A stretch of 64,000 nt of DNA from a virus. The stretch lies in the IMG/VR virus record IMGVR_UViG_3300037454_000906, positions 64,001 through 128,000 of that record; one strand, written 5' to 3'. Position 1 is the first letter of the stretch, and each line of letters opens with the position of its first letter. Below, piece after piece: positions 1 to 64,000 of the stretch. The notes beneath the pieces are model-generated. The model had not been told where the DNA came from. It did no database searches and saw only the letters and a program-made list of their open reading frames with translations. Made by a program: the position numbers and the translations under genes.

Positions 1-119
1 ACGAGCTTCCCCGTGGACTTGGCCGCTTCGCGGGCTGCCGTCTTGGTGTCCTCCCCGCATCCGGTGAGGAGGATGGCGAAGATGGCCATTATGCCGAAGA
101 GTGTCATGATCTTCTTCAT
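1..119 (-). CDS. putative lipoprotein (partial, runs off window)
   Basis: Translated by hand: MKKIMTLFGIMAIFAILLTGC..., lipobox LTGC, AAAAGGAG RBS upstream. Confidence 0.65.
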   Translation of the reverse strand, partial: MKKIMTLFGIMAIFAILLTGCGEDTKTAAREAAKSTGKL

Positions 120-477
120 GTGGTATCTCCTTTTGTTTGGTTAAACTTTGGTACCACTCTACAATTAAGCTATCGCCCCACATAAATGTACAGTCAAGCC
201 CTCACTTGCATTTATGAGCTAGACCTTCCAAGTTTTTTCGTGGCGACCGGGTCGTTATGCCGGACCTGTACCCCATGTTTCTTGTGACCCCACGTTGTCC
301 CGCCGAGTACCACCGGAACCGAGGGGGTCACTGCACGGTGTGTTCCGAGTGATAGTTGAACATTGGTCACCTGCCTGGTGACGAAAATGTTGCCCGCGGA
401 TGACGGCATTGTGTTGTGGCAAGGTACGCCAACGCCACCCGCGGGCTCCCCCAGGGAAAGGGGGATTTTTAAATTTT

Positions 478-636
478 TTACTTCATGCGGTCTCCTTTGC
501 CCACGGGTTGGATATGCGCGGGACGGTGCCTGGTGAATTGCTCGCGGACTGCCTGGCGGAACGGCATTACCCCTATCGGTTCATATTCGCCCGCCATGTC
601 CTTGATCTGTACCATGTAAAGTCTTTCTTCTTTCAC
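478..636 (-). CDS. small hypothetical protein (52 aa, GTG start)
   Basis: Hand translation MKEERLYMVQIKDMAGEYEPIG..., GAGG RBS, follows 647-1018. Confidence 0.45.
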   Translation of the reverse strand: MKEERLYMVQIKDMAGEYEPIGVMPFRQAVREQFTRHRPAHIQPVGKGDRMK

Positions 637-646
637 GATTCCTCGC

Positions 647-1018
647 TTATCTTACGCTCACGGCATACACCTTGAACGAGTGACAGCAGTCAATATCGAC
701 CATCGCTTCCACCTCGAAGGCATCGCGCCAAACGTACCGTTCCTTGACATGGATGGGCTCCCCGTGCTCACCCGTCTGTATGGGCGGGACTTCCTTTCGG
801 ATATGCACCGACCACGAATACTTGTGGATGCCATCATGTTCGGGAACGCGGGGGTTGGGTCCGGGGAACACCACCGTGTCCTCCCCGAACTGATCGCGGG
901 CAATCTTGCCCACTTCGGACAGGAAGTCCTCGTGGGTCACGTAGATGGGGTTTTCGTTGTCGAGGGTTTCAAAGTCAGCACGTAGCTTGTTCTCTATCTG
1001 TTGGCAAGTCAGTTTCAT
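647..1018 (-). CDS. hypothetical cassette protein
   Basis: ORF track; start reassigned to MKLTCQQ after hairpin/SD element. Confidence 0.75.
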   Translation of the reverse strand: MKLTCQQIENKLRADFETLDNENPIYVTHEDFLSEVGKIARDQFGEDTVVFPGPNPRVPEHDGIHKYSWSVHIRKEVPPIQTGEHGEPIHVKERYVWRDAFEVEAMVDIDCCHSFKVYAVSVR

Positions 1019-1096
1019 GTCCGCTCCTTTCGTTGAACGTGCCCACGTTGTGCCGCCGGGGTGCACTGGATACGGTGCACCCGGTACACGGTTTAC

Positions 1097-1390
1097 TTAG
1101 TTACTCCATGCAGGTGATTTACACCGCGTAGGTGAGGTCGCATGTGCTCTATCATATTCTCTAATCTTGTATTTCAGTTTGCGTAATTCATCAGCACTGC
1201 ATTTTACTACAAACTTATATGCGTCATAATTAGCAATAGCGGTCCGTTGTTCATCGTTATAACAAGAAGGATGTGTACCAATAGTTTCTTGAGCATCTTG
1301 CTTCGCAATTAGCAAACCACGTTCATAAAAATGAAATTTTTCTAATGCCTCTGCATATTGTTTTCTTAAGCCATCACATATCAGTGCCAT
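1097..1390 (-). CDS. hypothetical cassette protein, AT-rich
   Basis: ORF track; truncated element upstream; visibly more AT-rich than neighbours. Confidence 0.7.
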   Translation of the reverse strand: MALICDGLRKQYAEALEKFHFYERGLLIAKQDAQETIGTHPSCYNDEQRTAIANYDAYKFVVKCSADELRKLKYKIREYDRAHATSPTRCKSPAWSN

Positions 1391-1450
1391 ATAAAATTTC
1401 CTTTCCTTGAACGTGTCTGCGATGTTCCCTGGGTGCCACGGGATCGGGCA

Positions 1451-2029
1451 CTACTTCGATCTTCGCTCAAAGGCAACTTTGATGTAATCCTCGCCATTGC
1501 CGACATATGTATTGAGAATATCCCAACCTGTGGAACCTACCTTATTCCAAGGCCGGTCGAGGTAGAAACTGCGCATGGCGTTGATTGTTTCCACCACGGA
1601 AGCGCCCTCATCAAACTTTACGGGCATGACCTTGTCATATCCATCGGACACATCCACAAGTTCAAAGCCCAACTGAACACACTTGCCATCGTCAACGATG
1701 TCAATGAGTTCCACCTCGTCCTCGCCCTCTTCATGGAGCTCTGCTGTGTCGGAGAGTACATTGCTGAGCAGGCTATCGGGCATGGGAACGATTTTCAGTT
1801 CTATGCCCCACTTGTTCTCGTCCTTGGCCTCTCCGGTCATTTCGTATTGGTTTTTCGCGTGCATGACATACTTGTAGTCGAAATCAAGGGAACCATCGTC
1901 CTCTTTATGGTGATAAGTTTCCTTTGAAGCGAGGACAACCTCGTCATCCACATCGCGGATGGTGTCAAAAAGGTCGTTCGCCTTGAGAACATCATGGTCG
2001 AACGCCACACCGAAAATCTTGTGCTTCAT
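1451..2029 (-). CDS. hypothetical cassette protein (acidic)
   Basis: ORF track; start MKHKIF after element. Confidence 0.75.
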   Translation of the reverse strand: MKHKIFGVAFDHDVLKANDLFDTIRDVDDEVVLASKETYHHKEDDGSLDFDYKYVMHAKNQYEMTGEAKDENKWGIELKIVPMPDSLLSNVLSDTAELHEEGEDEVELIDIVDDGKCVQLGFELVDVSDGYDKVMPVKFDEGASVVETINAMRSFYLDRPWNKVGSTGWDILNTYVGNGEDYIKVAFERRSK

Positions 2030-2195
2030 TCTTGTAACTCCTTTCGTTGAACGTGCCCACGTTGTGCAGCCGGATCCCACCACCCGCGGGGCACAGGGCA
2101 TACGGTGGCGCCGATTCCAAAAATTAAAAATTAAGTGCCCAAGTGGGCACTAATGGAACATGATGGACTAACAGTCGGAATCTTCTTCGTCCTGG

Positions 2196-2753
2196 CTATT
2201 CGTAGATGCTGTATACGTTATGGTACGTCAGTCCGCCCTGGTCGAGCAGAATCCATCCATCGGGGTCCAAATTGTTCATGTCGCACACACCTTTGAGCGC
2301 GTCATTGGAACTAATCGGGGGCAATTTTCCATCGAACCCTACCCATTGGCATAGGTTATCGAGGAATTTCAACCCGTTGGCTGTCGAAAGGTCGGCACTG
2401 CTGTCGGGGTTAATGAGTTCGAGCTTTCCCTTCTTGGCCAGCTTGCGCTCGGCAGTGTCCGTGACCTCATAGAGGTCGGGAATTATGCTGTTGTGGAAGT
2501 TAGCCCAGTTGCCGTTGATTTGAGTGCGATCGTTATCACAGGAACTGTCATGGTATGTGAGCTGCAAGAGTTCATGGTACTTCGGGTTATAATAGACTGC
2601 GTAGTGGCGGTCAGATACTTCATGTGAATCCGTTACCTTAATACTCTTGACCTCGTCCGGTGTGAACGTGGAAAGAATACTATCCGTCAGTTTTACGCCG
2701 TCCGGCAGGTTGATTGCCACCGTAGCCTTGTAGGTTACTAACAGTCTTTGCAT
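2196..2753 (-). CDS. hypothetical cassette protein
   Basis: ORF track; element upstream. Confidence 0.75.
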   Translation of the reverse strand: MQRLLVTYKATVAINLPDGVKLTDSILSTFTPDEVKSIKVTDSHEVSDRHYAVYYNPKYHELLQLTYHDSSCDNDRTQINGNWANFHNSIIPDLYEVTDTAERKLAKKGKLELINPDSSADLSTANGLKFLDNLCQWVGFDGKLPPISSNDALKGVCDMNNLDPDGWILLDQGGLTYHNVYSIYE

Positions 2754-2804
2754 AATGTCTCCTTTCGTTGAACGTGCCCACGATGTTCCATCGGGTCCCC
2801 CCGA

Positions 2805-3074
2805 TCATGGTGAGGTCCTGTCACGGTCGGACGGCGACCACCATCGGGTGTCCTCAAACGAGGAGCCGTCATTCAGAGAGTTCTCGTTGTCGGATAGATA
2901 GACACGGCAATGGTTTGAAAATTCGCCTATGGTGCGTTCTACCCTGGATACGATACCGCGCACCCGCTTGTCGTCATTATACCCGACCTGCACATCGTCA
3001 CCCACACGGGGTGTCTCGTTGACCTGCACCAAGTAGGAACGGCCACACCAATCTACTATTTCAATATGGAGCAT
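2805..3074 (-). CDS. hypothetical protein
   Basis: Start MLHIEIV with GAGGA RBS, coupled to 3085-3594. Confidence 0.6.
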   Translation of the reverse strand: MLHIEIVDWCGRSYLVQVNETPRVGDDVQVGYNDDKRVRGIVSRVERTIGEFSNHCRVYLSDNENSLNDGSSFEDTRWWSPSDRDRTSP

Positions 3075-3084
3075 GGGTTCCTCC

Positions 3085-3594
3085 TCAGTAATTGAGCATA
3101 TTGCGGAGTTTTTCCGCATTGGATTTTTCAAGTTTTTTCTCGGCAAGTTTGCCCGCCTTGTGCCCTTCAAGCATGGCGACAATGGTCGCGACCGCATGGG
3201 TGAGCGAAGTCTGCTGAATGAACTCAAAGTCAAAGGTAGTGCCGTAAGAGTTCTGCTCAAAGATGTGATGGCTTTCAACCACGTTCCCCTGCATATACTT
3301 GCCAATCTGGTCACCACTGACAATCCCCCAATGGACAAGCACACAAGCGCACTTGATGTAATTGTCGCTTCGTTCGTGGTGATACGTGAAGAATGGGCAT
3401 ATTGAGGTGGCCACGAAGAGGACTGCGACCTCATTTTCGCCCGCCTTGGGCTTCTCGGACATAATGAATTCGGCAATGGCCGATTCGTCGTGAAGTTCCA
3501 CCCCGTAGCGGTTGTCGGGGCCACATGGGCTATAACTGAAGGCAAGCACCCCGTTCATGGAAGTAGGCTTGGCGTTAGCGTAAATGGTCTGCAT
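3085..3594 (-). CDS. hypothetical cassette protein
   Basis: Start MQTIYAN after element. Confidence 0.75.
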   Translation of the reverse strand: MQTIYANAKPTSMNGVLAFSYSPCGPDNRYGVELHDESAIAEFIMSEKPKAGENEVAVLFVATSICPFFTYHHERSDNYIKCACVLVHWGIVSGDQIGKYMQGNVVESHHIFEQNSYGTTFDFEFIQQTSLTHAVATIVAMLEGHKAGKLAEKKLEKSNAEKLRNMLNY

Positions 3595-3670
3595 ATCTGC
3601 TCCTTTCGTTGAACATCCCCACGTTGTCACACCGGGCACCACCGCGCATGGCACGCGGTGTACACGGCAT

Positions 3671-4117
3671 TTACCCATAATGGACGAAGAACGCATCATC
3701 AATGATGTCGCCATACTTTTGCTGCATGGCGGTGTATTCTTCGGTGGGCTTGTAGATATCCCCAAAACTTACGGAGAAATACAGGCCGTCCACCATGTCG
3801 TGGCAGTCCCCCTCGTTGGCCTTGTCGTGATATTCCGGCCAGATGCTGATGTTGGTTTCGTTGGTGAACTTGCCGGAAATCTCGTCCCATAGGGCATTGA
3901 GTGTCTTGTATTCCTGGCGGTCGGTGTCAATGTCGCCCGGATTTTCAAGGCTGAGCGTCTGCGCAAGAACTTCGCGGTCGCACACTTCGTGCTCGGTAAA
4001 CTTGTACCCGTTGAACTTTCTGATGAACTCATTGACAAGATTCTCGTCCCCGACCACCTTGATGAGGTTGTCGGCGCTGATTATGTGGGCACTGTTCGCG
4101 CCATATCCCGTAGCCAT
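3671..4117 (-). CDS. hypothetical protein (acidic)
   Basis: Start MATGYG with GGAGGTG RBS. Confidence 0.7.
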   Translation of the reverse strand: MATGYGANSAHIISADNLIKVVGDENLVNEFIRKFNGYKFTEHEVCDREVLAQTLSLENPGDIDTDRQEYKTLNALWDEISGKFTNETNISIWPEYHDKANEGDCHDMVDGLYFSVSFGDIYKPTEEYTAMQQKYGDIIDDAFFVHYG

Positions 4118-4145
4118 GCGGCACCTCCGTTTTGAAAAATAAATT

Positions 4146-4523
4146 TTACCTTTCGAGCAGGTAACACCCCGCCCCTCCCGTGGCCATGAAGGTCCCCGTG
4201 CCGAGCACCAACGTGGTGCCGTCAGCCGTCCCGTAGGTCTCCGTGAGCCCGTCAGCCGAGTAGGGGACGGTGGCCTCTGTGCACCTCTCGTCACCGGAGT
4301 ACCCGATGCACACCCATGATCGGCTCTCGTACTTCGTTATCTCAACGTGAAACCGCGCTTCCGTGGTCTCACCCATCGGCACATGGTCAAGGCACCCTAT
4401 CCTGGTCACTTTCCCGTAGTCCGTGGAGGAACTTCCCACCACGCGCTCGTCGGGTACCTCAGTGGGCCCCGTGGAACACGAAACGGCCATGAGCAGGATT
4501 GCAAAAATTAAAAGTTTCTTCAT
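4146..4523 (-). CDS. putative lipoprotein
   Basis: MKKLLIFAILLMAVSC signal peptide with lipobox-like Cys. Confidence 0.7.
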   Translation of the reverse strand: MKKLLIFAILLMAVSCSTGPTEVPDERVVGSSSTDYGKVTRIGCLDHVPMGETTEARFHVEITKYESRSWVCIGYSGDERCTEATVPYSADGLTETYGTADGTTLVLGTGTFMATGGAGCYLLER

Positions 4524-4672
4524 GATGTTACCTCTCGTCCGTCGTATCCCACGGTGTGCTCCCGGATTCCACCGCCCCGGGATCCCCGGACACGCGGTGG
4601 GAAAGGATCTAAATTAGTGGACAAAGAGGGGCGGGCCGTGGCCCGTCCCCCTTGTTCAGCGGAGTCAGATAT

Positions 4673-4873
4673 TTAACATTCGTATGCCAGGTAGAATTCA
4701 AGGGAATCCTGGCAGTGATGGTATTGTTTGAGGAAATTCTCGGCTTCATCCGGCGCCATTTGATGCAGGTCGCGCCAGAGTCTGGAATAGAGACCCTGCG
4801 AACCCGCCATGTCACCGATGTAACCCATGAGTCGCCTTGAATCCGCGCTCAGCGTGTCATTCAATCTTGACAT
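4673..4873 (-). CDS. small hypothetical protein
   Basis: ORF track; GGAGG RBS. Confidence 0.65.
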   Translation of the reverse strand: MSRLNDTLSADSRRLMGYIGDMAGSQGLYSRLWRDLHQMAPDEAENFLKQYHHCQDSLEFYLAYEC

Positions 4874-4882
4874 GTTGCCTCC

Positions 4883-5329
4883 TTATGCCGCTTCCAACTT
4901 GCTGCGCAGGTCACCGATTCGGTAGTAGAATCCCGATGTGTGCAGCGAATTGGCGAGCTTGAGATAGTGGATATCGTAGTGGTGCATGAACTCGTGCAGG
5001 AGCGTTCCCGTGAACGTCTTTATCGCGACAACCTTGTTGGTCTTTGCGGTATAGTTGTACACGTTGATGAACTTGCTCTCGTACACCCCGTTGCGCTTGT
5101 TGAGCCTGATGTAGCCCTTGGTGGTCACTCGGCCATTGACCTTTCGTGCCTTGTCGGCAACGTTGACCCTCACGCGGGGAATCTTGAACTCATCGCATAG
5201 GTAGTTGATGAGGTCCTGCGAGCTTGTCTCGCGGTCGCCAGTGTCGGCGAGCAAGGTCTGATATGCCGGAGTGGATAACTTCTCGCGATCAACTGTCGTG
5301 ATTGCTTTGGATTGTTCGTATGCGTCCAT
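4883..5329 (-). CDS. HExxH zinc metallopeptidase-like protein (SprT-like)
   Basis: GTLLHEFMHH motif followed by LANSLHTSGF (third His). Confidence 0.65.
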   Translation of the reverse strand: MDAYEQSKAITTVDREKLSTPAYQTLLADTGDRETSSQDLINYLCDEFKIPRVRVNVADKARKVNGRVTTKGYIRLNKRNGVYESKFINVYNYTAKTNKVVAIKTFTGTLLHEFMHHYDIHYLKLANSLHTSGFYYRIGDLRSKLEAA

Positions 5330-5471
5330 GCTTGACTCCTTTTATTGAACGTGCCCACGATGTATCCCCGGCCCCCACCAAGCGTGGGGCACCTGATACA
5401 TGGTGGGACGTGGCCAACACTAGTAAAAATTAATGCCCCTTTCGGGGCAAGGTTAGTGTTCAGATTCCCTG

Positions 5472-5879
5472 CTAGGGTTCAAATTCATGTCTTGCCTTGA
5501 CTCGCTCGTAGATACTAAGGATAGTCTGCTTGATAGACGGCCACCTATCCACGAATGCACCGAAGTGGTGGGGTGCGAAGTCATAGTAGAACCCTTCATC
5601 GTCCTTGAAGTGGTAATCACCGCAACCACTAGAAATATGAGGGTCATTGAACTTTGCCAAGGCAATGCAGCCTACACCCATCGCTATTCCACGTTCCTTG
5701 CAGATACTCCACCAATAGTGGTAGCCGTTCACTTCAAACTTGCCGCGTGCCCCATTGGAGTAAAGTTCATTAATGCAGTCCGCGGGAATGTTTTCCTTTA
5801 CCCAATTACGAATTTTGATTACATTCTTGATGGCAAGATAGTTCTTGTCACTCGGGTCTAAATCGTTGATGTTTCTCAT
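5472..5879 (-). CDS. hypothetical cassette protein, AT-rich
   Basis: Start MRNINDL after element. Confidence 0.75.
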   Translation of the reverse strand: MRNINDLDPSDKNYLAIKNVIKIRNWVKENIPADCINELYSNGARGKFEVNGYHYWWSICKERGIAMGVGCIALAKFNDPHISSGCGDYHFKDDEGFYYDFAPHHFGAFVDRWPSIKQTILSIYERVKARHEFEP

Positions 5880-6026
5880 GTTGTACTCCTTTTGTTGAAC
5901 GTGTCCACGATGTATCTCCGGCCCCCACCGATCGTGGGGCGCCTGATACATGGTGGTGCAGCATGTCAAAATTGAAAAAAAGTGGCAGGGGATTTCTCCC
6001 CTGCCGTGTTCATCGGAGTCAGAAAA

Positions 6027-6377
6027 TCAAACATTGTTGATTACTTCAATCTTGTCCTCGGGGAGCGATTCAAGGTAGGTCTCTATGCAATGCTTGACCT
6101 CGCACCACAGGAGTCCGTTTCCGTCCTTCCATTCCTCCCAAATCAATCCGTCAAGGGCCTTTTTGATGCCATACTCTTCGCGGCAGGAGAACCCCATCTC
6201 GCGGAACTGATCAAGGTCATGCATCTCGTCCATCACGGACACCAGCTCGCGCGCCCCGAAGTCATATCCGCCATACCTCCCTGTGGTGAGGATGATGGAA
6301 CTAAACGGAGAGGTCATGAGGATGCCATGATGGTCGGACACGTCATCCTGCTCGGAACTGTCGCTCGCGAAGTCCAC
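6027..6377 (-). CDS. hypothetical cassette protein (GTG start or 5' frameshift)
   Basis: The ATG after the SD (6379) opens only a ~21-aa frame; the long frame starts at GTG 6377. Confidence 0.5.
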   Translation of the reverse strand: MDFASDSSEQDDVSDHHGILMTSPFSSIILTTGRYGGYDFGARELVSVMDEMHDLDQFREMGFSCREEYGIKKALDGLIWEEWKDGNGLLWCEVKHCIETYLESLPEDKIEVINNV

Positions 6378-6532
6378 ATTTTTAACTCCTTTCGTTGAAC
6401 ATGCCCACGATGCGTCACCGGGGTCCACCGGGTGCGATGGGCCATGCACACGGATGGACAAAAGGTGTCCCCGCAAGAGGAGGCTCCGTCTCTAATGTGC
6501 CTGGGAGTTGTTCCTCCCCGTGCGGGGCAGTA

Positions 6533-6805
6533 TCATTTGATGGGCGTACGCTCCTTGTTCACAGACCATTCTTCACAGAAGCAAGAGAACGGGGCGAGTA
6601 GCGGACATAGCTCCTTGGCCCTGGCGATGGCCAGCTGAGCAAGCTCGCTATCGTTGGGCACGTGCGTCCCGTACACGCTGTCCGCGTTGACATCCGAGCC
6701 ATCGGGGTTGCACTGATGGTCAAGCGTGAGCCCCACCCATAGGGTCACGTCAAGGTTGCCTTCCTTGGGCAGCACGTGTACGTAATAGTGGAATTTTTCC
6801 CCCAT
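6533..6805 (-). CDS. hypothetical protein
   Basis: ORF track; GAGGAGG RBS. Confidence 0.7.
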   Translation of the reverse strand: MGEKFHYYVHVLPKEGNLDVTLWVGLTLDHQCNPDGSDVNADSVYGTHVPNDSELAQLAIARAKELCPLLAPFSCFCEEWSVNKERTPIK

Positions 6806-6973
6806 CTAGTCCTCCTCGCTAACTCGCTTGTTACGTGGTTTCTTGCGCTTGTCAGGCACCTTCCGTGTGCGGAGCTTGCGCCCGTTCTCGGTCTCGGATA
6901 TGCGGATGGCGCGCTGCCCCTTGCTTTCTTTCCCGTCAACCGAAATTGAAATTGTGATTGTCATGTTCTTCAT
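6806..6973 (-). CDS. small basic cassette protein
   Basis: Start MKNMTI after element; Lys/Arg-rich. Confidence 0.6.
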   Translation of the reverse strand: MKNMTITISISVDGKESKGQRAIRISETENGRKLRTRKVPDKRKKPRNKRVSEED

Positions 6974-7105
6974 CGCTGACTCCTTGTTTCCGAACGCACC
7001 CACGATGTGCCGCCGGGGTCCACCGCCCGCGCATCCAGCGGCACACGGTGGCACCGGGGCGAAATTGAAAGAAAAAGTAAACTTTCGTTTACCCTTTCTT
7101 CCCTA

Positions 7106-7393
7106 CCGTTAACTGAAACCTACCTAAATCTACCACTAGGACAGACCTACGTGATTTCCTGCCTTGCCCATTGCTGAGTAGGCCGTAACGGCACTTAATC
7201 AACCGCATCTACGCGATATACCTAATATGCATCAAGCAACACGGCTGACTTGCCTAGTCCTACTCCATTACTGAAGAGCCTTAACACGGTCGGCATATCA
7301 AACTAGGCATTGTTAAATATACATTATTTCCATTAGCATATTTAAGTATATTTAGTTAAATGTTGTTAACATTTTCGTTAACTGCTAACAACC
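7106..7393 (-). mobile_element. non-autonomous IS607-like element (left end + omegaRNA-like right end), copy 1
   Basis: ~288 bp, nearly identical to 24028-24313. GG at both junctions, preceded by TGTG. Right end (AGGAAATCACG...TAGGTTTCAGTTAACGG) homologous to the TnpB element end at 20480-20542. Interrupts a small ORF. Confidence 0.8.
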
Positions 7394-7497
7394 CACACAC
7401 CAAGCATGAATACCGCGAAGGCGCCACCGAGCATCGGATGTACCGAGTAGAGGTATCCGGTCACGACGAGCGCTCCGATGAATGCGAGGCACCCCAT
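7378..7497 (-). CDS. small membrane protein, 3' end replaced by the inserted element
   Basis: MGCLAFIGALVVTGYLYSVHPMLGGAFAVFMLGVW|VVSS*; removing the element gives ...VWVGKKG*. Confidence 0.6.
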   Translation of the reverse strand: MGCLAFIGALVVTGYLYSVHPMLGGAFAVFMLGVWVVSS

Positions 7498-7504
7498 GGT
7501 CGCC

Positions 7505-7645
7505 CTACTTGCGCCTGCGGAACCTGCCGTAAAGGTCGGTGTTCCCGTTGGAGTGTACGTTCACGGGGCGCACAGAGGGCAGTCCCGCGCTCTTCGCGGC
7601 AAAGGAGGCGAATTTGAAAAATTTTGTGGAGATGAGTCTGAGCAT
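7505..7645 (-). CDS. small basic hypothetical protein
   Basis: TAATG overlap with upstream gene; MLRLISTKFFKF... Confidence 0.45.
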   Translation of the reverse strand: MLRLISTKFFKFASFAAKSAGLPSVRPVNVHSNGNTDLYGRFRRRK

Positions 7646-8157
7646 TAGTCCTCCTCGGTCTGAGTGTCTTCTGTCCGTTCCACGAGGCGCCCATAGAGCA
7701 TCGTGTTGCCGTCAACGATTTCCACGCCGTCGGTGGGGAGGTTGGGTGCAACGTGGATGATGTCATTCACGCGCACGCACTTCGGGTCCTTTATTCCTTC
7801 CGGTCGGCGCATGGTGACAGGACCTGCGGTCAGCATGATGCTGCCGTTGTCAAGGCGCCCCACGAGAAGAGTGTAGTTGAGCTCTTTCAAGCGCTTGGCA
7901 AAGGGCGCAAAGAGGTCGCGCAATTCGCGAAAGTTGCCGAGGTATCCATCGGGATTTCCCATCATCTTGCTTGCACGGATTAAGCCCTGCGCGTTGACGA
8001 TGCGTTCAATGAGTTCGGTGCCGTCCTGCGCCACGTCAATGGCACGCTTGGCTCCGCTAATGATGCCGACGGCTCCCGCGATGCTCTGACGCTTGGTTAT
8101 GAGGATGTTGCGCGTCACTGCAAGTGCACGGAGTTCTTCGTTAGTAAGTTCGTCCAT
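7645..8157 (-). CDS. hypothetical cassette protein
   Basis: Start MDELTNEE after element. Confidence 0.75.
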   Translation of the reverse strand: MDELTNEELRALAVTRNILITKRQSIAGAVGIISGAKRAIDVAQDGTELIERIVNAQGLIRASKMMGNPDGYLGNFRELRDLFAPFAKRLKELNYTLLVGRLDNGSIMLTAGPVTMRRPEGIKDPKCVRVNDIIHVAPNLPTDGVEIVDGNTMLYGRLVERTEDTQTEED

Positions 8158-8244
8158 GTCTGTCTCCTTTTGTTGAACATGCCCACGATGTGCCCCCGGG
8201 TCCCACTGCACATGGGACACCGGGCACACGGTCGTTGGATAGAT

Positions 8245-8451
8245 CTACCGATTCACCTTGAAAACGAGGTCGGATTCGGCATTGACCACGGGGAACTCCT
8301 TGACCTCATAGTGGTCATAGTCCGTCCACGAGTCGGGCATGGCGCGCAAGTCCGCGTCCGCGAGCTCCATGCTCGTATAGATGCAGGTCCTCCCGTTGCG
8401 ATTGATGGGGGTGTTGGACCCGAACATCACGATGGCGAAAATCTTGTCCAT
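8245..8451 (-). CDS. small hypothetical protein
   Basis: Start MDKIFAIV, coupled to upstream gene. Confidence 0.6.
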   Translation of the reverse strand: MDKIFAIVMFGSNTPINRNGRTCIYTSMELADADLRAMPDSWTDYDHYEVKEFPVVNAESDLVFKVNR

Positions 8452-8461
8452 GCTATACCCC

Positions 8462-8809
8462 CTAGTGCCAGTTGGCCTTCTGCGCGTCCCAAAATTCGTG
8501 GATGAACGCGGTTGCCTCGGCTTCCGTGATATGGCAACGGGTGAAGTCGTCGCTGAACGGCTCCGAGCGGTACGACACGATACCATTGGAATTGTCGCAA
8601 AATTCCCTGCGGAACACGCACATGGTGCCCGTCACGGTATCCCAATAGATGTTGAATTCGTTCTTCTCGTGGTCCTTGAAGATGACATCGCCCTGAATTT
8701 CCCAATTCCCGCGCCTGTTGCGGGCGCGCTTGACCTTCTTCAAGACTTTGACCTCGGCGATAGCCGCAATCTTGTTCTCAAATTGTTTTGTGAGAGAAAC
8801 ATTTGCCAT
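8462..8809 (-). CDS. hypothetical cassette protein
   Basis: Start MANVSLT after element. Confidence 0.75.
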   Translation of the reverse strand: MANVSLTKQFENKIAAIAEVKVLKKVKRARNRRGNWEIQGDVIFKDHEKNEFNIYWDTVTGTMCVFRREFCDNSNGIVSYRSEPFSDDFTRCHITEAEATAFIHEFWDAQKANWH

Positions 8810-8957
8810 AGTTGACTCCTTGTTAGTTGTTTTCTGAACATGCCCACGATGTGCCCCCGGATCCCACCGCAAGTGGGACATCTGACACGCGGTGGGGCGC
8901 GAGGTTGAAATTGAAAAATGTTGGCAGGGGTTTCCCCCTGCCGTGTTCATTCGGAGT

Positions 8958-9464
8958 CTAGTTCTGTTTAAAGGATAGAATCTTCTCCTTGCCGTCAAGT
9001 AGGGTAACCAAGTCGTTCTGACTTTCGTCAAGGGCATTGCCTTGGTCAAACAGGTACTCGGAGCTAACCCCGTGGTCATAGTCATCGCCGTTGCCGTTGC
9101 CGAAGAACAGCCCATCGGGTATGATGATCAGGTGATAGTCGCAACGCATGTCCACGGCCAACTGCATCTTGTATTCGGCCAACTTGTCCGACAGCGGTCG
9201 GTAGAGCCGTTGGATTTCCCTGCACTTGCTGTGAAAGTCCTGTGAGGTCATGACCGCGGACACGCTGGACTTGACTTCGGCGTCCGTTTGGTGTTGGAGC
9301 AATTCGTCAATGAGTATGCAGGCTGAATCAAGGGTCGCGCCGACAGACTGGTCACCCGCCGACTTCGGGCATTCCTTTGGCCATTCCGTGATGGACTTAT
9401 TCTCCCTGAACATGCGCTTTACGATATTGAGCGCATTGATTTCTTCGTCAGTAAACTTTCGCAT
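8958..9464 (-). CDS. hypothetical cassette protein
   Basis: Start MRKFTDEE after element. Confidence 0.75.
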   Translation of the reverse strand: MRKFTDEEINALNIVKRMFRENKSITEWPKECPKSAGDQSVGATLDSACILIDELLQHQTDAEVKSSVSAVMTSQDFHSKCREIQRLYRPLSDKLAEYKMQLAVDMRCDYHLIIIPDGLFFGNGNGDDYDHGVSSEYLFDQGNALDESQNDLVTLLDGKEKILSFKQN

Positions 9465-9588
9465 GGTTGACTCCTTTTGTTGAACATGCCCACGATGTGT
9501 CACCGGGCCCCACTGCACGCGGGAAACCGGACACACGGTGGCCATAATAGGCCGCATGGGAAATGGTGCTCGGCTGAGCACCTATATC

Positions 9589-10104
9589 CTATTTGCAGCA
9601 GACCTTGATACATTCGGCAAGCGTGGCAACCGCAATACATTCGGTGCCGCACGGCTTGTTCTTCTCGCATTCCTTGGGAATAATCAAGGTCTTGCCTTTG
9701 CATGTCTTACTCGTCACATCATTATAGACAACACTAGCAAACTCGCTAGGGCGGTTCAGACGCCCGTCAAGGCTCAAATTGCCGAAGAACGTATACTTGT
9801 CCGCGTCAAGGGTCACTTCGCCCGTGGCAGCAAGCAAGCCCATGGCGACCGCCAAATCAAGTCCATCGGTGGCCGATGAACGATACAAGCCACGGACATT
9901 CATGGTTGTGTTGAAACCCGTGATGACCTTCCCCGTTTCACGGACGGCACATCTCACCCTGTCAAGGACACCGCAGTCCTTCGGAAGGCCGAACTGGGTC
10001 AATGACGGGGTGCCGCTTGCGGAACTGACCTCAATCTCAACGGGGCTGACTTGGAAATAATTTGCGTCACAATGGTGTGCGATGGTGATAATTCTTGCGA
10101 ACAT
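9589..10104 (-). CDS. stand-alone ComM/YifB (Mg-chelatase-related) N-terminal Lon-like domain
   Basis: VEIEVS..GTPSL..FGLP..DRVRCAVR...DLAVAMGLLAA...FFGNLSLDGRL pattern; no AAA+ Walker motifs. Confidence 0.7.
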   Translation of the reverse strand: MFARIITIAHHCDANYFQVSPVEIEVSSASGTPSLTQFGLPKDCGVLDRVRCAVRETGKVITGFNTTMNVRGLYRSSATDGLDLAVAMGLLAATGEVTLDADKYTFFGNLSLDGRLNRPSEFASVVYNDVTSKTCKGKTLIIPKECEKNKPCGTECIAVATLAECIKVCCK

Positions 10105-10253
10105 GTTTAACTCCTTTGCTGAACACTCCCACGATGTGTCACCGGGTGCCACCGATCGTGGCACACCGGACACACGGTGGAAACAATGGATGCAAGTTAA
10201 AAAATTTAGTGCCCAAGCGGGCACTAATTGTAAAATTAAATTATCGTCCGACC

Positions 10254-10778
10254 CTATTTGGCACAAAGCACTTCCATCTTGTCGGCAAGGTCGCTCCCGC
10301 ATTTCTCGCTGAGAACCGACTTCGCCTTTTCAATGGCGTCCGCTCGGGTACATTCGGTGACTTTGATGGCGATGACCATGCTCTCTTGGTCATTGGAGTG
10401 TTCGTCCGACTGCCCGAACCCGAACTTGACGGACCATTCACGGGGGTCAAGTGACTCCTTGTACTTGTCAATGACGACCTTCTCGATGTGCTCCCTCAGC
10501 TGCCGTGTTATCGGGCAGCAGACGCTGCGGCAGTCTTCCCCCTTGTAGAAGGGGTCATTCGGATAGCCTACATAGAGGCCATTCTCCACCGCACCTTCCA
10601 TGATGCGAAGACCCCTGATTTGGAACTGGTCATTGAGGACGATAGCCGCCAATCCCAACAGATGTCCCATAGACGGGCCTTCCGTGAAGGGGAACACCTG
10701 CACCTGCGTAACTGCGAGGCAATCAAATGCGGACGAGGTTTCTTTTTCTTTTTCTTTTTCTGCTGCTTTCTTGCCCAT
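10254..10778 (-). CDS. SpoVG-family nucleic-acid-binding protein with C-terminal extension
   Basis: VTQVQVFP...AAIVLNDQFQIRGLRIMEG..GLYVGYP...CCPITRQLREHIEKVVIDKY. Confidence 0.8.
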   Translation of the reverse strand: MGKKAAEKEKEKETSSAFDCLAVTQVQVFPFTEGPSMGHLLGLAAIVLNDQFQIRGLRIMEGAVENGLYVGYPNDPFYKGEDCRSVCCPITRQLREHIEKVVIDKYKESLDPREWSVKFGFGQSDEHSNDQESMVIAIKVTECTRADAIEKAKSVLSEKCGSDLADKMEVLCAK

Positions 10779-10900
10779 AGCTGAACTCCTTTTTCTGAAC
10801 ATGCCCACGATGTTCCACCGGATCCCACCGCGCGCGGGGCACCGAATCCATGGTGGGAATGAAAATAAAAAATTGAAATTCGGGCTTTCGCCCGATTTCA

Positions 10901-11452
10901 CTATTTGCACTTCGCCTTGATTTCTGTGCGGTTGTCAAGGAACCACTTGATGTCTTCCACCAAATTTTCAGCGGTCTCTTCCACTGAATTGGCGTTGGCG
11001 CCCACTGCAAGCAACTTCTTTACTTGGTCAAGTGAGTCAGCATGTTCCTTGCGCTTTTGGGCGATAAAGGCGTAACACTTGGCAAGGCTATCCTTTCCTG
11101 CCTCTCCAAAGAACTTGGCAAAATGCATGCCCACATACACTTCCACCTCGTAGTTGTTTTGGTTTAAAACGCAGTGGCCCGTTTTCAGCAATTGGTCCAT
11201 GTGGACACTTGCATTAAAGATTTCGGGGCCGTAGCAATGGAGCAGGCAACGTTGATAATCCTCCTTGCCAATGGTCTGAATGCCGAGTTCGTGGCGATAG
11301 GAATAGCTGGACTTCTTAGAAAGGACGAAATAGAGCTTGTCCGATTCTACGCGGGCATAGTCTTTCACTTCTACTTTGTCGGAATTTACATCAACATTGC
11401 CAACGATTTCAAATGCGTAGCGGTTGGTGTAGCGAATAATGGTTGTAGCCAT
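10901..11452 (-). CDS. hypothetical cassette protein
   Basis: Start MATTIIR after element. Confidence 0.75.
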   Translation of the reverse strand: MATTIIRYTNRYAFEIVGNVDVNSDKVEVKDYARVESDKLYFVLSKKSSYSYRHELGIQTIGKEDYQRCLLHCYGPEIFNASVHMDQLLKTGHCVLNQNNYEVEVYVGMHFAKFFGEAGKDSLAKCYAFIAQKRKEHADSLDQVKKLLAVGANANSVEETAENLVEDIKWFLDNRTEIKAKCK

Positions 11453-11615
11453 AATGGACTCCTTTTGTTGAACATGTCCACGATGTTCCACCGGATCCCA
11501 CCGCACATGGGACACCTGGAACATGGTGGGGGCGCAGTCAATAAAAAATGAAATCCCGAATGTCCTCATGGGTGTTAAGCCCCCCACCGCGCCGATTGGA
11601 CATTCGGGATAAAGG

Positions 11616-11756
11616 TTAAATTCTCAGAACCGAACGGCAGACATGCACCATGTCCCCGAAGATAACGTCACGCCAACGACAACCCACGCAGAACACGCCT
11701 TTAACGATGGACGGGGCTGGCTTGGTCGGCACACGCTTGCTATGCTTTCCCATCAT
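11616..11756 (-). CDS. small Cys-containing hypothetical protein
   Basis: Hand translation MMGKHSKRVPTK...CVGC; overlaps upstream stop. Confidence 0.4.
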   Translation of the reverse strand: MMGKHSKRVPTKPAPSIVKGVFCVGCRWRDVIFGDMVHVCRSVLRI

Positions 11757-11988
11757 CCCCATCCTTCACGGGAGTCAGCGCCCCGTTAGAAATCAAAAAT
11801 TCATGGAGCTTCTTGGTCACAAGGTATTCCTTGCCGTCAACGTTGTAGGTGTACACGGAGAAACACTTTTCCCCCTTGCGCACGAATCCGGTTATGGAAT
11901 CGGAAACCGTGATGTCAGCCTTGCTCGCCTTTAAAATGTCAGCGAGCGCATCGTGGTCGGCCCTGCACTTCTTGAAAAAATTCTGCAT
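11740..11988 (-). CDS. hypothetical cassette protein
   Basis: Start MQNFFKK after element. Confidence 0.7.
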   Translation of the reverse strand: MQNFFKKCRADHDALADILKASKADITVSDSITGFVRKGEKCFSVYTYNVDGKEYLVTKKLHEFLISNGALTPVKDGDDGKA

Positions 11989-12140
11989 TTCAAACTCCTT
12001 TTCTGAACATTCCCACGTTGTGCCGCCGGACTCCACCCGTCACGGGAATCCAGGCCCGCGGTGGGCGCCCTTGTCACAAAAAACGTATCGCTTTTGTGAC
12101 AACCCCGCCCCCGATGGGGGACGGGTGTCCACCCCCATGC

Positions 12141-12467
12141 CTAGACGGCAACCGAGCCCGCTTGGTGCAGCTCGGGGACATACGCATAGACACGCCAATG
12201 CCCCTCGGTGTAATGCGTTTCGGCCCAAAGAGCCGCCTGTGTCGGGTTGTCAAAGGTCATGCCGTTCTCGTCGTCACGCCATTCCCCGACCGCATAGCTC
12301 TCTTTCTTGCCCGTCAAGGGATTGTCCTTGTGGCCGATGAACTTTCGGAACCATACTTCCCCACTGACCTTGTAGGTCACGCTAGGGAACATCTGTTTCA
12401 AAATAGTGTAGGGGAGTTGTTCTATTTCCCTTGCGTTGGCTATCGCCATGAGTTCGTTATTGCCCAT
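12141..12467 (-). CDS. hypothetical cassette protein
   Basis: ORF track; element upstream. Confidence 0.75.
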   Translation of the reverse strand: MGNNELMAIANAREIEQLPYTILKQMFPSVTYKVSGEVWFRKFIGHKDNPLTGKKESYAVGEWRDDENGMTFDNPTQAALWAETHYTEGHWRVYAYVPELHQAGSVAV

Positions 12468-12610
12468 TTGGTACTCCTTTGATGAACATGGTCACGATGT
12501 GCCGCCGGCCCCCACCACCCGTGGCCCATCGGACACACGGTGGAACCGGAGCCCACACCGAAAAAAGAAAAGGAAAAGGGTCGCCCCATTCCTTTTCTGT
12601 GGAAAAAACC

Positions 12611-13036
12611 CTAGTCCTTTTCTATGGAAACCTTATCCAATACGTAAATATCCCCGTTGGATAACTTGATGGCGTCATGCTCCGAGAGGTCGGCCATGGC
12701 GCTGCAACAGCCCCATTCGGCAGTGAATCCCCAATGGGCGATGGCGGCCTCGCGCCAGCTCTTGTAGTCCGTTCCGGCCTTCTCGTTGTAGGGCCCGATC
12801 TTCTCGTTGTCAATCGCCGGACCTTCGTCATTTTTGAGGTAGATGGCCGAGCATCCGGTAAAGCCGCCTTCAAGCAAGGACAGGGCGCAGTCGTTGTTGA
12901 TTTCATGGGCAAGAGCCTCTTCGCCCTTCTTCTTGCGGGTGAACCACTTGTCCACCCCATCGTCATTAGCGTTGCGGGTTTCAAGGTGATAGACCTTGAT
13001 TAGCTTGTAGGGCTGCTCCAAAAAATTTTTCTTCAT
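12611..13036 (-). CDS. hypothetical cassette protein
   Basis: Start MKKNFLE after element. Confidence 0.75.
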   Translation of the reverse strand: MKKNFLEQPYKLIKVYHLETRNANDDGVDKWFTRKKKGEEALAHEINNDCALSLLEGGFTGCSAIYLKNDEGPAIDNEKIGPYNEKAGTDYKSWREAAIAHWGFTAEWGCCSAMADLSEHDAIKLSNGDIYVLDKVSIEKD

Positions 13037-13222
13037 GGTTGTATCCTTTTGTTGAACACACCCACGCTGTGCAGCCGGACCCCACCCGCCGCGGACCCAC
13101 GGGAACATGGTGGAACCGGTCATCCTTCCGGCACCGGGTACATGGTGGAACCCGGATAATTTCCGTTACAGAAAAGGGGCAAGGGCGAACCCCTGCCCCC
13201 CGTTCATCGGAGTCAAAAGCCC

Positions 13223-13546
13223 CTAGTCGGTCATGCGGTAGAAGTAGTCCGCTGCGTCCCCTTCAAGCATGTCGCACGCATACGTGTCCGCCGTGCGCCA
13301 AAGTTCGTCATAGAGTTTCGCATACTCAGGGTTTTTCTCGTGCCATTCCCAAATCTTGTGGTTGAGGGCGATGACGAGGTGGGTGAGGTAGCGGTAGTCA
13401 CGTTTCCATTCGTTGAACGCCCGGTTGAACGTGTCACGGATGGCCTTTACCCCGAACTTATCAGCAATGGTGAAGTCGCTGGGGAACGTGGTGGAGAACC
13501 CCTCCTCGTTCAACTTTTCCGAAATTTTCTTTTCCTTGGTTTCCAT
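13223..13546 (-). CDS. conserved phage hypothetical protein
   Basis: TTFPSDFTIADKFG..AIRDTFNRAFNEWK..YLTHLVIALNHKIW, a pattern I recall from gut phages; not searched. Confidence 0.7.
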   Translation of the reverse strand: METKEKKISEKLNEEGFSTTFPSDFTIADKFGVKAIRDTFNRAFNEWKRDYRYLTHLVIALNHKIWEWHEKNPEYAKLYDELWRTADTYACDMLEGDAADYFYRMTD

Positions 13547-13715
13547 GTAGCCTCCTTTTTCTGAACATGCCCACGGTGTATCCCCGGACCCAACCGATCG
13601 CGGGGATCCGGATACACGGTTGGCACCAGGTAAAAAATTTGGGGGAATGCCCACCCAAAATATTCGGGGAACTTCTATATCGTATTGGATGCCGTTTTGA
13701 AAGCCCCGTTAAACC

Positions 13716-14312
13716 TTAAATCCCCTGCATTCCCTGTTCAAAAATTTCGGGATAGAGCCTACAAATTGAAGTATATCCGCTCCGACCGATGACGATGTGG
13801 TCAAGCACAGGAAGTTTCAAAATTTTTCCCGATGCGCATAGCACTCGGGTCAATGTAATATCCTGCTCGGATGGCGCAGTGTCACCGCTCGGGTGATTAT
13901 GGGCAAATATGACACTCACTGCATTGTCAAGTATAGCAAAACGGAACGATTCCCGTGGGGCGCATTTGGTTTCGTTCACGAGCCCCTTGGTCACGATGTG
14001 CTTGCCGATGATATGGTTGTGTGAATCAAGGGTCACCACAACCATGTTTTCCTGCCGTTCCCACTTCAACCACGATACGTGATTGACGATTGTGGAAGGG
14101 TCGGTGACGGATATTGCCCTAGTCCCAGCAAGATACTCCGCAGAACTCTCCATGACCATGAGCAGAGTGTTGGCAACGTTCATGCCGACACCACGGAACT
14201 TCACAAGGTCGTTCGCCTTTGCGTAGGGGTTCTCGGCGAGATAGTCGGCAACCCTTATACCCGTGTATTCGTCGCCTATTATGCGACCGAAAATCTGTGC
14301 CAAACTTGTCAT
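13716..14312 (-). CDS. radC: RadC-like JAB/MPN domain protein
   Basis: QENMVVVTLD...APRESFRFAILDNAVSVIFAHNHPSGDTAPSEQD...LPVLDHIVIG; start MTSLAQ after element. Confidence 0.9.
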   Translation of the reverse strand: MTSLAQIFGRIIGDEYTGIRVADYLAENPYAKANDLVKFRGVGMNVANTLLMVMESSAEYLAGTRAISVTDPSTIVNHVSWLKWERQENMVVVTLDSHNHIIGKHIVTKGLVNETKCAPRESFRFAILDNAVSVIFAHNHPSGDTAPSEQDITLTRVLCASGKILKLPVLDHIVIGRSGYTSICRLYPEIFEQGMQGI

Positions 14313-14461
14313 GGCGAACCTCTTTGAATTGAACATGCCCACGCTGTTCCGCCAGGGCCAACTGCACGCGGGGATCCGGATACACGGTTGGCGCGGCTCC
14401 CCCGAGGAAAAAAGTTTGGTGCCCGTGTGGGCACCTAGTTCACTCCCATGTCCCGCACGGC

Positions 14462-14779
14462 TTACGGAGTCACCAACTTCGCCCTGTCCTTGAACCAATC
14501 GGTCGCCACAATCTTGGCATAGTCGGGCTGCTTGGGGTTTGCCTTGAACGCATCGTTCACGGCTTTCATCATGGTGTCGTTGCGGAAATAGAGGACCTTG
14601 CCCTCGGCCTCCACATTGATGAACGGAGACCATCCATCCTCCACTTGGTAACGGGCGTCCTTGGCTTCCTCCTCGGTAGAAAATTCCACCTCGTAGTGCT
14701 TGGTCTCCTTGATGGGCTTGGCCGACTCGGCCATCATCGCAGCCATCGCCAATTCGCCAATAACATTGATTCCCGACAT
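14462..14779 (-). CDS. hypothetical cassette protein
   Basis: Start MSGINV after element. Confidence 0.7.
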   Translation of the reverse strand: MSGINVIGELAMAAMMAESAKPIKETKHYEVEFSTEEEAKDARYQVEDGWSPFINVEAEGKVLYFRNDTMMKAVNDAFKANPKQPDYAKIVATDWFKDRAKLVTP

Positions 14780-14916
14780 TGCAAACTCCTTTTGAACATG
14801 CCCACGATGTATCCTCGGCCCCAACCGCCCGCGGGAATCCGGATGCACGGTTGGCGCCGATGATAAAATTTTTAAAGGAAGGTGCCCAAGTGGGCACCTT
14901 TTTTCGTGGCTACAAG

Positions 14917-15324
14917 TTAAAGGTTAAAGTTGATTTCGTGTTTCAGTTCGTCGGGGATTTCGTCTTTGAGGATTTTGTCGTCATCCCACACGGAGTCGGG
15001 AATGTAGCCGTCCCCGTCAGGTTCGGCGAACCCGTTCTTGATGGCGTCACGCAGAACGCCCATGTCGCCCTCGTCAATCTTGCGGAGCTCGGCCACGGAG
15101 AGCTGAACGCTCATGCCGACACGCATCCAAATCTTGTGCTTCTTGTTTTCGTCAATTTCCTTTTTCTCGGGTTCGGGACATTCCCCGCTTTCGGAATTTT
15201 CTTCCGCTTCGCCGAAATCATCGTCGGACGGGGCGGGATTTTCAAACCCGCAGTCCATACAGAAAAACTGTCCGTTGTCTTCCGAGATGTTCTCGCTGCC
15301 GCAATTCCAACACTTCTGTGCCAT
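14917..15324 (-). CDS. zinc-ribbon protein with acidic linker
   Basis: CWNC-x12-CMDC at the N-terminus. Confidence 0.75.
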   Translation of the reverse strand: MAQKCWNCGSENISEDNGQFFCMDCGFENPAPSDDDFGEAEENSESGECPEPEKKEIDENKKHKIWMRVGMSVQLSVAELRKIDEGDMGVLRDAIKNGFAEPDGDGYIPDSVWDDDKILKDEIPDELKHEINFNL

Positions 15325-15467
15325 ATTGTACTCCTTTCGTTGAATGTTCCCACGATGTTCCACCGGACCCCACCGCATGCTCCACCCAGGGAACACGGTG
15401 GACGCCCGGCCACCCCGAGGTACATGGGCGCCCCGATGCAGTATCGGGGCGCCCCGTTTCCTCCCTC

Positions 15468-15719
15468 TTAGCCCTGTACCAAAGACCAGCTGGGATGCTT
15501 GACCATTCGGCCCGACTTGTCAAGTCCGTGAATCCACTTCTTGACGATGCGCCACCCGATAAGGCGATAATCTTCCCGTTCGGTGCGGTACCAGATGCTG
15601 CCGTTGTTGTAGTCAACGAACACGCCGAGGAACGCACCGCCCGCACGCTTGGCGGCTTCCCATGCCTTTTGGCACAGATTGCGCAACTGACCCATGACCT
15701 TGTAGACGAATTTTTTCAT
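15468..15719 (-). CDS. hypothetical cassette protein
   Basis: Start MKKFVYK after element. Confidence 0.7.
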   Translation of the reverse strand: MKKFVYKVMGQLRNLCQKAWEAAKRAGGAFLGVFVDYNNGSIWYRTEREDYRLIGWRIVKKWIHGLDKSGRMVKHPSWSLVQG

Positions 15720-15845
15720 TTCCTGAACTCCTTTGGTTGAACATGCCCACGTTGTATCCCCGGAGTCCACCGGATCAGTTACCCCGGATACCCGGTGGGC
15801 GCCCGTGAACCCGTGGGGAAAGGGGACGCGCCCCGTCCCCCTTGG

Positions 15846-16331
15846 CTAGTCAATAAGATATTTCCAGTCTCGGATTATGCCCTCAACGTCCACCTCGGCA
15901 CCTGTGGCTACATCAACGAACACCCCGTGCGCGGGACACCAAAGGACACTATGGCGATGGTTCCCCAAGTAGTCAACCCCCACCACCTTTGCCGCGTACT
16001 GGGCTCCGTTGTGGCGCAGACCCATCTTCACGGGGGTGTACTGGAAGATGTGACCCTCTTCCATGAGGCGCCTGACGAGCTCCGTGAGGCCGTCCTCGGG
16101 CAGGTTCACCTCAACCACTTCCCAGTAATGGATGCACCCGCGGTAGTCAAGGCTGACTGCCTCGTCGGTGACCTCGGGATCCGCCTCGATTCCTTCCCGT
16201 TCCTTGAATTCAAGGGCTAAGCGGAGAGCCTCCCCCTTGGCCAAGTCAAACGTTTCGCAAGGTTCGCCCTGTTGGCCGGTGATGCTTTCATGCGAATCGC
16301 ACCTGTTGACAACGATGTATTTGATTGACAT
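15846..16331 (-). CDS. hypothetical cassette protein
   Basis: Start MSIKYIV after element. Confidence 0.75.
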   Translation of the reverse strand: MSIKYIVVNRCDSHESITGQQGEPCETFDLAKGEALRLALEFKEREGIEADPEVTDEAVSLDYRGCIHYWEVVEVNLPEDGLTELVRRLMEEGHIFQYTPVKMGLRHNGAQYAAKVVGVDYLGNHRHSVLWCPAHGVFVDVATGAEVDVEGIIRDWKYLID

Positions 16332-16458
16332 ATGGCTCCTTTTCTGAACGTGCCCACGGTGCGCCGCCGGACCCCACCGGATCCGGTTCACGGGGAACAC
16401 GGTTGGCGCGGTTCCCCAGAGGCGAAAAGTTTGGTGCCCATGTGGGCACCTAGTTCAC

Positions 16459-16665
16459 TCATGCTGCCTTCTTCATGGAATCATATTCCGCACGGAGTTC
16501 ACGGAGTCTGGCGTCACGGTACCCAATGAACCTCGTCCACTGCTCGTGCCAACGATGGGACCTGCCCACATCCCGCATGTTCGCCATGTGGTCAAAGATG
16601 CCGTCGCAGATGCGGCAAAGGGTCATGTACTTCTTGTCCGAATGGACGCATTCCTTGAAATTCAT
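16459..16665 (-). CDS. small hypothetical protein (CxxC)
   Basis: ORF track; CRIC motif. Confidence 0.6.
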   Translation of the reverse strand: MNFKECVHSDKKYMTLCRICDGIFDHMANMRDVGRSHRWHEQWTRFIGYRDARLRELRAEYDSMKKAA

Positions 16666-16688
16666 AGCGTACCACTTTAAAAAATTTT

Positions 16689-16874
16689 TTACATGCCGCT
16701 CTCAATGGCCATGGAAAAGTCAACGCAGTCCTTGCAGCCGTGATACCTGCTCAGCGCGGCCTCGGTCTGCTCGGGACCCATCTCATCAAAATATTTCAGA
16801 AGACGCCCGTAGAACCCCTGAGCACGGGAAAGGGCCCTTATCCACCCGAGTATGGTCTTGGTCTTTTCGCTCAT
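16689..16874 (-). CDS. small cassette protein
   Basis: Start MSEKTKT after element. Confidence 0.65.
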   Translation of the reverse strand: MSEKTKTILGWIRALSRAQGFYGRLLKYFDEMGPEQTEAALSRYHGCKDCVDFSMAIESGM

Positions 16875-17113
16875 GTTGAAACTCCTTTTCTGAACACGCC
16901 CACGGTGCACCGCCGGACCCCACCGGATCCGCTACGCCGGGCACACGGTGGCGCCGCACGCGTCACGATACAGGAACGGGCGGTTCCCGAGGGGTATCGG
17001 GAACCGCCCGTCATTGCTTGGCTCGGGCTTCGGATGCCAGTTTCGCCCTGCGGTCGCCTATTCATATCGTCGTAAGTTGGACATCCCGACCCGACGACCT
17101 TGCCACATATCCG

Positions 17114-17257
17114 CTACTTGCCCACGGGGCGCACCACGCACGGGAATCCCGCTGCGCTGCGCTTGGCAGCGTTCCTGTCCGCAACCGACTTCTTGTAGTG
17201 GGAAGAGAAAAGGTTGAGACCGGCAGTGGTGACCGAGTAAACGCCATACTTTTTCAT
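17114..17257 (-). CDS. small basic cassette protein
   Basis: Start MKKYGVY after element. Confidence 0.55.
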   Translation of the reverse strand: MKKYGVYSVTTAGLNLFSSHYKKSVADRNAAKRSAAGFPCVVRPVGK

Positions 17258-17396
17258 TTTGTAACCTCCGTTGTTTGAACATGCCCACGTTGCGCCCCCG
17301 GACCCAACCGCCCGCGGGACATCCCGGACACGGTGGGGCGCGCCGTGTCCCTTGAAGCATGGTGCCCATATGGGCACCCCGTCTCCCCCCGTGCAA

Positions 17397-17780
17397 TTAC
17401 TTCTTCATTTCGTCCCCCCTGCTGAGCTCGTTTAGCACGAGCGTGTTCATGTCCGTCTCGGGCGCCTCCAAGAGCGAGAGGACCCTGTGCAGAGTGTGGT
17501 TCGGCATGTAGCCGAATTCGAATGCACGCTTTGAGCCGTCTTTGTCATCGCACACGATTACGGGATTCATGTCGGCTCCAGCGGCCACATGGGTTATCGT
17601 GAACTTCAGGGGAGGCATATATCCCTTGATGCTGAACTTGACGGGTTTCGGGAGAGGCACCAGCTTTTTACGCTGATCGGCCTCGCTGCATTCGGGGAAC
17701 ATTGCCCCCGCCTTCGCCATGATGCTCTTGTAGAGGTGCTCCCTGTACATTACCGCAGTGAATACGCCCATAGATGCCAT
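17397..17780 (-). CDS. hypothetical cassette protein
   Basis: Start MASMGV after element. Confidence 0.7.
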   Translation of the reverse strand: MASMGVFTAVMYREHLYKSIMAKAGAMFPECSEADQRKKLVPLPKPVKFSIKGYMPPLKFTITHVAAGADMNPVIVCDDKDGSKRAFEFGYMPNHTLHRVLSLLEAPETDMNTLVLNELSRGDEMKK

Positions 17781-17847
17781 GATGTAACTCCTTTTGATGA
17801 ACATGCCCACGATGCGACGCCAGGTCCCACCAAGGGCGGGACTGTGG

Positions 17848-18006
17848 TCACATGGTGGCCCCCAAGCAAAACACTGACCCGCAGGAGGCCGTAGGGCTAT
17901 CGCATACCAAATCCGGTGCCCCCATGTAGCATTCCGCCTCCATGCTTAACTCGTCCTCCATGAGGTCCGTGTCAAGTTCGCATCGTGCATCTAGTTCGGT
18001 AACCAT
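17848..18006 (-). CDS. small acidic cassette protein
   Basis: Start MVTELD after element; stop overlaps next element. Confidence 0.45.
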   Translation of the reverse strand: MVTELDARCELDTDLMEDELSMEAECYMGAPDLVCDSPTASCGSVFCLGATM

Positions 18007-18254
18007 GCGTGCCTCCTCGGGTTGAACGGGCCCACGCTGTGCCGCCGGACCCCACCGACCGCGGGACACCGGACGCACGGCGGGTGCAAGTTCCTGGGGA
18101 CCGAAAGGCCGTATAGGGAACATGGGGCACAATTGAGCACCATGGTAGCGTCCTCGGTTCCCCCGGTGTCCCCAGGGTCCCGCGGGGTGACCCCCGCGCC
18201 CACGGTGTCCCACCGGCGGGCGCGCCCGCCGGGACGCGAGGGGGACATGGCCGG

Positions 18255-18510
18255 GAAAAAATCAAAATCAAAACCTGGGGGTCACATTTTGGAAAATGGC
18301 GATCTCCGCTTTGCCCCGATTTCAAAAAATTTACCCGGTAGGGGGGTACGGGGGTTTCCGGCGGCCCTTTGTAAACATTTGTAAACATTTTCCGGGGGTA
18401 ACTGGCCCCAAAAAATCAAAAACTTTTTTAACCCGGTACCGGGTACCCTAAGTTTGAATGAATGATGTCTAATTAACGAAAAAAAATTTTTGGGGGGTGG
18501 GGGTCTGCAT
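18255..18510. other. non-coding region of A/T tracts, G/C tracts, direct repeats and a palindrome (possible terminus or origin)
   Basis: AAAAAATCAAAATCAAAA, TGTAAACATT x2 (~18370-18390), ACCCGGTACCGGGT (~18431), several G4-G6 runs; no convincing ORF. Confidence 0.4.
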
Positions 18511-18551
18511 ATTTTTATGAATAATATAAGCTGTATTATAGATACAGTGGG

Positions 18552-20542
18552 GGTTATCAACAGCTAACCTAAAATCTACCTAAATTTACTCAATTTTACC
18601 GAAATCGGCAAGTATTTTAGTGCATTTTAGGTTGAAAATCGACATAAAATTTTGTACATTGTTATAAACTTGATATATAACGGTTCGATGAATTAGTCGT
18701 GTTCTTCGTCGAGCTATAGTGGAAACCATTTCGATGGCTCGTTTGGAATTGAACACGACAATAAGTTCCTTACGAGCCATTTCTGTATTGTATGAGCAAG
18801 CATTGTTGGACATTGAAGGATCGGTATGAGTCGCAGTTCTCCGCTGCGTTCTATCCTATTCTATTGTCCGACACCAAGCGTGCCGAAATTACCCATCGTG
18901 CGGGGGAAATCCGTTCCGTAAGGAACGACATATCGGAAGTGTTCTTCTCGGATATGCTCGGCTTCCAGGATATGAGCAAGTTCGAGGCCTTTAACTTTTT
19001 CAATCCGACATTCAATACACGCCTATCTGGCCACTACTTGAAGAAGGCTATCGAGGATGTCTGGAAGGCATACCAATTACGGTTCGATGCGATCCGCAGG
19101 AAGATTGAGTTCGTCAAGGTTGAAGAGCTGGTTCCATCCTTTTACAAGATAAACACCCATGGGCATAGGAAAGGCGACCTTAAATCTATTGAAGTTCATA
19201 CCAAGAAGACAGAACTTACCAAAGTGCTGACTTGGCTTGCTCGATACGGCAAGAATGAAACCGTCTATTGGCTTGAATCCGTTATTCCTACCGTAGTAGA
19301 ATCCAAGCAGAAGTTCTATCGAGCTATACTTGATAAGATACGCAAATTTGGGTTTGACCGCCTCATGCGGTTGGCGCGGTCAAGAAGAACATCTGTATTT
19401 GCCGAATACGAGAAGCGTGGCAAGATTACCTTTGAATCGCTTACATTCTCTGGCCGTAGTCGTATCAAGCGTCCTATCGTGGATGCTCGCAGGAACGAGA
19501 CTGGTAAGTTCGATTACTTCATCGAGATTTCCTGGGATTGGAATGACCAAGGCTACCGTGGTGACAGCAAGAACACGCTATGCATGCCGTTCAAGTATAA
19601 CAAGGCATACCACCGTTCGTTGAACCGCTACTGCAACGGAACCGATACATCCTATACGATGGTAGTCCGAGGAAAGGACATCCATGTAGTTCTCGCAAGG
19701 GACGGCTACCGCTATAAGAATACTGACGAGATTACCGAAGAAAATACCGTCGGAATAGATGTCAATTCCAAGCACAACATGTTCGCATTGAGTACCGGTG
19801 AGTTCATCCCGAACGACGATGCCTTGATTGCCGACCTTGAAACCGAGTTGCTCAAGATAGACCGGAAGCAGAAGAACTACAACGTCAAATTCAAGGAAGA
19901 CGAAGAGCATGAAGCGTTCAAGATATCCAAGAAGGACAAGGCTCGCATCGAAGCTATTACATTGAAGCTGAACGAGTCCAACAAGCGAGCTATCGTACTG
20001 CTTTGCCAAGCATTTGCCGCTAAAGGAATCAAGCACATCGCAATGGAGAACCTCGATGGTTTCCAAGGCAGAAGGCTCCATGCTGATGACTCAAAAGGAT
20101 TTAATCTAGGAAGGTTGCATCTAAGGACTGGACTATCCTCGTTGAAGGACGAGTTCATCCATATTGCACCGCATTACGGACTGTCGGTTTCACTTGTGCA
20201 ACCCGAATACACTTCCAAGATGTGCGGTGAGTGCGGTTGCATCGACGACCGGAACCGCCAGACACAAGAAGAATTTTGCTGTGTTGAATGCCATCATGCG
20301 GAAAACGCGGATATTCATTCAGCCAAGAATATTAAAGTCCGTCTTACCTCGACCGTGTTAAGAGGGAACTTGCTCGAAAGGGCAGGGGATAGCGGATATA
20401 GGTACTTCCAGCCAAAGAGCTTGTTCAGGTGGCAAGTAAGGAAGTGCCTAGAAAAATGCCGTTGCGATGGTCTTCTCAAACGGACCATAGGAAATCACGA
20501 AAACCTTACTGTGAGTAGGTTTGAGTAGATTTCAGTCAACGG
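18552..20542 (+). mobile_element. IS607-like TnpB-only element (no TnpA)
   Basis: GTGGG-GG left junction and AAC-GG right junction. ~10-bp direct repeats (TCTACCTAAA-like) at the left end, inverted at the right end. Removal restores an in-frame minus-strand ORF. Confidence 0.75.
18792..20528 (+). CDS. tnpB: TnpB RNA-guided endonuclease (578 aa)
   Basis: RuvC-I GIDVN, RuvC-II AMENL, zinc finger CGECG...CVEC, RuvC-III NADIHSAKNI; catalytic D-E-D intact. Confidence 0.9.
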   Translation: MSKHCWTLKDRYESQFSAAFYPILLSDTKRAEITHRAGEIRSVRNDISEVFFSDMLGFQDMSKFEAFNFFNPTFNTRLSGHYLKKAIEDVWKAYQLRFDAIRRKIEFVKVEELVPSFYKINTHGHRKGDLKSIEVHTKKTELTKVLTWLARYGKNETVYWLESVIPTVVESKQKFYRAILDKIRKFGFDRLMRLARSRRTSVFAEYEKRGKITFESLTFSGRSRIKRPIVDARRNETGKFDYFIEISWDWNDQGYRGDSKNTLCMPFKYNKAYHRSLNRYCNGTDTSYTMVVRGKDIHVVLARDGYRYKNTDEITEENTVGIDVNSKHNMFALSTGEFIPNDDALIADLETELLKIDRKQKNYNVKFKEDEEHEAFKISKKDKARIEAITLKLNESNKRAIVLLCQAFAAKGIKHIAMENLDGFQGRRLHADDSKGFNLGRLHLRTGLSSLKDEFIHIAPHYGLSVSLVQPEYTSKMCGECGCIDDRNRQTQEEFCCVECHHAENADIHSAKNIKVRLTSTVLRGNLLERAGDSGYRYFQPKSLFRWQVRKCLEKCRCDGLLKRTIGNHENLTVSRFE

Positions 20543-20660
20543 TAGCATGCATGTCGTCGGGCACGGTAATCATGTCCCGGAGGAACTTGCACAGTTCAGG
20601 GAAAGTTGTCGGCATGCGCTTGACTAAGTCGGATAACACCGGATTGTATATTTTATCCAT
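20532..20660 (-). pseudogene. 5' part of a small gene interrupted by the TnpB element
   Basis: MDKIYNP...DDMHAT continues in frame as PTVSIIQLILF beyond 18551 once the element is removed. Confidence 0.45.
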
Positions 20661-20668
20661 ATGACGCC

Positions 20669-21169
20669 TCATATGCACTTGACGATTGTACCGTTGTATG
20701 TTCCCAGTTCCATCATGTCCCTGATGGCGGCTTCCCTGGTGTCGGCAAACGATATAACGTACCGTTCGTCGAGGTCGTAAACATCGTAGCCTTTGTTGGT
20801 TTTCCGGATGGCGAACCTGGCGGACTGGATGGAATAGCACGGCTTTCCGGTTTCGGTGAACAGGTCGGCCTCACGGAAAGGTTCCTGGAGCCAGTCGAGC
20901 AGGGCTTTGGCACCGACCATGGCGTCATAGAATGTCTTGAACCTGGCGAAAGCGAGGAACACGAACTGGCTCCGGTGTAATCCGTCGCCCCTGGACCTGG
21001 GGATGGCGGGGTTGTCATCCCTGAGAGCCAGCGAGAAGTACCCGTTGTGCCTGTCGACCACCTTGATTTTAGTGTGCTTGGGGGACCATAGGCGCCAGTT
21101 CTTGTTGGCGTAAAATGGTCGTTGTGAGTCGTGTTTTGCAATGATGTGCTCAATTACGCCGCTCATCAT
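20669..21169 (-). CDS. hypothetical protein
   Basis: ORF track, operon context. Confidence 0.7.
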   Translation of the reverse strand: MMSGVIEHIIAKHDSQRPFYANKNWRLWSPKHTKIKVVDRHNGYFSLALRDDNPAIPRSRGDGLHRSQFVFLAFARFKTFYDAMVGAKALLDWLQEPFREADLFTETGKPCYSIQSARFAIRKTNKGYDVYDLDERYVISFADTREAAIRDMMELGTYNGTIVKCI

Positions 21170-21969
21170 AGTTTGCCCCCGTTGATATTCTTCAAGGCGT
21201 ATTCCGGCCGGTTGAATTCCGCACGGGAAAGCATCTTGTTGAACCGTGTCAGTTCCCTGGTGATGTAGGACTTCATGTTCTTCATGTTGCTCTTCAGTGG
21301 GCCCCTATACGTGTTGGACATGGATACCTGGAAGTTGTGGACGTACACGACGGTAGACAGCGACTCGGAATGCTTGAAACCGAACGTGCCGTCCTTCTTG
21401 ATGGTCGGTTCACCGGTTACCCAGAGATCCATGTATCCTTCCCCCGTGATGTTGAGCCGCATCCCAACACTCTTGTGGTCATCGGTGAAGATGGTACTGA
21501 TACGGTAGTCGCGTTTCGTATCTTGTTCAGATAAAGTGGCGAAGTCCTTAGAGACACATTCGGTGGCCGCCTTGTAGATGAGCTGCAGGATCCAGATCTG
21601 CCATGCAGGGGGCGTGATTGCGGTGTCGGGAGCGGTGAACACCGGGTTCATGTCAGCCATGAACAGGGTGAAGTGCAGGTTGTGGAATGCGTTAAGGAGG
21701 TTCACATCCCACGGTAAGTTCTTCATCTTAAAAACGGCGCGATCCCGGAGGGGCATGCAGTATTTGTATGCCTCGAACGTGGACATGATGGGGGTCATCG
21801 AACCGTTGGCCATGTAGTTGACCAGGTAAGTCGTTGTGCGGGCAGATGCACTGGCGGGGAGGTCACTGTCAGGTTCGAACATTGTGCCCACGTCATCATC
21901 AGACGGGTGCCACTCACCATCCAGGTCACCCCTGGTCCAGTTCAAACGATTTTCTTCGATAAAGTCCAT
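21166..21969 (-). CDS. hypothetical protein
   Basis: ORF track, RBS. Confidence 0.75.
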   Translation of the reverse strand: MDFIEENRLNWTRGDLDGEWHPSDDDVGTMFEPDSDLPASASARTTTYLVNYMANGSMTPIMSTFEAYKYCMPLRDRAVFKMKNLPWDVNLLNAFHNLHFTLFMADMNPVFTAPDTAITPPAWQIWILQLIYKAATECVSKDFATLSEQDTKRDYRISTIFTDDHKSVGMRLNITGEGYMDLWVTGEPTIKKDGTFGFKHSESLSTVVYVHNFQVSMSNTYRGPLKSNMKNMKSYITRELTRFNKMLSRAEFNRPEYALKNINGGKL

Positions 21970-21970
21970 G

Positions 21971-22270
21971 TTATTCCTCCGTGCACTCGATTGTTTCCGG
22001 GTATGGGTAGTTTTCCATGGCGCCGCTTCCGCTATGATGTCCGGGGCGCGGGTGATGGTAGGAGAAGTTATTGCCTATCTTGCACCTGAGCTTCTTCGCC
22101 GGCACCTGTGTCTCGATGCAGACGGCATCGAGGGTTCTCCCCCTGTGATAGAATGCAGAGAGGATTTTTGACTTTGCGGCCTCGCACTGCTGCAATGTTG
22201 GGAATTTGAGGTCGGCGTTGGCCGAGTAGCCGTTGATGGAAAATACGAGAATGAATATTGCTTTTACCAT
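21971..22270 (-). CDS. small protein with signal-peptide-like N-terminus
   Basis: MVKAIFILVFSING hydrophobic N-terminus; Cys pairs. Confidence 0.6.
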   Translation of the reverse strand: MVKAIFILVFSINGYSANADLKFPTLQQCEAAKSKILSAFYHRGRTLDAVCIETQVPAKKLRCKIGNNFSYHHPRPGHHSGSGAMENYPYPETIECTEE

Positions 22271-22274
22271 TTTG

Positions 22275-23420
22275 TTATCCTTCGTACCAGGGTTTGAGAA
22301 CTTCCATTTTCATTTCGCTAAAACGGGGTGAAGCGTTGCGGAATCCCAGATCGTATGTCTTGTCCACGCGCTTTTGGATCATGTCCTTGGCGATGCGTTC
22401 GGCTTCTTCCGGGGTAGTTGCACTGACCTTGACATGCACGTTGGCCACGACCGGGACTGTGAAGCGGTAGTTCACAACAGGATCCGGACGTTCGAACTTG
22501 GAGATGTCTACAAGGTAATCGTCAATCTGGCGCACTTTCGCACGTTCAGGCTTCTTGCTCCATGATTCCATGCTCTTGTACTCTTCCTCAAATTCCATGC
22601 TCTTGTACTCTTCCTCAATCCAGTCCTTTACCACTCCGCGCCCGTATTCGGCCAGTTCGTCATAGGACATCCCGAATAGCTTCTTCGGCACTTCGAGTGT
22701 ACAGGGGCCGTGATGAAAGGGCCATTCGACATCTACCTTGATATAGTCGGAATCTTCTGGGGTACCGAACAGGTAAAACCCGGTAAACACGATGTCATCC
22801 TCGTGATTCCACCTTCCACCGTGGAGAGTATTGAGACGAAGGCGGGACACGACGACGATTGGCCAAATAACCTTATTGGCAAGAGCTTGGTATTCATGTC
22901 GCAGATTGTGGACCTTTTTGTCCTTGAAATCATCTAAATCCTTACCCTCGTACGGCTTGATTGCATCGTTGAACTTGGCGAGGATATCTTTGAGCTTCGC
23001 ATACAATGTGGCGTAGTCGGGAAATTCCTTGCGGTTTTCCTCGATTTGCGTGCGCAACTTTTCCACTTCGGCGCGATAGGAAATCTGTACTCCCTCGATG
23101 GCCTTCAGGATTGGCTTACGGAGATACGGGCTGTACACGCCCTTGGCGCAGCCGCGCTTGTTAGAGCTCGGGGAATACTCCCTGGTTGTCAGCATGGCAT
23201 ACGGGATACGGCAGTCTGGATTATATTCCGGGCCATCGAACCTGACATACCACTTGTCCATGGATAGCCAAGCAATCTGGATTCCATACCAGGTGACGGT
23301 ACCCGTATCCGCATCGCATAGACCAAATTCGTTTACCGAAATTCCGGGGATGTCCCCGATGGTTTCCCTGGCGGTCTTTATCGCCTGTTTTACAATAGGA
23401 TTGTTGCTCTCTGTACTCAT
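22275..23420 (-). CDS. hypothetical protein (contains EEEYKSME tandem duplication)
   Basis: Start MSTESNN downstream of promoter at 23439-23467. Confidence 0.75.
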   Translation of the reverse strand: MSTESNNPIVKQAIKTARETIGDIPGISVNEFGLCDADTGTVTWYGIQIAWLSMDKWYVRFDGPEYNPDCRIPYAMLTTREYSPSSNKRGCAKGVYSPYLRKPILKAIEGVQISYRAEVEKLRTQIEENRKEFPDYATLYAKLKDILAKFNDAIKPYEGKDLDDFKDKKVHNLRHEYQALANKVIWPIVVVSRLRLNTLHGGRWNHEDDIVFTGFYLFGTPEDSDYIKVDVEWPFHHGPCTLEVPKKLFGMSYDELAEYGRGVVKDWIEEEYKSMEFEEEYKSMESWSKKPERAKVRQIDDYLVDISKFERPDPVVNYRFTVPVVANVHVKVSATTPEEAERIAKDMIQKRVDKTYDLGFRNASPRFSEMKMEVLKPWYEG

Positions 23421-23438
23421 ATTAGTTTCCTTGTACAA

Positions 23439-23467
23439 AATGTAGCAAAAAGGGCCCGGTTTGACAA
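23439..23467 (-). promoter_or_regulatory. sigma70-type promoter overlapping the CRISPR-array terminator
   Basis: TTGTCA-N17-TACATT with TGC extension; hairpin GGGTCCGG-TTGTCAAA-CCGGGCCC-TTTTT at 23447-23475. Confidence 0.7.
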
Positions 23468-23514
23468 CCGGACCCATGTGTCAAGATTTGTTGACATGCT
23501 ACGACTAACATTCT

Positions 23515-23991
23515 GTCGTCCCCGGGCTTCAAACTACGCCCGGTTCGAGCAAGATTCTGGAACGCAACGGCTGCTGTCCTCGGGTTTCAAACTACGCCCG
23601 GTTCGAGCTTCAGACCTAAAAATGCCCATTTTAGGGTGCTGTCTCCGGGCTTCAAACTACGCCCGGTTCGAGCAGTCGGAAAAATACATGTACAAACTGC
23701 CTGGCTGTCTCCAAGTTTCAAACTACACCCGGTTCGAGCGCCTCTTAAAATACCCCAGCTGTCCCCGGGTTTCAAACTACACCCGGTTCGAGCTTAACTG
23801 ACAGAACATCTTCTGTCCAGCCTGCTGTCCCTGGGTTTCAAACTACACCCGGTTCGAGCTAACAACGATGTAATAGGTGTCACTTGGGGGCTGTCCCTGG
23901 GTTTCAGACTACACCCGGTTCGAGCGAACTTTTACGGCCTTCTCGCTTTGATGATGCTGTCCCTGGGTTTCAGACTACACCCGGTTCGAGC
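23515..23991 (-). CRISPR. CRISPR array, 8 repeats (36 nt), 7 spacers
   Basis: Repeats start at 23515, 23573, 23638, 23704, 23758, 23824, 23890, 23956. Transcribed consensus GCTCGAACCGGGTGTAGTTTGAAACCCAGGGACAGC. Spacers 22, 29, 30, 18, 30, 30, 30 nt. The repeat at 23515 is most degenerate, so the leader is on the cas side. Confidence 0.95.
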
Positions 23992-24027
23992 ACATTTTGC
24001 ATAAGTCCCCGTTGGCCAAATAGTTAA

Positions 24028-24313
24028 CCGTTAACTGAAACCTACCTAAATCTACCAAGAGATAGACTTATGTGATTTCCTACCTTGCCCATCACTGGGT
24101 AGGCCGTAACGGCACTTAATCAACCGTATCTACGCGATATACCTAATATGCATCAAGCAACACGGCTGACTTGCCTAGTCCTACTCCATTACTGAAGAGC
24201 CTTAACACGGTCGGCATATCAAACTAGGCATTATTAAATATACATTATTTCCATTGCATATTTAAGTATGTTTAGTTAAATTTTATTAACATTTTCATTA
24301 ACAGCTAACAACC
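24028..24313 (-). mobile_element. non-autonomous IS607-like omegaRNA element, copy 2, in the CRISPR leader
   Basis: Near-identical to 7106-7393 with different flanks; TGTG-GG...AAC-GG junctions. Confidence 0.8.
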
Positions 24314-24345
24314 CACATAAAATAATAAAAAACTGGCATTCAAGA

Positions 24346-27030
24346 TTACCTGAACATGAATTTCTGGTTCTTCACACAGCATGCGCTATTCTCGTCGGCA
24401 TACTGGTACATGCCGTACCAGGGAGACTCCGGTACGAATGTGATGAACGTGCGTCCACTGCGGTAGTTCCACCCGTTCATGCGGCATCCTTCGATTCCTG
24501 CAGTCCGTACCTTGGCCTTTGTGACCGTCTTGGGCAAGCCCACCATCGTGTAGTGGTCGGTGAATGACGTGCCCCTCTTGTCAACTGTTCCGAAGAGGAT
24601 CTTTCGCTTGGCGCACATCTTCTCCATAGCCTTGCCCTCTATGGATATGTGGAGAGACTTGATCAACCTGCCGTCGGCCCTGGCAATCGCTCTTAGCTCG
24701 ATGAATTCCCTGGTGGCGGAGCATTTCATCTTCACCGCACCGTTCCTTACGTAAACCTTGTCACATACCCAGAGGTCACTGCAGCGGTCGGCAGCGTTCT
24801 TTATGGTCTTTGCGGTATGGCCCTTGGGGCACGGGAACGTCACGTCAGCGGAATACCCATCTGGGGAAAACGTGATGTCCGGGATGAAGTCCGCGCCTTC
24901 AAACCATCCCTTGGTGATAACTCTAAAGAGACTCTTCACCTTGCGGTCCTTCTCTCCGTTGAAATTGAGGTCATTTTCCATCTTGATGACCTTCAGGCGC
25001 TTCTTGCCGAATTCCGTATCAAGGAAACAGATAGAACGGATGCGTGCCATGTTGCTGTCGATGCGGTTGTCTATGGCATGGCGCTCGTTCAGGAGTGCCG
25101 CGGCTTCCGCCGTTTCCGAGAACTTGCCGGTATGTTTGAGGGACCATTCGGACTGTTTGGCGTAGTATCTCTCGTAGCCGACAATCTGTTCCTTGATCAG
25201 CCTGCGCTGGATGAAGGTGTAATCCACGATTTCGCGCTTCCTGGTGCCGCTATGGTACTTGCTGCGGAGATAAGCGAAGAAGCCGACGAGAGGATCCACG
25301 GGGGTCTTCCACCCGTTCTCCCTGATACCAACGAGTCCATAACGGATGCCAAGTGTCAGCATGAATGCATAGCGGTGAACACTGTCCTTCTTCGGTCGTT
25401 CGTGGACGGCGCGGTACATGACTTCGAGTTCGCCAATGACCGCGTCGATTTCCCTGCGGCACAAGGTGGTGCGGGCAAGTTCCTTCTCGATTATCCCGTT
25501 ATCATGGAACTTCTCGTAATATTCGGCCAGCTCGCCTACCCAGTCGACAACGTCGCCCATGAGGTTTACTGGAATCGACGTGTTGTAAAAGAAAACCGCG
25601 GTATTGAGGTCGATGCCAACCACCGATTCCTTGTCCATCTTGGTCTCGTCGCTAATCTTGATTTCGGTGGATTCCACGCTTCCCGCAACCGATCCCGTGA
25701 ATTCGGCATGTCTAGGGCACTTGCGGAACCCGGTGGGGGAAATAATGTCTTCGGGCATGAAGGCGGACTTGGGCAGGGACACCGTGACCGTGGGCGTTTC
25801 CTTGAGTGCCTTCTCGATGCCGGCGAAATAGGGGAACTTGCCGACCCTGGACTGGGAACGGGTCTTCATGAGGAGCGTAGCGGAAGCACATTCGTCGCCG
25901 GTCACCGGAAGCTGCGGGATAACCAGTTCGGAATTGTAGTATCCGTCCTTGTGCACGTCGAGGTTCACGATGCAGTGGTCCATGGGGACTGCTGTGTTGT
26001 CGGAGAGCTTGACACACCCCATGTTTTCGATGAACACCCGCATCGCCGCACGGTAGGCCTTGTTGAACTTTTCGATGTCCGTTGGCTTTTCAATCTTTAC
26101 CTTCTTGCCACATACCTTGGCGTAGGGGAACGCATCCTCCCCATTCTTGTTCTTCTTGTCCCATATGGCCAGGGACGGCATTCGCTTGTTTAGGTACGAA
26201 TGGGTGTCGGGCCCGACCTGCTCCAGTTGGGCGGCGAGCATCTGAACATTTTCCGGCATGTGTTTCCAGTTGTCGAATTTCCGCTCAGGATCGTCGCCGT
26301 TCCACCCGAGGGACAGCTTGATGGAATTGCGGAACAGCTTGTCGTCGTAACCTTCCCCCACGTTACGGAGCATCTTCGCGCCGACAAAGGCGCGTAGCTT
26401 CCCGTTGACCATCGTGTTCACGATTGCGCCGGATACGAATGCGGAAGCGCAGAACTGCATTTCGTCGGGGTCGATGCCGGCGAGGGCCGCATAGGACTTC
26501 CTCAGCACGGATTCGACATCGCTGGTAGTGACGCCGAAAAGTTTCCGGTAATAACCGCTGGGGCTGAACAGGGAATACGAGAGGTATGCCCCCTGGCGCA
26601 GGTGGGTGACCGGGATCTCGATATCCCTGCCACGGATCTTGGCCACATGGCATTCCTTTCCCCTGGTCTTTCCGATAATGCGCCCATCGGACATTACGAC
26701 ATCGAAGTTGTTCTTGTATTCGTTGAGTGCCTGGTTACGGAGGTCATACAGGTCCCAGATGTAGAACTTTTCGTACCGCCCGTCCTTGAGCCTGATGTCG
26801 ATCGTATCAAAAAAGTGCTTGCCGATTGTTTCCACCGCAAACTTTGCAGCGGATACAGCCGCCTTCGATAGGTTGCTTATCCTCGTGGCATCGGTTTCAT
26901 TCATTGCGGCAATTTCGCACTTGTAGCCCCGAGTCTTCTTGTTTGCTTCGGGCGCGAAGGTGGAATAGGTGATTCCCCTATTCACACGGACCGTCGGTTC
27001 TATTTTCGGTTTACTGCGTTTCATTTTCAC
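24346..27030 (-). CDS. cas12: type V CRISPR effector, Cas-lambda/Cas12L-like (894 aa)
   Basis: RuvC-I VVGIDLN, RuvC-II KMENDL, RuvC-III YADENSA; adjacent co-oriented array; YYAKQSEW, IKSLH, GTSFTDH and KAKVR motifs resemble Cas-lambda as recalled; no cas1/cas2 in window. Confidence 0.8.
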   Translation of the reverse strand: MKMKRSKPKIEPTVRVNRGITYSTFAPEANKKTRGYKCEIAAMNETDATRISNLSKAAVSAAKFAVETIGKHFFDTIDIRLKDGRYEKFYIWDLYDLRNQALNEYKNNFDVVMSDGRIIGKTRGKECHVAKIRGRDIEIPVTHLRQGAYLSYSLFSPSGYYRKLFGVTTSDVESVLRKSYAALAGIDPDEMQFCASAFVSGAIVNTMVNGKLRAFVGAKMLRNVGEGYDDKLFRNSIKLSLGWNGDDPERKFDNWKHMPENVQMLAAQLEQVGPDTHSYLNKRMPSLAIWDKKNKNGEDAFPYAKVCGKKVKIEKPTDIEKFNKAYRAAMRVFIENMGCVKLSDNTAVPMDHCIVNLDVHKDGYYNSELVIPQLPVTGDECASATLLMKTRSQSRVGKFPYFAGIEKALKETPTVTVSLPKSAFMPEDIISPTGFRKCPRHAEFTGSVAGSVESTEIKISDETKMDKESVVGIDLNTAVFFYNTSIPVNLMGDVVDWVGELAEYYEKFHDNGIIEKELARTTLCRREIDAVIGELEVMYRAVHERPKKDSVHRYAFMLTLGIRYGLVGIRENGWKTPVDPLVGFFAYLRSKYHSGTRKREIVDYTFIQRRLIKEQIVGYERYYAKQSEWSLKHTGKFSETAEAAALLNERHAIDNRIDSNMARIRSICFLDTEFGKKRLKVIKMENDLNFNGEKDRKVKSLFRVITKGWFEGADFIPDITFSPDGYSADVTFPCPKGHTAKTIKNAADRCSDLWVCDKVYVRNGAVKMKCSATREFIELRAIARADGRLIKSLHISIEGKAMEKMCAKRKILFGTVDKRGTSFTDHYTMVGLPKTVTKAKVRTAGIEGCRMNGWNYRSGRTFITFVPESPWYGMYQYADENSACCVKNQKFMFR

Positions 27031-27036
27031 TCTCGT

Positions 27037-27285
27037 TTATTGAAATTTCCTTCCGAACATTGAGATACCATGGGCTTCCCAGTCGCACAGTTGCAATGGG
27101 ATCGGGTTGTCTTTTACAGCGTCATCCCCATACTGCTTACGAAGAGCTTCGCGAGCATCATCCGGAAGGGTGGAAATATCCCGAAAATAGAAATAGACGG
27201 TCACCGTGTTAGAGTCCTCCCAGTATTTCTTCGGGAAGGGCCTCTTGAACACAGCGAACCATATACGTTTAGATGACTCAGCCAT
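27037..27285 (-). CDS. hypothetical protein
   Basis: Start MAESSK; directly upstream of cas12. Confidence 0.65.
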   Translation of the reverse strand: MAESSKRIWFAVFKRPFPKKYWEDSNTVTVYFYFRDISTLPDDAREALRKQYGDDAVKDNPIPLQLCDWEAHGISMFGRKFQ

Positions 27286-27286
27286 C

Positions 27287-27595
27287 TTATTGCCCGATGA
27301 CGAGCTCCTTATATTTTTCGAGTTGATATTTGACGGAATCATATACTTCTTTGATTGTCATGTTCTCGCCATACACCTTCCTGATGGCAGAAATTTGATC
27401 CATGCGTTCTACGCAGTGCACGTAGACGCCCAGATCATTCATCTTTTCATACCGGTTAGCTGGCGAGTCCTTTACCGATGACATCTGGTTTAGGAGTTTA
27501 CGCAGGCCCTTTTTCGATGACATCTGTTTTAGGCGTTTACACAGTGTTCCGGCAGTCATCGTAAGATTTGTTGTTGCCTGTTTTTCTTTAGCCAT
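27287..27595 (-). CDS. hypothetical basic protein
   Basis: ORF track, RBS. Confidence 0.65.
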   Translation of the reverse strand: MAKEKQATTNLTMTAGTLCKRLKQMSSKKGLRKLLNQMSSVKDSPANRYEKMNDLGVYVHCVERMDQISAIRKVYGENMTIKEVYDSVKYQLEKYKELVIGQ

Positions 27596-27602
27596 ATTTT
27601 CC

Positions 27603-27881
27603 TCATTTTAAGTAGCGCCATGCGACAACGTTTTCCGTCGGGAAACTGTTGCCCGATTCATCATCGATGTACCACACAGGTCCATAATCTGTAACCGTAT
27701 CCCCATCGGAATCAGTGTAGGTATACGGCTCTTCCCCAACCCATACCTCACCCGGTTTGATATTGCCGTCAGACATACGGCATTCAATTCTGTGAGCGTC
27801 CCAGTCACCCGTGAACACGTCGGTAACATCATACACTAGGTTACCGGGGTTCACCGTGCGCCACCCGCTCCATTCTTCCAT
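27603..27881 (-). CDS. hypothetical acidic protein
   Basis: ORF track. Confidence 0.65.
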   Translation of the reverse strand: MEEWSGWRTVNPGNLVYDVTDVFTGDWDAHRIECRMSDGNIKPGEVWVGEEPYTYTDSDGDTVTDYGPVWYIDDESGNSFPTENVVAWRYLK

Positions 27882-28432
27882 CAGAACGTAACTCCCCGGT
27901 GCTGGTGAAGGTATTCCATGGTATCATCCGGGACAACGGGGCCGCTCTTAGGTTCGTGCGCCAGTTTGCCGTCGGGCGTCACGTCAATAAACTCGTCTCG
28001 GACGAGTACCTTCACGCCGCTCAGCTGCTTTCCAGCAACCTGCTTCAACCCGGCGCGGTATGCTTCCCCGTTCCTGGCAATACCGGCCAGTTCATCATTA
28101 ATATAGAAGCTGACCGGATCCATCACGCTGTTTTCGATATTGAGAGGGAACACCCTGGCTTTACGATACATGTTGTCTATGATGGTGGCCACGGGTTCAG
28201 TCTCCAAGAATATCATTCCGTTGGCGGCGAGTCGCTCCAAGGATTCCAGAATTCCATGATCCGCAAACATGCAATCACGGATTTTGTGCACCTGCTCATC
28301 AGGGGTCAGGCCACTACAGTTGTTCAAGCACTCCCTGATGGCTCCGGTGGCATACTTCACCCGGTCGACTGCCCACTGGTATTCAATCAGTGTGTGAGAA
28401 ATCATTTCGAGGTCATTGTCATCGAGTTTCAT
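27881..28432 (-). CDS. hypothetical protein
   Basis: ORF track; promoter-like TTGCCA-N16-TATATT at ~28465-28492. Confidence 0.7.
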   Translation of the reverse strand: MKLDDNDLEMISHTLIEYQWAVDRVKYATGAIRECLNNCSGLTPDEQVHKIRDCMFADHGILESLERLAANGMIFLETEPVATIIDNMYRKARVFPLNIENSVMDPVSFYINDELAGIARNGEAYRAGLKQVAGKQLSGVKVLVRDEFIDVTPDGKLAHEPKSGPVVPDDTMEYLHQHRGVTF

Positions 28433-28501
28433 AATTACGCTATTTCCTCCATGAATTGTAAATAATATAACAATTGCCAGCCCGTTGGCAACAAGGGGCT
28501 G

Positions 28502-28906
28502 TTAATCGTTCCGGTGTTCCTTCGATTTGTATTTCTTGATTTTCAGTTCCATCTCGTTATGATAATCGTCCATCACGTGTCGGTAGAATGCCGAATCATG
28601 CAACCACTTGCCGTATTGCTTAAGGCATTCCGCATCGGTACTGTTCGCGGCGAGGCATGCCGGGCGCTCATTCATTATTCGCGCGTAGCTCCTGTCTATC
28701 ATGGTGGCATGCGATGGGGTGTAGGCAAAACATAGGAGACCTGCGCCAAAACTGAGTATGAAAAGGAACGCAAATAATTCCTCCCGAAATATGATGGTAA
28801 TCACCAGAAATACCGTGGAGAGTATCCCGAAGATGATCATGCTCCATACGAACGTATCGCAGTACATGTTTCCGAATGCATCAACTAGGAACTTGTAGAC
28901 GAACAT
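28502..28906 (-). CDS. membrane protein (2 TM)
   Basis: Hydrophobic stretches; GGAGG RBS before MFVYK. Confidence 0.7.
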   Translation of the reverse strand: MFVYKFLVDAFGNMYCDTFVWSMIIFGILSTVFLVITIIFREELFAFLFILSFGAGLLCFAYTPSHATMIDRSYARIMNERPACLAANSTDAECLKQYGKWLHDSAFYRHVMDDYHNEMELKIKKYKSKEHRND

Positions 28907-28946
28907 GGAAAATTTCCTCCAATCTTTTTCACCAAATATAGCAACA

Positions 28947-29354
28947 CTATACCAGGTTGCCAACTCTGGTCATTGGTGTGCCAGCGTGCGCCACCTCATA
29001 TTCAGTGCAATCACCCAGCCACGAGGCAACTATGTGACGGTGGCAGAAATCACCGGGCCGTTCGAAGCACAGCAGTACGATCTTGGTACAATCTGTGCCG
29101 GTGAGGTACGTCAGGTCCCGCTTGACCTTCTCACGATCCAGGCGCCCGAGAATTTCCTCCGTGAAGCGGCGAACGTAATGTCCAGTGTCATCCTTGAAGT
29201 TACCGTACCGGTATCCGTTGAGTATGGATGCCGAGGGGGCCAGTAATGGGTACCGCAGGCCGTCAAACCATACTGGGGGATGCAGTGATATGGCAACGGG
29301 GACCAGCCCGCAATCGGCATAGTGCTTTGCTTTCGCGTAGTATCCCGTGTACAT
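28947..29354 (-). CDS. DUF488-family protein
   Basis: YTGYY...LAPS...IVLLCFERPGDFCHRHIVASWL. Confidence 0.85.
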   Translation of the reverse strand: MYTGYYAKAKHYADCGLVPVAISLHPPVWFDGLRYPLLAPSASILNGYRYGNFKDDTGHYVRRFTEEILGRLDREKVKRDLTYLTGTDCTKIVLLCFERPGDFCHRHIVASWLGDCTEYEVAHAGTPMTRVGNLV

Positions 29355-29446
29355 TGTCCTACGAATCCAGGAACCAGGAAAAGAAAAATATGTTGGCTAT
29401 GGTTTCCAGGATGTCCAGGACAACTTGCAATTTGCCCTTCTTGTTC

Positions 29447-30016
29447 TTATTGCTGGACATGGGCATTCTCCGGGTTCCAGATGCTGTTCTTGGCCTTATC
29501 GGATGCATTTCGCATCCGTTCAATCAGTTCGCACCTGACCTGCGTGAGGATTTTCCCCAGCTGGTTGCTTCCTTTCCACTTGCCGGCATCATTGATATCG
29601 GGATCGCTGGCGTCCATTCCAATCCCCCAGAACGTGTCGTGGGGCGAAGCCTCGACGAACTCCTTTCCGTCGAATACGGGGTCGGTTAACATGGCCAGTA
29701 GGTCCATATCCTGGCTGTACTTGTCGAACACCACCTTGTACATGGCTTGGCGTCGGACGCGGTCCCAGAAATCCGCATCGAAATTGCGCACCCGGTTCCC
29801 CAGGATGAGGGCTGCCTGGGGCGAATCGGAGTCGAGTATTAGGCCTTCAATTTCCTCGTCCCCGAAATGGGCCGCCTTCTCGAACTGGAACGCCTGTTCG
29901 GAAGAGGTGAACACGAGCGTCCTGGAACCAATCTCGTGGATGAAGCGGGTTTTCTTGAAGTTCGATGGCCATTCCTTCCAGAAGAATACGAACTCGTCGG
30001 TCATTTTCAGTGGCAT
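29447..30016 (-). CDS. NADAR (YbiA-like) hydrolase
   Basis: FTSSEQAFQFEKA..F.D...VEASPHDTFWGIG...GSNQLGKIL. Confidence 0.9.
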   Translation of the reverse strand: MPLKMTDEFVFFWKEWPSNFKKTRFIHEIGSRTLVFTSSEQAFQFEKAAHFGDEEIEGLILDSDSPQAALILGNRVRNFDADFWDRVRRQAMYKVVFDKYSQDMDLLAMLTDPVFDGKEFVEASPHDTFWGIGMDASDPDINDAGKWKGSNQLGKILTQVRCELIERMRNASDKAKNSIWNPENAHVQQ

Positions 30017-30081
30017 AACTGTCTCCTGCGGCATGCAGTCGCGGGCGCCATCCCGGCGCCCCGGCATTCCCTTTCGCTAAA

Positions 30082-30110
30082 AATGTAGCATTTTATGGAC
30101 AATCTGGCAA
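30082..30110 (-). promoter_or_regulatory. sigma70-type promoter (representative of a family)
   Basis: TTGCCA-N17-TACATT. Same consensus at 30697-30725, 33668-33696, 35237-35265, ~41585, 43945-43973, ~49616, ~52945, ~57454, ~58056 (divergent pair), ~61322, ~61690, ~63122. Confidence 0.75.
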
Positions 30111-30284
30111 TAGTTCAGATTCCAAATATGTCATCCCGTCCGTAACTGCCCGGCCAATGCCTTCCACGAGGCCATATTCACTAAATAGCTCATCCCGTAT
30201 CTTGTCCAGTTTTTCTTTATCGGTACCGGGCGCACTGACCGCATCAACGAGTTTTCTCTTGATACGTTTAACACGGTCGACCAA
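30093..30284 (-). CDS. small hypothetical protein
   Basis: ORF track. Confidence 0.5.
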   Translation of the reverse strand: MVDRVKRIKRKLVDAVSAPGTDKEKLDKIRDELFSEYGLVEGIGRAVTDGMTYLESELLPDCP

Positions 30285-30343
30285 TTCCTAGTATTCGCAC
30301 AGGGCGAATGAAAGCATTTCGGTTTCATTGTCAGTGAGAATCA

Positions 30344-30676
30344 TTACGTCTCTCCTTCCGGATTCGGGAGCGGTTCACCGATTTCGGTGATGATTTCCAC
30401 GCCATCGTATGTGGTGATGTTATAGTCCTTTCCCTTGACTTCCTTGATCTTGATGTCCGAGCCCCAGGTGTTGTATTCATTAGGACTCATGGTGTCGATT
30501 ACATGTACAAGGATGCAGTCATGACGCTTGATGCGGCCATAACGGATATCATCCTCGGAAGGGCATCCCTCCATGGAACCGTACACTTCCTTGTAGATGT
30601 CGAAGTATTTGCAGATTGCCTCGTCGGAGAGGCGGAATCCACCATAGTCGTCGTTGTACACTACTTTTAAAGACAT
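30344..30676 (-). CDS. conserved phage hypothetical protein
   Basis: KVVYNDDYGGFRLSDEAI...RHD...YDGVE pattern recalled from large phages. Confidence 0.7.
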   Translation of the reverse strand: MSLKVVYNDDYGGFRLSDEAICKYFDIYKEVYGSMEGCPSEDDIRYGRIKRHDCILVHVIDTMSPNEYNTWGSDIKIKEVKGKDYNITTYDGVEIITEIGEPLPNPEGET

Positions 30677-30731
30677 ATTTGTATCCTCTTGCCCAAAATG
30701 TAGCATTAGTGACTACTTATGGCAACTGGAA

Positions 30732-31307
30732 TTAACCGGCAGCATGAGTCCGCTTCCATTCTTCCATCTGTTTCTTCTCATACTCATATTCTTCCCTGAT
30801 ATCCTTGAAGAACGTCATGTACTTCACCTCTTCAGGGGTCATGTCGATAAACCGTCTCATATATTGCTCGCCAGTAGGAACCTTATGGCACGGTTCAATA
30901 GTCATATCAGGAAACAGCATACCATCGAAGCAATGCCCCCAACCATTCATTGGCTCATAGTTGCCGCATTTGATCCGCAGTTCCTTACACAGAGACTTTA
31001 AACTGATAATCGCCGAATCACGTTCCGAAGTAGTGTTGAAATTCAGCACAAAATCACACCTGTCCAGGAAGGTATGTGGTATTGCATCTCCTGACCAGAA
31101 ATCGCAAGCCCGCACCATCTGGCGAAGAGAAGTCACGTTTTTTAGCCCCGGGATACGCTCGGCATTATCCATAATGCGATAAATCGCATATAGGAATTTC
31201 TGGAAAGAGAATGCCCTATGCAGTCGTATGGACACATCCGGCCTCTCGGGAACTCTGTGTTTCCCGAATATTTTTTCCAAATCTAACTCGTTTTTACGTT
31301 TTCTCAT
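30732..31307 (-). CDS. hypothetical protein
   Basis: ORF track. Confidence 0.7.
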   Translation of the reverse strand: MRKRKNELDLEKIFGKHRVPERPDVSIRLHRAFSFQKFLYAIYRIMDNAERIPGLKNVTSLRQMVRACDFWSGDAIPHTFLDRCDFVLNFNTTSERDSAIISLKSLCKELRIKCGNYEPMNGWGHCFDGMLFPDMTIEPCHKVPTGEQYMRRFIDMTPEEVKYMTFFKDIREEYEYEKKQMEEWKRTHAAG

Positions 31308-31768
31308 ATGAAATTACCTGCCTTTGATGGAAGCATGTCACGGAGCCAGTTGAGCCTATGACAGAACTCGCGGATGGTAAGGACTGTCTCCCCTTCCTTG
31401 CGCTTTCCTACACTGTGGGTGAACGTGGCGTTTCCGGCAGCGCGGAGTGCGTTGCGGAAGCCCTCGTTCTGGAACAGGGCCAGGTATGCTCGGTCGAGAA
31501 GATCCTGGTATTCCTGGGACCGACGGCCAATCTTCTGGCCGCGCCAGTAGAGTATCTGGTGTTTCTTCCAGTCCTTCTCGCTACCGGCCCGCTTCGCAGC
31601 AATGCCGATGAGGGAGCAGATATGTACCTGCATGTCCGGGTTCGCGAATTTGAGCGACTGCAGGAAACCTTCCATCGAGGCACAGCGTACGCCGTCGATG
31701 TAGAATTCATGGGCGGCAAAGTTGCTCAATGCGTTGGAAGGATAAGAGCCGTTAGATCCTACGTCCAT
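31304..31768 (-). CDS. T4 gp30.3-like (phage NADAR family) protein
   Basis: YPSNALSNFAAHEFYIDG..CASMEGFLQSLK...LYWRG...YQDLLDRAY...FTHSVGK...TVLT. Confidence 0.85.
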   Translation of the reverse strand: MDVGSNGSYPSNALSNFAAHEFYIDGVRCASMEGFLQSLKFANPDMQVHICSLIGIAAKRAGSEKDWKKHQILYWRGQKIGRRSQEYQDLLDRAYLALFQNEGFRNALRAAGNATFTHSVGKRKEGETVLTIREFCHRLNWLRDMLPSKAGNFI

Positions 31769-31769
31769 A

Positions 31770-32501
31770 TTAGTACCTCTTGTCTTCGAGCCAGTCGTTT
31801 TCGAGCGATACGAACCCGATTACGCCGGCAATGAGTAAAATCATGTAGACAATCCAAAATATCAGCCGGTGGTGGACACTGACATAGGCATCGCGAGCCT
31901 TGTCGATGGTGACACCCGGCTTGAATTCGGCCTTGTTCATGTGGTGGTTGTCGATAATCGCGAACAGAGTTCCCGATACCTGCAACGGCATCGTATGGTA
32001 CACGTAGCGCAGATGGTAGCCGCACGGGATTGTCTTGTAGTAGTCATAATCCCTGTAGGGGAATTCACCGAAACGAAACACCTTGCCGATGAAGCGCACA
32101 TTCGCCACGCTGAACACGTCCGTCTTCTGGTGGTCCCAGGTCCAGTATGTTTCCTCATGGCAATGGCGGTCCTTGCCCTCGCCCTCGCACACGGTGCGGT
32201 GATGCTTGGTGTACCTTTCCAGTTCGCGCCTGATGGACATGACCCCGCTTACGTTCTCGTCCTTCGCCTCGCCGATGGCGGACAGGGTTCCGTAGGCGAA
32301 AGTGGAACCGTAGTTCGTGGCGAAAACGTAGTTGAACTGCAAGGAGTCGTTGTTAATCTGGACGGCCTTGGTGTACACGGCATTCTTGTCGCGCATGTGG
32401 TTGTCGATCGTGTCGGAAATCTTGATGCCGAACATCAGGGCCAGACCGACAATGCCGATGGAGAAGATTACTTCTCGGAATGTGACTTCAAAATCGTTCA
32501 T
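31770..32501 (-). CDS. membrane protein with N- and C-terminal TM helices (LemA-associated)
   Basis: Hydrophobic termini; coupled to lemA. Confidence 0.7.
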   Translation of the reverse strand: MNDFEVTFREVIFSIGIVGLALMFGIKISDTIDNHMRDKNAVYTKAVQINNDSLQFNYVFATNYGSTFAYGTLSAIGEAKDENVSGVMSIRRELERYTKHHRTVCEGEGKDRHCHEETYWTWDHQKTDVFSVANVRFIGKVFRFGEFPYRDYDYYKTIPCGYHLRYVYHTMPLQVSGTLFAIIDNHHMNKAEFKPGVTIDKARDAYVSVHHRLIFWIVYMILLIAGVIGFVSLENDWLEDKRY

Positions 32502-32502
32502 G

Positions 32503-33048
32503 TTAGAGGAGGTTTCTCGGTGCGTCTACAGGTGCGTCGTATTTCAGGTAATCGAATGACTGGATTTCATATCCGGTAAGGGAGAGGAAAATTGATGCCG
32601 GGAAGGAACGGACATAGCGCTTGTATTCCTTCACGCTCTGGTTGTAGTTCTCACGCACGGCAGCAATCTTGTTCTCGGTCAATGCCAGTTCCGTCATGTA
32701 CTGGCGGTAATTCTGGTTTGCCTTCAATTCCGGGTAGCGTTCTGCCACGGCCTGGATGTAGGCACTGGCGTTAACCTGCTGGTTGGAATTTTCCTTGGGG
32801 CCGCGGGCCTTGGCGAGTTCCACGATGACCTCGCTTTCGTGCTTGTTGTAGCTCTTGACGGCATCCGCCAGGTTGTAGAGGAGGTCCACTCGGCGCTTCT
32901 GGTACACGTCGATGTCCGAGAAGGCGGTGTTCACCTGTTCTTCCATGGAGATTGCGGAGTTGCGGTAGGAGAAGCATCCCACGACACAGGCGCCAACGAG
33001 GGCAGCGATTGCGAAGAGGAAGATGAGGGTGATCTTGAGGTATTGCAT
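32503..33048 (-). CDS. lemA: LemA family protein
   Basis: N-terminal TM; SDIDVYQKRRVDL..NL...AVAERYPELKANQNY..ELALTENKIA..RENYN. Confidence 0.9.
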   Translation of the reverse strand: MQYLKITLIFLFAIAALVGACVVGCFSYRNSAISMEEQVNTAFSDIDVYQKRRVDLLYNLADAVKSYNKHESEVIVELAKARGPKENSNQQVNASAYIQAVAERYPELKANQNYRQYMTELALTENKIAAVRENYNQSVKEYKRYVRSFPASIFLSLTGYEIQSFDYLKYDAPVDAPRNLL

Positions 33049-33073
33049 TTTTGTTTCCTTTGTGATTTATTGA

Positions 33074-33643
33074 TTAAACTTTATCCTTCGGGTTGGACGA
33101 CATCGCCTGATATTGCTCCAACGGATGCACGGGTTCCAGTCCTTCGACGATTTCCACGACCATGCCGGCATCACGTGCCTCGCGTACCGTTTTTAACAGG
33201 TCTTTCAACATCTTCCGTGAATTGAACAGCTCCCTGGTGACTTCCGAAATCACGAAGGTATCTTTCAGCGGTTCGGGTTCCGGAAACCCGTCATTACATG
33301 GAACTTCCACTACAGGTATTTCCTCGCCGGTTTCCGCATTCACCTCAATCAGATGTTCAGAAGGATCTTCATGGCACATCTGCAACGTGCGTTCCGTGGT
33401 GATATACTTGACATTGCTGATGAGTATAGCACAATTACCACGCATTTCTTTGGGGGTTTCACGCAACAGAAGCAGTATTGCACGCTTGCAATCCTCGTAG
33501 GTATTGAATTTCCACAGATGGAAATTGCGATCACCGAGTTCCTTCTCGACATCCTCGTCAAGCAGCTCATTCATCGTGTCGATAATGAATACGTATTTCC
33601 CGGAATCGTGGAGCCTCTTGGCATTGAGCATGGTATCTGACAT
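33074..33643 (-). CDS. hypothetical protein
   Basis: ORF track, promoter upstream. Confidence 0.7.
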   Translation of the reverse strand: MSDTMLNAKRLHDSGKYVFIIDTMNELLDEDVEKELGDRNFHLWKFNTYEDCKRAILLLLRETPKEMRGNCAILISNVKYITTERTLQMCHEDPSEHLIEVNAETGEEIPVVEVPCNDGFPEPEPLKDTFVISEVTRELFNSRKMLKDLLKTVREARDAGMVVEIVEGLEPVHPLEQYQAMSSNPKDKV

Positions 33644-33696
33644 CTTTATTCCTTATTTTACACGGTAAATATAGCAAACTCGGGAATGTATGGCAA

Positions 33697-34236
33697 CTAT
33701 CGGGAGAATGCCTGTACCTCCATGAAGTCGTTCTTATTCAGTGGAGAACCCTTCTCCTTGGCCGACTGAATCAATTCTTCAAGAAATGCATCCTTGTACA
33801 CACCGCGAATTATTGCAGAAACGACAGCGGCATGATGCTGACACTCGTTAGTGTTTACCCCATGGCACTGGTAGCACCATCCATTCACTTCCTCAAATTT
33901 TAGGTTTCCCTCATCTCCCCATTCCTTCCCGGTTCGTATATTCCACGTGAACATGGGACGTACCTTGTTATCAAGTATGCGCAATGCATCGATGAAACGA
34001 CGCATATCAGAATCAATAGTGTCCGGAATGAAACGGTAATGTACCTCGGGGCTATACGAAGTACGCCCTTCGTAATAATAACAGCCGGTTCGGTAAAATG
34101 GGTAACAATATTTACCTTTGTATTGAGTGCCGTGCATTTTATCAAATACGATCTTGGCAGACTCTTTGAGTTCAGCAAACGCTGTCTCGATGTCTTCAAT
34201 TACTTTCGAAAAATCCATGATTTTCTCCTTATACAA
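33697..34236 (-). CDS. hypothetical protein
   Basis: ORF track. Confidence 0.65.
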   Translation of the reverse strand: MYKEKIMDFSKVIEDIETAFAELKESAKIVFDKMHGTQYKGKYCYPFYRTGCYYYEGRTSYSPEVHYRFIPDTIDSDMRRFIDALRILDNKVRPMFTWNIRTGKEWGDEGNLKFEEVNGWCYQCHGVNTNECQHHAAVVSAIIRGVYKDAFLEELIQSAKEKGSPLNKNDFMEVQAFSR

Positions 34237-35230
34237 TGTAATCGGTCACCACCTCGTTCGTCACGGCACCCTTGCGCCTGTATGCGAAGTGCGCCTTGAC
34301 GAGTACGGTCTTGCCGCGCATCCGCGCATAGTGCGCATGGACGAGCCAGCAGGGGACATTGAAGTTCGAGTATTCCCTAGTGCTCGTTAGTGCAGGTGAA
34401 TACTTCTTCCAGTTGTCGTCGGTGATGTGGATGTAGCGGTATGCCACGGAATGCTTCAACGGCTTCTTGCCGGCGTAGATTGCCTTGCGGTCCGTCTCGT
34501 TCCTGGAATCCTGAGGCTCGGATACAGGCTGGCAAGTACGCAGCTCCTCGGCAATCCATAGGTTGGCCAGCAGGCCCTCCACGTCGAATATGTTGCCTGT
34601 CTTGGAGTTGTCGTATTCGTCGTCGTATACGATGTCCGCCCCCTTCATGTCCTTGTCGCGCACTTCCTCGGCGACCGGGATGTTGAAGAATTCGTTCTCT
34701 CCCTGCTTCGGGTCACGACGGTGGACGAGGTAGCACATCTCCTGGGAAGCCATGAGGTAGATGTAGTCGAGGTGGCCGTTGAGCGGAAGCTCGATAAGTT
34801 CCTCGTAGAAGGAGGAACGGATTCCGGGCTGCACCTCTTCTTCGGGGTTCGCCTTGGCCATGTCGGCCAGGTGTTTCCTGTATTCCATGCGGAGCTCCTT
34901 GGTGGGGGCTCCCAGGGACATAAGGAACTCGGTGGCCCTGAGGGACAGCTTGCGCATGCGGCACCGTTCGCCAGGGTAGATGTAGGAATCGCAGAGGTAC
35001 GGGTTGATGTCGACGTTAAAGGCACCGCTGAGATCGACCTTCTCGTGGGTCTTCTCGTACTCATGTACCGTGAACGGCAGGACTTTGAGTCTGCGTTTGC
35101 GGTTGATGGACTTGTCCGCCGTCAGGGCCTCCTTCACCATGGGAATGGTATCAGACACCCCGAGTACCTGGTGTACGCGGCGCAGGACTAAGTCGTTGCA
35201 GTTGAAGACGATAGGGTTTACGGTTTCCAT
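34229..35230 (-). CDS. hypothetical protein (C-terminal VHAH...VKAH motif)
   Basis: ORF track; likely leaderless start METVNP. Confidence 0.75.
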   Translation of the reverse strand: METVNPIVFNCNDLVLRRVHQVLGVSDTIPMVKEALTADKSINRKRRLKVLPFTVHEYEKTHEKVDLSGAFNVDINPYLCDSYIYPGERCRMRKLSLRATEFLMSLGAPTKELRMEYRKHLADMAKANPEEEVQPGIRSSFYEELIELPLNGHLDYIYLMASQEMCYLVHRRDPKQGENEFFNIPVAEEVRDKDMKGADIVYDDEYDNSKTGNIFDVEGLLANLWIAEELRTCQPVSEPQDSRNETDRKAIYAGKKPLKHSVAYRYIHITDDNWKKYSPALTSTREYSNFNVPCWLVHAHYARMRGKTVLVKAHFAYRRKGAVTNEVVTDYIV

Positions 35231-35359
35231 GCTCAAAATGTAGCATTGTGCGAATCGGATGGCAACTTATGTCGGATTTTTGAAAAAATCGACACAATTT
35301 TTCGAATTTCCGGTGCGTTTTGATGTAGTTTCCCGGTAAGAAATAATATAGGAGGTACC

Positions 35360-36739
35360 ATGGGATACCGAGGAAACGACCATCTTCGTCCGGCCACAGA
35401 GGAAATCTCGCTACTGCCTTGGCAGCAAGAGGAAATCATGAAGTGTGCCGATGACCCGGAATACTTCATCCGGAACTACTGCTACATCCACACGAAGGAT
35501 GCCGGGATGCAGCTATTCAACCTGCGACCAAGGCAGGCACAGGAACTGAAAAACATGCAGGAACACCGCTTCATAAAGGGAGACTGGTACAGGCAATCCG
35601 GCTATTCGACAACCGTACTGGCTTACATGCTATGGGATACCATATTCTCGGAAACCCCGCACTTCAACGTCTACATGGGCGAAAAGGAAGACAGGGCCAA
35701 GGAAGAATTCTACAAGGTGAAGCAGATGTACCTTAACTTGCCATACTGGATGCAACCGGGTGTGAAACATTGGACGAATGAAGCCATATGTATGGCTGAC
35801 GGCAGGCGTTTCATTGCAACCGTACCGTCCCCGGACACCGTTCGAGGATTTTCGCCGTACATACTGTTTGTCGACGACTTTGGGTTATACACGGACAATC
35901 GCGCATTGAACCTGGTACAATCCGTGTTCCCGACCATCATGTCCGGCAACAGCAGGCACCTGATTACTGGCAGCAGTCACAAGTTCGGAAACCAGACACC
36001 ATTCAACCTCACGTTCTGGAAAAACTCAGAGAAGCACTTCTTCGTATCCGAGAACACCTGGGACACCGATACCCAACATGATGAAGAATGGGCCAGGGCA
36101 GAACGCCAAAAAATCGGCGACTTCAAGTTCGAACGCTTCTACTGCGGCAAGATTGTCCAGGATGTCATGGACCAGCCGGAAAAGGAAGAACCGCCCAAAA
36201 TCTTCTGGTCCAACAAGATCGACCAAATACCGGACCTGATTCGCCGTACCCGCTGGAATGCAAAGTTCCATTCCCGCAACGATGACTGGGAGACCATAAA
36301 CGACCACCTGTCCGTCATCAACATGGCACATGACAGTGTAGAGTACATGGGCCACAGTTATCCCGCCCTACGGTTCTTCGTAAGGAATGACGAGGGAATG
36401 ATACCCACCGCAATGTTCCTGGAAGGGTACGTGACGGTGGACCTGAATATCTACGACTTTAAGTTGGGTAACATCGTGGCGACTACACGATACAGGTGTC
36501 TGTGCCTCAGGTCCCTTATCCAGCCTGACCCGCTCGTGTATGAAGGTGATAACCCGAAATACATGAACACAGTGATTACCCTGATTGTCCTGGATACCTG
36601 CCCAATCATCGAAGGCGCCGGCGGTATGCGTGAACTACCCGACGAAGCGGATGAGATATCGCTGAACCGTATACTACAGGAACGAAGCGGACGAAGGGCG
36701 GCAATATCGGAATTCCTGGAAGATGCTTGCATGCCATAA
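35360..36739 (+). CDS. terminase large subunit (T4 gp17-like) ATPase paralogue, degenerate, with unrelated C-terminus
   Basis: KCADDPEYFIRNY..I...FNLRPRQ; Walker A RQSGYSTT (K to Y); Walker B ILFVDDF; RGFSP; no RNase H nuclease motifs seen. Confidence 0.75.
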   Translation: MGYRGNDHLRPATEEISLLPWQQEEIMKCADDPEYFIRNYCYIHTKDAGMQLFNLRPRQAQELKNMQEHRFIKGDWYRQSGYSTTVLAYMLWDTIFSETPHFNVYMGEKEDRAKEEFYKVKQMYLNLPYWMQPGVKHWTNEAICMADGRRFIATVPSPDTVRGFSPYILFVDDFGLYTDNRALNLVQSVFPTIMSGNSRHLITGSSHKFGNQTPFNLTFWKNSEKHFFVSENTWDTDTQHDEEWARAERQKIGDFKFERFYCGKIVQDVMDQPEKEEPPKIFWSNKIDQIPDLIRRTRWNAKFHSRNDDWETINDHLSVINMAHDSVEYMGHSYPALRFFVRNDEGMIPTAMFLEGYVTVDLNIYDFKLGNIVATTRYRCLCLRSLIQPDPLVYEGDNPKYMNTVITLIVLDTCPIIEGAGGMRELPDEADEISLNRILQERSGRRAAISEFLEDACMP

Positions 36740-36767
36740 CGAAAAAGGCCCGGAAATCCGGGCCATT

Positions 36768-37232
36768 TCATTTTGCCTTGCTGAGGAGCGAATTGTACAA
36801 GTTCATCAGTGATCGCAGATGTTCGACTTCCATGGGCAGGAAAGGAAGCCTCAGATTAACGTTTTCGTATTCAATGGGTTGGATATCGACATACCGGAAC
36901 GTGTAAGTAACCCCAGTGGGATGACTGAAAGAACCCAAATGTTCATTGCACCACCTGGAAATCAGCTCATCACATACCGGCCCAAGCGATTTTCCTATGT
37001 TGAAATATGACAGGTGCTCCCTATTGCTGCAATGGAAGAACAGTAGAATATTCCATCCCGGTGCAACTTCGGCGGCTGCTGCGGCAGTCTCGTACGCATC
37101 CGGCTCCACGCCTATAAGGCGGGCAAGGGAGTACGCGTCATCGGAACGCCTCTCGTTTTTGAACTTCGCGATGACCTTCATGATGAACTTCGTTACAATC
37201 ATGGTGCAGATGGAAAGTTTCAGGTACTTCAT
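36768..37232 (-). CDS. hypothetical protein
   Basis: ORF track. Confidence 0.6.
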   Translation of the reverse strand: MKYLKLSICTMIVTKFIMKVIAKFKNERRSDDAYSLARLIGVEPDAYETAAAAAEVAPGWNILLFFHCSNREHLSYFNIGKSLGPVCDELISRWCNEHLGSFSHPTGVTYTFRYVDIQPIEYENVNLRLPFLPMEVEHLRSLMNLYNSLLSKAK

Positions 37233-37301
37233 GTATTATTTCGTTCCTTGTCCATGGCGGTAAACATGGGCCGGTTGTATACGTTGAGAAGCGCGGGCTG
37301 C

Positions 37302-37847
37302 TTATTGCCCTTCCTGCATCTGCATGGACAGGTCGATCGCATTCGCAATTTCGGTGGGCACCGGTACTTCGTCTAAGGGGACACGATACTTGACCATTTC
37401 CCTAACGAGCGTACTGGAGATGCACCTGTGCTGCGGCTTGGCGATGAGAGGAATGAACTCGAATCTGGTGCCGTGGCTGAACATCGAATACTGTTCGGAA
37501 AGCATGATTTCGGACGATGCGTCTTCCATAGTCCGGATTCCACGGACGATGTTCTTGCAACCGCCCAGATCATCGGCGTGTGCAATCATGTATCCCGGAA
37601 CCGTAGTATCTTCGGGGAGGATGTCAACCACGTATTTCTCCGGCTTGTTAAACGTGCGCAAGAGAGTGGCTTCGATGGCGGATTTCATGACATTTACCGG
37701 GATAAACCTCCCGGACTTGGCCGAGTTGGTGGAGATTAGTATGACGACCTTGTCGAACAGGACTCCCGCCCTAGCCACAATGTCGAGATGCCCGTTGGTG
37801 AACGGGTCAAATGACCCCGGGTATACGCATGTACGTTTGATTTCCAT
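37302..37847 (-). CDS. coaD: phosphopantetheine adenylyltransferase
   Basis: VYPGSFDPFTNGHLDIVARA..LFDKV...IVRGIRT..D...ISSTLVREM. Confidence 0.9.
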   Translation of the reverse strand: MEIKRTCVYPGSFDPFTNGHLDIVARAGVLFDKVVILISTNSAKSGRFIPVNVMKSAIEATLLRTFNKPEKYVVDILPEDTTVPGYMIAHADDLGGCKNIVRGIRTMEDASSEIMLSEQYSMFSHGTRFEFIPLIAKPQHRCISSTLVREMVKYRVPLDEVPVPTEIANAIDLSMQMQEGQ

Positions 37848-37857
37848 AATTATCTCC

Positions 37858-38619
37858 TTATTTTCCGTTTAACGTGTCACAAATCTGGTTCACGAGTGAA
37901 TCCAGCAGTTCCGGATCATCGTTGCGCAGTACAACCGGCATGATGACATTGGAATGGGAAGAATCGATGACTTCCTGGCAGTTTCTGTCAAGGTTTTCTT
38001 GCAGTGCCAAGGTCCTTCGGATCATCATTCCGTAATCGTCGAGTAGTTCCGCGTTGCGGCTGATTTCATCCGTTGTGGAACTATCATTCGCGTCACCTGT
38101 CCGTTCTACCCGGATGCCGAGGCGTTTACGGTATCTCTCCACGACACGGCTTACCTGTTCGTTTGGATCGCTTACCGTTATCCTGAATTGATGGATGCAC
38201 TCGGATGGGACGATATCCAGAATGGTCTTGATAATCCAGTTGAACCGATGCGGCGCCTCGATGAACACGGTACCCTCCAGACTGTACGTGGGATCGGGGG
38301 ACTGCGGTTCAAGCGCATAGGTGATAGCTTCCTTCAATGCGCAGATCAATGCATTTCGACTAATCCGGTCAAGCCATATGTAAGTGTCCATACTTTCCAT
38401 GGCTTCGTCGCGGATACCAGTGCTTAGGGAACCATCCGGCCCGATGACGCTCTGGTTGTACTTACCGAACAATACGGCGCGTACAGCGGGATTCACACGG
38501 AATACATCCTTGCGGAGCTGATCAGTATCAATTACCACATATCCACGCCTGCGGAGCATGTCTGAAATTGTACTCTTGCCGGTACCGATATGGCCCGTGA
38601 TTAATACTATGTTCTTCAT
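37858..38619 (-). CDS. coaE: dephospho-CoA kinase-like protein
   Basis: IVLITGHIGTGKSTISDML...GYVVIDTDQL; adjacent to coaD. Confidence 0.8.
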   Translation of the reverse strand: MKNIVLITGHIGTGKSTISDMLRRRGYVVIDTDQLRKDVFRVNPAVRAVLFGKYNQSVIGPDGSLSTGIRDEAMESMDTYIWLDRISRNALICALKEAITYALEPQSPDPTYSLEGTVFIEAPHRFNWIIKTILDIVPSECIHQFRITVSDPNEQVSRVVERYRKRLGIRVERTGDANDSSTTDEISRNAELLDDYGMMIRRTLALQENLDRNCQEVIDSSHSNVIMPVVLRNDDPELLDSLVNQICDTLNGK

Positions 38620-39092
38620 TGTTGGTTTCCTTGTGTCTGGCGCAATGCAGCTAAGTCATTCTCCTCGGCACTACGTAAAAGGTTGTTGTATACGTTGTTC
38701 AATGCGAACAACAATTCGGACTGTAGTGGCCATATGGTGTGCTGCCACATGTCGCATTTCCGGTAGGTTGACCGCACGCCGGTATATGTCACTTCTCCGG
38801 TGGTTGGGAGGTGTCCATAACACCAGATGTTCAACAGGATGTCCGCCGATGTGCCGAGCGAGTACCCGAGCTCGTAATCCATGCGCTGTCCGGACTTGTC
38901 ACGGAAGCATACGTACAGATAGAGATTGTCGAACCGTCTCGCACGGTTGTTGGCACTCCGCCACATGTCGGGTGATATGCCATCGGGAACATTGGTATAT
39001 CCAGAACGGCCAATGGTGGCCATGCAATACATCTTCTTAGCGAAGGCGCCAAGTATGCATCCATATATTGTCAGGATGAACCATTTCTTCAT
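38616..39092 (-). CDS. hypothetical protein
   Basis: ORF track. Confidence 0.6.
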   Translation of the reverse strand: MKKWFILTIYGCILGAFAKKMYCMATIGRSGYTNVPDGISPDMWRSANNRARRFDNLYLYVCFRDKSGQRMDYELGYSLGTSADILLNIWCYGHLPTTGEVTYTGVRSTYRKCDMWQHTIWPLQSELLFALNNVYNNLLRSAEENDLAALRQTQGNQQ

Positions 39093-39868
39093 GATAGGGT
39101 AGTATCCTGGAATATCCGTTCCACGGGGTTACCCTCGCATGTCTCGTTTCCGCGGTAGCGATGGGTGTCATAGCGAGGATCCTGTCCGATGATGCCGTAT
39201 GTGGCGGAATCCGCGAGCGGCGAAGTCTTGCATATGCTGAACAAGGCATTGTCAAGGTATGGATACCTCCGCATCTCATTGAGCAGGTGGTCTATTATGA
39301 AATCGACATAGCCCAGATACGCCCCGTTGAAGCAGATGAACCCCTTGTTGATCCCAACCATAAGCAGCTTGAACTCCTTGCGCCTGGACACGAAATCATA
39401 TACCGCCTCGGTGATGTGCGGATATGTCGCGGAAAACACGTCATCCAGTACCATGAGGCCACCAGGTTTCAAGAGACGCGAGCACATTTCCAGGTCCTGC
39501 TCCACGCATTCGAGGGAATGCCCCCCGTCAATATGGATGAAGTCCATACAACGACCCACTACCTTGTCCAGGTCGGCAAAACAGGACATTGCCTGGTACC
39601 CATGTATCTTGTCCTCGGGAAGCCCGGCATGCTTCGTCACGTTTTCATATGTTGCCTTCCAGTGTCCAGGGTCACATTCAATGTACCTGAACTCCCCGGA
39701 CGTATTTGACGCAATTATGACCGATGTTCTCCCATCCCATGTACCGATTTCCAGGGTATTCTCAGGTTCAATATACCTCAGGAAACAATCCATCAGGACC
39801 ATGGCTTCGTAGTTGTTGAACCCATGTATGGTCTCGATGGAATGCATGTCGAATATTTGGTTACGCAT
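39089..39868 (-). CDS. class I SAM-dependent methyltransferase (Methyltransf_24-like)
   Basis: LEIGTWDGRTS; DFIHIDGGHS...D; LLKPGGLMVLDD; start MRNQIF. Confidence 0.85.
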   Translation of the reverse strand: MRNQIFDMHSIETIHGFNNYEAMVLMDCFLRYIEPENTLEIGTWDGRTSVIIASNTSGEFRYIECDPGHWKATYENVTKHAGLPEDKIHGYQAMSCFADLDKVVGRCMDFIHIDGGHSLECVEQDLEMCSRLLKPGGLMVLDDVFSATYPHITEAVYDFVSRRKEFKLLMVGINKGFICFNGAYLGYVDFIIDHLLNEMRRYPYLDNALFSICKTSPLADSATYGIIGQDPRYDTHRYRGNETCEGNPVERIFQDTTLS

Positions 39869-40792
39869 CTTCGCGAATCTCTTTGTAGAAGTTATGTTCC
39901 GGGCGTATGTCGAACTCGATGTCAATATATTTAAGGGGGTGACCATATTCACCCTTGCGGTGGCACGAGTGGCAGTAACCGCATTCCGCAAAGCGGATTA
40001 GCCCTTTCCCGGGTTTGTCCGTTATCTCGTCATTCACGTAAACCGCACAATCGCTCTGGTCTTCGCAGGACACGGTGAGTGATTCGACACCAAAGGCCTT
40101 AAGATTCTCGTAAATTTCCTTTTTGTCGGTGTGCGCCAAGGGGAATTTCAACGGGGGTACACGGAATATCTTCTCGTTGGGATGATATATCGCATGGGAA
40201 ATCTTCATTACGGACTTGTACATACCCCTCAGTTCGGGAACATAGTACAGCGCATCGTCTCCGTCGACGAATCCAGCCTGGATTGATTCGAGCTTTCCAA
40301 GATATCCCTTGCCATGAACCCGAGCGAGAATATGTTGATTGGCTGTTGAATCAATCCATGCTTGTCTGCCATGCCGGCGCGCCACCCATTGATTGCACAA
40401 TATGGATCCTGCAACAAGTGGCCGTACTTACGATTCAGGGACTGTAGGGCCACCATGGTCATGAGACGATAAACCGGAAAGTCGCTATTGATTTCGTTGA
40501 TAATGGGGAGGACGTTCTTGCCCTGTTCCATTTCTCTAGCGGCGAGGTAGGTGCTATCCATGCCCCCGCTAAACAGAATGCCCACCGTGCCAATCGGTAC
40601 ATTACGCGGAACGTGCCGGGTGCTGATCGTGTCGTCGGATTCCATTTGGAATTCGTCCTTCAGCACGGCCTCAACTGCCGATTTCCAGCAATATACCCTT
40701 CTCCACGGAGGTTCGGGTGCTTTCATCTCCGATTTCGGGTGTTCAGATACTCTGATCACAGGCGCACCTTCTTGCTCTTCAGTTTCCCGCAT
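39861..40792 (-). pseudogene. queC: QueC-like PP-loop ATPase split by a frameshift near 40310
   Basis: ORF 40229-40792 has ILFSGGMDST; ORF 39861-40400 has TVSC...CGYCHSC. Confidence 0.7.
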
Positions 40793-40938
40793 TTTACGCA
40801 GCGCATGACATACACGCGGTACCCGTCATGGTCCTTCTTGTCAATGATTTCATAAGAATGGATGCAGAACTTGTGGGTGAGCCAGACGACCATGGCGAGC
40901 GTAATCGCCGCCAGGGTCGCAATTATGATAATATTCAT
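40756..40938 (-). CDS. small membrane protein with zinc-binding motif
   Basis: N-terminal TM; HKFCIH...CVKCG. Confidence 0.6.
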   Translation of the reverse strand: MNIIIIATLAAITLAMVVWLTHKFCIHSYEIIDKKDHDGYRVYVMRCVKCGKLKSKKVRL

Positions 40939-40948
40939 TTTGCTGTCC

Positions 40949-41578
40949 TTATGCCATTATGTAGATTGGTGTATTCTCGTCCGTGTGAATGGAGACGATG
41001 TCCTTGCGCTCGCCGTACACCTCGGTAAACTTCTGGTACAAGCATCTCTTGAAGAGAATATGGTAACCCGTCTTGCTTTGTAGGACGAGCGAAACCTTTT
41101 CGCCTGCGGGGAGACAGTTTTCTTCGAGGAACTTCACATACTCAAGTGTCCTCGAGGAAATGGCCTCGTCGCTTTCGCCGGGAGCCCGGTCGACATCCAC
41201 CAGGTAGACACCGCGACGGCTGGGCTTGGTTTCGTCGAACACGGACGGATAAATCACCCCCGCGAACGGGAAGTTGTTGGACGTTGCATTCATTGCGAGC
41301 TGGTAGGCGAGCTTGGCGTTCACCTCGCGAAGGTCCTTCGCGTTCACGCCAATGACAATGCGTCCACCGCGGGACACATGTTCGATCATGCTGGGCTTGA
41401 TCTGTTCAAGCTCCTGCACGTTGTGAATGTACCAGTGCTTTCCCGCCTGCGAACCACGGTCGGTGACTCCGTCCTTGCGACGTTTGAGCCACATGATGTG
41501 GAATGCCTCGTAGGGCCTGATGTCCTGGGATTCAATCCAGGACCGAATGATATCGTAATTGTTTCTAATAAGTTCCAT
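40949..41578 (-). CDS. hypothetical protein, possible AEP/prim-pol-like fold
   Basis: YLVDVD and SKTGYHILF motifs; leaderless start. Confidence 0.5.
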   Translation of the reverse strand: MELIRNNYDIIRSWIESQDIRPYEAFHIMWLKRRKDGVTDRGSQAGKHWYIHNVQELEQIKPSMIEHVSRGGRIVIGVNAKDLREVNAKLAYQLAMNATSNNFPFAGVIYPSVFDETKPSRRGVYLVDVDRAPGESDEAISSRTLEYVKFLEENCLPAGEKVSLVLQSKTGYHILFKRCLYQKFTEVYGERKDIVSIHTDENTPIYIMA

Positions 41579-41670
41579 GTCGGTAATATAGCAAAAAAGT
41601 TAACCGGCGGCAACGGCTTCCCCGTTATTGCCGCCCGGCATGTCCTCCGATACTGTCGCGAGGAATTTTA

Positions 41671-41919
41671 TCAATACTCCTTCATCACGGTGGTGCGTGA
41701 CAGTTGCCCACCCATCATGCCTACCTGGTCAAGGAAGTTTTTGGCTTCATCGAAGGTCTTGAAAGACCTGGGCCCGATAATTTCGCTGTTGAAAAAGGGG
41801 AACGGGCTCCAATTGGACCAGAAGAGGAATCTGGTTCGTTTTTGGGGAACGTATTCCACGTGCAGCTTGCTGTTGTCGTCGAACCATTCGCTTTTCACGA
41901 TGCGGTACCTACTCTGCAT
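41671..41919 (-). CDS. small hypothetical protein
   Basis: ORF track. Confidence 0.6.
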   Translation of the reverse strand: MQSRYRIVKSEWFDDNSKLHVEYVPQKRTRFLFWSNWSPFPFFNSEIIGPRSFKTFDEAKNFLDQVGMMGGQLSRTTVMKEY

Positions 41920-42784
41920 TTTTTACCTCCGTATCCGCGTTAGATTCAGGGATGAACTTGAACTTTGCCTTGATCTGCTCATCCAGGTCGATGACCGCGT
42001 AACCCGGGTAGTTCCCGCTCGGTACGCATTCGTCGGAGAACGGATCAAGCTGTCCTTGGGAAGAAGGGGCCACGTATTGAGTCCAGCGGTCCCAGGAATC
42101 GATGCTGGGGCAGTGATAGTGGCCACAGAAAATCCCACAAATGTGGAGCCCCTGTGTTGCCAAAAGGAACGTTTTTGCCACGTCCTCGTCGATGGAATAC
42201 TGCGGGCCGTTCATAAAACGATGGAACGGCTTGATAAGCGGCTTGTGGACGAACAGGTAATAGGCGTGTTCGGGTGTGCACGGAGCCATTTTAAGGAGTT
42301 CCTGCATGGCCTTGTGGGGAACGTCGTTATGCGCGTTGTCCATGCCTACCAGGTACTCAAACCCGTAACCATTTACGGGATTTCGCATCTTCAGTACAAC
42401 GAACTTACTCCCGGGTTCTTCAAATGAACCGCCATATGTCGCTATTGCGGCGTATTGCTTGTACGTATACCCGCGGGCCAAATATGCCTCATACGCGGCA
42501 TCGAGAGTCTTGCGGTTGTCATGGTTCCCGGGAACCACGAGCAACGGGGTGTCGGCCCCGAAGGTATCGACAATCCGGTCAAAGATGTAGGTATAGTCCT
42601 CGACCGTGGGCTCGATCGGATTATACTCGCTCTTGTCGTCTACCAGGTCGCCCGTCAGGACAACCGCGGCGAAGTCCTGGCCCCTGGTGTCGGCAAGGAT
42701 CCTCTCAAAGTGCTCCTTGACGTTAAATCGACCGTCATATTCGCCATGCAGGTGAATGTCGGTAATCTGTAGAATCTTCCTCAT
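41909..42784 (-). CDS. calcineurin-like metallophosphoesterase (CpdA/Icc-like)
   Basis: QITDIH, LTGDLVD, VPGNHD, FVHKP, FCGHYH. Confidence 0.9.
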   Translation of the reverse strand: MRKILQITDIHLHGEYDGRFNVKEHFERILADTRGQDFAAVVLTGDLVDDKSEYNPIEPTVEDYTYIFDRIVDTFGADTPLLVVPGNHDNRKTLDAAYEAYLARGYTYKQYAAIATYGGSFEEPGSKFVVLKMRNPVNGYGFEYLVGMDNAHNDVPHKAMQELLKMAPCTPEHAYYLFVHKPLIKPFHRFMNGPQYSIDEDVAKTFLLATQGLHICGIFCGHYHCPSIDSWDRWTQYVAPSSQGQLDPFSDECVPSGNYPGYAVIDLDEQIKAKFKFIPESNADTEVKNAE

Positions 42785-42785
42785 G

Positions 42786-43205
42786 TTACCACCTATTGTA
42801 GTATTCCGGTTTATAGTCGCCAAAGCCATGCTCCTCAGCATACTTGATGGCGACCTCTTTCAGTTTCTTGTGAATGGCGGCCTCAGTGCCGCCACATTCC
42901 TTCGCCAGGTAGAACGCCTCGTCCTCGAGAAATTCACGGAACTCCCTGTGTTCGGGTTTCTTCCACCATGCGACCGCCTCGTCGACCTTCTGCTTGCCCC
43001 CGCATAACTTGTACCACCCGGCGCGATACGCGTTGGTCTTGTTCTTGTAGCCGTACCCGTTGGCGTTGTCGACAATTTCCCCGGTATCGATATCGACTAT
43101 CTCGAACCTTCCCGGCTTGCCGACCATCTCGACCACATCGAACGGCGCCTTTTTACCTTCGTCCATCGTCGCCTCGATTGGAGAACAGGTGCGCGTCATT
43201 AACAC
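42786..43205 (-). CDS. hypothetical protein
   Basis: ORF track; start uncertain. Confidence 0.65.
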   Translation of the reverse strand: MLMTRTCSPIEATMDEGKKAPFDVVEMVGKPGRFEIVDIDTGEIVDNANGYGYKNKTNAYRAGWYKLCGGKQKVDEAVAWWKKPEHREFREFLEDEAFYLAKECGGTEAAIHKKLKEVAIKYAEEHGFGDYKPEYYNRW

Positions 43206-43536
43206 CTGCTTGTGGCCCGGAAAGGGAATGCCGCTTTTCCCTGGGGAGCACGGTGTACATCCCCTGCTCCTTCAGGATGTCGTCTAGCTGCCCAAATGGG
43301 CACTTAAATTCCTTGATCTCGGGTTCCTTGGAAAAGATTGATTTACGGGGAATCGCGATCTTCAGGGTAGCCACCTCGGCTGCGTAGTCGTAATGGATCC
43401 ATGATACCAGGCCGGTGCGGGGACTGACATACTTTGTCGTTCGCACGTCATACGAGTTCATGCCCTCAAGGAGTCCCTCGACGTAGCGAAATTTCCAGAT
43501 GGCGAAATTGACAATGTCCATTGTTTTGTTCCTCAA
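43153..43536 (-). CDS. hypothetical protein
   Basis: ORF track. Confidence 0.55.
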   Translation of the reverse strand: MRNKTMDIVNFAIWKFRYVEGLLEGMNSYDVRTTKYVSPRTGLVSWIHYDYAAEVATLKIAIPRKSIFSKEPEIKEFKCPFGQLDDILKEQGMYTVLPREKRHSLSGPQAGVNDAHLFSNRGDDGRR

Positions 43537-43937
43537 TTGCAGTTCTTGCTGCGGAGAATGAGCTCCACGGTGTCCGATAACTTGCTCTTCTTGGCGGCCT
43601 TATACACGTGCTGCACCTTGATAACGTCGTATTCCCCGCTGTCCCTGAGTGTTTCCACCAGGCGCGTGGTGGCACCGTCCTTGGCGCAGCTCGACAGCAC
43701 ATACTTGTACTCCTTGTGCCCCAGCATGAACCCGGCCAGCCTGGAATCGTCATTGACCGTCCACGTCGAGTTGTATCCGGCCTCCGTATTGGAATAGGGC
43801 GGATCGAGATATACGACGGCGCCGGAACCGCCGAACACGTCGATCAGGGTATTGCCCTGTGGAATCGCGGAATCCAGGTGTTCCATGAGGTTGAATTTGC
43901 ATCCCGCATAGGGAAACGGTGAATTGATATATTCCAT
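43533..43937 (-). CDS. Dam-like DNA adenine methyltransferase lacking the central target-recognition region
   Basis: PFPYAGCK, LIDVFGGSGAV immediately followed by VYLDPPY. Confidence 0.75.
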   Translation of the reverse strand: MEYINSPFPYAGCKFNLMEHLDSAIPQGNTLIDVFGGSGAVVYLDPPYSNTEAGYNSTWTVNDDSRLAGFMLGHKEYKYVLSSCAKDGATTRLVETLRDSGEYDVIKVQHVYKAAKKSKLSDTVELILRSKNCN

Positions 43938-43969
43938 ATCACCAAATATAGCAACAAAACCGCGCGTTG

Positions 43970-44275
43970 TCAATCAACGGCACTATATTTCCTGTATAGA
44001 TGCAATAGCCAGATGCAGCATATGAGGGCGAATCCGTAGTTGCCGTACAGTGGATACTGCCATTCGCCGGTGATCAGGTTGCTGTCAAGCACAAACAGGC
44101 CGCAGCATATGTTGGCGGCGAGCGACAGCAGTATCCACCCGAGGGACACCCCCTGCACACTGTGAGTCTTGCGGATCTTGAATATGGCGGGGAGGTTACA
44201 TATTGCGAACATGAACGAGCCCCCGTACCCGATAATTACGCATATAATGTGGACGATTAAGCGAAACGTCGTCAT
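43970..44275 (-). CDS. PQ-loop/SemiSWEET-like membrane protein
   Basis: 3 TM; LPAIFKIRKTHSVQGVSL signature. Confidence 0.8.
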   Translation of the reverse strand: MTTFRLIVHIICVIIGYGGSFMFAICNLPAIFKIRKTHSVQGVSLGWILLSLAANICCGLFVLDSNLITGEWQYPLYGNYGFALICCIWLLHLYRKYSAVD

Positions 44276-44314
44276 GCGGGCAGTTTATAATAGGAATACT
44301 GTTCGGCTTCCGCG

Positions 44315-44590
44315 TCAGTCATTTCGTCCCCTTTTCCTGAGTAACGGGCAGCGATTAGGTATGCCAAACTCCCATTCATAATAATCCTGTGTACGTAACA
44401 CGTTCTTCCCGTGGGTGTTCTGTTCCACCTTGAAGCTGGTGCGGCTGATATTGAAGTTTCCAAGGCCGCAATACTGCCTCCAACCGGGTTTCTTTTCGGT
44501 CCCGTGGGTTTCAACGAAGTGCTTGCAGTGTTCACACCCCGTTATGCCCTGTTCACGTCGGACACGGTCTTTTTCCTTTTCCAGTTCCAT
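44315..44590 (-). CDS. Cys-rich hypothetical protein
   Basis: CEHCKH...C...CP. Confidence 0.6.
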   Translation of the reverse strand: MELEKEKDRVRREQGITGCEHCKHFVETHGTEKKPGWRQYCGLGNFNISRTSFKVEQNTHGKNVLRTQDYYEWEFGIPNRCPLLRKRGRND

Positions 44591-44841
44591 TAAGTTTCCT
44601 CTACCGGTTCCATCAGGGTTTTGTCCTCGTCAAGGGCGAGTTCCTTTTTAAGTTCTTCTTCGTCCCAGATTTCGTGGTAGTAGTTGCAGTCTGGTGTGCA
44701 CTTGTCGGAGTCTGACCATAGGCCGTATGGTTCGGGGAATGGACATTCATCCACCTCGATGATTAGTTTGTGGCAGGCAGTGCAGCAGGTGCAGTCCGGG
44801 AGGCAGTATGCGATTTCGCCGTCAACTATTACGTCTACCAT
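44590..44841 (-). CDS. Cys-rich hypothetical protein
   Basis: CTCCTAC...C...C..C. Confidence 0.6.
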   Translation of the reverse strand: MVDVIVDGEIAYCLPDCTCCTACHKLIIEVDECPFPEPYGLWSDSDKCTPDCNYYHEIWDEEELKKELALDEDKTLMEPVEET

Positions 44842-44889
44842 GGGTCTTTATTCCTTGTGTTAGATTTACATCTCCCCAACGCCAATGAG

Positions 44890-46346
44890 GTGAACTACCC
44901 ACAGCCTAAAGGCTGTGAGCTTCGAGTTTTCGCTTCGACGGAGCCACTTGTGCTAACTCAGTATAACTGGGAGACATAGAGGCAGCTACCTCAGCGGAGG
45001 CGTGTTCCACGCACTCAGCACGTTTAGTCGTGCCAAACAAGAGTACATTACAGGCGGAATGCCAATCCCTCGGCTTGGTATAACCGCAATCACAGTGATA
45101 TGTGCGCTCATCCAAGCTAATGGTATTTACTGCACCGCAAGCTGGACACATCTTGGTCGTCGGTAGCCACTTTGACAACACGAATGCGCGGTCTGCCTTG
45201 ACCAGCATCTTGATACGCTGTTTAAGGTCTCCCATGCAAGAGTGTTGCACTTGCTTACCGAACCAGGTCTGGTGCCAGTTCTTGATCTGCTCGTCCTGTA
45301 TGTATATGACATCGTAGCTGGACACAAGGTCGTGGTAGATTTTGTTGCAGATGTCCTTGCGGACATTCGCAACATGTTCATGCTCACGGGCAAGCTGCTT
45401 CCTACAATTCCATCGCCGCTTGGAGTCCTTCTGCTTCTTGTGCCTATTGAGCATCTTGCTCAGGTACTTCAGGTACTCGGTTTCTTGCACTTTGCAATCG
45501 TAGGTCTTGTTGTCCGATGTCGTTATCGTATTCTTGATGCCGAAGTCCAGGCCGACACTCTTGCGGGTGCGGTTTCTCGGTTCCTTCGGCAACATAATGG
45601 TGAGTTTTACATAGTAACCTGATGCCTTGCGAATGAGCTTGGCATCGGCTATCTCGTATTCCTCAAACTCTATCTGATGCAAGCCGTTCACTTTCAATTT
45701 CCTGAAACCAGGAATGGTGATATGGCTTGCATCCAAAATCTTCGTGAAACCCGTAATGATGGGAATGCAGTTCACTTCGCTTTTGAACTTCAACGCGCCA
45801 ACCTTGATACCTTTCTTCTTGGCCTTGGTGAGGTTGACAATGTCGGTCTTCTTCTGGGCTACAGTAGCCCTGTGGAGAACGGACGGCAGTGTAATGGATG
45901 AAGTGACCGGGTTCTTGTCCTTGTCGTAGTGGACTACATCCCTATGCTCGGTGTACTTGTAATCGAACATGCTGTTGTCGGGATTATCCTTGGACAACGA
46001 CAACATGTCGTTGATTACCCACTTAGCTTCCTTGAAACAGTTGGATAATTTCTCAAACACCGATTTGGGATTGTGCCGTATGGACACCTTAAGCTCGAAG
46101 ACACGGCATGTCTGCGTCTTACGACGGGCATGCGTTTCCGCCATGCTCGCCTTAATCCTCGCCTTCGTATCTTCGCTTCTTATCAGTTCCATAACAAGAT
46201 TCTTGACTATACTTATAGTTTAGAAGTTTTACTCAATAAATATATCTATTTTAGTGCCCATAAAATGTTATTTATTTCTTACATTTGCTATCGGCGGGTC
46301 TTACCCACGCCCTAAAGGGCGTGAGCTTGCGACCGCCCATTCCTCC
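44890..46346 (-). mobile_element. IS200/IS605-family TnpB-only element
   Basis: Subterminal hairpins CACAGCCTAAAGGCTGTG (44900-44917) and CACGCCCTAAAGGGCGTG (46306-46323); right end ...GGGTAGTTCAC; TTTAA candidate TAM at the left; exact ends inferred. Confidence 0.75.
44906..46192 (-). CDS. tnpB: TnpB (428 aa)
   Basis: GLDFGIK, YIQDEQ, TTKMCPACG...CDCG, RDWHSACN. Confidence 0.9.
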   Translation of the reverse strand: MELIRSEDTKARIKASMAETHARRKTQTCRVFELKVSIRHNPKSVFEKLSNCFKEAKWVINDMLSLSKDNPDNSMFDYKYTEHRDVVHYDKDKNPVTSSITLPSVLHRATVAQKKTDIVNLTKAKKKGIKVGALKFKSEVNCIPIITGFTKILDASHITIPGFRKLKVNGLHQIEFEEYEIADAKLIRKASGYYVKLTIMLPKEPRNRTRKSVGLDFGIKNTITTSDNKTYDCKVQETEYLKYLSKMLNRHKKQKDSKRRWNCRKQLAREHEHVANVRKDICNKIYHDLVSSYDVIYIQDEQIKNWHQTWFGKQVQHSCMGDLKQRIKMLVKADRAFVLSKWLPTTKMCPACGAVNTISLDERTYHCDCGYTKPRDWHSACNVLLFGTTKRAECVEHASAEVAASMSPSYTELAQVAPSKRKLEAHSL

Positions 46347-46663
46347 TTAAACCTCAGCTTGCTAACTCGCTTCGCATATTGCGAATTCTTGGCGGTGGCT
46401 CGGTCGGGCACTGTCGACAGCCGAACCATTCGCCGCACCCGGAACGCATTAAACGGGCCGGCCTTCACCGCAACGCACGGGGGTTCCTCTTCACCCGGTA
46501 ATCGGAAAAACACCCAGACCTCTCCGTTACCAGAAAAATAGCGAAGCACCTCACGATTATGGGCTATTAGCGAAACGACGCCACCCCTGTCTCGAGAAAA
46601 GGTGGCGAAAATATCTTCGGCAGCCTTGGTCGCGATATCAATTACTTTACCGGCGGTAAGCAT
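46301..46663 (-). CDS. hypothetical protein, 3' end runs into the IS left end
   Basis: ORF track; stop lies inside the IS hairpin. Confidence 0.55.
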   Translation of the reverse strand: MLTAGKVIDIATKAAEDIFATFSRDRGGVVSLIAHNREVLRYFSGNGEVWVFFRLPGEEEPPCVAVKAGPFNAFRVRRMVRLSTVPDRATAKNSQYAKRVSKLRFKEEWAVASSRPLGRG

Positions 46664-46695
46664 TTAATCTCCTTTGTATTAAATATATTCATTTA

Positions 46696-46872
46696 TTATC
46701 TCCTGTATGTTTCCTTGTATATCAAATCCAGCAGGGTCCAGAAGGAAGCGGTATTGAAGATGACGAATATGACGAGGCCGATTATTTGGAGGATGGAGAG
46801 GTCTACGGTATGTAGGAGGTAGATACCTAATACGACTGCAAGCATATTGATTAGGCAGATGTAGTCTTTCAT
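46696..46872 (-). CDS. small membrane protein
   Basis: Hand translation MKDYICLINMLAVVLGIYLL..., 2 TM. Confidence 0.55.
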   Translation of the reverse strand: MKDYICLINMLAVVLGIYLLHTVDLSILQIIGLVIFVIFNTASFWTLLDLIYKETYRR

Positions 46873-47013
46873 GTTGGTACTCTGTGGTTAGAATGTGTCG
46901 TGCTTCTTGTTTTTATTCCTCGTTATGGAAGCCCCGTTAAACCGTAAGTGCATCATTTCTCCTCTGGCGCGGGGAGTATGGTATCATTTTGTTGGCATCA
47001 ACAAAATGATCTT

Positions 47014-47331
47014 TCATTCCTCCTCTGGCGCGGGGAGTATGGGCATCCAATACTCTACTCCATAATCATAAAAACTAAAACCCATACGTCCTTTATGGTT
47101 TATATGCGTCCATTTATCGGCATTTCTGAATCCGCTAGAACCGCAAATTATGTAATAGCCTTCTTCGCTAGGTTTTTCCTCGCTAAACTTTCTCCAGCGG
47201 GTAGCCTCTCGCAACGAGGCGAGTTCTTTTTCCATGCTATCCACCCGTTCCATAGCTTGCAACAGAAACTCCCGCAGAATAGACGGCTTGTTGCAGTTTT
47301 CAACAAATTCTTTTGTGAGCTCCATACTCAA
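47014..47331 (-). CDS. DUF551-like phage protein
   Basis: RWRKFSEEKP..EG.Y...VEYWMPILPAP. Confidence 0.7.
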   Translation of the reverse strand: MSMELTKEFVENCNKPSILREFLLQAMERVDSMEKELASLREATRWRKFSEEKPSEEGYYIICGSSGFRNADKWTHINHKGRMGFSFYDYGVEYWMPILPAPEEE

Positions 47332-47399
47332 TCCTCCAAAAGATTATTTTCTATATGTTTTTATTCCTCGTTATGGAAGCACCGTTAAACCGATAGCTC

Positions 47400-47609
47400 T
47401 TACTGCTTCACAAATCGAAACTTGAAATGCTTGCCTTTATGCCGCTTCAACGGCTTGACGCAAGGTAGTGAATTTATCATCTTCTCGTGCCAGTCGGCGA
47501 ACGCTTGCCACTGTTCAGGCGTCTTCGGCTTGTACTCCTCAGCCTTGGCATGTAGCTTCTCCGACTGTTCGTCAAGGCATTTCAACCATTGTTCGTCGGG
47601 TGTTGTCAT
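47400..47609 (-). CDS. small hypothetical protein
   Basis: ORF track; follows a 35-bp repeat. Confidence 0.6.
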   Translation of the reverse strand: MTTPDEQWLKCLDEQSEKLHAKAEEYKPKTPEQWQAFADWHEKMINSLPCVKPLKRHKGKHFKFRFVKQ

Positions 47610-47923
47610 ACTAAGTTTTTATTCCTCGTTATAGAATCCTCGTTAAACCTAACCAAGAATTTCTTGGACGGCTAATCTTCCGCTATCGCCGTCTCCGAGG
47701 ACTTCGGCGATCTTTGACCAGCCTCACAGTGAAGCCGCTGCCGGGTCCTGGATCGGCAATGTCCTGCAGCATCTGGTACCGCAACGCGTCAAGCGCTTTC
47801 TCGTCCGTATTGCCATGGGCGTCTATCTCTACGATACGTGTATATTTTGCTCGGTATTTCATGTACCCTGTTCCCTTATTAGTTTTTATTCCTCGTTATG
47901 TAAGCCCATTAAACCCTGCCAAT

Positions 47924-48271
47924 CTAGGCTATATTATGTTCTTTTCGGTATTTGGGTGTACCGGGGTCACCGTCCTTGACTACCTCGGCGGTCAGCAGTT
48001 CATCCAGCGGACATGATGTCTGAATACCGTTGATGAACTTTATCCCATAATGTCCACTATACGGAAAATAATGTACTTCGGCAATGATACTTACCGAATG
48101 TTTCTGGTGGCAGTGGTCGGTAAACCAATGGTCATTATGTATGAGCGCATACCGGTCAACCGGTACCGGAATCATATCGGGCAATTCTTCGCATGGCATA
48201 CGATTATACTCACCTCGCCTACTTGGGTTTTTATCATCTCGTTGTGGAAGCCCCGTTAAAACCTTAATCAT
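47924..48271 (-). CDS. small hypothetical protein (true start probably downstream of the repeat at ~48227)
   Basis: ORF track. Confidence 0.5.
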   Translation of the reverse strand: MIKVLTGLPQRDDKNPSRRGEYNRMPCEELPDMIPVPVDRYALIHNDHWFTDHCHQKHSVSIIAEVHYFPYSGHYGIKFINGIQTSCPLDELLTAEVVKDGDPGTPKYRKEHNIA

Positions 48272-48491
48272 TTTTCTCCACCTTTATTACCTCAAATTCA
48301 TCACAGTAACTGTCATATATTTCATTAGACCACTTATATGCTTCGCTTTCAGTAAATCGTTGGGCTTGTTCTATATCTTCGGTAATGTTATACCCACTAA
48401 ATCCATCTTTGTCTGTGTCAATATGTAAAACATATACGGGGACTTCTCTATCTTCCCATTCTTTGCAAACCAATACAAATCCATTTTGCAT
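48264..48491 (-). CDS. small acidic protein
   Basis: Start MQNGFV directly after a repeat. Confidence 0.6.
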   Translation of the reverse strand: MQNGFVLVCKEWEDREVPVYVLHIDTDKDGFSGYNITEDIEQAQRFTESEAYKWSNEIYDSYCDEFEVIKVEKND

Positions 48492-48519
48492 GTTTTTATT
48501 CCTCGTTATGGAAGCCCCG

Positions 48520-48936
48520 TTAAGCCATAGGAGATTCAATCTTGCGCAATTCGGTTAAATAATCAACAGACTGCTCGCCCAATTCATCTAGGAATACCTC
48601 TTTGTCCGGTAAATCCAATTCATCAAAAGTTCCATCTATTTTTCTAGCACAACTGTTTTCGACTTTCCACTTTTCATTAGATTCCTGAAAAATACAAAAC
48701 ATCGTGATACGGTTTTCTAGCAAATCAATTAAAGATCTTATTGTTGTTGCGGCAAGAACATACTCTTTCAAATCAACATCACAGCAATACGCAATGTAAT
48801 ACTTGCCACCATGATTTTTACATACGAACAAAAGAGGTCCATCATAATAGACAAGAACCTTATCCGTTTTCAAATCGTTCAGATTAAAAGTTTCGTTATC
48901 ACTCATTATCTTTCCGGTAACACTTTGGGTGGACAT
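48520..48936 (-). CDS. hypothetical protein, AT-rich (YYDGP motif)
   Basis: ORF track. Confidence 0.65.
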   Translation of the reverse strand: MSTQSVTGKIMSDNETFNLNDLKTDKVLVYYDGPLLFVCKNHGGKYYIAYCCDVDLKEYVLAATTIRSLIDLLENRITMFCIFQESNEKWKVENSCARKIDGTFDELDLPDKEVFLDELGEQSVDYLTELRKIESPMA

Positions 48937-48957
48937 AACCTTATTATAAACACGTGG

Positions 48958-49608
48958 CTATATATAGAACGTTGATTCACCGGACTCGAATTCACGCTTG
49001 ATGAGGCCGGTGACTTTCAATCCGTCGGGACTCTTGTCGAACCACGCCTCTATCATATCCAGGTTCTTGAATACGAATCCGTTGCTGTTGATGAGATCAT
49101 ATGCACTTTTGTTCAGTGCACATTTGCACAGTGCAACCCTGGCGTCAATGGATTCCTTGAACCACCACCACATCGCCCTGATGAACATGCCGTGCCCGAT
49201 GACCACGGCGTTTTCCTCGCGCATCGGAGTGGAAATTGACGAAATGGCTTCATCGATCCTGCCGAGCATGGTGTCCTTGCCCAGCGGGACCAGGGATGCA
49301 AATTTGTCCTCGGAAATTTCCCAAAACTTGACGTTCCCGAGGCCGGAGCAGTCGAATTCACGGAATTCATCGAGAGGCACCGTTTCCATCCAGGGGAACA
49401 ATGCATTCGCGGTCTCCCTGCATCGCAACGCGGGGGAGACGTGTATCTTGGACGGGAACCCGCAGATATGGATTCCGACGCTAAGCCGCCACCTTTCAAT
49501 GTCGGCTTTGGATAGCGGAAGTATACTGGACCCGTCGTAGTTCCGCAATATGCTGCCGCTGAGGTTCGCCTTCGTAGGGGCGTGCCTGATCAAGTAAAGC
49601 CTGTACAT
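48958..49608 (-). CDS. histidine phosphatase (PGAM-like)
   Basis: LYLIRHAPT, VSPALRCRETA, FREFD, VIGHG. Confidence 0.85.
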   Translation of the reverse strand: MYRLYLIRHAPTKANLSGSILRNYDGSSILPLSKADIERWRLSVGIHICGFPSKIHVSPALRCRETANALFPWMETVPLDEFREFDCSGLGNVKFWEISEDKFASLVPLGKDTMLGRIDEAISSISTPMREENAVVIGHGMFIRAMWWWFKESIDARVALCKCALNKSAYDLINSNGFVFKNLDMIEAWFDKSPDGLKVTGLIKREFESGESTFYI

Positions 49609-49654
49609 ATGAAGAAATATAGTAAACTGGCCCCGCCCCGGCAACATATAAACT

Positions 49655-50785
49655 GTGTACATGAATTTCCTTGAGTCAATCGCCACACTGGATATCCCGA
49701 AACCGTTCATGGAAGCATGCGTTTACGGGTACAAGACCATATTCGAGTCCAGCACAAAAATGGAGAGGGCCATCGAGAAAGCGTGCGAGATTGCCGGCGT
49801 CAAGGACGAGGGCGACCTATCCGATGGAAACCATACCTTCAACGACCTGTACTGGCAGCGCTGCGTACTGTTCGCGGTGCTGGTGAACCTGTTCCCCAAG
49901 TTGGCCTGGAAGAGTAAAAAGCACGAGGACGGCGAACCCTGCCATGATGGCAAGAACTTCCTCGTGTGCATCGAGACGCCAAAGGGACCATATTCCTACC
50001 ACTACCCCCTAAAGAACTGGGACTTGTTCAAATGCGTTGAGCTTGAAAGGGCCAAGAAGTTCGACGGGCACACCGACAAGGATGTGGAACGTCTACTCTC
50101 CCTCGTGCCCGAGAATATGCCCAGAAGCGTGCTGAGTGACCTATGGAATAAGAGGGGCGACCACAACATGCGGAACTACCAGAAGCCGGCTCCGCTAGTG
50201 GAAGGCACTTACAATCAGTACAAGTGCTTCCCGCGCAACCAGGTACGCGCCATCTATAGCGGGCATAGCCTGCAACTTTCCGACGGGACGGTGGTTGACG
50301 GGTTTCCGATCGGTATCCGCGGTTCAGTCGAGGTGATTGTCGATGGATGCGAAAAGGGGAATTTCGAGTACACGCCGTTCAGGTGGCCAAGCGACCCGGA
50401 AGAACCGACCCCATCATACTACCAGTACAGAATCACATCCCACATACCGGAAGACAGCCCGAACAGGCCGGCGAACCATGTCCACCTGACGAATTCCCCG
50501 GAAAGCGGACAAGCTGCTCAAATGGGTTTCCTTTTCCAAGGGATGTCCCATCATGGAATCGGTCAGGTACAAGGAAGGACACAAGGATTCCAACGGAGAG
50601 GATGCTCCGTGGACCATAGTGTCGCACAAGACCGGCAAAATCCTCTCGTCACACAAGAGCAAAAAAGCCGCAGAGAAACACCTGCGGCAAATGGAATACC
50701 ACAAGCACAAAGGCTAGTACCTGTTGAAGCATGCACACAGTTCGAGGATGCGTTTGCGACAAACCACGGGAATACGGTAGTCTAG
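49655..50785 (+). CDS. multi-module phage protein (DGNHTFNDLY...FDGH module); probable frameshift near 50490
   Basis: ORF track; an alternative frame gives MESVRYKEGHKDSNGEDAPW...HKSKKAAEKHLRQMEYHKH. Confidence 0.65.
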   Translation: MYMNFLESIATLDIPKPFMEACVYGYKTIFESSTKMERAIEKACEIAGVKDEGDLSDGNHTFNDLYWQRCVLFAVLVNLFPKLAWKSKKHEDGEPCHDGKNFLVCIETPKGPYSYHYPLKNWDLFKCVELERAKKFDGHTDKDVERLLSLVPENMPRSVLSDLWNKRGDHNMRNYQKPAPLVEGTYNQYKCFPRNQVRAIYSGHSLQLSDGTVVDGFPIGIRGSVEVIVDGCEKGNFEYTPFRWPSDPEEPTPSYYQYRITSHIPEDSPNRPANHVHLTNSPESGQAAQMGFLFQGMSHHGIGQVQGRTQGFQRRGCSVDHSVAQDRQNPLVTQEQKSRRETPAANGIPQAQRLVPVEACTQFEDAFATNHGNTVV

Positions 50786-51097
50786 GACCCGCACATATGG
50801 ATAGTGTGGCGAAAGTAATCCACGAAAGGTTATGTGTTGACTCGCATCCTTGGTGAAATTGGGCTCGATGTCAGGCGCACGGCGTTTCAGAAAATCTTTG
50901 AATATCTCCCACACCTCGGCGTTCTTCACAAAACCAATTGACAGTTCCCTGTCTCCATAAAACATAGTGATAATACACGGTTCATAATGCGTTAGCTGAG
51001 AGAGCATGCTCGGCTGCAATTTAGCGGTTCCGAAAAGTTTCCTCAGGAAATTCCCAAAAATGATCCCATATAGTATGCAAAAAATTCTATTCACCAT
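50714..51097 (-). CDS. hypothetical protein
   Basis: ORF track. Confidence 0.45.
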   Translation of the reverse strand: MVNRIFCILYGIIFGNFLRKLFGTAKLQPSMLSQLTHYEPCIITMFYGDRELSIGFVKNAEVWEIFKDFLKRRAPDIEPNFTKDASQHITFRGLLSPHYPYVRVLDYRIPVVCRKRILELCACFNRY

Positions 51098-51269
51098 AGT
51101 AGAACTTTTTCTTTATGTGCCCACCCGCGCGGTCGTATATCCTGTCGTTAAACCTTCCCGCGTTGTACTGTCCGCACTTTCCGCATATGAATTCCACCTT
51201 GGGCGACCTACCGAGCAGCATTGCCGGACTCCAGTTCCAGAGCTGAGCTTTCTTGCACCTTACACTCAT
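51087..51269 (-). CDS. small zinc-finger-like protein
   Basis: CKK...CGKCG. Confidence 0.5.
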   Translation of the reverse strand: MSVRCKKAQLWNWSPAMLLGRSPKVEFICGKCGQYNAGRFNDRIYDRAGGHIKKKFYYGE

Positions 51270-51278
51270 GATATCTTC

Positions 51279-51725
51279 CTATACGAACGCTGATGGCTTG
51301 GTTTCCGACGGGGTTTCAAGGAACACCTTGCAAGGTTTGCCCATCTTCTTGCAACGCTCTATGTTACACTTGACACCATACGATGTGCCGTTCCAGAACG
51401 CGATCGCCATGTCGCAGTCTTCGGTCATGGCGGCATCTTTGACCTGGTAGAATTCCTCGCCGGATTTGCCTTGCGCCCGGTCCCACAGGGACTTTACTCG
51501 ATCGTAACATACACGACGGGCATGCGGCTTTTCCTGGGAACAATACACGGTAACGTTCTCGTAGCCCTTGGACTTCAGGTATCTCTGGGCCATCTCGTCG
51601 GCTCCATAGCAGTCACCCACCAAGAATTCAACCCCCCTGTCCATGAACCGGTCCAGGGCGTCGGTCATCTCCTTGGTCAATGATTTCAGATGCGAACTGC
51701 CGGAAACGAATACTTTCATGGACAA
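51279..51725 (-). CDS. SLOG-superfamily (YspA-like) protein
   Basis: VFVSGS, FLVGDCYGADEMAQ, KDAAM..DCD.AIAFWNG.SYG. Confidence 0.8.
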   Translation of the reverse strand: MSMKVFVSGSSHLKSLTKEMTDALDRFMDRGVEFLVGDCYGADEMAQRYLKSKGYENVTVYCSQEKPHARRVCYDRVKSLWDRAQGKSGEEFYQVKDAAMTEDCDMAIAFWNGTSYGVKCNIERCKKMGKPCKVFLETPSETKPSAFV

Positions 51726-51728
51726 CCT

Positions 51729-51950
51729 CTAAGGTGTGGTGGACATCAACGGCAACATTAGCATGTACACTATGGCCATCGGTATCAATGCGTCGATGGC
51801 AAACAGGAGCCGTTCCCAGCGTGACTTGCTGTATCTGTCTATGCAGCTACCGACGATGCAGCCGTTGAACACCGAGTAAGCCACAGTCAGCATGAGTGCC
51901 GCACCAAGCATCATGCGGTAATCTTCGAGCGTGGGGATGGTTTCCATCAT
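51729..51950 (-). CDS. small membrane protein
   Basis: 2 TM. Confidence 0.55.
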   Translation of the reverse strand: MMETIPTLEDYRMMLGAALMLTVAYSVFNGCIVGSCIDRYSKSRWERLLFAIDALIPMAIVYMLMLPLMSTTP

Positions 51951-52447
51951 AAGTTCTCCTTATTCAGGTTGTCGGCCTCTTTCATGATGCGATCAATGTA
52001 TTCCTGCCTGAAACTCGGACCTATGCGGCGAAGTATTTCCCTGAACAGGATGCCGACACTACACAATTCGTTGTGGAACTGCCGGTTGAACTCAATCGCC
52101 TTAGTGGCCATCATCATATCAAGATTCCGGTATTCTTCGGTATACTTTCGGAGTGCGCGCTTCAACATGAAACGCCAGCTTACCTCGATATCATAACTAC
52201 TGGAGGTGACACCGTACTTCCTGATGTATACTGTGGATGTTCCGTCCGAGAATATATAGAGCCGCGAAACTTCAAACTCTTTCTCAGTGCCGCCGAACCG
52301 ATACTGATAGTCGTAGTAACAGCTCACCGCGGACACGATGTGACATTTATTATCGTCCAGTTCGCTAATCGGGACGGTGCGAAAGCGGCAGCCCGATAGT
52401 CCGAACACGTCCCTACATGCTTCCTTGTAATAATCCACCGAAATCAT
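51947..52447 (-). CDS. hypothetical protein
   Basis: ORF track. Confidence 0.65.
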   Translation of the reverse strand: MISVDYYKEACRDVFGLSGCRFRTVPISELDDNKCHIVSAVSCYYDYQYRFGGTEKEFEVSRLYIFSDGTSTVYIRKYGVTSSSYDIEVSWRFMLKRALRKYTEEYRNLDMMMATKAIEFNRQFHNELCSVGILFREILRRIGPSFRQEYIDRIMKEADNLNKENL

Positions 52448-52938
52448 TGCACTACATCCTCTTTGGCATCGGGGTTCTTCAGTTTCTCGATTTTCTGGTC
52501 GATTTTTGTCAATTCTTTGTCCAGGGGGGCAACCATGAATTTCTTTTTGTCCTGGATGGACTTGCGCTTCTTCCTCAGGTCGGCCAGCATCCGTTTACGG
52601 AACTCCCTTGACAGCTCATCCTCGGTCATGCCGAGAAAGCCCAGATTGATCTTGATGATGCACTTTTCCTGACGGTACTTATGGAAATGCACATGTAGAC
52701 AATAGATGTCTTTATGGCCTTTTGAGTACATCCACTGGTGAGAGGCAATCTTGTCGACATCGTTCCTGATCTTGTCAATCGATTCGGGAGGATCGACGGA
52801 CAGCGCGTTGCACTCGAGGAGGATTGGGATGACCATCTTCAACTTAGCTACCAACGCATTCTTCGCATTAATATAGTTGGCGAAAAGCTCGTCGCCGGAT
52901 GGCGCTTTCGCCGGTTTGCTTCTTTGGTTAGTTTTCAT
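52444..52938 (-). CDS. hypothetical basic/coiled-coil protein
   Basis: Start MKTNQ, leaderless. Confidence 0.65.
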   Translation of the reverse strand: MKTNQRSKPAKAPSGDELFANYINAKNALVAKLKMVIPILLECNALSVDPPESIDKIRNDVDKIASHQWMYSKGHKDIYCLHVHFHKYRQEKCIIKINLGFLGMTEDELSREFRKRMLADLRKKRKSIQDKKKFMVAPLDKELTKIDQKIEKLKNPDAKEDVVQ

Positions 52939-52975
52939 GAAGGATATATAGCAATTTCTGTGCGCCGTGGCAACG

Positions 52976-53176
52976 TTACCACTCACAGACATGCCCATCC
53001 TCGAACTTAATTCGATAGACGCAGACATCCCATTTGCCGCTCGGTGTCTTCCAGAACCTCGCCCACACTTCGTGGTACTCGCCGAGGTGTGTCCCGGGTG
53101 CGCAGCGGGACACATAGTGCACCCGATGGCCGAATTCATCCAGTTCGGGTACCATATTCGGATCGATACTATTCAT
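52976..53176 (-). CDS. small hypothetical protein
   Basis: ORF track. Confidence 0.55.
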   Translation of the reverse strand: MNSIDPNMVPELDEFGHRVHYVSRCAPGTHLGEYHEVWARFWKTPSGKWDVCVYRIKFEDGHVCEW

Positions 53177-53645
53177 GCGAAACTCCCAGCAGCTTGCGTG
53201 GATCCTGGATCAGGTATCCGCGATTGTCCAGATAGTCCATTATGTTGTTGACTATCTTGCAGAAGGTGTCCTTGTCACCCAGGGTGGTTTCCATGATGAC
53301 CGCTTCGCCCTGGTCCGCCCTCAGTTCAAGGGTCTTCCGCCCGAGAGCGCAGACATCAATGCTCGCATGTACTTCATTGCCCCCGTCCTTCTTCGTGAGC
53401 ATGGGGCGATCGAACCTGGCGATAATAATGCCGTTGTCGGTCTCGATGATGCCACTTAGGATTAGTCCAATGCCCCTGGATCCATAACAACGTCCCGTTG
53501 CATACTTGATCGTTGTATCTAATGGCAACTTGCGCTTTGCCTTCTCGTTGATCTTCTTCAACAGGTTCGCATAGTCGACATCGTTCGACTGCGCCAACAG
53601 TTCGCGTGATTCTTGCCTGTATTTTTCCTCTTCTTCGTCCGTCAT
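53169..53645 (-). CDS. hypothetical protein
   Basis: ORF track. Confidence 0.65.
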   Translation of the reverse strand: MTDEEEEKYRQESRELLAQSNDVDYANLLKKINEKAKRKLPLDTTIKYATGRCYGSRGIGLILSGIIETDNGIIIARFDRPMLTKKDGGNEVHASIDVCALGRKTLELRADQGEAVIMETTLGDKDTFCKIVNNIMDYLDNRGYLIQDPRKLLGVSHE

Positions 53646-53711
53646 GGGATGTCCTTCATTGCAACCGGTATTTGGGATCCGGCAAATTTAGTATTCTGTT
53701 TAAGTGCGGTA

Positions 53712-54092
53712 CTACAGTTTGAGGATGGTTTCAAGGACGGACGCAAGGGCCCGGGGCTCGATCAGAACGCCATGGAATTCCCCGCCGGGGTTGACCGCGG
53801 TGATTCCCGGCGTGTCCAACGGGAGCTTGCCAATACGGACACAGTGTGACGCGAGGTCAATAACTGCACTCATGAGCTGCAAGTCGAGATAGTCCTGCAT
53901 CGGGTCCGCCGATCCAGCAAAGGCACGCGGGACACCGAAATCGAACATGTTCTCCATGCAGATGTCGAAACTGCACCGCGTGTTGTCCTTGATGCCCGAA
54001 TATTTCCAGAACTCATCGTATCCGAATTCGCGTGCCTTCTCAAGAAGTGCCTTGTGGCGATTGCTAAACAGGTATTTTTCCGGTATTTCCAT
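53712..54092 (-). CDS. hypothetical protein
   Basis: ORF track. Confidence 0.65.
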   Translation of the reverse strand: MEIPEKYLFSNRHKALLEKAREFGYDEFWKYSGIKDNTRCSFDICMENMFDFGVPRAFAGSADPMQDYLDLQLMSAVIDLASHCVRIGKLPLDTPGITAVNPGGEFHGVLIEPRALASVLETILKL

Positions 54093-54148
54093 ATTTTCCC
54101 CTTTGATACATTGGTTTATCGCTTTCGATGGCGCCGGGCCGAATGGGT

Positions 54149-54490
54149 TTAGGCCCCACCCAGGACACCCAGAACATCAGTGACAAGCTGTTCTATTGCA
54201 ATTTCGGATTCATGCATAATAATGCGGCCAGCACATACCCTAACATTAAACATAGAACCCATATCATAGTTCTTGTATCTTTCCGGATGGGTCTGACTAT
54301 CCAATTTTGCCATTATTCCTACTGCACAACGGTACGCACTTTCCTTGCCCCCCGGGAAATGCGTTGCACAATATTTTATGAACTCGTTGGAGTCGTTTGC
54401 CAAGTTGCTAACTTGGTCCACTCCAGCCGACTTCAGCATCTGAAAAAGTCTATCCCTAACCGCCCGTTTGAATGCGAGGATGGGTGTCAT
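54149..54490 (-). CDS. hypothetical protein
   Basis: ORF track. Confidence 0.6.
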   Translation of the reverse strand: MTPILAFKRAVRDRLFQMLKSAGVDQVSNLANDSNEFIKYCATHFPGGKESAYRCAVGIMAKLDSQTHPERYKNYDMGSMFNVRVCAGRIIMHESEIAIEQLVTDVLGVLGGA

Positions 54491-54945
54491 CAGTTGCCCC
54501 TCTTCGCCTGTAGCGCATTGACCACCAATTGGCTTGCCGTCTTGCCATCGAAACGGCCCTTGATGATGGGGGTAAGAATCTTCATGACCTTGCCCATATC
54601 CTTCTGTTCCCGGGCACCAGTTTCATCAATGGCCTTGTCAATTTCGGCCACCACCTCAGCTTCGGACATCTGCGCCGGCATATACTGCTTGTATAAGTCA
54701 AGTGTCTTCTGTTCCTCTCCGGCTCGCTCGGTCTTGCTGGCCTTCATATAGCCATCGATGGTTTCGGTCTTCTGCTTGATGGCCTTGTCGATGACGGCAA
54801 TGCACATCGCGTCATCAATCGGCTTCTGTGCAGAGATCGACGCATTCTTGATATCAGCGACCAACGTACGGAGGGCGGTCAGAGCCACCATGTCATGAGC
54901 CTTCATCAGTTCCTTGATCTTGTCGTTTAGTGTATCTATCAGCAT
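54490..54945 (-). CDS. GatB/YqeY domain protein
   Basis: L.DKIKELMKA.D..AL..LR...KQ..ETI..Y...YMPAQMSEAEV...KDMGKVM...GRFDG. Confidence 0.9.
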   Translation of the reverse strand: MLIDTLNDKIKELMKAHDMVALTALRTLVADIKNASISAQKPIDDAMCIAVIDKAIKQKTETIDGYMKASKTERAGEEQKTLDLYKQYMPAQMSEAEVVAEIDKAIDETGAREQKDMGKVMKILTPIIKGRFDGKTASQLVVNALQAKRGN

Positions 54946-54985
54946 ATTGTCTCCTTTTTATGCCATGTACTTCGTGAACACCAAA

Positions 54986-55345
54986 TTAGGTGGACGCGGT
55001 ATCCCCATTTGAAATCAAATTCGACGAACTCGGCCTCTCCAGGCGCCTGGCACCCAGGTCATGGATGATGTCATCCACGAGGATGTCCCACTTGTGTTCG
55101 GCGGCGCCGCCGATGACCGAACCGATGGAAAAACTGCCACAGTCGGGATCATAGTTGTAATCCTGCGTGAGGATCAGGTGGCAAGACGCGTTTGGGAACG
55201 TGCGGAACATGTTCTCAAATTGCAGCATCCTGGCATATGCCTGCCCGAGTGCATCAAGGTCAGTGGACCTGAACACGCCATATCGCACTCCCTTCTCGTT
55301 CTCGTATAGAATCTCGTAGTGGTCGGTATTGTCTGTTTTGCTCAT
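54986..55345 (-). CDS. hypothetical protein
   Basis: Start MSKTDN. Confidence 0.6.
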   Translation of the reverse strand: MSKTDNTDHYEILYENEKGVRYGVFRSTDLDALGQAYARMLQFENMFRTFPNASCHLILTQDYNYDPDCGSFSIGSVIGGAAEHKWDILVDDIIHDLGARRLERPSSSNLISNGDTAST

Positions 55346-55809
55346 ATTTTTATTCCTTCTAATTTGCATGCCTCCGCGACGTTTCGGAGTATGGTTTTCC
55401 GTTCGTCATCGGATAACGGGGGCAACCTTGAATATTCGTTCTCGATGTTCCATGCGCTATTGACGAGCCAATAAAAGTCCCGCATTCTGTAATACGTGTC
55501 ATCCAGTAAAGATTCCGCATCCCCCTTTTCATAGAATGCCACGATTCCGGAATCGAGGCGCTTGCGCGCGTGCTTACCGGGTATGACTTGCCCGCATTCC
55601 AGGGCGTGCTTCATGGCGTCTTCCCTGTCCAGAAACACGATTTTCCCGTCAATGCACGCCATGAAACCCATGCATACATTGCTGAACACGCCAAAGACAT
55701 GAAAGAGTTCCGCACGCGCTTCCCCGAGGGTCCTACCGCGCCCGAACGGGCACATCACCGGTTGGCCGGACTCGGTAGCCTTAGCTAAACATGCTGCCGT
55801 TACGATCAT
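55342..55809 (-). CDS. conserved phage hypothetical protein
   Basis: GF...FLDREDAMKHALECGQ pattern. Confidence 0.65.
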   Translation of the reverse strand: MIVTAACLAKATESGQPVMCPFGRGRTLGEARAELFHVFGVFSNVCMGFMACIDGKIVFLDREDAMKHALECGQVIPGKHARKRLDSGIVAFYEKGDAESLLDDTYYRMRDFYWLVNSAWNIENEYSRLPPLSDDERKTILRNVAEACKLEGIKI

Positions 55810-55811
55810 TG

Positions 55812-56417
55812 CTACACCAATTTCGCCGTTTCATTGCCGAAACTATCACAGAAGCCCTTCGGGTAATGGTCGCACGCGCCGTCCTTGGACACCATAATCT
55901 TCTCGCGACCCTCATCGAAAAGCCAGTAGTAGCCTTCGAGTTGCTTTTCCTTGATCTGCGCAAGGGCATTCTGGATGGCAGTGTCGTTGGTGGCCTCCCC
56001 TACCAGGTTGCCTTCCGGGTCAAACAGGAATGCCGGCTTGGCAATATAGTTGTCAATCGTGATGCTGCAGTTCCTCCGCGAACGCACCACCGCGGCAATT
56101 TTCTCGATGTCCTCGCCAATGTGAGCATCACAGCGTCCACTAAGCATGGCGAGCATTGGGTCGATTTTGTATATGGCATCCCTGAAGGCACTATCCGGGG
56201 CACGTTTCACCTTGCCAAAGAGAGATACCGACTTTGGGTCCCGATCAAACTTCTCCTGCCATTTGATTTCGTCCTTCGTATGGGTCATGTCGAAGATAGT
56301 CTTCTTAATTTCATCCAGGTATCCCGGAATGGATGCCAGCATCTCAATTGCATTTGCAATCGGTGTCGGGCAGCCATTCGAGTCGAACAATGTCACGGTT
56401 GTTGGGCTGTCATTCAT
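55812..56417 (-). CDS. hypothetical protein
   Basis: Start MNDSPT. Confidence 0.65.
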   Translation of the reverse strand: MNDSPTTVTLFDSNGCPTPIANAIEMLASIPGYLDEIKKTIFDMTHTKDEIKWQEKFDRDPKSVSLFGKVKRAPDSAFRDAIYKIDPMLAMLSGRCDAHIGEDIEKIAAVVRSRRNCSITIDNYIAKPAFLFDPEGNLVGEATNDTAIQNALAQIKEKQLEGYYWLFDEGREKIMVSKDGACDHYPKGFCDSFGNETAKLV

Positions 56418-56425
56418 ATGTACTC

Positions 56426-56659
56426 CTAGTATAATGCAGCGCTCATCTCGTAGAGGGCCGCGTAAATGTTGTTTAGTTCCCGTTCGGTCATTGCGCCGAG
56501 TTCCCCTTCGCCGAATACCCGGTTCATGACGTAGAACGGATCGTACCACGATTCGCTGCACCCCATCCTGTTCTTGCCGGGAACGGGCTTCGCATCATGG
56601 CACTCCTTGAGGATATGCTCCTTCGTGTAATATTCTGCTCTGCTATTGATCATGGCCAA
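56426..56659 (-). CDS. small hypothetical protein
   Basis: ORF track. Confidence 0.6.
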   Translation of the reverse strand: MAMINSRAEYYTKEHILKECHDAKPVPGKNRMGCSESWYDPFYVMNRVFGEGELGAMTERELNNIYAALYEMSAALY

Positions 56660-56682
56660 GTGTCCCTGAATACCCGGTTAAC

Positions 56683-57252
56683 TCACGTGCTCTCCCGGAC
56701 CGGGTTCCGCTTGACTACGCGGAAGAGGTTCCCCATGTCCTTGTTGAAACGGGCGACCTCTTCGGGATGGAACGTGAAGTTGCGAAGGTTCTTGAAACGC
56801 TGGGTGGGGTCGGACTTACCGGAGTCCCAGAAGATGTACTTGCCGTAGTTGTCGATTGAAAGTTCCGAAATCATGCGTTCTCGGTCGAAATTCTCGCCAC
56901 CCCTGCATCCAATGAGGATGGTAAGCCAGTCACCGACATACGTTTCGCCCTTGCGCTTGATAAGTTTCGTGACCCCGTACAGCAAGGTGTAAATATAGAG
57001 AGGGTCCTTGTTTATCTTCCTGTAATCTCTCGGTTCGACTAAGTGGATATACTGGAGTTTGTGTTTCGTTTTCTTTTTCGTCTTGATGTCGATTACGGTA
57101 TATGTCGCCGCGATATTCTGAAGGATGACACTACGGTATATCGAGTTGTCGAGATTGGTATGGATGTTATCACCCTTCCGGAGTGACGGCTTTTTAGGCA
57201 TTGTCTTGCATTTCATGGTCAATTTCCCGTAATTAGTCGTCATGGAAAACAT
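56683..57252 (-). CDS. hypothetical basic protein
   Basis: ORF track. Confidence 0.65.
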   Translation of the reverse strand: MFSMTTNYGKLTMKCKTMPKKPSLRKGDNIHTNLDNSIYRSVILQNIAATYTVIDIKTKKKTKHKLQYIHLVEPRDYRKINKDPLYIYTLLYGVTKLIKRKGETYVGDWLTILIGCRGGENFDRERMISELSIDNYGKYIFWDSGKSDPTQRFKNLRNFTFHPEEVARFNKDMGNLFRVVKRNPVREST

Positions 57253-57406
57253 TGAATGGATCCAGGATATCGGATAGCAGGTTTTCTGTATCCTCGGCCA
57301 CTTTACGCGCGCCTTTCATTCCCGCCTTGACCGGGGTAGCCGCCATGTCCACAGCCGTTTCCACGGTGTCGGTCACGATGTTAACGAAGCTCGATAATAG
57401 TCCCAT
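57233..57406 (-). CDS. small amphipathic protein
   Basis: Hand translation MGLLSSFVNIVTDTVETAVDMAATPVKAG...; AAGGAG RBS. Confidence 0.5.
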   Translation of the reverse strand: MGLLSSFVNIVTDTVETAVDMAATPVKAGMKGARKVAEDTENLLSDILDPFNVFHDD

Positions 57407-57470
57407 GGTTCACTCCTTTATTGTGTTTACAGAATATGTACACTTCCTATGGAAATATAACAAAACATGT

Positions 57471-58049
57471 TCACTTTGACAACATCGGAATATCATGGAC
57501 GCGATGCCATGAGACGTATTCCTTGCATGCCACCCTCTCGCGGAGTTCCTTCTTCAATTGCGTAGCAATACGTTTGATGGAGAAATGGTTGACGTAGTAG
57601 CCAAGAATCGTGCGATTATCGTCGTTTTTTGACTTGAAATGTTCCTTGCCATAACACCAAGAATTGGCCTCACGGTTATACATGATGGTGCATCGGGCGA
57701 ACTCGTACATTGTCGAGCACGGTTGCAGTATGCCCCCCGATTTGCGCAGGATGAACATCACGTTATCGCCACCAAATTCCCGACGTATCTCCAGATAGAT
57801 TCCGTTCCACAGGGTTACAGGGGCTATGAACGCGTTACCCGTGACACCATCACGCCGCGGATGCTTCAATACCTCTTCGATCAGGCACTTATACGTTGAG
57901 AAAACATGGGACATCAATTGCATGAACTTGGTGTCAATGATATCCTTGCGCTTCTCTGCAGCCACGATGCTATCGCGGTCGTTAATGAATGATCGCAAAC
58001 TTTGTTCAATCAATTCATTGACTTCTTGTGGATCATCAATCTTTTTCAT
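57471..58049 (-). CDS. hypothetical protein
   Basis: Start MKKIDD, leaderless. Confidence 0.7.
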   Translation of the reverse strand: MKKIDDPQEVNELIEQSLRSFINDRDSIVAAEKRKDIIDTKFMQLMSHVFSTYKCLIEEVLKHPRRDGVTGNAFIAPVTLWNGIYLEIRREFGGDNVMFILRKSGGILQPCSTMYEFARCTIMYNREANSWCYGKEHFKSKNDDNRTILGYYVNHFSIKRIATQLKKELRERVACKEYVSWHRVHDIPMLSK

Positions 58050-58142
58050 GTTCAAAATGTAGCAAAAGATGCGACAAGTGGCAACCGGTTGCCGAAATGT
58101 GCCGTTATTGCTACATTTTGGAAAAACAGGAGAAAAAACGAC

Positions 58143-58796
58143 ATGCTCGCATCAATCAACACCAATCTCAGCGTCTACATCGAACCCAACGAGCGCACCT
58201 GGGAAATAATCCGCGAAAACAAGAAGAAGTATTACAGTCCCGAGGAACTCGACGCACACATCGCCGACATGAAGGAACACCTGGTAGCCGTGAACGTCCG
58301 GGGAGAGACAAAGAAGCTACTGAAGATGCAGATTTGGGGTTTCATGTCGGACTTCGGGGAGCACATGTACATGGACATGCCCGGCCCCTGTTTCGAACAC
58401 AACCAGGTATTCTTCGAGACCGCCGAGCTCTGTCCCATCTACGATGTGTCACCCAAGGTACCGGAACCGGTTACCTATTCAGTCACCAAGGGAAGCGACG
58501 TTGTCATCGAGACCGATTTCAAGGATGGTGAAACGGTTCGGGTTAACTTCGAGAACCTGGAAGAGGAAGGTCTCGACCTGCAACAGGAATTGAATAGACT
58601 GGAAGAAGGACCCCATCACGTGTTCGCCTACTGGGGAATCCCCGGCGAACCGTTGTCGCCATGGAGTGATCAGATCGTAGACGGTGAGCAGGACTACATC
58701 ATACACGAAGGAAAGAACAAGATTATCATTCACAACCAGTATGACGGGGTACTCAAATGCAAGCTCAGTTTCGCGCCATACAGAAAGAAGGACTAA
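58143..58796 (+). CDS. hypothetical protein
   Basis: Start MLASIN with AGGAG RBS; divergent promoter. Confidence 0.7.
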   Translation: MLASINTNLSVYIEPNERTWEIIRENKKKYYSPEELDAHIADMKEHLVAVNVRGETKKLLKMQIWGFMSDFGEHMYMDMPGPCFEHNQVFFETAELCPIYDVSPKVPEPVTYSVTKGSDVVIETDFKDGETVRVNFENLEEEGLDLQQELNRLEEGPHHVFAYWGIPGEPLSPWSDQIVDGEQDYIIHEGKNKIIIHNQYDGVLKCKLSFAPYRKKD

Positions 58797-58797
58797 C

Positions 58798-59556
58798 CTA
58801 GTCCTTCCAGAAACAGTATAAACAGCCGTGCGGACACCTGCGCGGCTTTACGTTTAATATCTGTTTCTTCGCTAGGCATTTACAGTCCCCACGCTGCTTT
58901 TTGTCTGGAGCCCCATATTCTTCCCGGACATTAAAGTCAATTCCGAGAAGCGCCAAGTCCTTGTCACTCGCACACCCGCAGCTCACAAAATTATACGGGA
59001 ACAGTTTCGGCTCGGCACAGCATTCGAACTGGAACGTATGGTAATATGGACAGAAAATCGAATCGATGCGCCGGAATACAGCATCCGGTGCAGTGAAAGT
59101 ATCGTAGAAGACCTTGTAGCCTACCGCCGCAAGTCGTTCTTTTACATGGGGATACAGGTCCACCACGGACACTCGGCACCTAATATATCTCTGATACTCC
59201 TCGACCACGGGCTTCCACAGTTCCAGTACCTTGATGATGTTGTCCTGTGTTTCCTTGGACCACAGGATAATCGGATCAAGCCGGAGGACATAGTGGGTCA
59301 GCGGGAAACCTCGGGACAGGAGCTTCCTAAACTGTGCAAATTCGTGTTCCGGTGTCTGGACATTGGGTTCGAGGATAGTACCGCCCTGACCGGTGACCGT
59401 GTGGTGAAAGATTACCCTGTCCTGCACGAGGAGCAGCTTCTCTATCATCTCGTCGGTCAGTTCCTTGGAGATGACTATGTTCGCTTCCAGGAGCTTGGTT
59501 TCCCAGTCCGGCACAAAGCACGGGTCGTATGTTTCGGTGATACCAATTCGTTTCAT
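58798..59556 (-). CDS. DUF1848-family (SPL-related) protein
   Basis: LRLDPII, CCAE, GC..D, RGDCKC...CPHGCLYCFW. Confidence 0.75.
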   Translation of the reverse strand: MKRIGITETYDPCFVPDWETKLLEANIVISKELTDEMIEKLLLVQDRVIFHHTVTGQGGTILEPNVQTPEHEFAQFRKLLSRGFPLTHYVLRLDPIILWSKETQDNIIKVLELWKPVVEEYQRYIRCRVSVVDLYPHVKERLAAVGYKVFYDTFTAPDAVFRRIDSIFCPYYHTFQFECCAEPKLFPYNFVSCGCASDKDLALLGIDFNVREEYGAPDKKQRGDCKCLAKKQILNVKPRRCPHGCLYCFWKD

Positions 59557-59572
59557 AAAAATCCCTTATTTT

Positions 59573-59770
59573 TCACGGTTTTCCGGTAGCCCAGATGATG
59601 GAATCCAGTTCAGCCTGCCGCATCTTCGCCAAGGTCGCGTGGTTGTACCGGCAACCCGCCTCGCCCTTCCGGTTCTCGGTTATCTCGTCCTCGCCCCACC
59701 CGAAGATAGCGCATAGCTGGACATTGTCCGAGTAGTCGAAAGTCGTGAAAGGACAGAACTTACACCGCAT
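59573..59770 (-). CDS. small Cys-rich protein
   Basis: MRCKFCPF...C...GC. Confidence 0.55.
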   Translation of the reverse strand: MRCKFCPFTTFDYSDNVQLCAIFGWGEDEITENRKGEAGCRYNHATLAKMRQAELDSIIWATGKP

Positions 59771-59936
59771 GTTTCTTCCTGTATTCTGCGACCACTTCCT
59801 TGACGTGTGTAATCCACTCGTCAAAGGTGGGTAGACCCGGGCCGCTCACGTAATCCAGATCCGGATGGGAGATGAAGGGGCTGTATCCGAGCGCCATTGC
59901 GTATTCCTGCATGAGAGTAGGTGTCCATTTATTCAT
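59760..59936 (-). CDS. small hypothetical protein
   Basis: Hand translation MNKWTPTLMQEYAMALG...; GGAG RBS. Confidence 0.45.
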   Translation of the reverse strand: MNKWTPTLMQEYAMALGYSPFISHPDLDYVSGPGLPTFDEWITHVKEVVAEYRKKHAV

Positions 59937-60008
59937 TTCAATGTCTCCAATCTACATTTCTTCAAAGTATTCCCGTTTCATTAGACCGTCCCTAAACATG
60001 AACCCATG

Positions 60009-60422
60009 TCACATGTCACTCATGTCAGTGAACCAGTATACCGGTTGTTCCGTGTCCTCTTTCCGTTCCATTTTTTCGTCCAACATCTTTTGAACATACG
60101 CATCCAGCATATTGATGCAATCTCGGATACCACGAATTTCCGTACAATATACTCCGCCATCCGGGTCAACATCACAGTGAAACTTGCCCGGATTGCACTG
60201 ATACAGTTTACGCAGGTAGCCGCTTATTTCTTTCGCCTTGGATTGTAGATAAATCAGACTCTTCTCGGTTTCATCCAGATCAAATAGTTTCGCGAACATT
60301 TCGGACTCATCCCGGGACATCGCATCAACATTTGATAAGGTCATGTCATCCAGGTTTTTGGAACAACTGGCAAGCCATTCCTCAAAATGGGTGGTTCTCG
60401 CGTCAATTTGTTTAATATCCAT
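60009..60422 (-). CDS. hypothetical protein
   Basis: Start MDIKQ, leaderless. Confidence 0.65.
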   Translation of the reverse strand: MDIKQIDARTTHFEEWLASCSKNLDDMTLSNVDAMSRDESEMFAKLFDLDETEKSLIYLQSKAKEISGYLRKLYQCNPGKFHCDVDPDGGVYCTEIRGIRDCINMLDAYVQKMLDEKMERKEDTEQPVYWFTDMSDM

Positions 60423-60457
60423 ATTCCAAATATAGTAAAATTTGCTATATTTTGTAC

Positions 60458-60895
60458 ATGAAACCTTTAAAAACAGAAGACACCATATCCGCGGACAAGC
60501 TGAGGGAAGCAATCGACCTCCTTTGCCCAGAAAAGAAACAGGAACTTATCGACGCATCGTACGACATACGAGGCAGCAGTTTGCTAACCGATACCGAACG
60601 TGATGCAGAGGAATACACCCTGTGCGTGATGGCCCTGTTCGAACGAATCATCAAGGCCGTCCCCATGGATGCCGACAACATGTGCCAGTATATCAGGAAC
60701 ATGGAACCCAAGAAGGAAGAGGACGAGAATAACCTACCACCACCCTGGCAGGCCAACGAAACGGTCGATCCGTTGCTCATGGCGCAAATCCAGCTCGAAA
60801 CCGCTTATAGATTCGAGAATCCGAAGGAACAGGCGGAAGCCGTCAAGAACCTGGTAGTTGCCGTACAGGAGAAGAGAAATGCTGAAGCTCACTAA
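60458..60895 (+). CDS. hypothetical protein
   Basis: Start MKPLK, leaderless. Confidence 0.65.
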   Translation: MKPLKTEDTISADKLREAIDLLCPEKKQELIDASYDIRGSSLLTDTERDAEEYTLCVMALFERIIKAVPMDADNMCQYIRNMEPKKEEDENNLPPPWQANETVDPLLMAQIQLETAYRFENPKEQAEAVKNLVVAVQEKRNAEAH

Positions 60896-61286
60896 GCTAA
60901 TCGACGTATACGAAAAACATGAAAATGGTTATTACATCATGACCTGGGCGTATGGCCTGCTTGCGCTAAGTGGGCCAATAATTTGCTACATATATGACGG
61001 GATTGGTATACTGTTCGTGCTCGCGGCGTGCAATTTTATCAACCTATTCCAGATGCTGGTCCGGATAGACCCGGACAATTTCGATTTCGACCGGCGTGAG
61101 GCTCGGATATTCAGGTACCGGGTGTTCAGAGTTGCATTGGTGTTCACTCCGGTACTATTCCCGTACTGGATATGCCTGGGGCTCGCCATCCCCCTCGACA
61201 TGCTGCTGACCGGGACCGGACGCGCCTACCTGTACATACGCGACAAGATTGTGAATCCGGACGAGGAAGCTGCCTTGAAGAAATAA
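60879..61286 (+). CDS. membrane protein
   Basis: 3 TM. Confidence 0.65.
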   Translation: MLKLTKLIDVYEKHENGYYIMTWAYGLLALSGPIICYIYDGIGILFVLAACNFINLFQMLVRIDPDNFDFDRREARIFRYRVFRVALVFTPVLFPYWICLGLAIPLDMLLTGTGRAYLYIRDKIVNPDEEAALKK

Positions 61287-61396
61287 TGTACTCGCTTGCC
61301 GCACTCCCCATCTATGGCTTTACGTTGCCGCCCATTTATTTATTTGCTACATTTCCAGCACGAAGATGACAGAACAGGGACGGGACAACAATCCAT

Positions 61397-61678
61397 ATGG
61401 AGGACTTTATGGTTAAAGCGATCAGATTCATGTACAGCGTCGTAGTTCTCACCACCGCCTTCCTCGTACTCATGACAATCGGGTGCATGCTGGTCGGCAT
61501 ACTAAAACACTTCGGCGTGGACGATGCAATCACGTACACCTGGTATGGTGGCATACTGGGGTTTGGGGGTGGTGAAATTCCCACGCTGCATGACCGGTTC
61601 CGGAAGCAGATCGATGCCCCGCTGAACTGGATACTTGGCAAAATCAGGAAGGAGTTGGCTGCCGAGATTAAGCAGTGA
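61397..61678 (+). CDS. membrane protein
   Basis: TM stretches. Confidence 0.6.
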   Translation: MEDFMVKAIRFMYSVVVLTTAFLVLMTIGCMLVGILKHFGVDDAITYTWYGGILGFGGGEIPTLHDRFRKQIDAPLNWILGKIRKELAAEIKQ

Positions 61679-61905
61679 CGCTCGATGGTTGCCACCCAGC
61701 AATCAATTTGCTATATATTAAACGTGAAGGCACGCCGGCCAGGAAGGCAAACCCGCCGCACCGCCATGCTCAGTGCACAGAGAGGCACCAGGTTCGCGAA
61801 CTGGAAAAGTGTGTGTTGCTGCCGGAGTGGCCAATAGGCTCAGTCTTCACAACTCGCCCCGGAGAGGGCAACGCCTCCTACTTGGATTAAATTCCATAGG
61901 AGGTG

Positions 61906-61981
61906 GCCGCATTAGCTCAGTTGGTAGAGCACCCGCCTACATTTGGTGTGGAGGTCACCGGATCGTCCTCGGTATGCGGCA
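61906..61981 (+). tRNA. degenerate tRNA-like RNA (possible CAT anticodon)
   Basis: Acceptor GCCGCAT/ATGCGGC-A; canonical D arm TAGCTCAGTTGGTAGAGCA; bulged anticodon stem with loop TACATTT; non-canonical T loop GATCGTCCT. Confidence 0.6.
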
Positions 61982-62003
61982 TTAATTTTAATCCAGGAAA
62001 CCC

Positions 62004-62186
62004 ATGACCGACTTCGAACTCAAATTAAAGCTGCTGGAAAATCAGGAGAAAATGATCACAATCCTGGAAGATATCCGATGGATTTGCGCCTATACAGGGC
62101 GGGAGAGCCTTCCCGAGTTGCAACTGAAAATCCTGGGAATCCCTCTAGGCAAAGTGAACAACATTAAAATTCCGAAGAGAAAATAA
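62004..62186 (+). CDS. small hypothetical protein
   Basis: ORF track. Confidence 0.55.
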   Translation: MTDFELKLKLLENQEKMITILEDIRWICAYTGRESLPELQLKILGIPLGKVNNIKIPKRK

Positions 62187-62194
62187 GCATAGCC

Positions 62195-62932
62195 ATGTCA
62201 TTAAAGACCATCAGCATCACACCGAACCAAGGTTTCCTATCAGACACCACCAAGGCGCTGTTCGCTAAGTTCGTCGAAGCGAACAAAGCCGACGATAGCC
62301 ACTATTACCAGACGAACGCCAAGGCGACCAAGATATGCAACGCGATAGGTAGCCTGGAATCCCTCAAGTCCGCTGTCAGAAGTTATGCCACCAGAGATGA
62401 TGCAACCCGCGCCGCTATATACGAAAATGTTAAGTCGAACGCCCGGGAACTCTTGGCCGCATGTGACGAGGATGACACGGTGTCCCATGAGGAGCTCCCG
62501 AAAAAATACGATGTGCTGAAGGGCATCGGGGAGCAGATTGCGGAACAGTTGCATAAAGACCTAGCAGGCAAATATCTATGTGTCAAACCCAACCTCAACC
62601 ATACTGTCACCATAATTGAAGTGTACAGCATCCGCAGCACATTAGAATTAGTGGACTACACGGAATATGATCTCGGGTTGAAGATTTACGGGGCTGGAGT
62701 GCGGCGCACCGATGAAGTCAACGAGTGGTCGAACGAGGCGAACAGCCTGTCATTCGGCACGTTCAACGTCAATCTGGAATTGTGCAATTTCGTTGCCCCG
62801 AGAAAAGGTTTCGCCATGGGAGTCGTTACGGCGAAACAGTTTGCCGAATACATTGCCAAGGCCACTAAGGAAATGAGCGATGCAGTTGGACTCAAAAAGG
62901 AATTATCTAATGCTACCGGACAAGAAATATGA
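62195..62932 (+). CDS. hypothetical protein
   Basis: ORF track. Confidence 0.7.
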   Translation: MSLKTISITPNQGFLSDTTKALFAKFVEANKADDSHYYQTNAKATKICNAIGSLESLKSAVRSYATRDDATRAAIYENVKSNARELLAACDEDDTVSHEELPKKYDVLKGIGEQIAEQLHKDLAGKYLCVKPNLNHTVTIIEVYSIRSTLELVDYTEYDLGLKIYGAGVRRTDEVNEWSNEANSLSFGTFNVNLELCNFVAPRKGFAMGVVTAKQFAEYIAKATKEMSDAVGLKKELSNATGQEI

Positions 62933-63116
62933 TCTATGCATCATGCGCTTGGGAAAATCCAGGCTGATTGTGCTCAATAACCGTCTGGTACATGGGGAAT
63001 TCCCGAATTCGGCAACAGTCGAATATGAAGGCAAGATTCCCCTGAAACGACTAGCCGATGCATTGCCAGTGGAAGACCTGGAGGCAATGCTCGCATACCG
63101 GAAAAGCGATAAGTAG
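62910..63116 (+). CDS. small hypothetical protein
   Basis: Start MLPDKK. Confidence 0.55.
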   Translation: MLPDKKYDLCIMRLGKSRLIVLNNRLVHGEFPNSATVEYEGKIPLKRLADALPVEDLEAMLAYRKSDK

Positions 63117-63189
63117 GGTGGTTGCCGAAAGGCAACCATTTTGCTATATATTGGATATGATTGGAGAGACAATCTAGGAGAATCCCGTC

Positions 63190-63489
63190 ATGCGCACCGC
63201 CAAAGAATTGACAAAAATATACGAGGCCATCCGCGAGTTAGTAAAGTCCCGCCGGTGCACCGTGGTGACTGCGACACAGCCGCCTAGCCACGGCATCGGT
63301 TTTCTCAGTCCCGAGGAAATGGCCGAAGTGAGCAACAAGCCGTTATTTTGTGACTACATTAACGTATTCACGCCTGATTCACATGAACCATCCGGTGCAT
63401 CAATGAACGCCCAGCCGATGCCCATTCCGCTCATCAGCATCGACATGCAGCATGACTTTAGACCGGCACTCGCCGGAACGGAGGAATAG
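63190..63489 (+). CDS. hypothetical protein
   Basis: ORF track, AGGAGA RBS. Confidence 0.55.
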   Translation: MRTAKELTKIYEAIRELVKSRRCTVVTATQPPSHGIGFLSPEEMAEVSNKPLFCDYINVFTPDSHEPSGASMNAQPMPIPLISIDMQHDFRPALAGTEE

Positions 63490-63493
63490 TTAC

Positions 63494-63781
63494 ATGGCAA
63501 CGACAAAACACAAATATATTGACCCGCCGGTGATTACCCCGGATGTATTGGCGCAATTAGCCAAAATCCATGACATCATAACGGAAAAGGAAGCCGAAAT
63601 AGAGACATTAATGACCCAGGCCGACAACTTGGTAAAGAAATGCACCATCGAAGAATGCCGTGCGATGGGATGCAGGCACGCCAAAGGCTGCCGGTACCAA
63701 TGTGTGTTGCGTGGAAGTTGCTGTCGGTCCAAGTGGGCGCACGGCGGATGTAAGGACATGTTCCGGCGGGAGTCCAAATAA
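63494..63781 (+). CDS. Cys-rich hypothetical protein
   Basis: Start MATTKH. Confidence 0.6.
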   Translation: MATTKHKYIDPPVITPDVLAQLAKIHDIITEKEAEIETLMTQADNLVKKCTIEECRAMGCRHAKGCRYQCVLRGSCCRSKWAHGGCKDMFRRESK

Positions 63782-63837
63782 CGATCTAATATACGGGAAG
63801 CCGCAATCATGGAACGACACTCAGATAAAGGCAAGAC

Positions 63838-64000
63838 ATGAAATTGACAGAACTTTCAAAGGAAATCTCCTATGCACTGCGGCATGCGCCGTGGGAATAC
63901 GAACTGGAATTGGACGAAGCCGGTTTCGTCCCCGTGGACCAGCTCCTGCATGCAATCAACGAATCCGGGAACTATGATCAGACGGTAACCCGGGCCGACC
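63838..64000 (+). CDS. kptA: RNA 2'-phosphotransferase (Tpt1/KptA), partial
   Basis: Hand translation MKLTELSKEISYALRHAPWEYELELDEAGFVPVDQLL. Confidence 0.85.
   Translation, partial: MKLTELSKEISYALRHAPWEYELELDEAGFVPVDQLLHAINESGNYDQTVTRAD

Follow-up and report, generated by a model that had tools for sequence, protein, structure and literature searches.

A covarying, interrupted stem-loop lies 5' of about 70 small unrelated genes in a 73-kb array of a rumen phage

Conserved bulged hairpins occur just 5' of gene starts at the RNase III sites of phage T7, and bacterial mRNAs are stabilised by stem-loops at their 5' ends, as in ompA and the T7 gene 10 leader. The T7 sites, about 10 in number (Dunn & Studier), are interrupted hairpins of ~20 bp within a series of genes on one strand; the copies have sequence in common and work in polycistronic RNA. 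T4-type PeSL cassettes (PMC2839356, PMC4122927) are repeated composite intergenic modules ending in SD and ATG, which flank small ORFan genes in hyperplastic regions. Their core is a sigma70 -35/-10 promoter with a short terminator stem-loop; close relatives differ by indels located at the modules, with degraded half modules nearby. In the SAS/ESAS system of Cluster K mycobacteriophages (PMC3203893), many unrelated genes are preceded by an inverted repeat that is directly followed by a conserved sequence with the SD; all lie in the same orientation, and the element is conserved across subclusters. Each ESAS arm is a 17-bp half-site with a consensus sequence, the spacers measure 4-13 bp, and 11-19 SAS sites are scattered per genome. 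Integron attC sites and Vibrio superintegron repeats form long co-oriented arrays of promoterless ORFan cassettes with variable content; they are imperfect palindromes in which one base is conserved, some bases are extrahelical and the apex varies.

The element described here, from a 253-kb rumen phage, resembles each of these systems except in the points given next; its likeness to the PeSLs extends to the terminator stem-loop just upstream and to a degraded half element (1404-1474). Unlike the PeSLs, it has a covarying hairpin of 20-25 bp, no sigma70 boxes, and ~70 copies in one strand-pure array of 73 kb. Unlike ESAS, its arms of ~23 nt undergo free compensatory changes around conserved bulges and a mismatch, the 70 copies are contiguous, and there is no sequence similarity to SAS/ESAS. 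The likeness to the T7 sites is one of hairpin form and placement; here a terminator precedes half of the copies, and no phage RNase III gene was found. In contrast to attC, IntI-type recombinase and R/L core boxes (RYYYAAC/GTTRRRY) are absent, and the junctions lack one fixed position. Rfam gave no match at gathering or permissive thresholds, the element has no likeness to the phage's own CRISPR repeats, and literature searches found no paper describing it; it thus appears undescribed, as the original prediction had proposed.

A covariance model run over the whole phage genome (rated 99% complete) found ~70 copies, all on the minus strand and each co-oriented with, and 5' of, a small unrelated gene. 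Starting at genome position 82.2 kb, the array extends over ~73 kb to 9.5 kb, with no copies outside these limits, and is therefore much longer than the 18 kb first assigned to it. Within the window (the whole 64,000-nt stretch analysed), the model detected 29 minus-strand copies between 277 and 18089, with scores of 18.6-85 bits. Two degenerate copies seen by eye (a half at 1404-1474 and the head at 18187-18257) bring the total to the predicted number of ~31. A repeat search of the window returned families of 20-23 copies. The copies sit 5' of the SD and ATG of minus-strand ORFs, in agreement with the earlier description of an element fused to the RBS; the hairpin is separated by 10-25 nt from the SD, followed by the start codon. 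No conservation was seen upstream of the hairpin in any array segment. The cargo proteins are ORFans: 54 of 62 had no Pfam match, and none of 65 had a paralogue. The element is also present in three IMG/VR huge-phage contigs, and ruminant-gut metagenome loci yielded 400 matches in 411 kb.

The array begins with an AT-rich region of ~530 bp (18258-18790, minus strand) located 5' of the first element and divergent to a TnpB-like ORF. It carries the short tandem motifs AAATGTTTAC (twice) and TTTTGA (twice); no sigma70 consensus was found in it, and it is likely the entry promoter region of the array. The degenerate head copy at 18187-18257 keeps the basal 3' motif CACCGTGGG, differs in its apical part, has no usual tail and falls below the model threshold. 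The copies that follow are given in window coordinates on the minus strand, with the ORF and the covariance-model score in brackets. They lie at 18019-18089 (17851-18006, 69.8 bits), 17794-17864 (17400-17780, 71.4 bits), 17272-17342 (17117-17257, 70.8 bits), 16887-16957 (16692-16874, 68.1 bits), 16341-16411 (15849-16331, 70.4 bits), 15734-15804 (15471-15719, 66.3 bits), 15337-15407 (14920-15324, 65.6 bits), 14789-14859 (14465-14779, 74 bits), 14326-14396 (13719-14312, 65.2 bits) and 13558-13628 (13226-13546, 81.4 bits). The next copy, 13049-13119 (12614-13036, 64.8 bits), has part of its 5' arm duplicated directly upstream, as noted originally, so that the feature spans 13049-13160. It is followed by 12479-12549 (12144-12467, 66.5 bits), 12000-12070 (11743-11988, 69 bits), the best-scoring copy at 11465-11535 (10904-11452, 85 bits; fold -27.5 kcal/mol, z -3.9), 10792-10862 (10257-10778, 74.9 bits), 10116-10186 (9592-10104, 83.5 bits), 9477-9547 (8961-9464, 83.4 bits), 8831-8901 (8465-8809, 78.6 bits), 8170-8240 (7648-8157, 83.4 bits), 6987-7057 (6809-6973, 68.1 bits), 6392-6462 (6030-6377 with a GTG start, 55.5 bits), 5892-5962 (5475-5879, 76.1 bits; terminator, T-tract and CAATTTTG ahead) and 5342-5412 (4886-5329, 78.7 bits).

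The copy at 4536-4606 (52.6 bits) has an atypical tail; its lipoprotein-like ORF, 4149-4523, has a homologue that adjoins a Fibrobacter-MAG copy of the element. Further copies are found at 3606-3676 (3088-3594, 55.8 bits), 2765-2835 (2199-2753, 48.4 bits), 2044-2114 (1454-2029, 73.2 bits) and 1030-1100 (650-1018, 63.3 bits). The half element at 1404-1474 retains the apical stem, 3' arm, tail and SD, while the 5' arm is gone and the upstream stop codon abuts it. The diverged copy at 277-347 (18.6 bits) carries a tail of the subtype seen in the following array segment (GGGGTCACAAG...), with no SD and ORF directly behind. Of the two copies, at 18199 and 289, that were said to bookend the array, the former is thus the true end (the 5' head), whereas the latter is an internal copy of a different tail subtype.

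The element is an interrupted stem-loop of about 55 nt (~52-60 nt) with a stability of about -23 to -27 kcal/mol, and folds of single copies reproduce the same bulged hairpin. At its foot, P1 has 4-6 bp (GCCCAC/GTGGGC) and is followed by a conserved C.C mismatch. Above the mismatch come P2 (6-7 bp), a 2-nt 3' bulge, P3 (CCGG:CCGG), a 1-nt bulge and P4 (6-7 bp), which is closed by a loop of 5-7 nt. A CA-rich unstructured linker of 10-25 nt connects the hairpin to the SD and the start codon.

The arm pairs quoted in the original prediction were present where it had placed them, and its claim that the arms covary while the structure is kept was borne out by both controls. Paired cells made up 76-87%, compared to 31-54% with the partner slid, and the covariation score was matched by none of 500 shuffles. 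Covariation holds for P1, P2 and P4 alike in this genome, the three relatives and 137 distinct metagenome copies, where 81-87% of cells are paired and a single pair shows up to four Watson-Crick types (in a metagenome example, AU 49, UA 47, GC 23 and CG 8). The pair said to switch among A-U, G-U and G-C beside the C-C mismatch does exist, but it was G.A, G.G or A.G in 11 of 31 aligned copies. The basal motif ACCGUGU/ACAnCGU is invariant in the four genomes, whose coding DNA is just 65-75% identical. Invariant nucleotides are found at non-helical features: the C.C mismatch and the ACCGUGU/ACAnCGU around it, the bulge next to CCGG, and the loop on its 3' side. The remaining stem positions covary freely. 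Covariation in four genomes and hundreds of metagenome copies gives good support to the predicted cis-acting structured element.

The wobble pairs were less uniform. In this genome, core pairs included 101 GU versus 52 AC, and the sense fold was the more stable one in 48 copies versus 18 (p = 2.5e-4), so the reported G-U bias on the sense strand is real here. This excess stems from three positions of the apical stem P4 (65 G.U vs 9 A.C). The bias was absent or reversed in the relatives (GU 28 vs AC 45; sense better than antisense 31:45) and in the metagenome copies (GU 12 vs AC 15; 45:92). In copies from elsewhere the helix keeps strictly to Watson-Crick pairs and tolerates no wobble, which is atypical of a functional RNA helix and fits a DNA hairpin equally. 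The wobble argument for RNA does not generalise, and pairing therefore leaves both halves of the predicted "RNA or ssDNA" standing.

Elements before orthologous genes were no more alike (similarity 0.64) than those before non-orthologous genes (0.645), while copies of the same genome reached 0.71, a value falling with distance; the elements evolve concertedly. Strain variants carried cassette-sized indels with junctions inside elements. The skip 14350->15383 joins the copies at 14326 and 15337, 7017->8213 those at 6987 and 8170, and 1059->2087 those at 1030 and 2044; the whole cassette of the copy at 10116 is missing in another strain (skip 9541->10200). Cassette content also differs between relatives. 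The suggestion that the element shuffles the gene array holds to that extent; on the other hand, junctions fell at varying points (the apex, tail end and 5' foot), shared cassettes were for the most part collinear, and a dedicated recombinase was not found. The pattern resembles exchange driven by homology, not the action of a site-specific system.

The gap between stop codon and hairpin was bimodal: one class measured -3 to +9 nt, the other 40-110 nt and included a GC hairpin and T-tract. About half of the junctions had a terminator and T-tract, with the T-tract ending only ~8-20 nt ahead of the hairpin foot; at ~40% the stop codon abutted the hairpin without a terminator. Terminator-like hairpins with T-runs (intrinsic type, minus strand) lie at 14418-14435, 10880-10895, 10206-10227, 8923-8942, 5984-6005, 5434-5449 and 2134-2151, 5' of the copies at 14326, 10792, 10116, 8831, 5892, 5342 and 2044, respectively. 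No sigma70 boxes and no sigma70 promoter were seen at element junctions. Exact TAnnTTTG boxes (-7 type) numbered 10 with the G at -16 to -9 from the foot, whereas the other 72 positions gave 2. When one mismatch was tolerated, the box preceded 41 of 137 metagenome copies compared to 9.0 +/- 2.6 in shuffles, and 6 of 62 copies in this genome compared to a shuffle mean of 2.8. Its position at about -7 in Bacteroidota promoters (PMC7366714) would put a transcription start just 5' of the hairpin.

The placement of invariant nucleotides at non-helical features, with the other stem positions free and the distance to the SD short and fixed, could reflect an operator for a sequence-specific RNA-binding protein of phage or host that switches translation or decay of ~70 mRNAs together, like T4 RegA/RegB on early messages. 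The greater likeness among copies of one genome than between orthologous ones would be expected of co-evolution with a genome-specific reader, although gene conversion alone could account for it. We regard such an operator as unlikely: the phage yielded no candidate RNA-binding protein, and a 20-25-bp helix kept at full length exceeds typical protein operators. A promoter acting at the DNA level, perhaps as an extruded hairpin, for host RNA polymerase with a phage factor or for an unrecognised phage RNA polymerase, would make each terminator-insulated cassette its own unit. The element does sit between terminator stem-loop and SD, where the sigma70 promoter sits in T4-type PeSLs (PMC4122927). 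About half of the junctions offer a terminator and no sigma70 promoter, the phage has a gene of the sigma70 family as well as two proteins, of 1,631 and 1,706 aa, without an explained role, and the strict pairing with no sense-strand bias outside this genome is in line with DNA. Conversely, no phage RNA polymerase was detected in this phage, free stem covariation is unlike double-stranded promoters, the junctions with abutting stop codons have no terminator, and the -7-type box upstream in a subset would make the hairpin transcribed. The hairpin promoters of phage N4 have stems of 5-7 bp, compared to 20-25 bp here, and we find this reading quite improbable.

Recombination evidence bears on a further possibility, that the folded single-stranded hairpin is an attC-like substrate of a structure-specific recombinase moving promoterless cassettes. 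The long co-oriented ORFan array, the imperfect palindromes with their conserved base, extrahelical bases and variable apex, the stop codons abutting the next site, the indel junctions at elements, the content varying among relatives and the strict Watson-Crick pairing would all suit it. We nevertheless consider it very improbable, with scattered junctions in place of one crossover point, mostly collinear shared cassettes and no tyrosine recombinase in the 99%-complete genome. The sole Y1 transposase and serine recombinase adjoin tnpB genes far from the array, the covariance model placed no element near them, and the TnpB-like gene at the array head had no homologue in the one relative searched. 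A processive antitermination signal of put- or nut-like RNA, renewed at each cassette to carry RNA polymerase from the head promoter past the intrinsic terminators, seems the least probable. It would make sense of strong terminators in a single-strand array, many with no recognisable promoter after them, of a first copy directly after the AT-rich head region and of a structured RNA of put-like size. Known antitermination systems serve kilobases with one or two sites; the element here follows rather than precedes the adjacent terminator, is equally present where terminators are absent, and has a single long hairpin where the put fold has two stems.

The interpretation that we tentatively favour, at somewhat less than an even chance, is a stem-loop transcribed either as a leader or between cistrons, where it would serve the stability or the processing of the mRNA; recombination between copies would follow from this arrangement. 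At cassettes with their own terminator and a -7-type box, the start site would fall a few nucleotides ahead of the foot and the hairpin would cap the 5' end of the mRNA; where the stop codon abuts it, the hairpin would lie between cistrons of a polycistronic RNA. It may shield the downstream message from 5'-end-dependent decay or, alternatively, be cleaved by a double-strand-specific RNase, as at the T7 RNase III sites. It may also insulate the linker and SD from upstream sequence, so that any cargo would be translated alike. A purely passive stabiliser leaves the invariant basal motif ACCGUGU/ACAnCGU unexplained, and one common host or phage factor might read it. The predicted coordination of expression is suggested by position, that is, by the fixed SD distance and the promoter-like box 5' of the hairpin in a subset. 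Against the leader interpretation, the box is limited to a minority of copies and belongs to bacteria normally without SDs, yet this phage uses SDs, and many terminator-preceded cassettes have no recognisable promoter. The strict pairing seen outside this genome also counts against it, and the phage yielded neither an RNase III nor a candidate RNA-binding protein.

With ~70 similar copies in direct orientation, recombination and gene conversion would delete, replace and add cassettes, and cassette turnover would then be a by-product of the repeats that needs no dedicated mechanism. The elements thus probably mark the points at which this phage and its relatives gain and lose gene cassettes.

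We found the element to be one interrupted stem-loop, both in folds of single copies and in alignments, with a total stem of 20-25 bp and a loop of 5-7 nt in the single-copy folds. P1, at the foot, has 4-6 bp (GCCCAC/GTGGGC, covarying with CCTAC/GTAGG); above it a conserved C.C mismatch lies beside a variable G.N position. P2 has 6-7 bp with a 2-nt bulge above it on the 3' side, P3 is CCGG pairing with CCGG with a 1-nt bulge above it, and P4 has 6-7 bp and is capped by the loop of 5-7 nt. The palindrome base reads GCCCACCGTGT ... ACAnCGTGGGC. The hairpin is followed by 10-25 nt of CA-rich tail and then by the SD and the ATG; in this phage the tail and SD read CGTGGGCAYGTTCAACAAAAGGAG or variants. 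The tail sequence shifts stepwise along the array: it is CGTGGGCAYGTTCAAC... in the genome segment 64.6-82 kb, CGTGGGGTCACAAGGAAAC... at 56-64 kb and CGTAGGGGCAGAAATC... below 53 kb. All four genomes studied share ACCGTGT, the CC and GG in P4, CCGG and ACAnCGT.

The phage genome is a single viral contig of 253,117 bp with 52% G+C, 99% complete by CheckV; the window covers its bases 64,001-128,000. A repeat search returned families of 20-23 copies of a 70-95-nt unit in window 1-20,000, and window 289-18,250 contains 29 minus-strand occurrences of the core motif CAnCGTGG. The copies stand on the minus strand directly 5' of an AAGGAG-type SD and an ATG, and these two follow nearly all copies. A covariance model with explicit hairpin structure (R1) was built from 35 clean aligned copies (A2) and then used to search the whole genome. 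It detected ~70 minus-strand copies at genome 9.5-82.2 kb, an array spanning nearly one third of the 253-kb genome, and no element in the other 170 kb; its only two plus-strand matches were weak and overlapped minus-strand copies. Within the window R1 found 29 copies, and visual inspection added two, namely a half element (1404-1474) and the head copy (18187-18257), in agreement with the ~31 copies of the original prediction. The extent of 18 kb given there was an underestimate, since the array is four times longer, and the copy at window 289, taken for one of two bookends, is an ordinary internal copy with the tail subtype of the next segment.

The predicted covariation of the arms was confirmed in three sets of copies, in each of which none of 500 shuffles reached the covariation score. 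In the window copies 76% of the cells were paired, compared to 37-52% with the partner slid. The corresponding values were 81% against 34-50% in the three related IMG/VR contigs and 87% against 31-54% in 137 distinct metagenome copies; these two alignments were fitted by the model and hence are biased towards it. Single-sequence folds, which are independent of the seed, agree with the model-fitted alignments. Among the relatives one pair occurs as AU14/UA14/GC12/CG3 and another as CG31/GC17, while the metagenome copies have pairs with AU49/UA47/GC23/CG8, CG74/UA57 and GC102/CG29. The base pairing is under strong selection.

The choice of strand proved less uniform. In this phage 48 copies fold better as the sense strand and 18 as the antisense strand (p = 2.5e-4), and the core pairs include 101 G.U versus 52 A.C, as the claim of G-U wobbles on the sense strand had it. 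The excess comes from three P4 positions (65 vs 9); the remaining core pairs have 36 vs 43. Elsewhere the claim did not hold: we counted 28 G.U versus 45 A.C in the relatives (better fold on the sense strand in 31 copies, on the antisense in 45) and 12 versus 15 in the metagenome set (45 sense, 92 antisense). Outside this genome the helix is essentially Watson-Crick only, and the wobble argument for RNA fails; judged by this test, the element may act as RNA or as single-stranded DNA.

Several other readings of the hairpin sequence were rejected. The RNAalifold fold of the ungapped alignment gave an off-register 5-bp stem, and the explicit structure test was used instead. An alternative helix between the 5' CCACCG and a central CGGTGG is 86% paired in the window copies, where it shows CAACC/GGTTG double changes. 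Still, it was rejected as the main fold because it and P4 exclude each other, because a pseudoknot is impossible on steric grounds and because, on inspection, diverged copies do not keep it. CCGG as a restriction or methylation target was discarded, as its observed/expected ratio of 0.95 genome-wide means no avoidance. GATC is depleted genome-wide (observed/expected 0.54) and CCGG, CGCG and TCGA are not, which suggests that the phage avoids a restriction system specific for GATC or one of the Dam type.

The gap between the upstream stop and the hairpin foot was bimodal in all genomes, either -3 to +9 nt (26 of the 65 junctions of this genome) or 40-110 nt. The long gaps contain a G+C-rich hairpin with a T-run, found 8-20 nt 5' of about half of the copies, and the T-tract of the metagenome copies stops only ~8-20 nt short of the foot. 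Some array genes lack an element; their translation is coupled to that of the preceding gene. With the copies anchored on the invariant CGT, no conserved block was seen upstream of the hairpin. Sigma70-like sites numbered 12, compared to 13.0 +/- 3.4 in shuffles, none of them associated with elements, and no sigma54-, sigma70- or ECF-like reading of the tail and arms, tried by eye and by scan, was found to fit.

One promoter-like box did emerge. Among the metagenome copies we counted 10 exact TAnnTTTG matches whose last G falls between -16 and -9, versus 2 at the remaining 72 positions; when one mismatch was tolerated, 41 of the 137 copies had the box (9.0 +/- 2.6 in shuffles). In this genome 6 of 62 copies have it, while shuffles average 2.8. 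The primary sigma factor of Bacteroidota has TAnnTTTG as its -7 box (PMC7366714) which, if used, would put transcript starts a few nt 5' of the hairpin. This reading carries the caveat that Bacteroidota normally lack SDs (PMC7366714), whereas the phage uses SDs genome-wide. The region is present in three metatranscriptome runs as assembled contigs, and multi-kb contigs of this kind across elements could be DNA carry-over.

The array head is an AT-rich region of ~530 bp with small tandem motifs, divergent to a 578-aa ORF with a Cas12f1/TnpB TNB domain (window 18792-20528, plus strand). On the minus strand at window 18300-18400 it carries the direct repeats AAATGTTTAC (twice) and TTTTGA (twice), with a TGATTTTG box ~15-20 nt before the first hairpin; together they may form an entry promoter or a site for a regulator. 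The genome has at least seven further TnpB-type ORFs, for example at window 44906-46192 and at genome 18.4, 128.4, 145.3, 182.3 and 185.0 kb. As a conserved partner of the array, the head TnpB-like gene had no homologue in the one relative searched.

Immediately beyond the 3' end of the array, in the fetched locus L001, lie a FtsK/HerA-type ATPase of 400 aa on the array strand (L001:8305-9504, minus) and the one sigma70-family ORF there, a 256-aa ORF with sigma70 region 2 (L001:7451-8218, minus). The single Y1 transposase (TnpA, 186545-186922) and the single serine recombinase (148803-149225) each stand beside a tnpB, far from the array. RNase III and an RNAP beta-type domain were not detected in the phage genome. 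No RNA polymerase was detected by profiles, although the T7-type RNAP profile carries no information because its control matched no genome, and the giant ORFs (1,706 and 1,631 aa) gave no polymerase signal and nothing in a language-model look-alike search.

Two CRISPR-like arrays were also observed. One has 8 repeats (window 23513-24009, minus) and lies beside an 894-aa ORF without Pfam match (window 24346-27030, minus); the other has 9 repeats (genome ~27.8-28.4 kb) and lies beside a 426-aa TnpB/Cas12-like gene that is itself preceded by an element copy (genome 29887-29959). Mimicry of the CRISPR repeats of the phage's own type V systems was rejected, as both repeat families are unrelated to the element. 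The spacers of the second array match only themselves. Its spacer 5 (L002:8407-8436, genome ~28207-28236) terminates in GCTCGAACC, which equals the initial 9 nt of the repeat in the other array in the coding-strand reading; it could target a related phage's array, or the match could be due to chance.

Among the element-linked proteins 54 of 62 had no Pfam match, and the others are RadC, SpoVG, a ChlI-type ATPase, TnpB/Cas12-like, a zinc ribbon and an RPA-C-like domain. None of 65 cargo proteins has a paralogue within the array, and gene duplication therefore did not leave the repeats as by-products. Homologues were found here for 17 of the 42 cassettes of one relative and 9 of the 23 of another (30-66% amino acid identity). 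Elements before orthologous genes are no more alike (0.64) than those before non-orthologous genes (0.645), while same-genome copies are more alike (0.71), with likeness decreasing from 0.71 to 0.64 the farther apart two copies lie in the array. This pattern is one of concerted evolution.

Contigs of other strains make cassette-sized skips relative to the window, 1059->2087, 7017->8213, 14350->15383 and 9541->10200. Both ends of the skips fall inside elements or at their 5' foot, and one skip extends from terminator to terminator. Loose ends fall at the element apex, the tail end and the 5' foot; the junctions lie at about +4 to +26, -20 and +42 from the CAnCGT anchor, the alignment ends being imprecise in diverged strains. 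The half element at 1404-1474 and a duplicated arm at ~13,120-13,160 are scars of the same kind. The suggested shuffling of cassettes is supported in a weaker form, in that skips end at elements and content differs between relatives, but the shared cassettes are mostly collinear, with few displaced. Between two elements, at genome 39247-39372, the end of a 130-nt spacer behind one cassette resembles a tRNA 3' half (…GGTTCGAGTCCGTCTCCGGCACC); the array may here contain a piece of a tRNA or a small RNA.

Beyond this phage, R1 found 400 copies in 411 kb of metagenome loci among the matches listed. The IMG/VR contig 3300028833_000278 is filled by the element (46 copies in 42 kb), and contig ends of 3300028797_000098 and 3300028591_000075 carry 18 and 8 copies. 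At least dozens of multi-copy metagenome contigs were seen, some of 159-399 kb, and the runs that contain this DNA are bovine, goat and sheep gut metagenomes. The element recurs across a clade of ruminant-gut huge phages. When 185,579 genomes of bacteria and archaea were scanned for the pattern, single matches occurred at chance level, apart from those in two Fibrobacter MAGs, one from the Hadza human gut. These have one good copy each (34 bits; L099:4351-4420, minus, and L102:2029-2098, plus) in the layout stop-hairpin-SD-ATG; the neighbouring gene is homologous to the cassette gene at window 4149-4523 (32% over 110 aa). The copies may be a host clue or a binned phage fragment; the TAnnTTTG reading is consistent with this weak host hint.

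The element was called undescribed in the original prediction, and this stands: it matches no Rfam family, and a literature search found no description of it. Rfam 15 at gathering thresholds returned for the whole window only a tRNA-Val (anticodon TAC; window 61906-61981, plus), also the only ARAGORN match there, and at E<=1 for window 8100-12100 only a chance PhotoRC-I match on a terminator (18 bits compared to 45 needed). Repeated regulatory modules at phage cassette boundaries are known (PeSLs, SAS/ESAS, T7 RNase III sites), their mechanisms being mostly unproven. The closest in concept are the T4-type PeSLs (PMC4122927), the Cluster K ESAS (PMC3203893) and the T7 RNase III sites. With PeSLs the element shares a terminator stem-loop directly upstream (about half of copies), SD and ATG at the 3' end, and module-bounded indels between close relatives (the four skips); however, the PeSL's sigma70 -35/-10 (TTGACA-N17-TATAAT or variants) between stem-loop and SD is absent here. 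The 13-bp SAS, GGGATAGGAGCCC, is not present at the start site, which has CGTGGGCAYGTTCAACAAAAGGAG or variants, and the 17-bp imperfect inverted repeats of ESAS, by their description, share no sequence with the arms. The element lacks the defining sequence features of both PeSLs and SAS/ESAS. It resembles a T7-type RNase III site in its interrupted helix of ~20 bp between cistrons, just 5' of a gene start, a likeness drawn from folds, from covariation of P1, P2 and P4 and from position. New here appears to be a cassette-junction module with a covarying hairpin core instead of a promoter, at an unusual scale.

We tentatively favour a transcribed leader or intercistronic stem-loop that guards each message, with recombination between copies as a consequence: the copies keep a constant position ahead of the SD, are strictly co-oriented, form a long helix and, in a subset, stand just downstream of a promoter-like box. 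The hairpin would protect and insulate each mRNA and might in addition be processed like a T7 RNase III site, with a single common factor reading its invariant base. No dedicated enzyme would then be needed to explain cassette turnover, which recombination and gene conversion among the ~70 direct repeats would drive. That the hairpin is a translational operator for a specific RNA-binding protein we consider unlikely, and that it is an antitermination signal reloaded at each cassette, highly improbable.

Readings at the level of DNA stay alive because wobble tolerance is absent outside this genome and many terminator-preceded cassettes have no visible promoter. One such reading, a DNA-level promoter, seems quite unlikely. 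Hairpin promoters of the N4 type have a 5-7-bp stem and a 3-nt loop on the template strand, together with a virion RNA polymerase; the present element differs in its longer stem and larger loop, and in a genome where profiles detect no such enzyme. An attC-like single-strand recombination site is very unlikely: unlike in integrons, the array head has no IntI tyrosine recombinase and its gene is TnpB-like, the attC boxes RYYYAAC ... GTTRRRY are absent from the palindrome base, and PF00589 was missing from the 99%-complete genome while all 14 control genomes matched. A long shot is that the hairpin is the recombination site of an integrase-less phage gene-capture platform, acting as folded ssDNA whose conserved mismatch and bulges are read by an unrecognised structure-specific enzyme. 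If that were true, the enzyme would insert and excise SD-equipped ORFan cassettes, and this clade of huge rumen phages would carry an integron-like system of independent origin.

The element family comprises hundreds of naturally occurring variants of a single covarying hairpin, each joined to the region where translation starts. With these variants, coverage of nearly one third of a genome and clade-wide recurrence, the system is unusually well powered. In contigs of uncultivated huge phages the element may serve as a marker of cassette boundaries and of accessory or early regions and, if the hairpin is an insulator or stabiliser, it would be a natural expression part for Fibrobacter-like hosts. 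Two questions become addressable, namely how a phage brings a large and rapidly replaced set of ORFan genes to a common standard of expression, and how sets of this kind are exchanged.

Follow-up and report, generated by a model that had tools for sequence, protein, structure and literature searches.

Each small gene in a 74-kb array of a 253-kb rumen phage is preceded by a shared element, and our best, tentative explanation is that these modules are terminator/restart cassettes resembling the PeSLs of T4-like phages, with the promoter slot occupied by what would be a phage-specific, hairpin-dependent start signal, new in kind. The stretch analyzed here (the window) comprises 64,000 nt of this genome. 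The nhmmer search located about 76 copies genome-wide in one shared orientation between genome positions 8.3 and 82.1 kb, and a covariance model (CM) search matched 66. The array corresponds to -55.7 kb to 18.1 kb in window coordinates and thereby extends far beyond the range flagged initially (2118-17379), which holds 25 elements (Table 1). All genes in window positions 1-18,100 are on the minus strand. The consensus spans about 55-60 nt ungapped, reads CCCACCGTGT-NN-C ... G-NN-ACA-N-CGTGGG-CATGTTCA followed by AAAGGAG and ATG, and has approximately 38 nearly invariant positions. The order within a module is an optional intrinsic terminator and T-rich conserved spacer, the element, a short A-rich leader, the Shine-Dalgarno (SD) sequence, and the start codon. 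Variable ORFan genes adjoin the modules, with the SD and start codon at the module 3' end. The junction of the element with the leader and SD is ungapped, and the SD distance fixed, in most copies; five copies are located 75-220 nt from the next SD, so the element is not tied to the ribosome site. The elements had no match in an Rfam covariance-model search at E <= 5, and no paper was found in the literature to match them. A degenerate element-like stretch was seen near 18190-18260, inside the non-coding region 18100..18790.

Table 1. Positions in the window of element copies, upstream hairpins, and related features, with CM scores for the elements.
Feature	Position	Strand	CM (bits)	Details
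Array of small genes, window part	1..18087	-		whole array: nhmmer 76 matches, all minus; CM 66 matches
Element	1023..1098	-	64.6	beyond flagged range
Element	2037..2112	-	78.4	
Hairpin	2134..2151	-		GTGCCC-family terminator, then TAATTTTT
Element	2758..2833	-	53.6	
Element	3599..3674	-	61.8	
Element	4548..4601	-	35.5	only hairpin part
Element	5335..5410	-	87.2	
Hairpin	5434..5449	-		terminator TGCCCCGAAAGGGGCA, then TTAATTTTT
Element	5885..5960	-	85.6	
Hairpin	5984..6005	-		GGCAGGGG-family terminator, then ACTTTTTTT
Element	6385..6460	-	65.8	
Element	6980..7055	-	51.8	
Hairpin	7070..7099	-		AT-rich, T-rich tail after
Element	8163..8238	-	87.7	no upstream hairpin
Element	8824..8899	-	71.2	
Hairpin	8923..8942	-		GGCAGGGG-family terminator, then AACATTTTT
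Element	9470..9545	-	91.5	top score of all; fold predicted
Hairpin	9565..9582	-		GGTGCTCA..GAGCACC, no T run; family recurs in related phages
Element	10109..10184	-	84.5	
Hairpin	10206..10227	-		GTGCCC-family terminator, 9-bp stem, then ATTTTTT
Element	10785..10860	-	82.5	
Hairpin	10880..10895	-		terminator-like, then ATTTCAATTT
Element	11458..11533	-	90.3	
Hairpin	11555..11608	-		long, dG -26.6, then ATTTCATTTTTT
Element	11993..12068	-	68.6	
Two adjoining hairpins	12071..12125	-		GC stem and GTCACAAAAG..TTTTTTGTGAC type
Element	12472..12547	-	69.3	
Hairpin	12567..12596	-		then TTTTTT (RNAfold)
Element	13042..13117	-	69.5	
Hairpin	13175..13194	-		GGCAGGGG family, imperfect third member, then CCTTTTCTGT; 60 nt before element
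Element	13551..13626	-	88.4	
Element	14319..14394	-	71.6	
Hairpin	14418..14435	-		GTGCCC family, then AAACTTTTTT
Element	14785..14857	-	73	
Hairpin	14880..14899	-		GTGCCC family, then TCCTTTAAAAATTTT
Element	15330..15405	-	69.3	
Hairpin	15426..15454	-		29-nt GC, dG -26.2, no T run
Element	15727..15802	-	71.5	
Hairpin	15821..15841	-		GC, dG -15, weak T tail
Element	16334..16409	-	68.7	
Hairpin	16433..16450	-		GGTGCCC-N4-GGGCACC, then AAACTTTTCG
Element	16880..16955	-	67	
Hairpin	16978..17009	-		32-nt GC, dG -27.5, weak T tail, 22 nt before element
Element	17265..17340	-	73.7	
Hairpin	17361..17378	-		GGTGCCC-N4-GGGCACC, no T run, 20 nt before element
Element	17787..17862	-	79.3	
Element	18012..18087	-	75	first (most upstream) of array; ~700 nt non-coding DNA before it
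Non-coding region	18100..18790			array to divergent plus-strand gene; islands conserved in a relative
SigmaA-type promoter, example	28464..28491	-		TTGCCA-N17-TAYATT with TG extension

Two hairpin families had been described ahead of the elements, and members of both are encoded on the minus (coding) strand, where they precede an element copy by 14-60 nt (mostly 19-23 nt). The sixfold occurrence of GTGCCC-N4-GGGCAC was reproduced exactly (positions 2135, 10209, 14419, 14882, 16434, and 17362; chance expectation, 0.01), and of three reported GGCAGGGG..CCCCTGCC copies two are exact (5984 and 8923) and the third is present but imperfect. The initial annotation also placed at least 13 elements just behind a terminator, in agreement with the 14-16 of 25 flagged-range modules in which a canonical terminator (GC stem with T5-7 directly after it) ends 17-24 nt before the element. 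Stable upstream hairpins (dG <= -11 kcal/mol) were found at approximately 18 of these 25 elements, with a T-rich tail as well in 14-16, and no upstream hairpin at 3-5. Several of the hairpins have no T run, including those at 9565-9582, 15426-15454, and 17361-17378, and some GTGCCC-family members are weak as terminators: their T run is either preceded by an AAAC spacer or missing. The T-rich spacer motif TTTTTATTTTTCATTTTTTGCC, conserved in long-form modules, is common to modules behind unrelated hairpins. Related rumen phage contigs contributed about 300 further element copies; of the 278 distinct modules in them, 126 combine a hairpin with a T-rich tail, and among 192 hairpin-bearing modules the distance from hairpin end to element is 17-24 nt in 118. 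Because canonical terminators precede many elements and the spacer motif recurs behind unrelated hairpins, these data argue for a restart of transcription at the element; serial read-through of about 20 canonical terminators is unlikely.

Terminators cluster within the first 29 kb of the array, and most copies in the distal 45 kb have none downstream; about two-thirds of all copies, located in the distal array, are terminator-free, with the hairpin starting directly at the preceding stop codon. Since the copies form a contiguous co-oriented block with a mostly fixed SD distance and about two-thirds of them terminator-free, the arrangement also suits an intercistronic RNA element. According to this somewhat unlikely alternative, a protein of the phage or the host would bind the hairpin within long read-through transcripts, and the hairpin would serve as a processing site comparable to the RNase III sites of T7 or SP82 early genes, a 5'/3' stabilizer, and/or a translational operator for all of the ~76 genes, with leaky upstream terminators merely grading expression along the array. 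The ungapped junction with the leader and SD, and the distal two-thirds of the array where the hairpin abuts the previous stop codon, are consistent with such a role, and the AU-rich stretch of about 22 unpaired nt that separates two stable hairpins would be a plausible endonuclease target. The many copies directly behind strong canonical terminators and the five copies distant from any SD argue against it.

The modules are also devoid of recognizable promoters. As reported earlier, host-type promoters are lacking between the terminators and the start codons: of 76 modules, 1 contains the minimal sigma-70 pattern TTGNNN-N16-18-TANNNT, as compared with 2.8 +/- 1.6 in random array segments. The TTGCCA-N17-TAYATT class does recur at window positions 23-63 kb as described, with 6 exact and 13 relaxed matches, and has no minus-strand match from 16 to 82 kb of the genome. 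The ~700 nt before the first element showed neither a sigmaA-type nor a late-type promoter on the minus strand, and no -35/-10 pair could be assigned within the element. The other promoter classes of the genome number about 30 sigmaA-type copies (TTGCCA-N17-TAYATT) and about 26 T4-like late copies (TATAAACT), and an obvious promoter class is situated directly upstream of all gene blocks outside the array. Within the array region, a sigmaA-type promoter occupies the slot of the element at the gene located at genome 15.9 kb, and the element is the sole conserved sequence in promoter position. A restart at the element is favored because neither the modules nor the region before the first one contains a host promoter and because a sigmaA-type promoter replaces the element in the same slot at 15.9 kb. 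The RNA-level alternative is weakened by the lack of either recognizable promoter class before the first element to feed the array. A sigma-54 assignment was rejected: TGGCAC in many copies recalls such a promoter (invariant GG and GC at -24 and -12, respectively, 12 nt apart), but in the alignments the -12 position is the covarying NN pair rather than GC. The GGGNAT box resembles a -10, and the element tail after ATCGT, including this box, is not conserved in the relative G005. The unassignable -35/-10 pair and this non-conserved tail count against the restart interpretation.

The element is predicted to form a bulged stem of about 16 bp with a loop of 9-10 nt, and single copies fold as predicted. 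Stems P1 and P2 covary through compensatory changes across hundreds of copies from several phages, which indicates that the hairpin (intramolecular pairing) is under selection. Nearly all stem bases are invariant and are mixed with the covarying ones, the covarying pairs show as many A-C mismatches as G-U pairs (8 each), and conserved internal loops and invariant asymmetric bases are retained. A start signal accounts for the covariation no better than does antitermination or an RNA-level role in processing, stability, or control of translation; for an RNA-level role, both the compensatory changes and the folding of individual copies are favorable, whereas the lack of a G-U excess and a stem-base invariance exceeding the needs of pairing alone are not. 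The RNase III hairpins of T7 and SP82 early genes are bulged, span about two helical turns, are intercistronic just before the next ribosome site, and resemble each other within one phage. The element is likewise a bulged intercistronic hairpin just before a ribosome site, as compared with the ~20 bp expected of that class. The T7 and SP82 sites are found in terminator-free polycistronic transcripts from mapped promoters, are much less constrained in sequence, and number about ten or fewer per genome. The phage has no RNase III gene, which also speaks against processing at the RNA level.

The combination of invariant and covarying stem bases favors a start signal because it resembles the hairpin promoters of coliphage N4. 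That phage has three early promoters, with stems of 5-7 bp and a 3-nt loop centered at -11, that are read by an injected 3,500-aa virion polymerase; they, too, are promoter-position elements whose arms pair, with some stem bases invariant and others variable if pairing is kept (PMC4496689). In contrast, the element is present in 76 copies and has a bulged stem of ~16 bp with a 9-10-nt loop, and the searches detected no gene for a polymerase. The earlier suggestion of an N4-type promoter is matched in the mix of stem bases; no phage polymerase was detected, and the hairpin is far larger than that of N4. Two further points weigh against a start signal: selection for pairing is unusual for a double-stranded promoter, the sole precedent (N4) requiring a virion polymerase of which none was detected, and extrusion from a DNA duplex would be poor for a bulged ~16-bp hairpin whose loop has 9-10 nt.

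The genome search for RNA polymerase or sigma genes that had been proposed yielded one sigma-70-family gene and no detectable polymerase gene. A PF00940 search for a T7-like polymerase gave no match in the phage, and likewise none in the control genomes; the giant phage proteins resembled no polymerase in comparisons with PDB, Pfam, and PHROG, and the 2728-aa protein is a repetitive fiber. The sole phage sigma factor possesses regions 2 and 4 and is encoded by the last gene of the array, at its far (distal) end; in a relative, a 53%-identical sigma is encoded at the same position. Because a sigma with both regions is encoded at the array end and its counterpart in the relative keeps this place, a restart at the element gains support, but it loses some because this sigma may instead act at TTGCCA...TAYATT or late promoters. 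A phage sigma factor, as considered earlier, does exist, yet it is not attributable to the element class over the other two promoter classes.

The same location of the sigma gene in two phages is also compatible with processive antitermination (nut- or put-like), in which the newly transcribed hairpin, by itself or jointly with a protein of the phage, would modify the polymerase that made it to ignore the next terminators and the array would be one timed operon with the sigma gene last. Lambda nut and HK022 put are cis-acting hairpin RNAs that allow polymerase to pass intrinsic terminators, with one or two per genome near the promoter; no sequence or structural similarity to the element was found. 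Although the concentration of inter-cassette terminators in the first 29 kb, the unidirectional array, and a conserved hairpin with invariant bases would agree with antitermination, we consider it very unlikely: known systems have one site per operon versus 76 here, no upstream promoter was identified in the search before the first module, and most copies in the distal 45 kb lack a downstream terminator. TGTTCAAC shows a limited similarity to boxA that does not extend to G005, and the element was rejected as a lambda nut or rrn boxB-boxA site on these grounds.

The closest known counterparts of the modules are the PeSL and PmSL of T4-like phages, which are composite terminator-promoter cassettes (Arbiol 2010, PMC2839356; Comeau 2014, PMC4122927). 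The PeSL order is stem-loop, AT-rich tract, promoter, SD, and ATG (PMC4122927), and our modules have their parts in the same order, before small ORFan genes in a plastic region, with many repeats and with cassettes shuffled between relatives. A hairpin just upstream is present in approximately 18 of 25 flagged-range modules and missing from most distal copies, the T-rich conserved spacer of the long module form corresponds to the AT-rich tract, and the 3'-terminal SD and start codon, the ORFan neighbors, and the shuffling all agree. The late motif TATAAACT of this phage is T4-like as well. The sigma-70-like -35/-10 (or Mot box plus -10) of a PeSL is the part that fails to appear (1 of 76 modules): the promoter slot here holds a 55-nt GC-rich covarying hairpin rather than a sigma-70 or Mot-box promoter, and the 76 copies form one unbroken 74-kb block, most without a stem-loop. 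Because the layout matches the published PeSL order and cassette order differs between relatives, a restart at the element is again favored. Homology blocks between relatives stop at the 5' edge of the element, and this feature, the varying cassette order, and the PeSL precedent could instead reflect a recombination or mobility module that shuffles cassettes, either a homologous-recombination hotspot or a folded single-strand recombinase site, with expression secondary. Covariation without G-U bias would also agree with a DNA quasi-palindrome whose arms undergo templated correction. We regard this option as quite improbable since templated correction would erase the conserved internal loops and invariant asymmetric bases, integron-type R boxes are absent, the SD link is fixed in most copies, and the expression of genes behind terminators would be left unexplained. 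Integron attC sites (R''/R' core sites RYYYAAC ... GTTRRRY, variable in sequence but constant in fold) were rejected as a match: GTTCAAC misfits RRRY, the 5' AAC box is absent, and the element is highly conserved in sequence.

The initial annotation had transcription start in or at the element, or a phage factor override the terminators there; the terminators are real and host promoters are missing from the spacers and from upstream of the first module, and the proposal is supported in part. The module anatomy, copy number, covariation, terminators, lack of host-type promoters, sigma gene, and cassette shuffling are observed; from them we infer that transcription starts at the element. Every small gene of the 74-kb block would then be a self-contained cassette, with upstream terminators insulating the proximal cassettes from each other and the element acting as the point at which expression re-starts for each one. 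The reader may be the RNA polymerase of the host assisted by a phage factor, for which the array-end sigma is a candidate, or a polymerase still to be recognized, and both the invariant bases and the capacity of the two arms to pair would be needed for recognition, as in the N4 virion-polymerase promoters.

In window 1-18,100, where the genes lie on the minus strand, an ungapped repeat (the element) stands immediately 5' of nearly all start codons. The 29 copies matched by the 14-mer CGTGGGCATGTTCA, with up to three mismatches allowed, aligned over ~75 nt with zero gaps. The element consensus is CCCACCGTGT-NN-CCGG-TGTCCCGCG-NN-CGGTGGGG-N-CCGG-N-GG-CACA-N-CGTGGGCATGTTCA-ACAAAAGGAG, and the ATG follows 5-7 nt after it. 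When the virus record (a single record of 253,117 bp, CheckV completeness 99%) was searched with a profile, 76 copies were found, on the minus strand only and between 8.3 and 82.1 kb of the genome, with none elsewhere. Copies at genome 60-82 kb have the CATGTTCA tail, and in those farther along the array the hairpin part is retained with a different A-rich tail. In 10 cases the upstream gene's stop codon directly abuts CCCACC, and in 24 of 67 its end lies within -2 to +4 nt of that point; the element seems to supply the preceding gene with a stop codon. Five copies have 75-220 nt of additional non-coding sequence between the element and the next SD, and some of these may have been hit by insertions. 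The module (the element with its optional terminator, leader, SD, and ATG) often opens with the upstream gene's stop, as TAG or TAA directly before CCCACC. A claim that the elements are more conserved than the genes was dropped, pairwise identity being just 63-70%. A megablast search against phage GenBank records gave no match, a Rfam scan at E ≤ 5 gave none on the elements, ARAGORN reported no tRNA-like fold, and RNAalifold alone returned no useful consensus.

Among the copies of this genome, a nested structure is 76% paired and its covariation exceeds both controls. A pattern scan of metagenomes led to many rumen contigs with element arrays, and a covariance model identified 295 copies in 184 kb of related contigs, always on one strand per contig. 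Covariation was counted over 135 distinct best copies: one P1 pair was AU in 68, UA in 31, GC in 24, CG in 4, and a non-pair in 5, the adjacent P1 pair was UA in 77 and CG in 50, and one P2 pair was GC in 104 and CG in 23. Pairing in the relatives collapsed in the slid-partner controls. In G005, a more distant related phage, P2 varies freely yet stays paired (GTCCCC/GGGGAC, GGCGCC/GGCGCC, GCCCCC/GGGGGC). On the basis of the covariation in the relatives and of the freely changing, paired P2 in G005, the predicted structure consists of three stems, P0 (CCCAC/GTGGG), P1 (TGT-NN-C/G-NN-ACA), and P2, with a small internal loop between P0 and P1, an asymmetric one between P1 and P2, and a loop of 9-10 nt closing P2; as judged from sequence comparison, the relatives settle the question and the hairpin is real. 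Two further pairings were rejected: a short stem inside the internal loop (31-33:54-56) found no support in relatives, and an alternative helix (18-24:45-51 in alignment A1) was backed by a single A-T double change, seen in three neighbouring copies, and was contradicted by P2 covariation elsewhere. Because ~38 positions, most stem bases among them, are conserved at ≥90% in the related copies, sequence appears to be read as well as shape; the hairpin promoters of coliphage N4 are a precedent for invariant and covarying stem bases both belonging to a promoter. At the covarying pairs of the relatives, G-U was no commoner than A-C mismatches (8 versus 8), and folded RNA and folded DNA are therefore not told apart. 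In the same comparison, the copies of this genome (92 versus 64) and the full set of 20 pairs in relatives (56 versus 120) likewise carried no signal of strand or of RNA.

The initial annotation had placed at least 13 elements behind intrinsic terminators in window 2118-17379. A stable hairpin precedes approximately 18 of the 25 elements in that range, with a T-rich tail in 14-16 of those; several upstream hairpins have no T-rich tail, and 3-5 of the 25 elements have no hairpin at all. Its family of six GTGCCC-N4-GGGCAC hairpins was borne out (6 found versus 0.01 expected), and the second, GGCAGGGG..CCCCTGCC, held to occur three times, consists of two exact copies and an imperfect third. Both families lie on the coding strand just 5' of an element. 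Some GTGCCC-family hairpins carry an AAAC spacer ahead of the T run or have no T run, and these are probably weak terminators. Terminators are present in ~20 of 38 modules in the first 29 kb of the array versus 1-2 of 38 in the remaining 45 kb, where the element usually begins right at the preceding gene's stop codon. Among 278 distinct related modules, 126 have a hairpin with a T-rich tail, 66 a hairpin only, and 86 neither; the distance from the hairpin 3' end to the element is 17-24 nt in 118 of the 192 that bear a hairpin. The spacer behind unrelated hairpins is one common motif, approximately TTTTTATTTTTCATTTTTTGCC. In many relatives the terminators are of textbook form, as where a GGGCAC stem runs straight into TTTTTATTTTT, and different phages share a hairpin family, GGTGCTCA..GAGCACC then AAWTCCC, that has no T run and the same spacing to the element (~20 nt). 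That the terminators are overridden at the element, an antitermination role, is in our judgment improbable. In the fold of one long module (window 5961-5983 with 5868-5884), the U run of the terminator has possible pairing partners in the A-rich leader and SD beyond the element, and this pairing may be incidental.

The TTGCCA-N17-TAYATT promoters that the same annotation had described from 23 to 63 kb of the window are a real class, with 6 exact and 13 relaxed matches there and ~30 genome-wide. They carry a TG extension, and the ATG often lies 6-7 nt past the -10 box, a short distance that suggests leaderless messages; genome-wide, these ~30 sigmaA-type promoters fit GTTGCCA-N14-TTGCTAYATT. 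None of the TTGCCA class was found on the minus strand of genome 16-82 kb. The TATAAACT sites form a second class, with 26 exact copies that mostly lie 15-40 nt 5' of structural genes; this class lacks a conserved -35 and is similar to the T4 late motif. The reported absence of host-type promoters at the modules also held, with TTGNNN-N16-18-TANNNT in 1 of 76 versus 2.8 ± 1.6 in random segments, and neither promoter class was found on the array's strand in the 700-nt non-coding stretch before the first element. Within that non-coding region (window 18100-18790) lie islands that a relative also conserves, namely a GGGTACCCGGTACCC palindrome and ATTTTGATTTTTT; the region further contains a repeated AATGTTTACA and a stretch that resembles a degenerate element.

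Coordinates of the features discussed (L-numbers are locus handles)
Feature	Location	Strand
2728-aa repeat protein	L124:225-8411, genome 232225-240411	minus
sigma-70-family gene	L126:1060-1830, genome 7448-8215	minus
Element copies far from the SD	window 345 (genome 64345); genome 21981, 44908, 45478, 46420	
sigmaA-type promoters, examples	window 28464-28491, 30082-30110, 35237-35265	minus
TATAAACT sites	genome 175-253 kb; also window 18663, 42815, 44289, 47104, 49647	
Shared terminator-element spacer motif, this genome	window 2113-2133, 5411-5433, 5961-5983	
GGTGCTCA..GAGCACC hairpin family	window 9565-9582; L160, L161, L170, L220, and others	

Several known signals were compared with the element and rejected. 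For sigma-54 (TGGCAC-N5-..) the -12 position is variable, and for an ECF factor (AAC ... CGT) the spacing is only ~12 nt. A SigB-like -10 GGGNAT is attractive in this genome, and GGGTAT is common in relatives; in G005 the GGGNAT box is not conserved despite a 53%-identical sigma, and neither is the boxA resemblance of TGTTCAAC. A -35-like TTGNYY, constant in position, closes the T-rich spacer and has no -10 at 16-18 nt, and the core boxes of an integron attC site are missing.

Because strong terminators lie directly upstream and no other promoter was found in or before the array, we take a phage-specific start signal to be the element's likeliest role, although we hold this reading tentatively. 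A role at the RNA level is possible and less probable; it would account for the covariation, for the copies lying in a single co-oriented block, and for their tight link to the ribosome site, but has to suppose that the terminators leak and that an upstream promoter went unseen. The search of the genome for RNA polymerase or sigma genes that had been proposed yielded no polymerase and one sigma-70-family gene. Pfam models of the two large multisubunit polymerase subunits had no match in the phage, nor had the Pfam T7-like polymerase model, for which the T7-type control was uninformative, and the sole match to a DxDGD motif falls within a CxxCxGxG zinc finger. None of the giant proteins resembles a polymerase by PHROG, Pfam, or PDB comparison (PDB sequence searches covered four of them); one, of 2728 aa, consists of dozens of ~60-aa repeats (SGGIP-DTDLS...ADKVSGATNGNFAGLDSNGNLTDSG) and is probably a fibre. 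The sigma-70-family protein (256 aa) matches phrog_351 at 6.8e-25, with NCBIfam matches covering regions 2 and 4. Its gene is the last of the array, after an FtsK/SpoIIIE-like gene, and G005 (IMG/VR contig 3300028797_000098) has a 53%-identical sigma gene at the same position. A more specific form of the start signal, which we consider doubtful, is a structure-dependent promoter, used ~76 times per genome across a clade of rumen jumbo phages, in which the hairpin would have to form for initiation and the reader would be either an unrecognised polymerase or the host RNA polymerase, aided by a sigma or accessory factor of the phage.

The module shares its layout with PeSL, the composite terminator/promoter cassette of T4-like phages: stem-loop, AT-rich tract, promoter, SD, and ATG, beside shuffled ORFan genes. 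Unlike in PeSL, the promoter slot here is occupied by a folded, non-sigma-70 element. Cassette order differs among the relatives, and we regard a mainly recombinational role for the element as quite unlikely. The size of the element, its copy number, and the lack of a detected polymerase argue against membership in the N4 family.

If the hairpin must form for initiation, hairpin promoters would have a second example besides N4, on a very different scale. If transcription starts at the element, it would be a new promoter type in gut jumbo phages of a large, uncultured clade and a second case of nucleic-acid folding within promoter recognition; if the element acts as RNA, it would be a new cis-regulatory RNA family with gene-by-gene control of almost one-third of the phage genome. 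By either reading, the element is a compact, portable expression module available for testing, explains how unrelated ORFan genes can be exchanged as cassettes ready for expression, and labels the accessory genes of these phages, a set with a probable role in host takeover.

Follow-up and report, generated by a model that had tools for sequence, protein, structure and literature searches.

Organization of the locus

The stretch of DNA analysed here (the window, 64,000 nucleotides) corresponds to positions 64001-128000 of a viral record of 253,117 bp, rated 99% complete, and it has been found in sequencing runs from bovine and sheep gut metagenomes; the replicon that hosts the mini-element described below is a rumen jumbo phage of 253 kb. 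On the minus strand, a gene for a Cas12-like protein is followed by 34 nt of leader, a 284-bp insert, a further 36 nt of leader, a CRISPR array and a terminator-like hairpin (Table 1). A megablast search of positions 18300-27100 against the phage GenBank collection returned zero matches.

Table 1. Features of the Cas12-like locus and related elements in the window
Feature	Position in window	Strand	Basis
Cas12-like (type V) effector gene, 894 aa	24346..27030	-	Family profile against PDB, PF07282 in relatives
Upstream remnant of the leader, 34 nt, with the TGGG target/TAM at its end (24315-24312)	24312..24345	-	Empty alleles
Left-end module of the mini-element, AT-rich, without ORF	24219..24311	-	Common to other copies
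omegaRNA-like scaffold of the mini-element, ending ...TTAACGG at the right end	24028..24218	-	Covariance model
36-nt leader remnant, presumed omegaRNA guide (TTAACTATTTGGCCAACGGGG...)	23992..24027	-	Follows the right end on its 3' side
CRISPR array (eight repeats, each 36 nt; seven spacers, A-G)	23515..23991	-	
Terminator-like hairpin and T-run past the last repeat	23452..23475	-	Kept in L011 and L037
TnpB-only element, ~2.0 kb; tnpB ORF 18792-20528 (578 aa); omegaRNA module 20345-20543	18554..20542	+	
Mini-element copy B, 94% identical	7106..7391	-	Covariance model, 72.5 bits

Searched alone, the 894-aa protein matched nothing in Pfam, the PDB or PADLOC, and no PDB match by sequence related it to Cas-lambda; GIDLN, MEND and ADENS motifs are visible in its translation. 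An exhaustive HMMER search yielded just 12 representative relatives, which came from protein collections (the viral contigs contained zero), and the close relatives form two clusters of 97% and 89% identity. A profile of 11 family members matches the RuvC/TNB region of Cas12f, TnpB, Cas12m and Cas12p in the PDB (E 8e-8), and nine of the 11 match PF07282. Given these matches, which place a RuvC/TNB region at the C terminus, and the adjoining co-oriented and evolving array, the protein is best regarded as a rare type V effector. The gene ends in TAA (24346-24348), where all 10 relatives that were read have TGA. In the relative L040 (positions 1501-4172), the gene is called as two ORFs of 642 and 234 aa beside an intact array, and this effector may be broken.

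The direction of the array is set by its degenerate last repeat, by the terminator on the minus strand (23475-23452) and by the spacer gains of relatives at the 23991 end. Read from leader to trailer, the spacers are A B C D E F G in the window, H I J A B and others in L011, S T B C D E F G in L037 and U B C V F G in L038 and L039. The arrays are thus mosaics, with A and B shared with L011, whose older spacers all differ, and B-G shared with L037, a pattern that points to recombination between arrays of co-circulating phages. Every spacer of the window also occurs in an element-free relative, leaving the filled allele with zero private spacers; L011, L037 and L038-L040 each carry one to three private spacers next to the leader. 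The phage encodes no Cas1, and the 41 spacers of four arrays include none directed against the element, the TnpB gene or the genome to which the window belongs. The 400-aa gene next to the array contains a perfect 27-nt tandem duplication (window 22565-22618).

A polymorphic insertion in the CRISPR leader

Comparison of filled with empty alleles defines the inserted DNA as 284 bp (24028-24311, minus strand), with 4 nt (GGTT) of ambiguity in its placement. The first-pass annotation had described a 286-bp element at this position; the element itself stands, and only its length changes. It also correctly placed the right end ~36 nt ahead of repeat 1 (the gap, 23992-24027, is exactly 36 nt) and recognized that the insert, which begins 34 nt past the stop codon of the Cas12-like gene, has the orientation of that gene and of the array, all three lying on the minus strand.

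When the leaders of ten relatives were read beside that of the window, the insert proved to be absent from 10 of the 11 assembled loci. The empty site predicted by the first reading, TATGTGGG|TTAACTATTTGG, is present exactly in L011 and L038-L040, whose leaders read ...TTTTATGTGGG|TTAACTATTTGG..., as well as in sequencing run X3; written with its 4-nt GGTT overlap, the empty site is TGTGGGTTAAC. In all of these alleles the 34-nt leader remnant (24312-24345) runs directly into the 36-nt remnant (23992-24027). Run X3 consists of DNA from another study, in which a 390-nt contig joins position 24025 to 24310 with flanks ~99% identical to the window, and it also contains 23400-23919 of the same array; the filled junctions are present in run X1, which is probably the source sample. 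The remaining leaders are likewise without the insert and differ at the site, reading TGTTGG|TTAAC in L037 and TGTG-TTTAAC, a variant without GGG, in L010, L041 and L043-L045. A scan of metagenomes with leader patterns recovered one empty locus, L037, and viral contigs, searched with DNA patterns of both leader forms, filled and empty, gave nothing.

Variation in these otherwise conserved leaders falls on the TGGG target/TAM; the sites are at 2470-2490 (minus strand) in L037, at 8700-8720 in L010 and immediately past the cas12 stop codon in L041 and L043-L045. In L037 the site reads TTGG, followed by an identical downstream target, and the whole 89% clade has G-TT. Such altered leaders might escape insertion or cutting by TnpB, or the changes could have arisen by chance.

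The insert belongs to a TnpB element family

The TnpB of 578 aa encoded on the opposite strand (18792-20528) matches PF07282, Cas12f/TnpB entries in the PDB and Cas12f/Cas12u in PADLOC, and its element is bounded by GGG|TTATC... on the left and ...CAACGG|T on the right. A search for its family gave 796 matches, of which more than 120 reach at least 81% identity and many lie on contigs of 100-450 kb; this IS607-like TnpB element family is widespread in rumen jumbo phages. As first noticed from the letters of the sequence, the right end of the insert is homologous to the 3' end of the TnpB element: positions 20488-20543 (plus strand) align with 24027-24082 (minus strand) over 56 nt at 75% identity, and the conserved blocks CCGACCGTGTTAAG, GCCGTT and TAGGAAATCAC carry the homology across ~200 nt.

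Two further copies of the mini-element with sharp ends, at window 7106-7391 (94% identity) and genome 46515-46804 (98%), place this homology far beyond chance. Six additional copies reside on other viral contigs (87-98% identity), four of which also encode the 578-aa TnpB. The left-end module is common to copies A, B and C of the genome and to L013-L017; gene calls around copies B and C are ambiguous as to whether a gene is interrupted. In L012 the left part differs: this locus (9100-9439) holds a variant mini-element in which the omegaRNA module and right end are kept (90%) and the left 67 nt are unrelated and richer in GC. It was considered as a candidate parent element and set aside, as it is a mini-element with a different left part and without TnpB. 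The possibility that the mini-element arose by deletion from the neighbouring TnpB copy was likewise rejected, since the omegaRNA modules of the two are only ~65-75% identical and, among 17 TnpB loci, no 3' end comes closer than 77% to the mini-element over the right-end stretch of 54-57 nt aligned by BLAST.

The relationship of the two modules is most apparent at the level of RNA structure. A covariance model built exclusively from 15 TnpB-linked 3' ends of the 578-aa TnpB family matches the leader copy at 24027-24218 (minus strand) over its entire length (model positions 1-199 of 199; 70.7 bits, E 5e-19), establishing that the insert derives from the TnpB element family, lacks a protein gene and retains the omegaRNA module, as had been suspected. 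Every mini-element is matched full-length at 66-74 bits (E about 1e-19), the resident TnpB module scores 224 bits, and a search of the whole genome returned exactly four modules, of which one is linked to TnpB and the other three are orphans. Rfam, searched at gathering and at permissive thresholds, holds no family for either module, RAGATH-18 included. In the alignment fitted to the model, which itself leans towards structure, 97.2% of cells are paired, against ~40% in controls with slid partners, and 37 of 59 pairs still pair through double (compensatory) changes; RNAalifold on an independent MAFFT alignment found compensatory changes in 14 of 27 pairs. These include pairs of the long-range helix GCCGTT[G/A] : [C/T]AACGGT, which closes the scaffold at the right end. 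Folds of single sequences agree in the order of their helices, with MFE z-scores of -3.9 (the leader copy of the mini-element) and -3.5. Together, the model and the covariation indicate that the mini-element lineage retained the fold as its sequence drifted to ~65-75% identity with the TnpB-linked RNAs, and in both secondary structure and right-end position its scaffold groups with the omegaRNAs of this TnpB family. Between the two lineages, nine helices are kept via double changes and the single-stranded blocks are invariant, which argues for long selection on an RNA rather than on DNA ends alone.

The element is therefore a transposon of 284 bp without a protein gene, whose sole content is a TnpB-type guide-RNA scaffold, and its insertion in the leader is real, rare and recent. 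The scaffold would presumably be compatible with use in trans by the TnpB at 18792. Because it is ~65-75% identical to the resident's and no sampled 3' end exceeds 77% over the aligned right-end stretch, the true partner nuclease could also belong to another, unsampled lineage. Elsewhere in the family, on L036, one TnpB gene is followed by two full-length modules (313-514, 222 bits, and 798-999, 219 bits) at a spacing of 485 nt, which may represent a TnpB element with an orphan guide module in tandem behind it.

IS607-like junctions and a candidate transposase

The left junctions of the mini-elements read TGGG|TT and those of full-length TnpB elements NGGG|TT, and right ends read ...AACGG|T. 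A GG core is present at both junctions of the three mini-elements, of the resident TnpB element and of about 10 other loci. The target sites of the three mini-elements are TGTGGG, CCTGGG and TGTGGG, and comparison of filled with empty alleles reveals a clean insertion, without target-site duplication and without terminal inverted repeats. The TnpA of IS607 is reported to use a strict GG core and a 5'-TGGG-3' target, the latter serving also as the TAM of its TnpB (10.1101/2023.11.20.567912). By their sequence, the junctions described here fit the IS607 type in core, target and lack of duplication.

An IS607-type TnpA of 244 aa with MerR-type HTH and resolvase domains is encoded in the same phage (genome 148773-149507), and this serine TnpA is a candidate for mobilizing the mini-element. 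It is adjacent to no copy, the ends of its region display no similarity to the mini-element, and no TnpA was found beside the element at any of 17 TnpB loci. The locus in which it lies (L008, genome 147303-149507) also contains a 492-aa ORF with weak GIY-YIG and I-HmuI NUMOD matches and is, as judged from these matches, a transposase next to a homing-endonuclease-like gene. A separate IS200/IS605 pair resides at genome 185045-186930 (L009), where the gene for a Y1 TnpA (136 aa) diverges from one for a classical TnpB (386+ aa), and two more TnpB-like ORFs of ~435 aa each are located at genome 28.6 kb and 18.5 kb. Counting the 578-aa protein, this brings the TnpB-type genes of the phage to at least four.

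Transcription and the CRISPR array

The first-pass annotation raised the prospect that the insert drives the array. A scan with consensus patterns found no sigma-70-like promoter on the minus strand of leader and element, which speaks against it; a TTAAAT-N17/18-TATATT arrangement just upstream of the omegaRNA module (~24232-24260) was noticed by eye only, and no promoter is claimed. The element also has no terminator-like site on the minus strand. As it is co-oriented with the array, read-through into the array is possible, and the array probably stays expressed. Whether spacer uptake suffers is a related matter that had been raised at the outset together with a comparison of leaders and spacers among relatives. 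The related leaders proved to be empty, as anticipated; the spacers are compatible with stalled uptake after insertion and equally with a very recent insertion, and they represent a single filled allele.

Two RNA libraries contain related sequences in the form of contigs, whose strand and ends are not readable and which may include carried-over DNA. In X14, contigs match the array exactly (23700-23991), and others cover the omegaRNA module of copy B with 63 nt of its flank. X21 yielded several omegaRNA-module contigs and also a contig of 268 nt, from another study than the window, in which a TnpB-type rather than a mini-type right end abuts the same leader nucleotide (window 23974-24045); its loose end, reverse-complemented to the minus strand, is TCACGAAAAACTTACCATGAGTAAGTTTGA, and it continues into leader, repeat and spacer. 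Its depth is 55.6, compared with 5.3 for a cas12 contig, although contig depth is not expression. Some of the contigs extend hundreds of nucleotides beyond the right end. Contigs are missing from cas12 in X14 and from 24216-24470 in X21, gaps that carry no conclusion because assembly accounts for contig ends at repeats. The bridging contig, a single one, suggests occupation of this leader site by a second family member in another phage, and it gives a hint, at the level of contigs, that such omegaRNA-leader-repeat junctions occur in RNA. That omegaRNA and array lie on one transcript in the window is plausible, with weak hints from these RNA-library contigs.

A model for retention in trans, and its alternatives

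We consider it probable that the insert is a non-autonomous, protein-less member of the IS607-like TnpB family that integrated recently at a TGGG and takes its guide from the leader flank, with TnpB supplied in trans. Integration would have occurred within the 70-bp stretch between the Cas12-like gene and the array. The selected omegaRNA scaffold would have been kept, with the 36-nt leader remnant at its 3' flank as the guide; the flank TTAACTATTTGGCCAACGGGG... is the most likely guide by analogy with TnpB elements, whose guide is the right flank. The scaffold would be transcribed either by read-through of the cas12 operon or from within the element, and the 578-aa TnpB of the phage, whose gene is 3.5 kb distant, would then take it up in trans. 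The complex would cut element-free leader alleles (TGGG followed by TTAACTATTTGG...), whether these arise by excision or arrive in co-infecting relatives, and recombinational repair from a filled copy would retain or spread the element. L038-L040 and X3 contain TGGG followed by a target identical to the guide (L011 has one mismatch), such that TnpB acting in trans would be expected to cut these alleles and favour repair from the filled copy. The insertion and its polymorphism, the copies, the IS607-type junctions, the conserved fold and the match of TAM and target in empty alleles are observed; transcription, loading into TnpB, cleavage, homing and movement by a serine TnpA are what we infer.

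Several other readings deserve to be weighed against this model. The insert could be an inert, MITE-like passenger moved by the serine TnpA, its RNA unused by any nuclease and its leader position without consequence. That only one of the 11 assembled loci carries it and that no TnpB 3' end exceeds 77% over the aligned right-end stretch would suit such a passenger, yet its ends alone should not have preserved nine helices through double changes around invariant single-stranded blocks; IS607 ends reportedly need just 40-60 bp each (10.1101/2023.11.20.567912), and omegaRNA-module contigs are present in RNA libraries X14 and X21. We regard this reading as unlikely. A different consequence would follow if the insert altered CRISPR function, either by supplying promoter or processing signals for one transcript of omegaRNA, leader and crRNAs that would serve both nucleases or by separating the leader from repeat 1 and stalling uptake. 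The co-orientation of element and array with no intervening terminator-like site on the minus strand, the X21 contig that bridges omegaRNA 3' end, leader, repeat and spacer, the array A-G devoid of private spacers where L011, L037 and L038-L040 have one to three, and the lack of Cas1 all agree with such an effect. However, the bridging contig derives from a relative whose right end is of the TnpB type, unlike that of the mini-element, and its depth is no measure of expression, the 36 nt adjoining repeat 1 are untouched, the spacer comparison involves one filled allele, and the element has no consensus promoter on the minus strand, leaving altered CRISPR function a distinctly doubtful explanation.

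The placement of a highly structured RNA between a cas gene and its array recalls many type V tracrRNAs, and the first reading had named fixation of the same sequence in all homologous loci as a sign of a tracr-like role. Neither attribute of a tracrRNA, an anti-repeat or conservation with the cas locus, was found: the insert is absent from L010, L011, L037-L041 and L043-L045 as well as from run X3, complementarity of the intergenic region to the repeat never exceeds 8 nt, and identical copies reside at two unrelated places in the genome. The empty alleles and the want of any longer match to the repeat lead us to reject a scaffold RNA of the Cas12-like system itself, to which we assign next to no probability. 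The element is not part of the CRISPR system, and its leader position is a rare, recent polymorphism rather than a conserved design.

Beyond the model of retention in trans, it is enticing to speculate that the leader site is a battleground of RNA-guided gene drives among co-infecting rumen jumbo phages, in which two family members (the mini-element here and the TnpB-type right end of run X21) occupy a single nucleotide position in different phages, the omegaRNA is produced within the cas12-array transcript, TnpB and the Cas12-like effector are thereby armed by a common primary RNA, and alleles without a TAM (TTGG in L037, G-TT in the 89% clade) represent resistance. We hold this extension to be improbable as a whole. 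If true, the locus would offer a natural snapshot of an omegaRNA scaffold physically coupling to a CRISPR array, the proposed first step towards type V systems.

Relation to known systems and significance

The elements described here resemble the IS607-family TnpB elements CboIStron (10.1101/2023.11.20.567912) and ISFba1 (PMC11061315) in the GG core at both junctions, the TGGG target at the TAM position, the absence of terminal inverted repeats and of target duplication, the overlap of the guide scaffold with the 3' end of tnpB and the origin of the guide in the right flank. They differ in the length of TnpB (578 aa versus about 390-410 aa), in the absence of TnpA from the element, in an RNA that matches no Rfam family and in their host, a 253-kb phage, and the leader copy is devoid of a protein gene. 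Protein-less derivatives are known from the IS200/IS605 family, where PATE-like elements encode omegaRNAs for use in trans (Meers et al., 10.1101/2023.03.14.532601). These are likewise short and non-autonomous, retain both ends and the omegaRNA, and occur in several copies per genome, but they are moved by Y1 TnpA via hairpin ends, whereas the junctions here are IS607-like. The literature searched reports no PATE-like element inside a CRISPR leader. Protein-less omegaRNA elements as such are thus already known, and the present one is an IS607-like, phage-borne and guide-RNA-only example.

A TnpB-type scaffold RNA also lies directly upstream of a phage CRISPR array in the Cas12r-CRISPR system of Thermus Lalka phages, whose effector is of TnpB size (10.64898/2026.04.20.719267). 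In that system scaffold, array and nuclease form one conserved unit; in the rumen phage the array belongs to another, larger effector, and the scaffold is a rare, recent insertion separated from repeat 1 by a 36-nt non-repeat flank. The latter arrangement calls for caution in annotation: a structured RNA located between the cas gene and the array of a type V system need not be a tracrRNA. TranC systems, said to be TnpB-to-CRISPR intermediates, reportedly also join scaffold, array and nuclease in one conserved unit.

For the IS607-like family with its unusually long TnpB, these findings mean that guide-RNA-only derivatives exist. Retention and homing driven by TnpB have so far been demonstrated mainly for bacterial chromosomes and plasmids. 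The rumen jumbo phages offer matched natural alleles of one site (a filled form and two empty forms, one with the TAM intact and one with it changed), and a single 253-kb genome brings together the nuclease, a candidate transposase and three orphan guide RNAs, such that TnpB-driven retention and homing become testable in a phage population.
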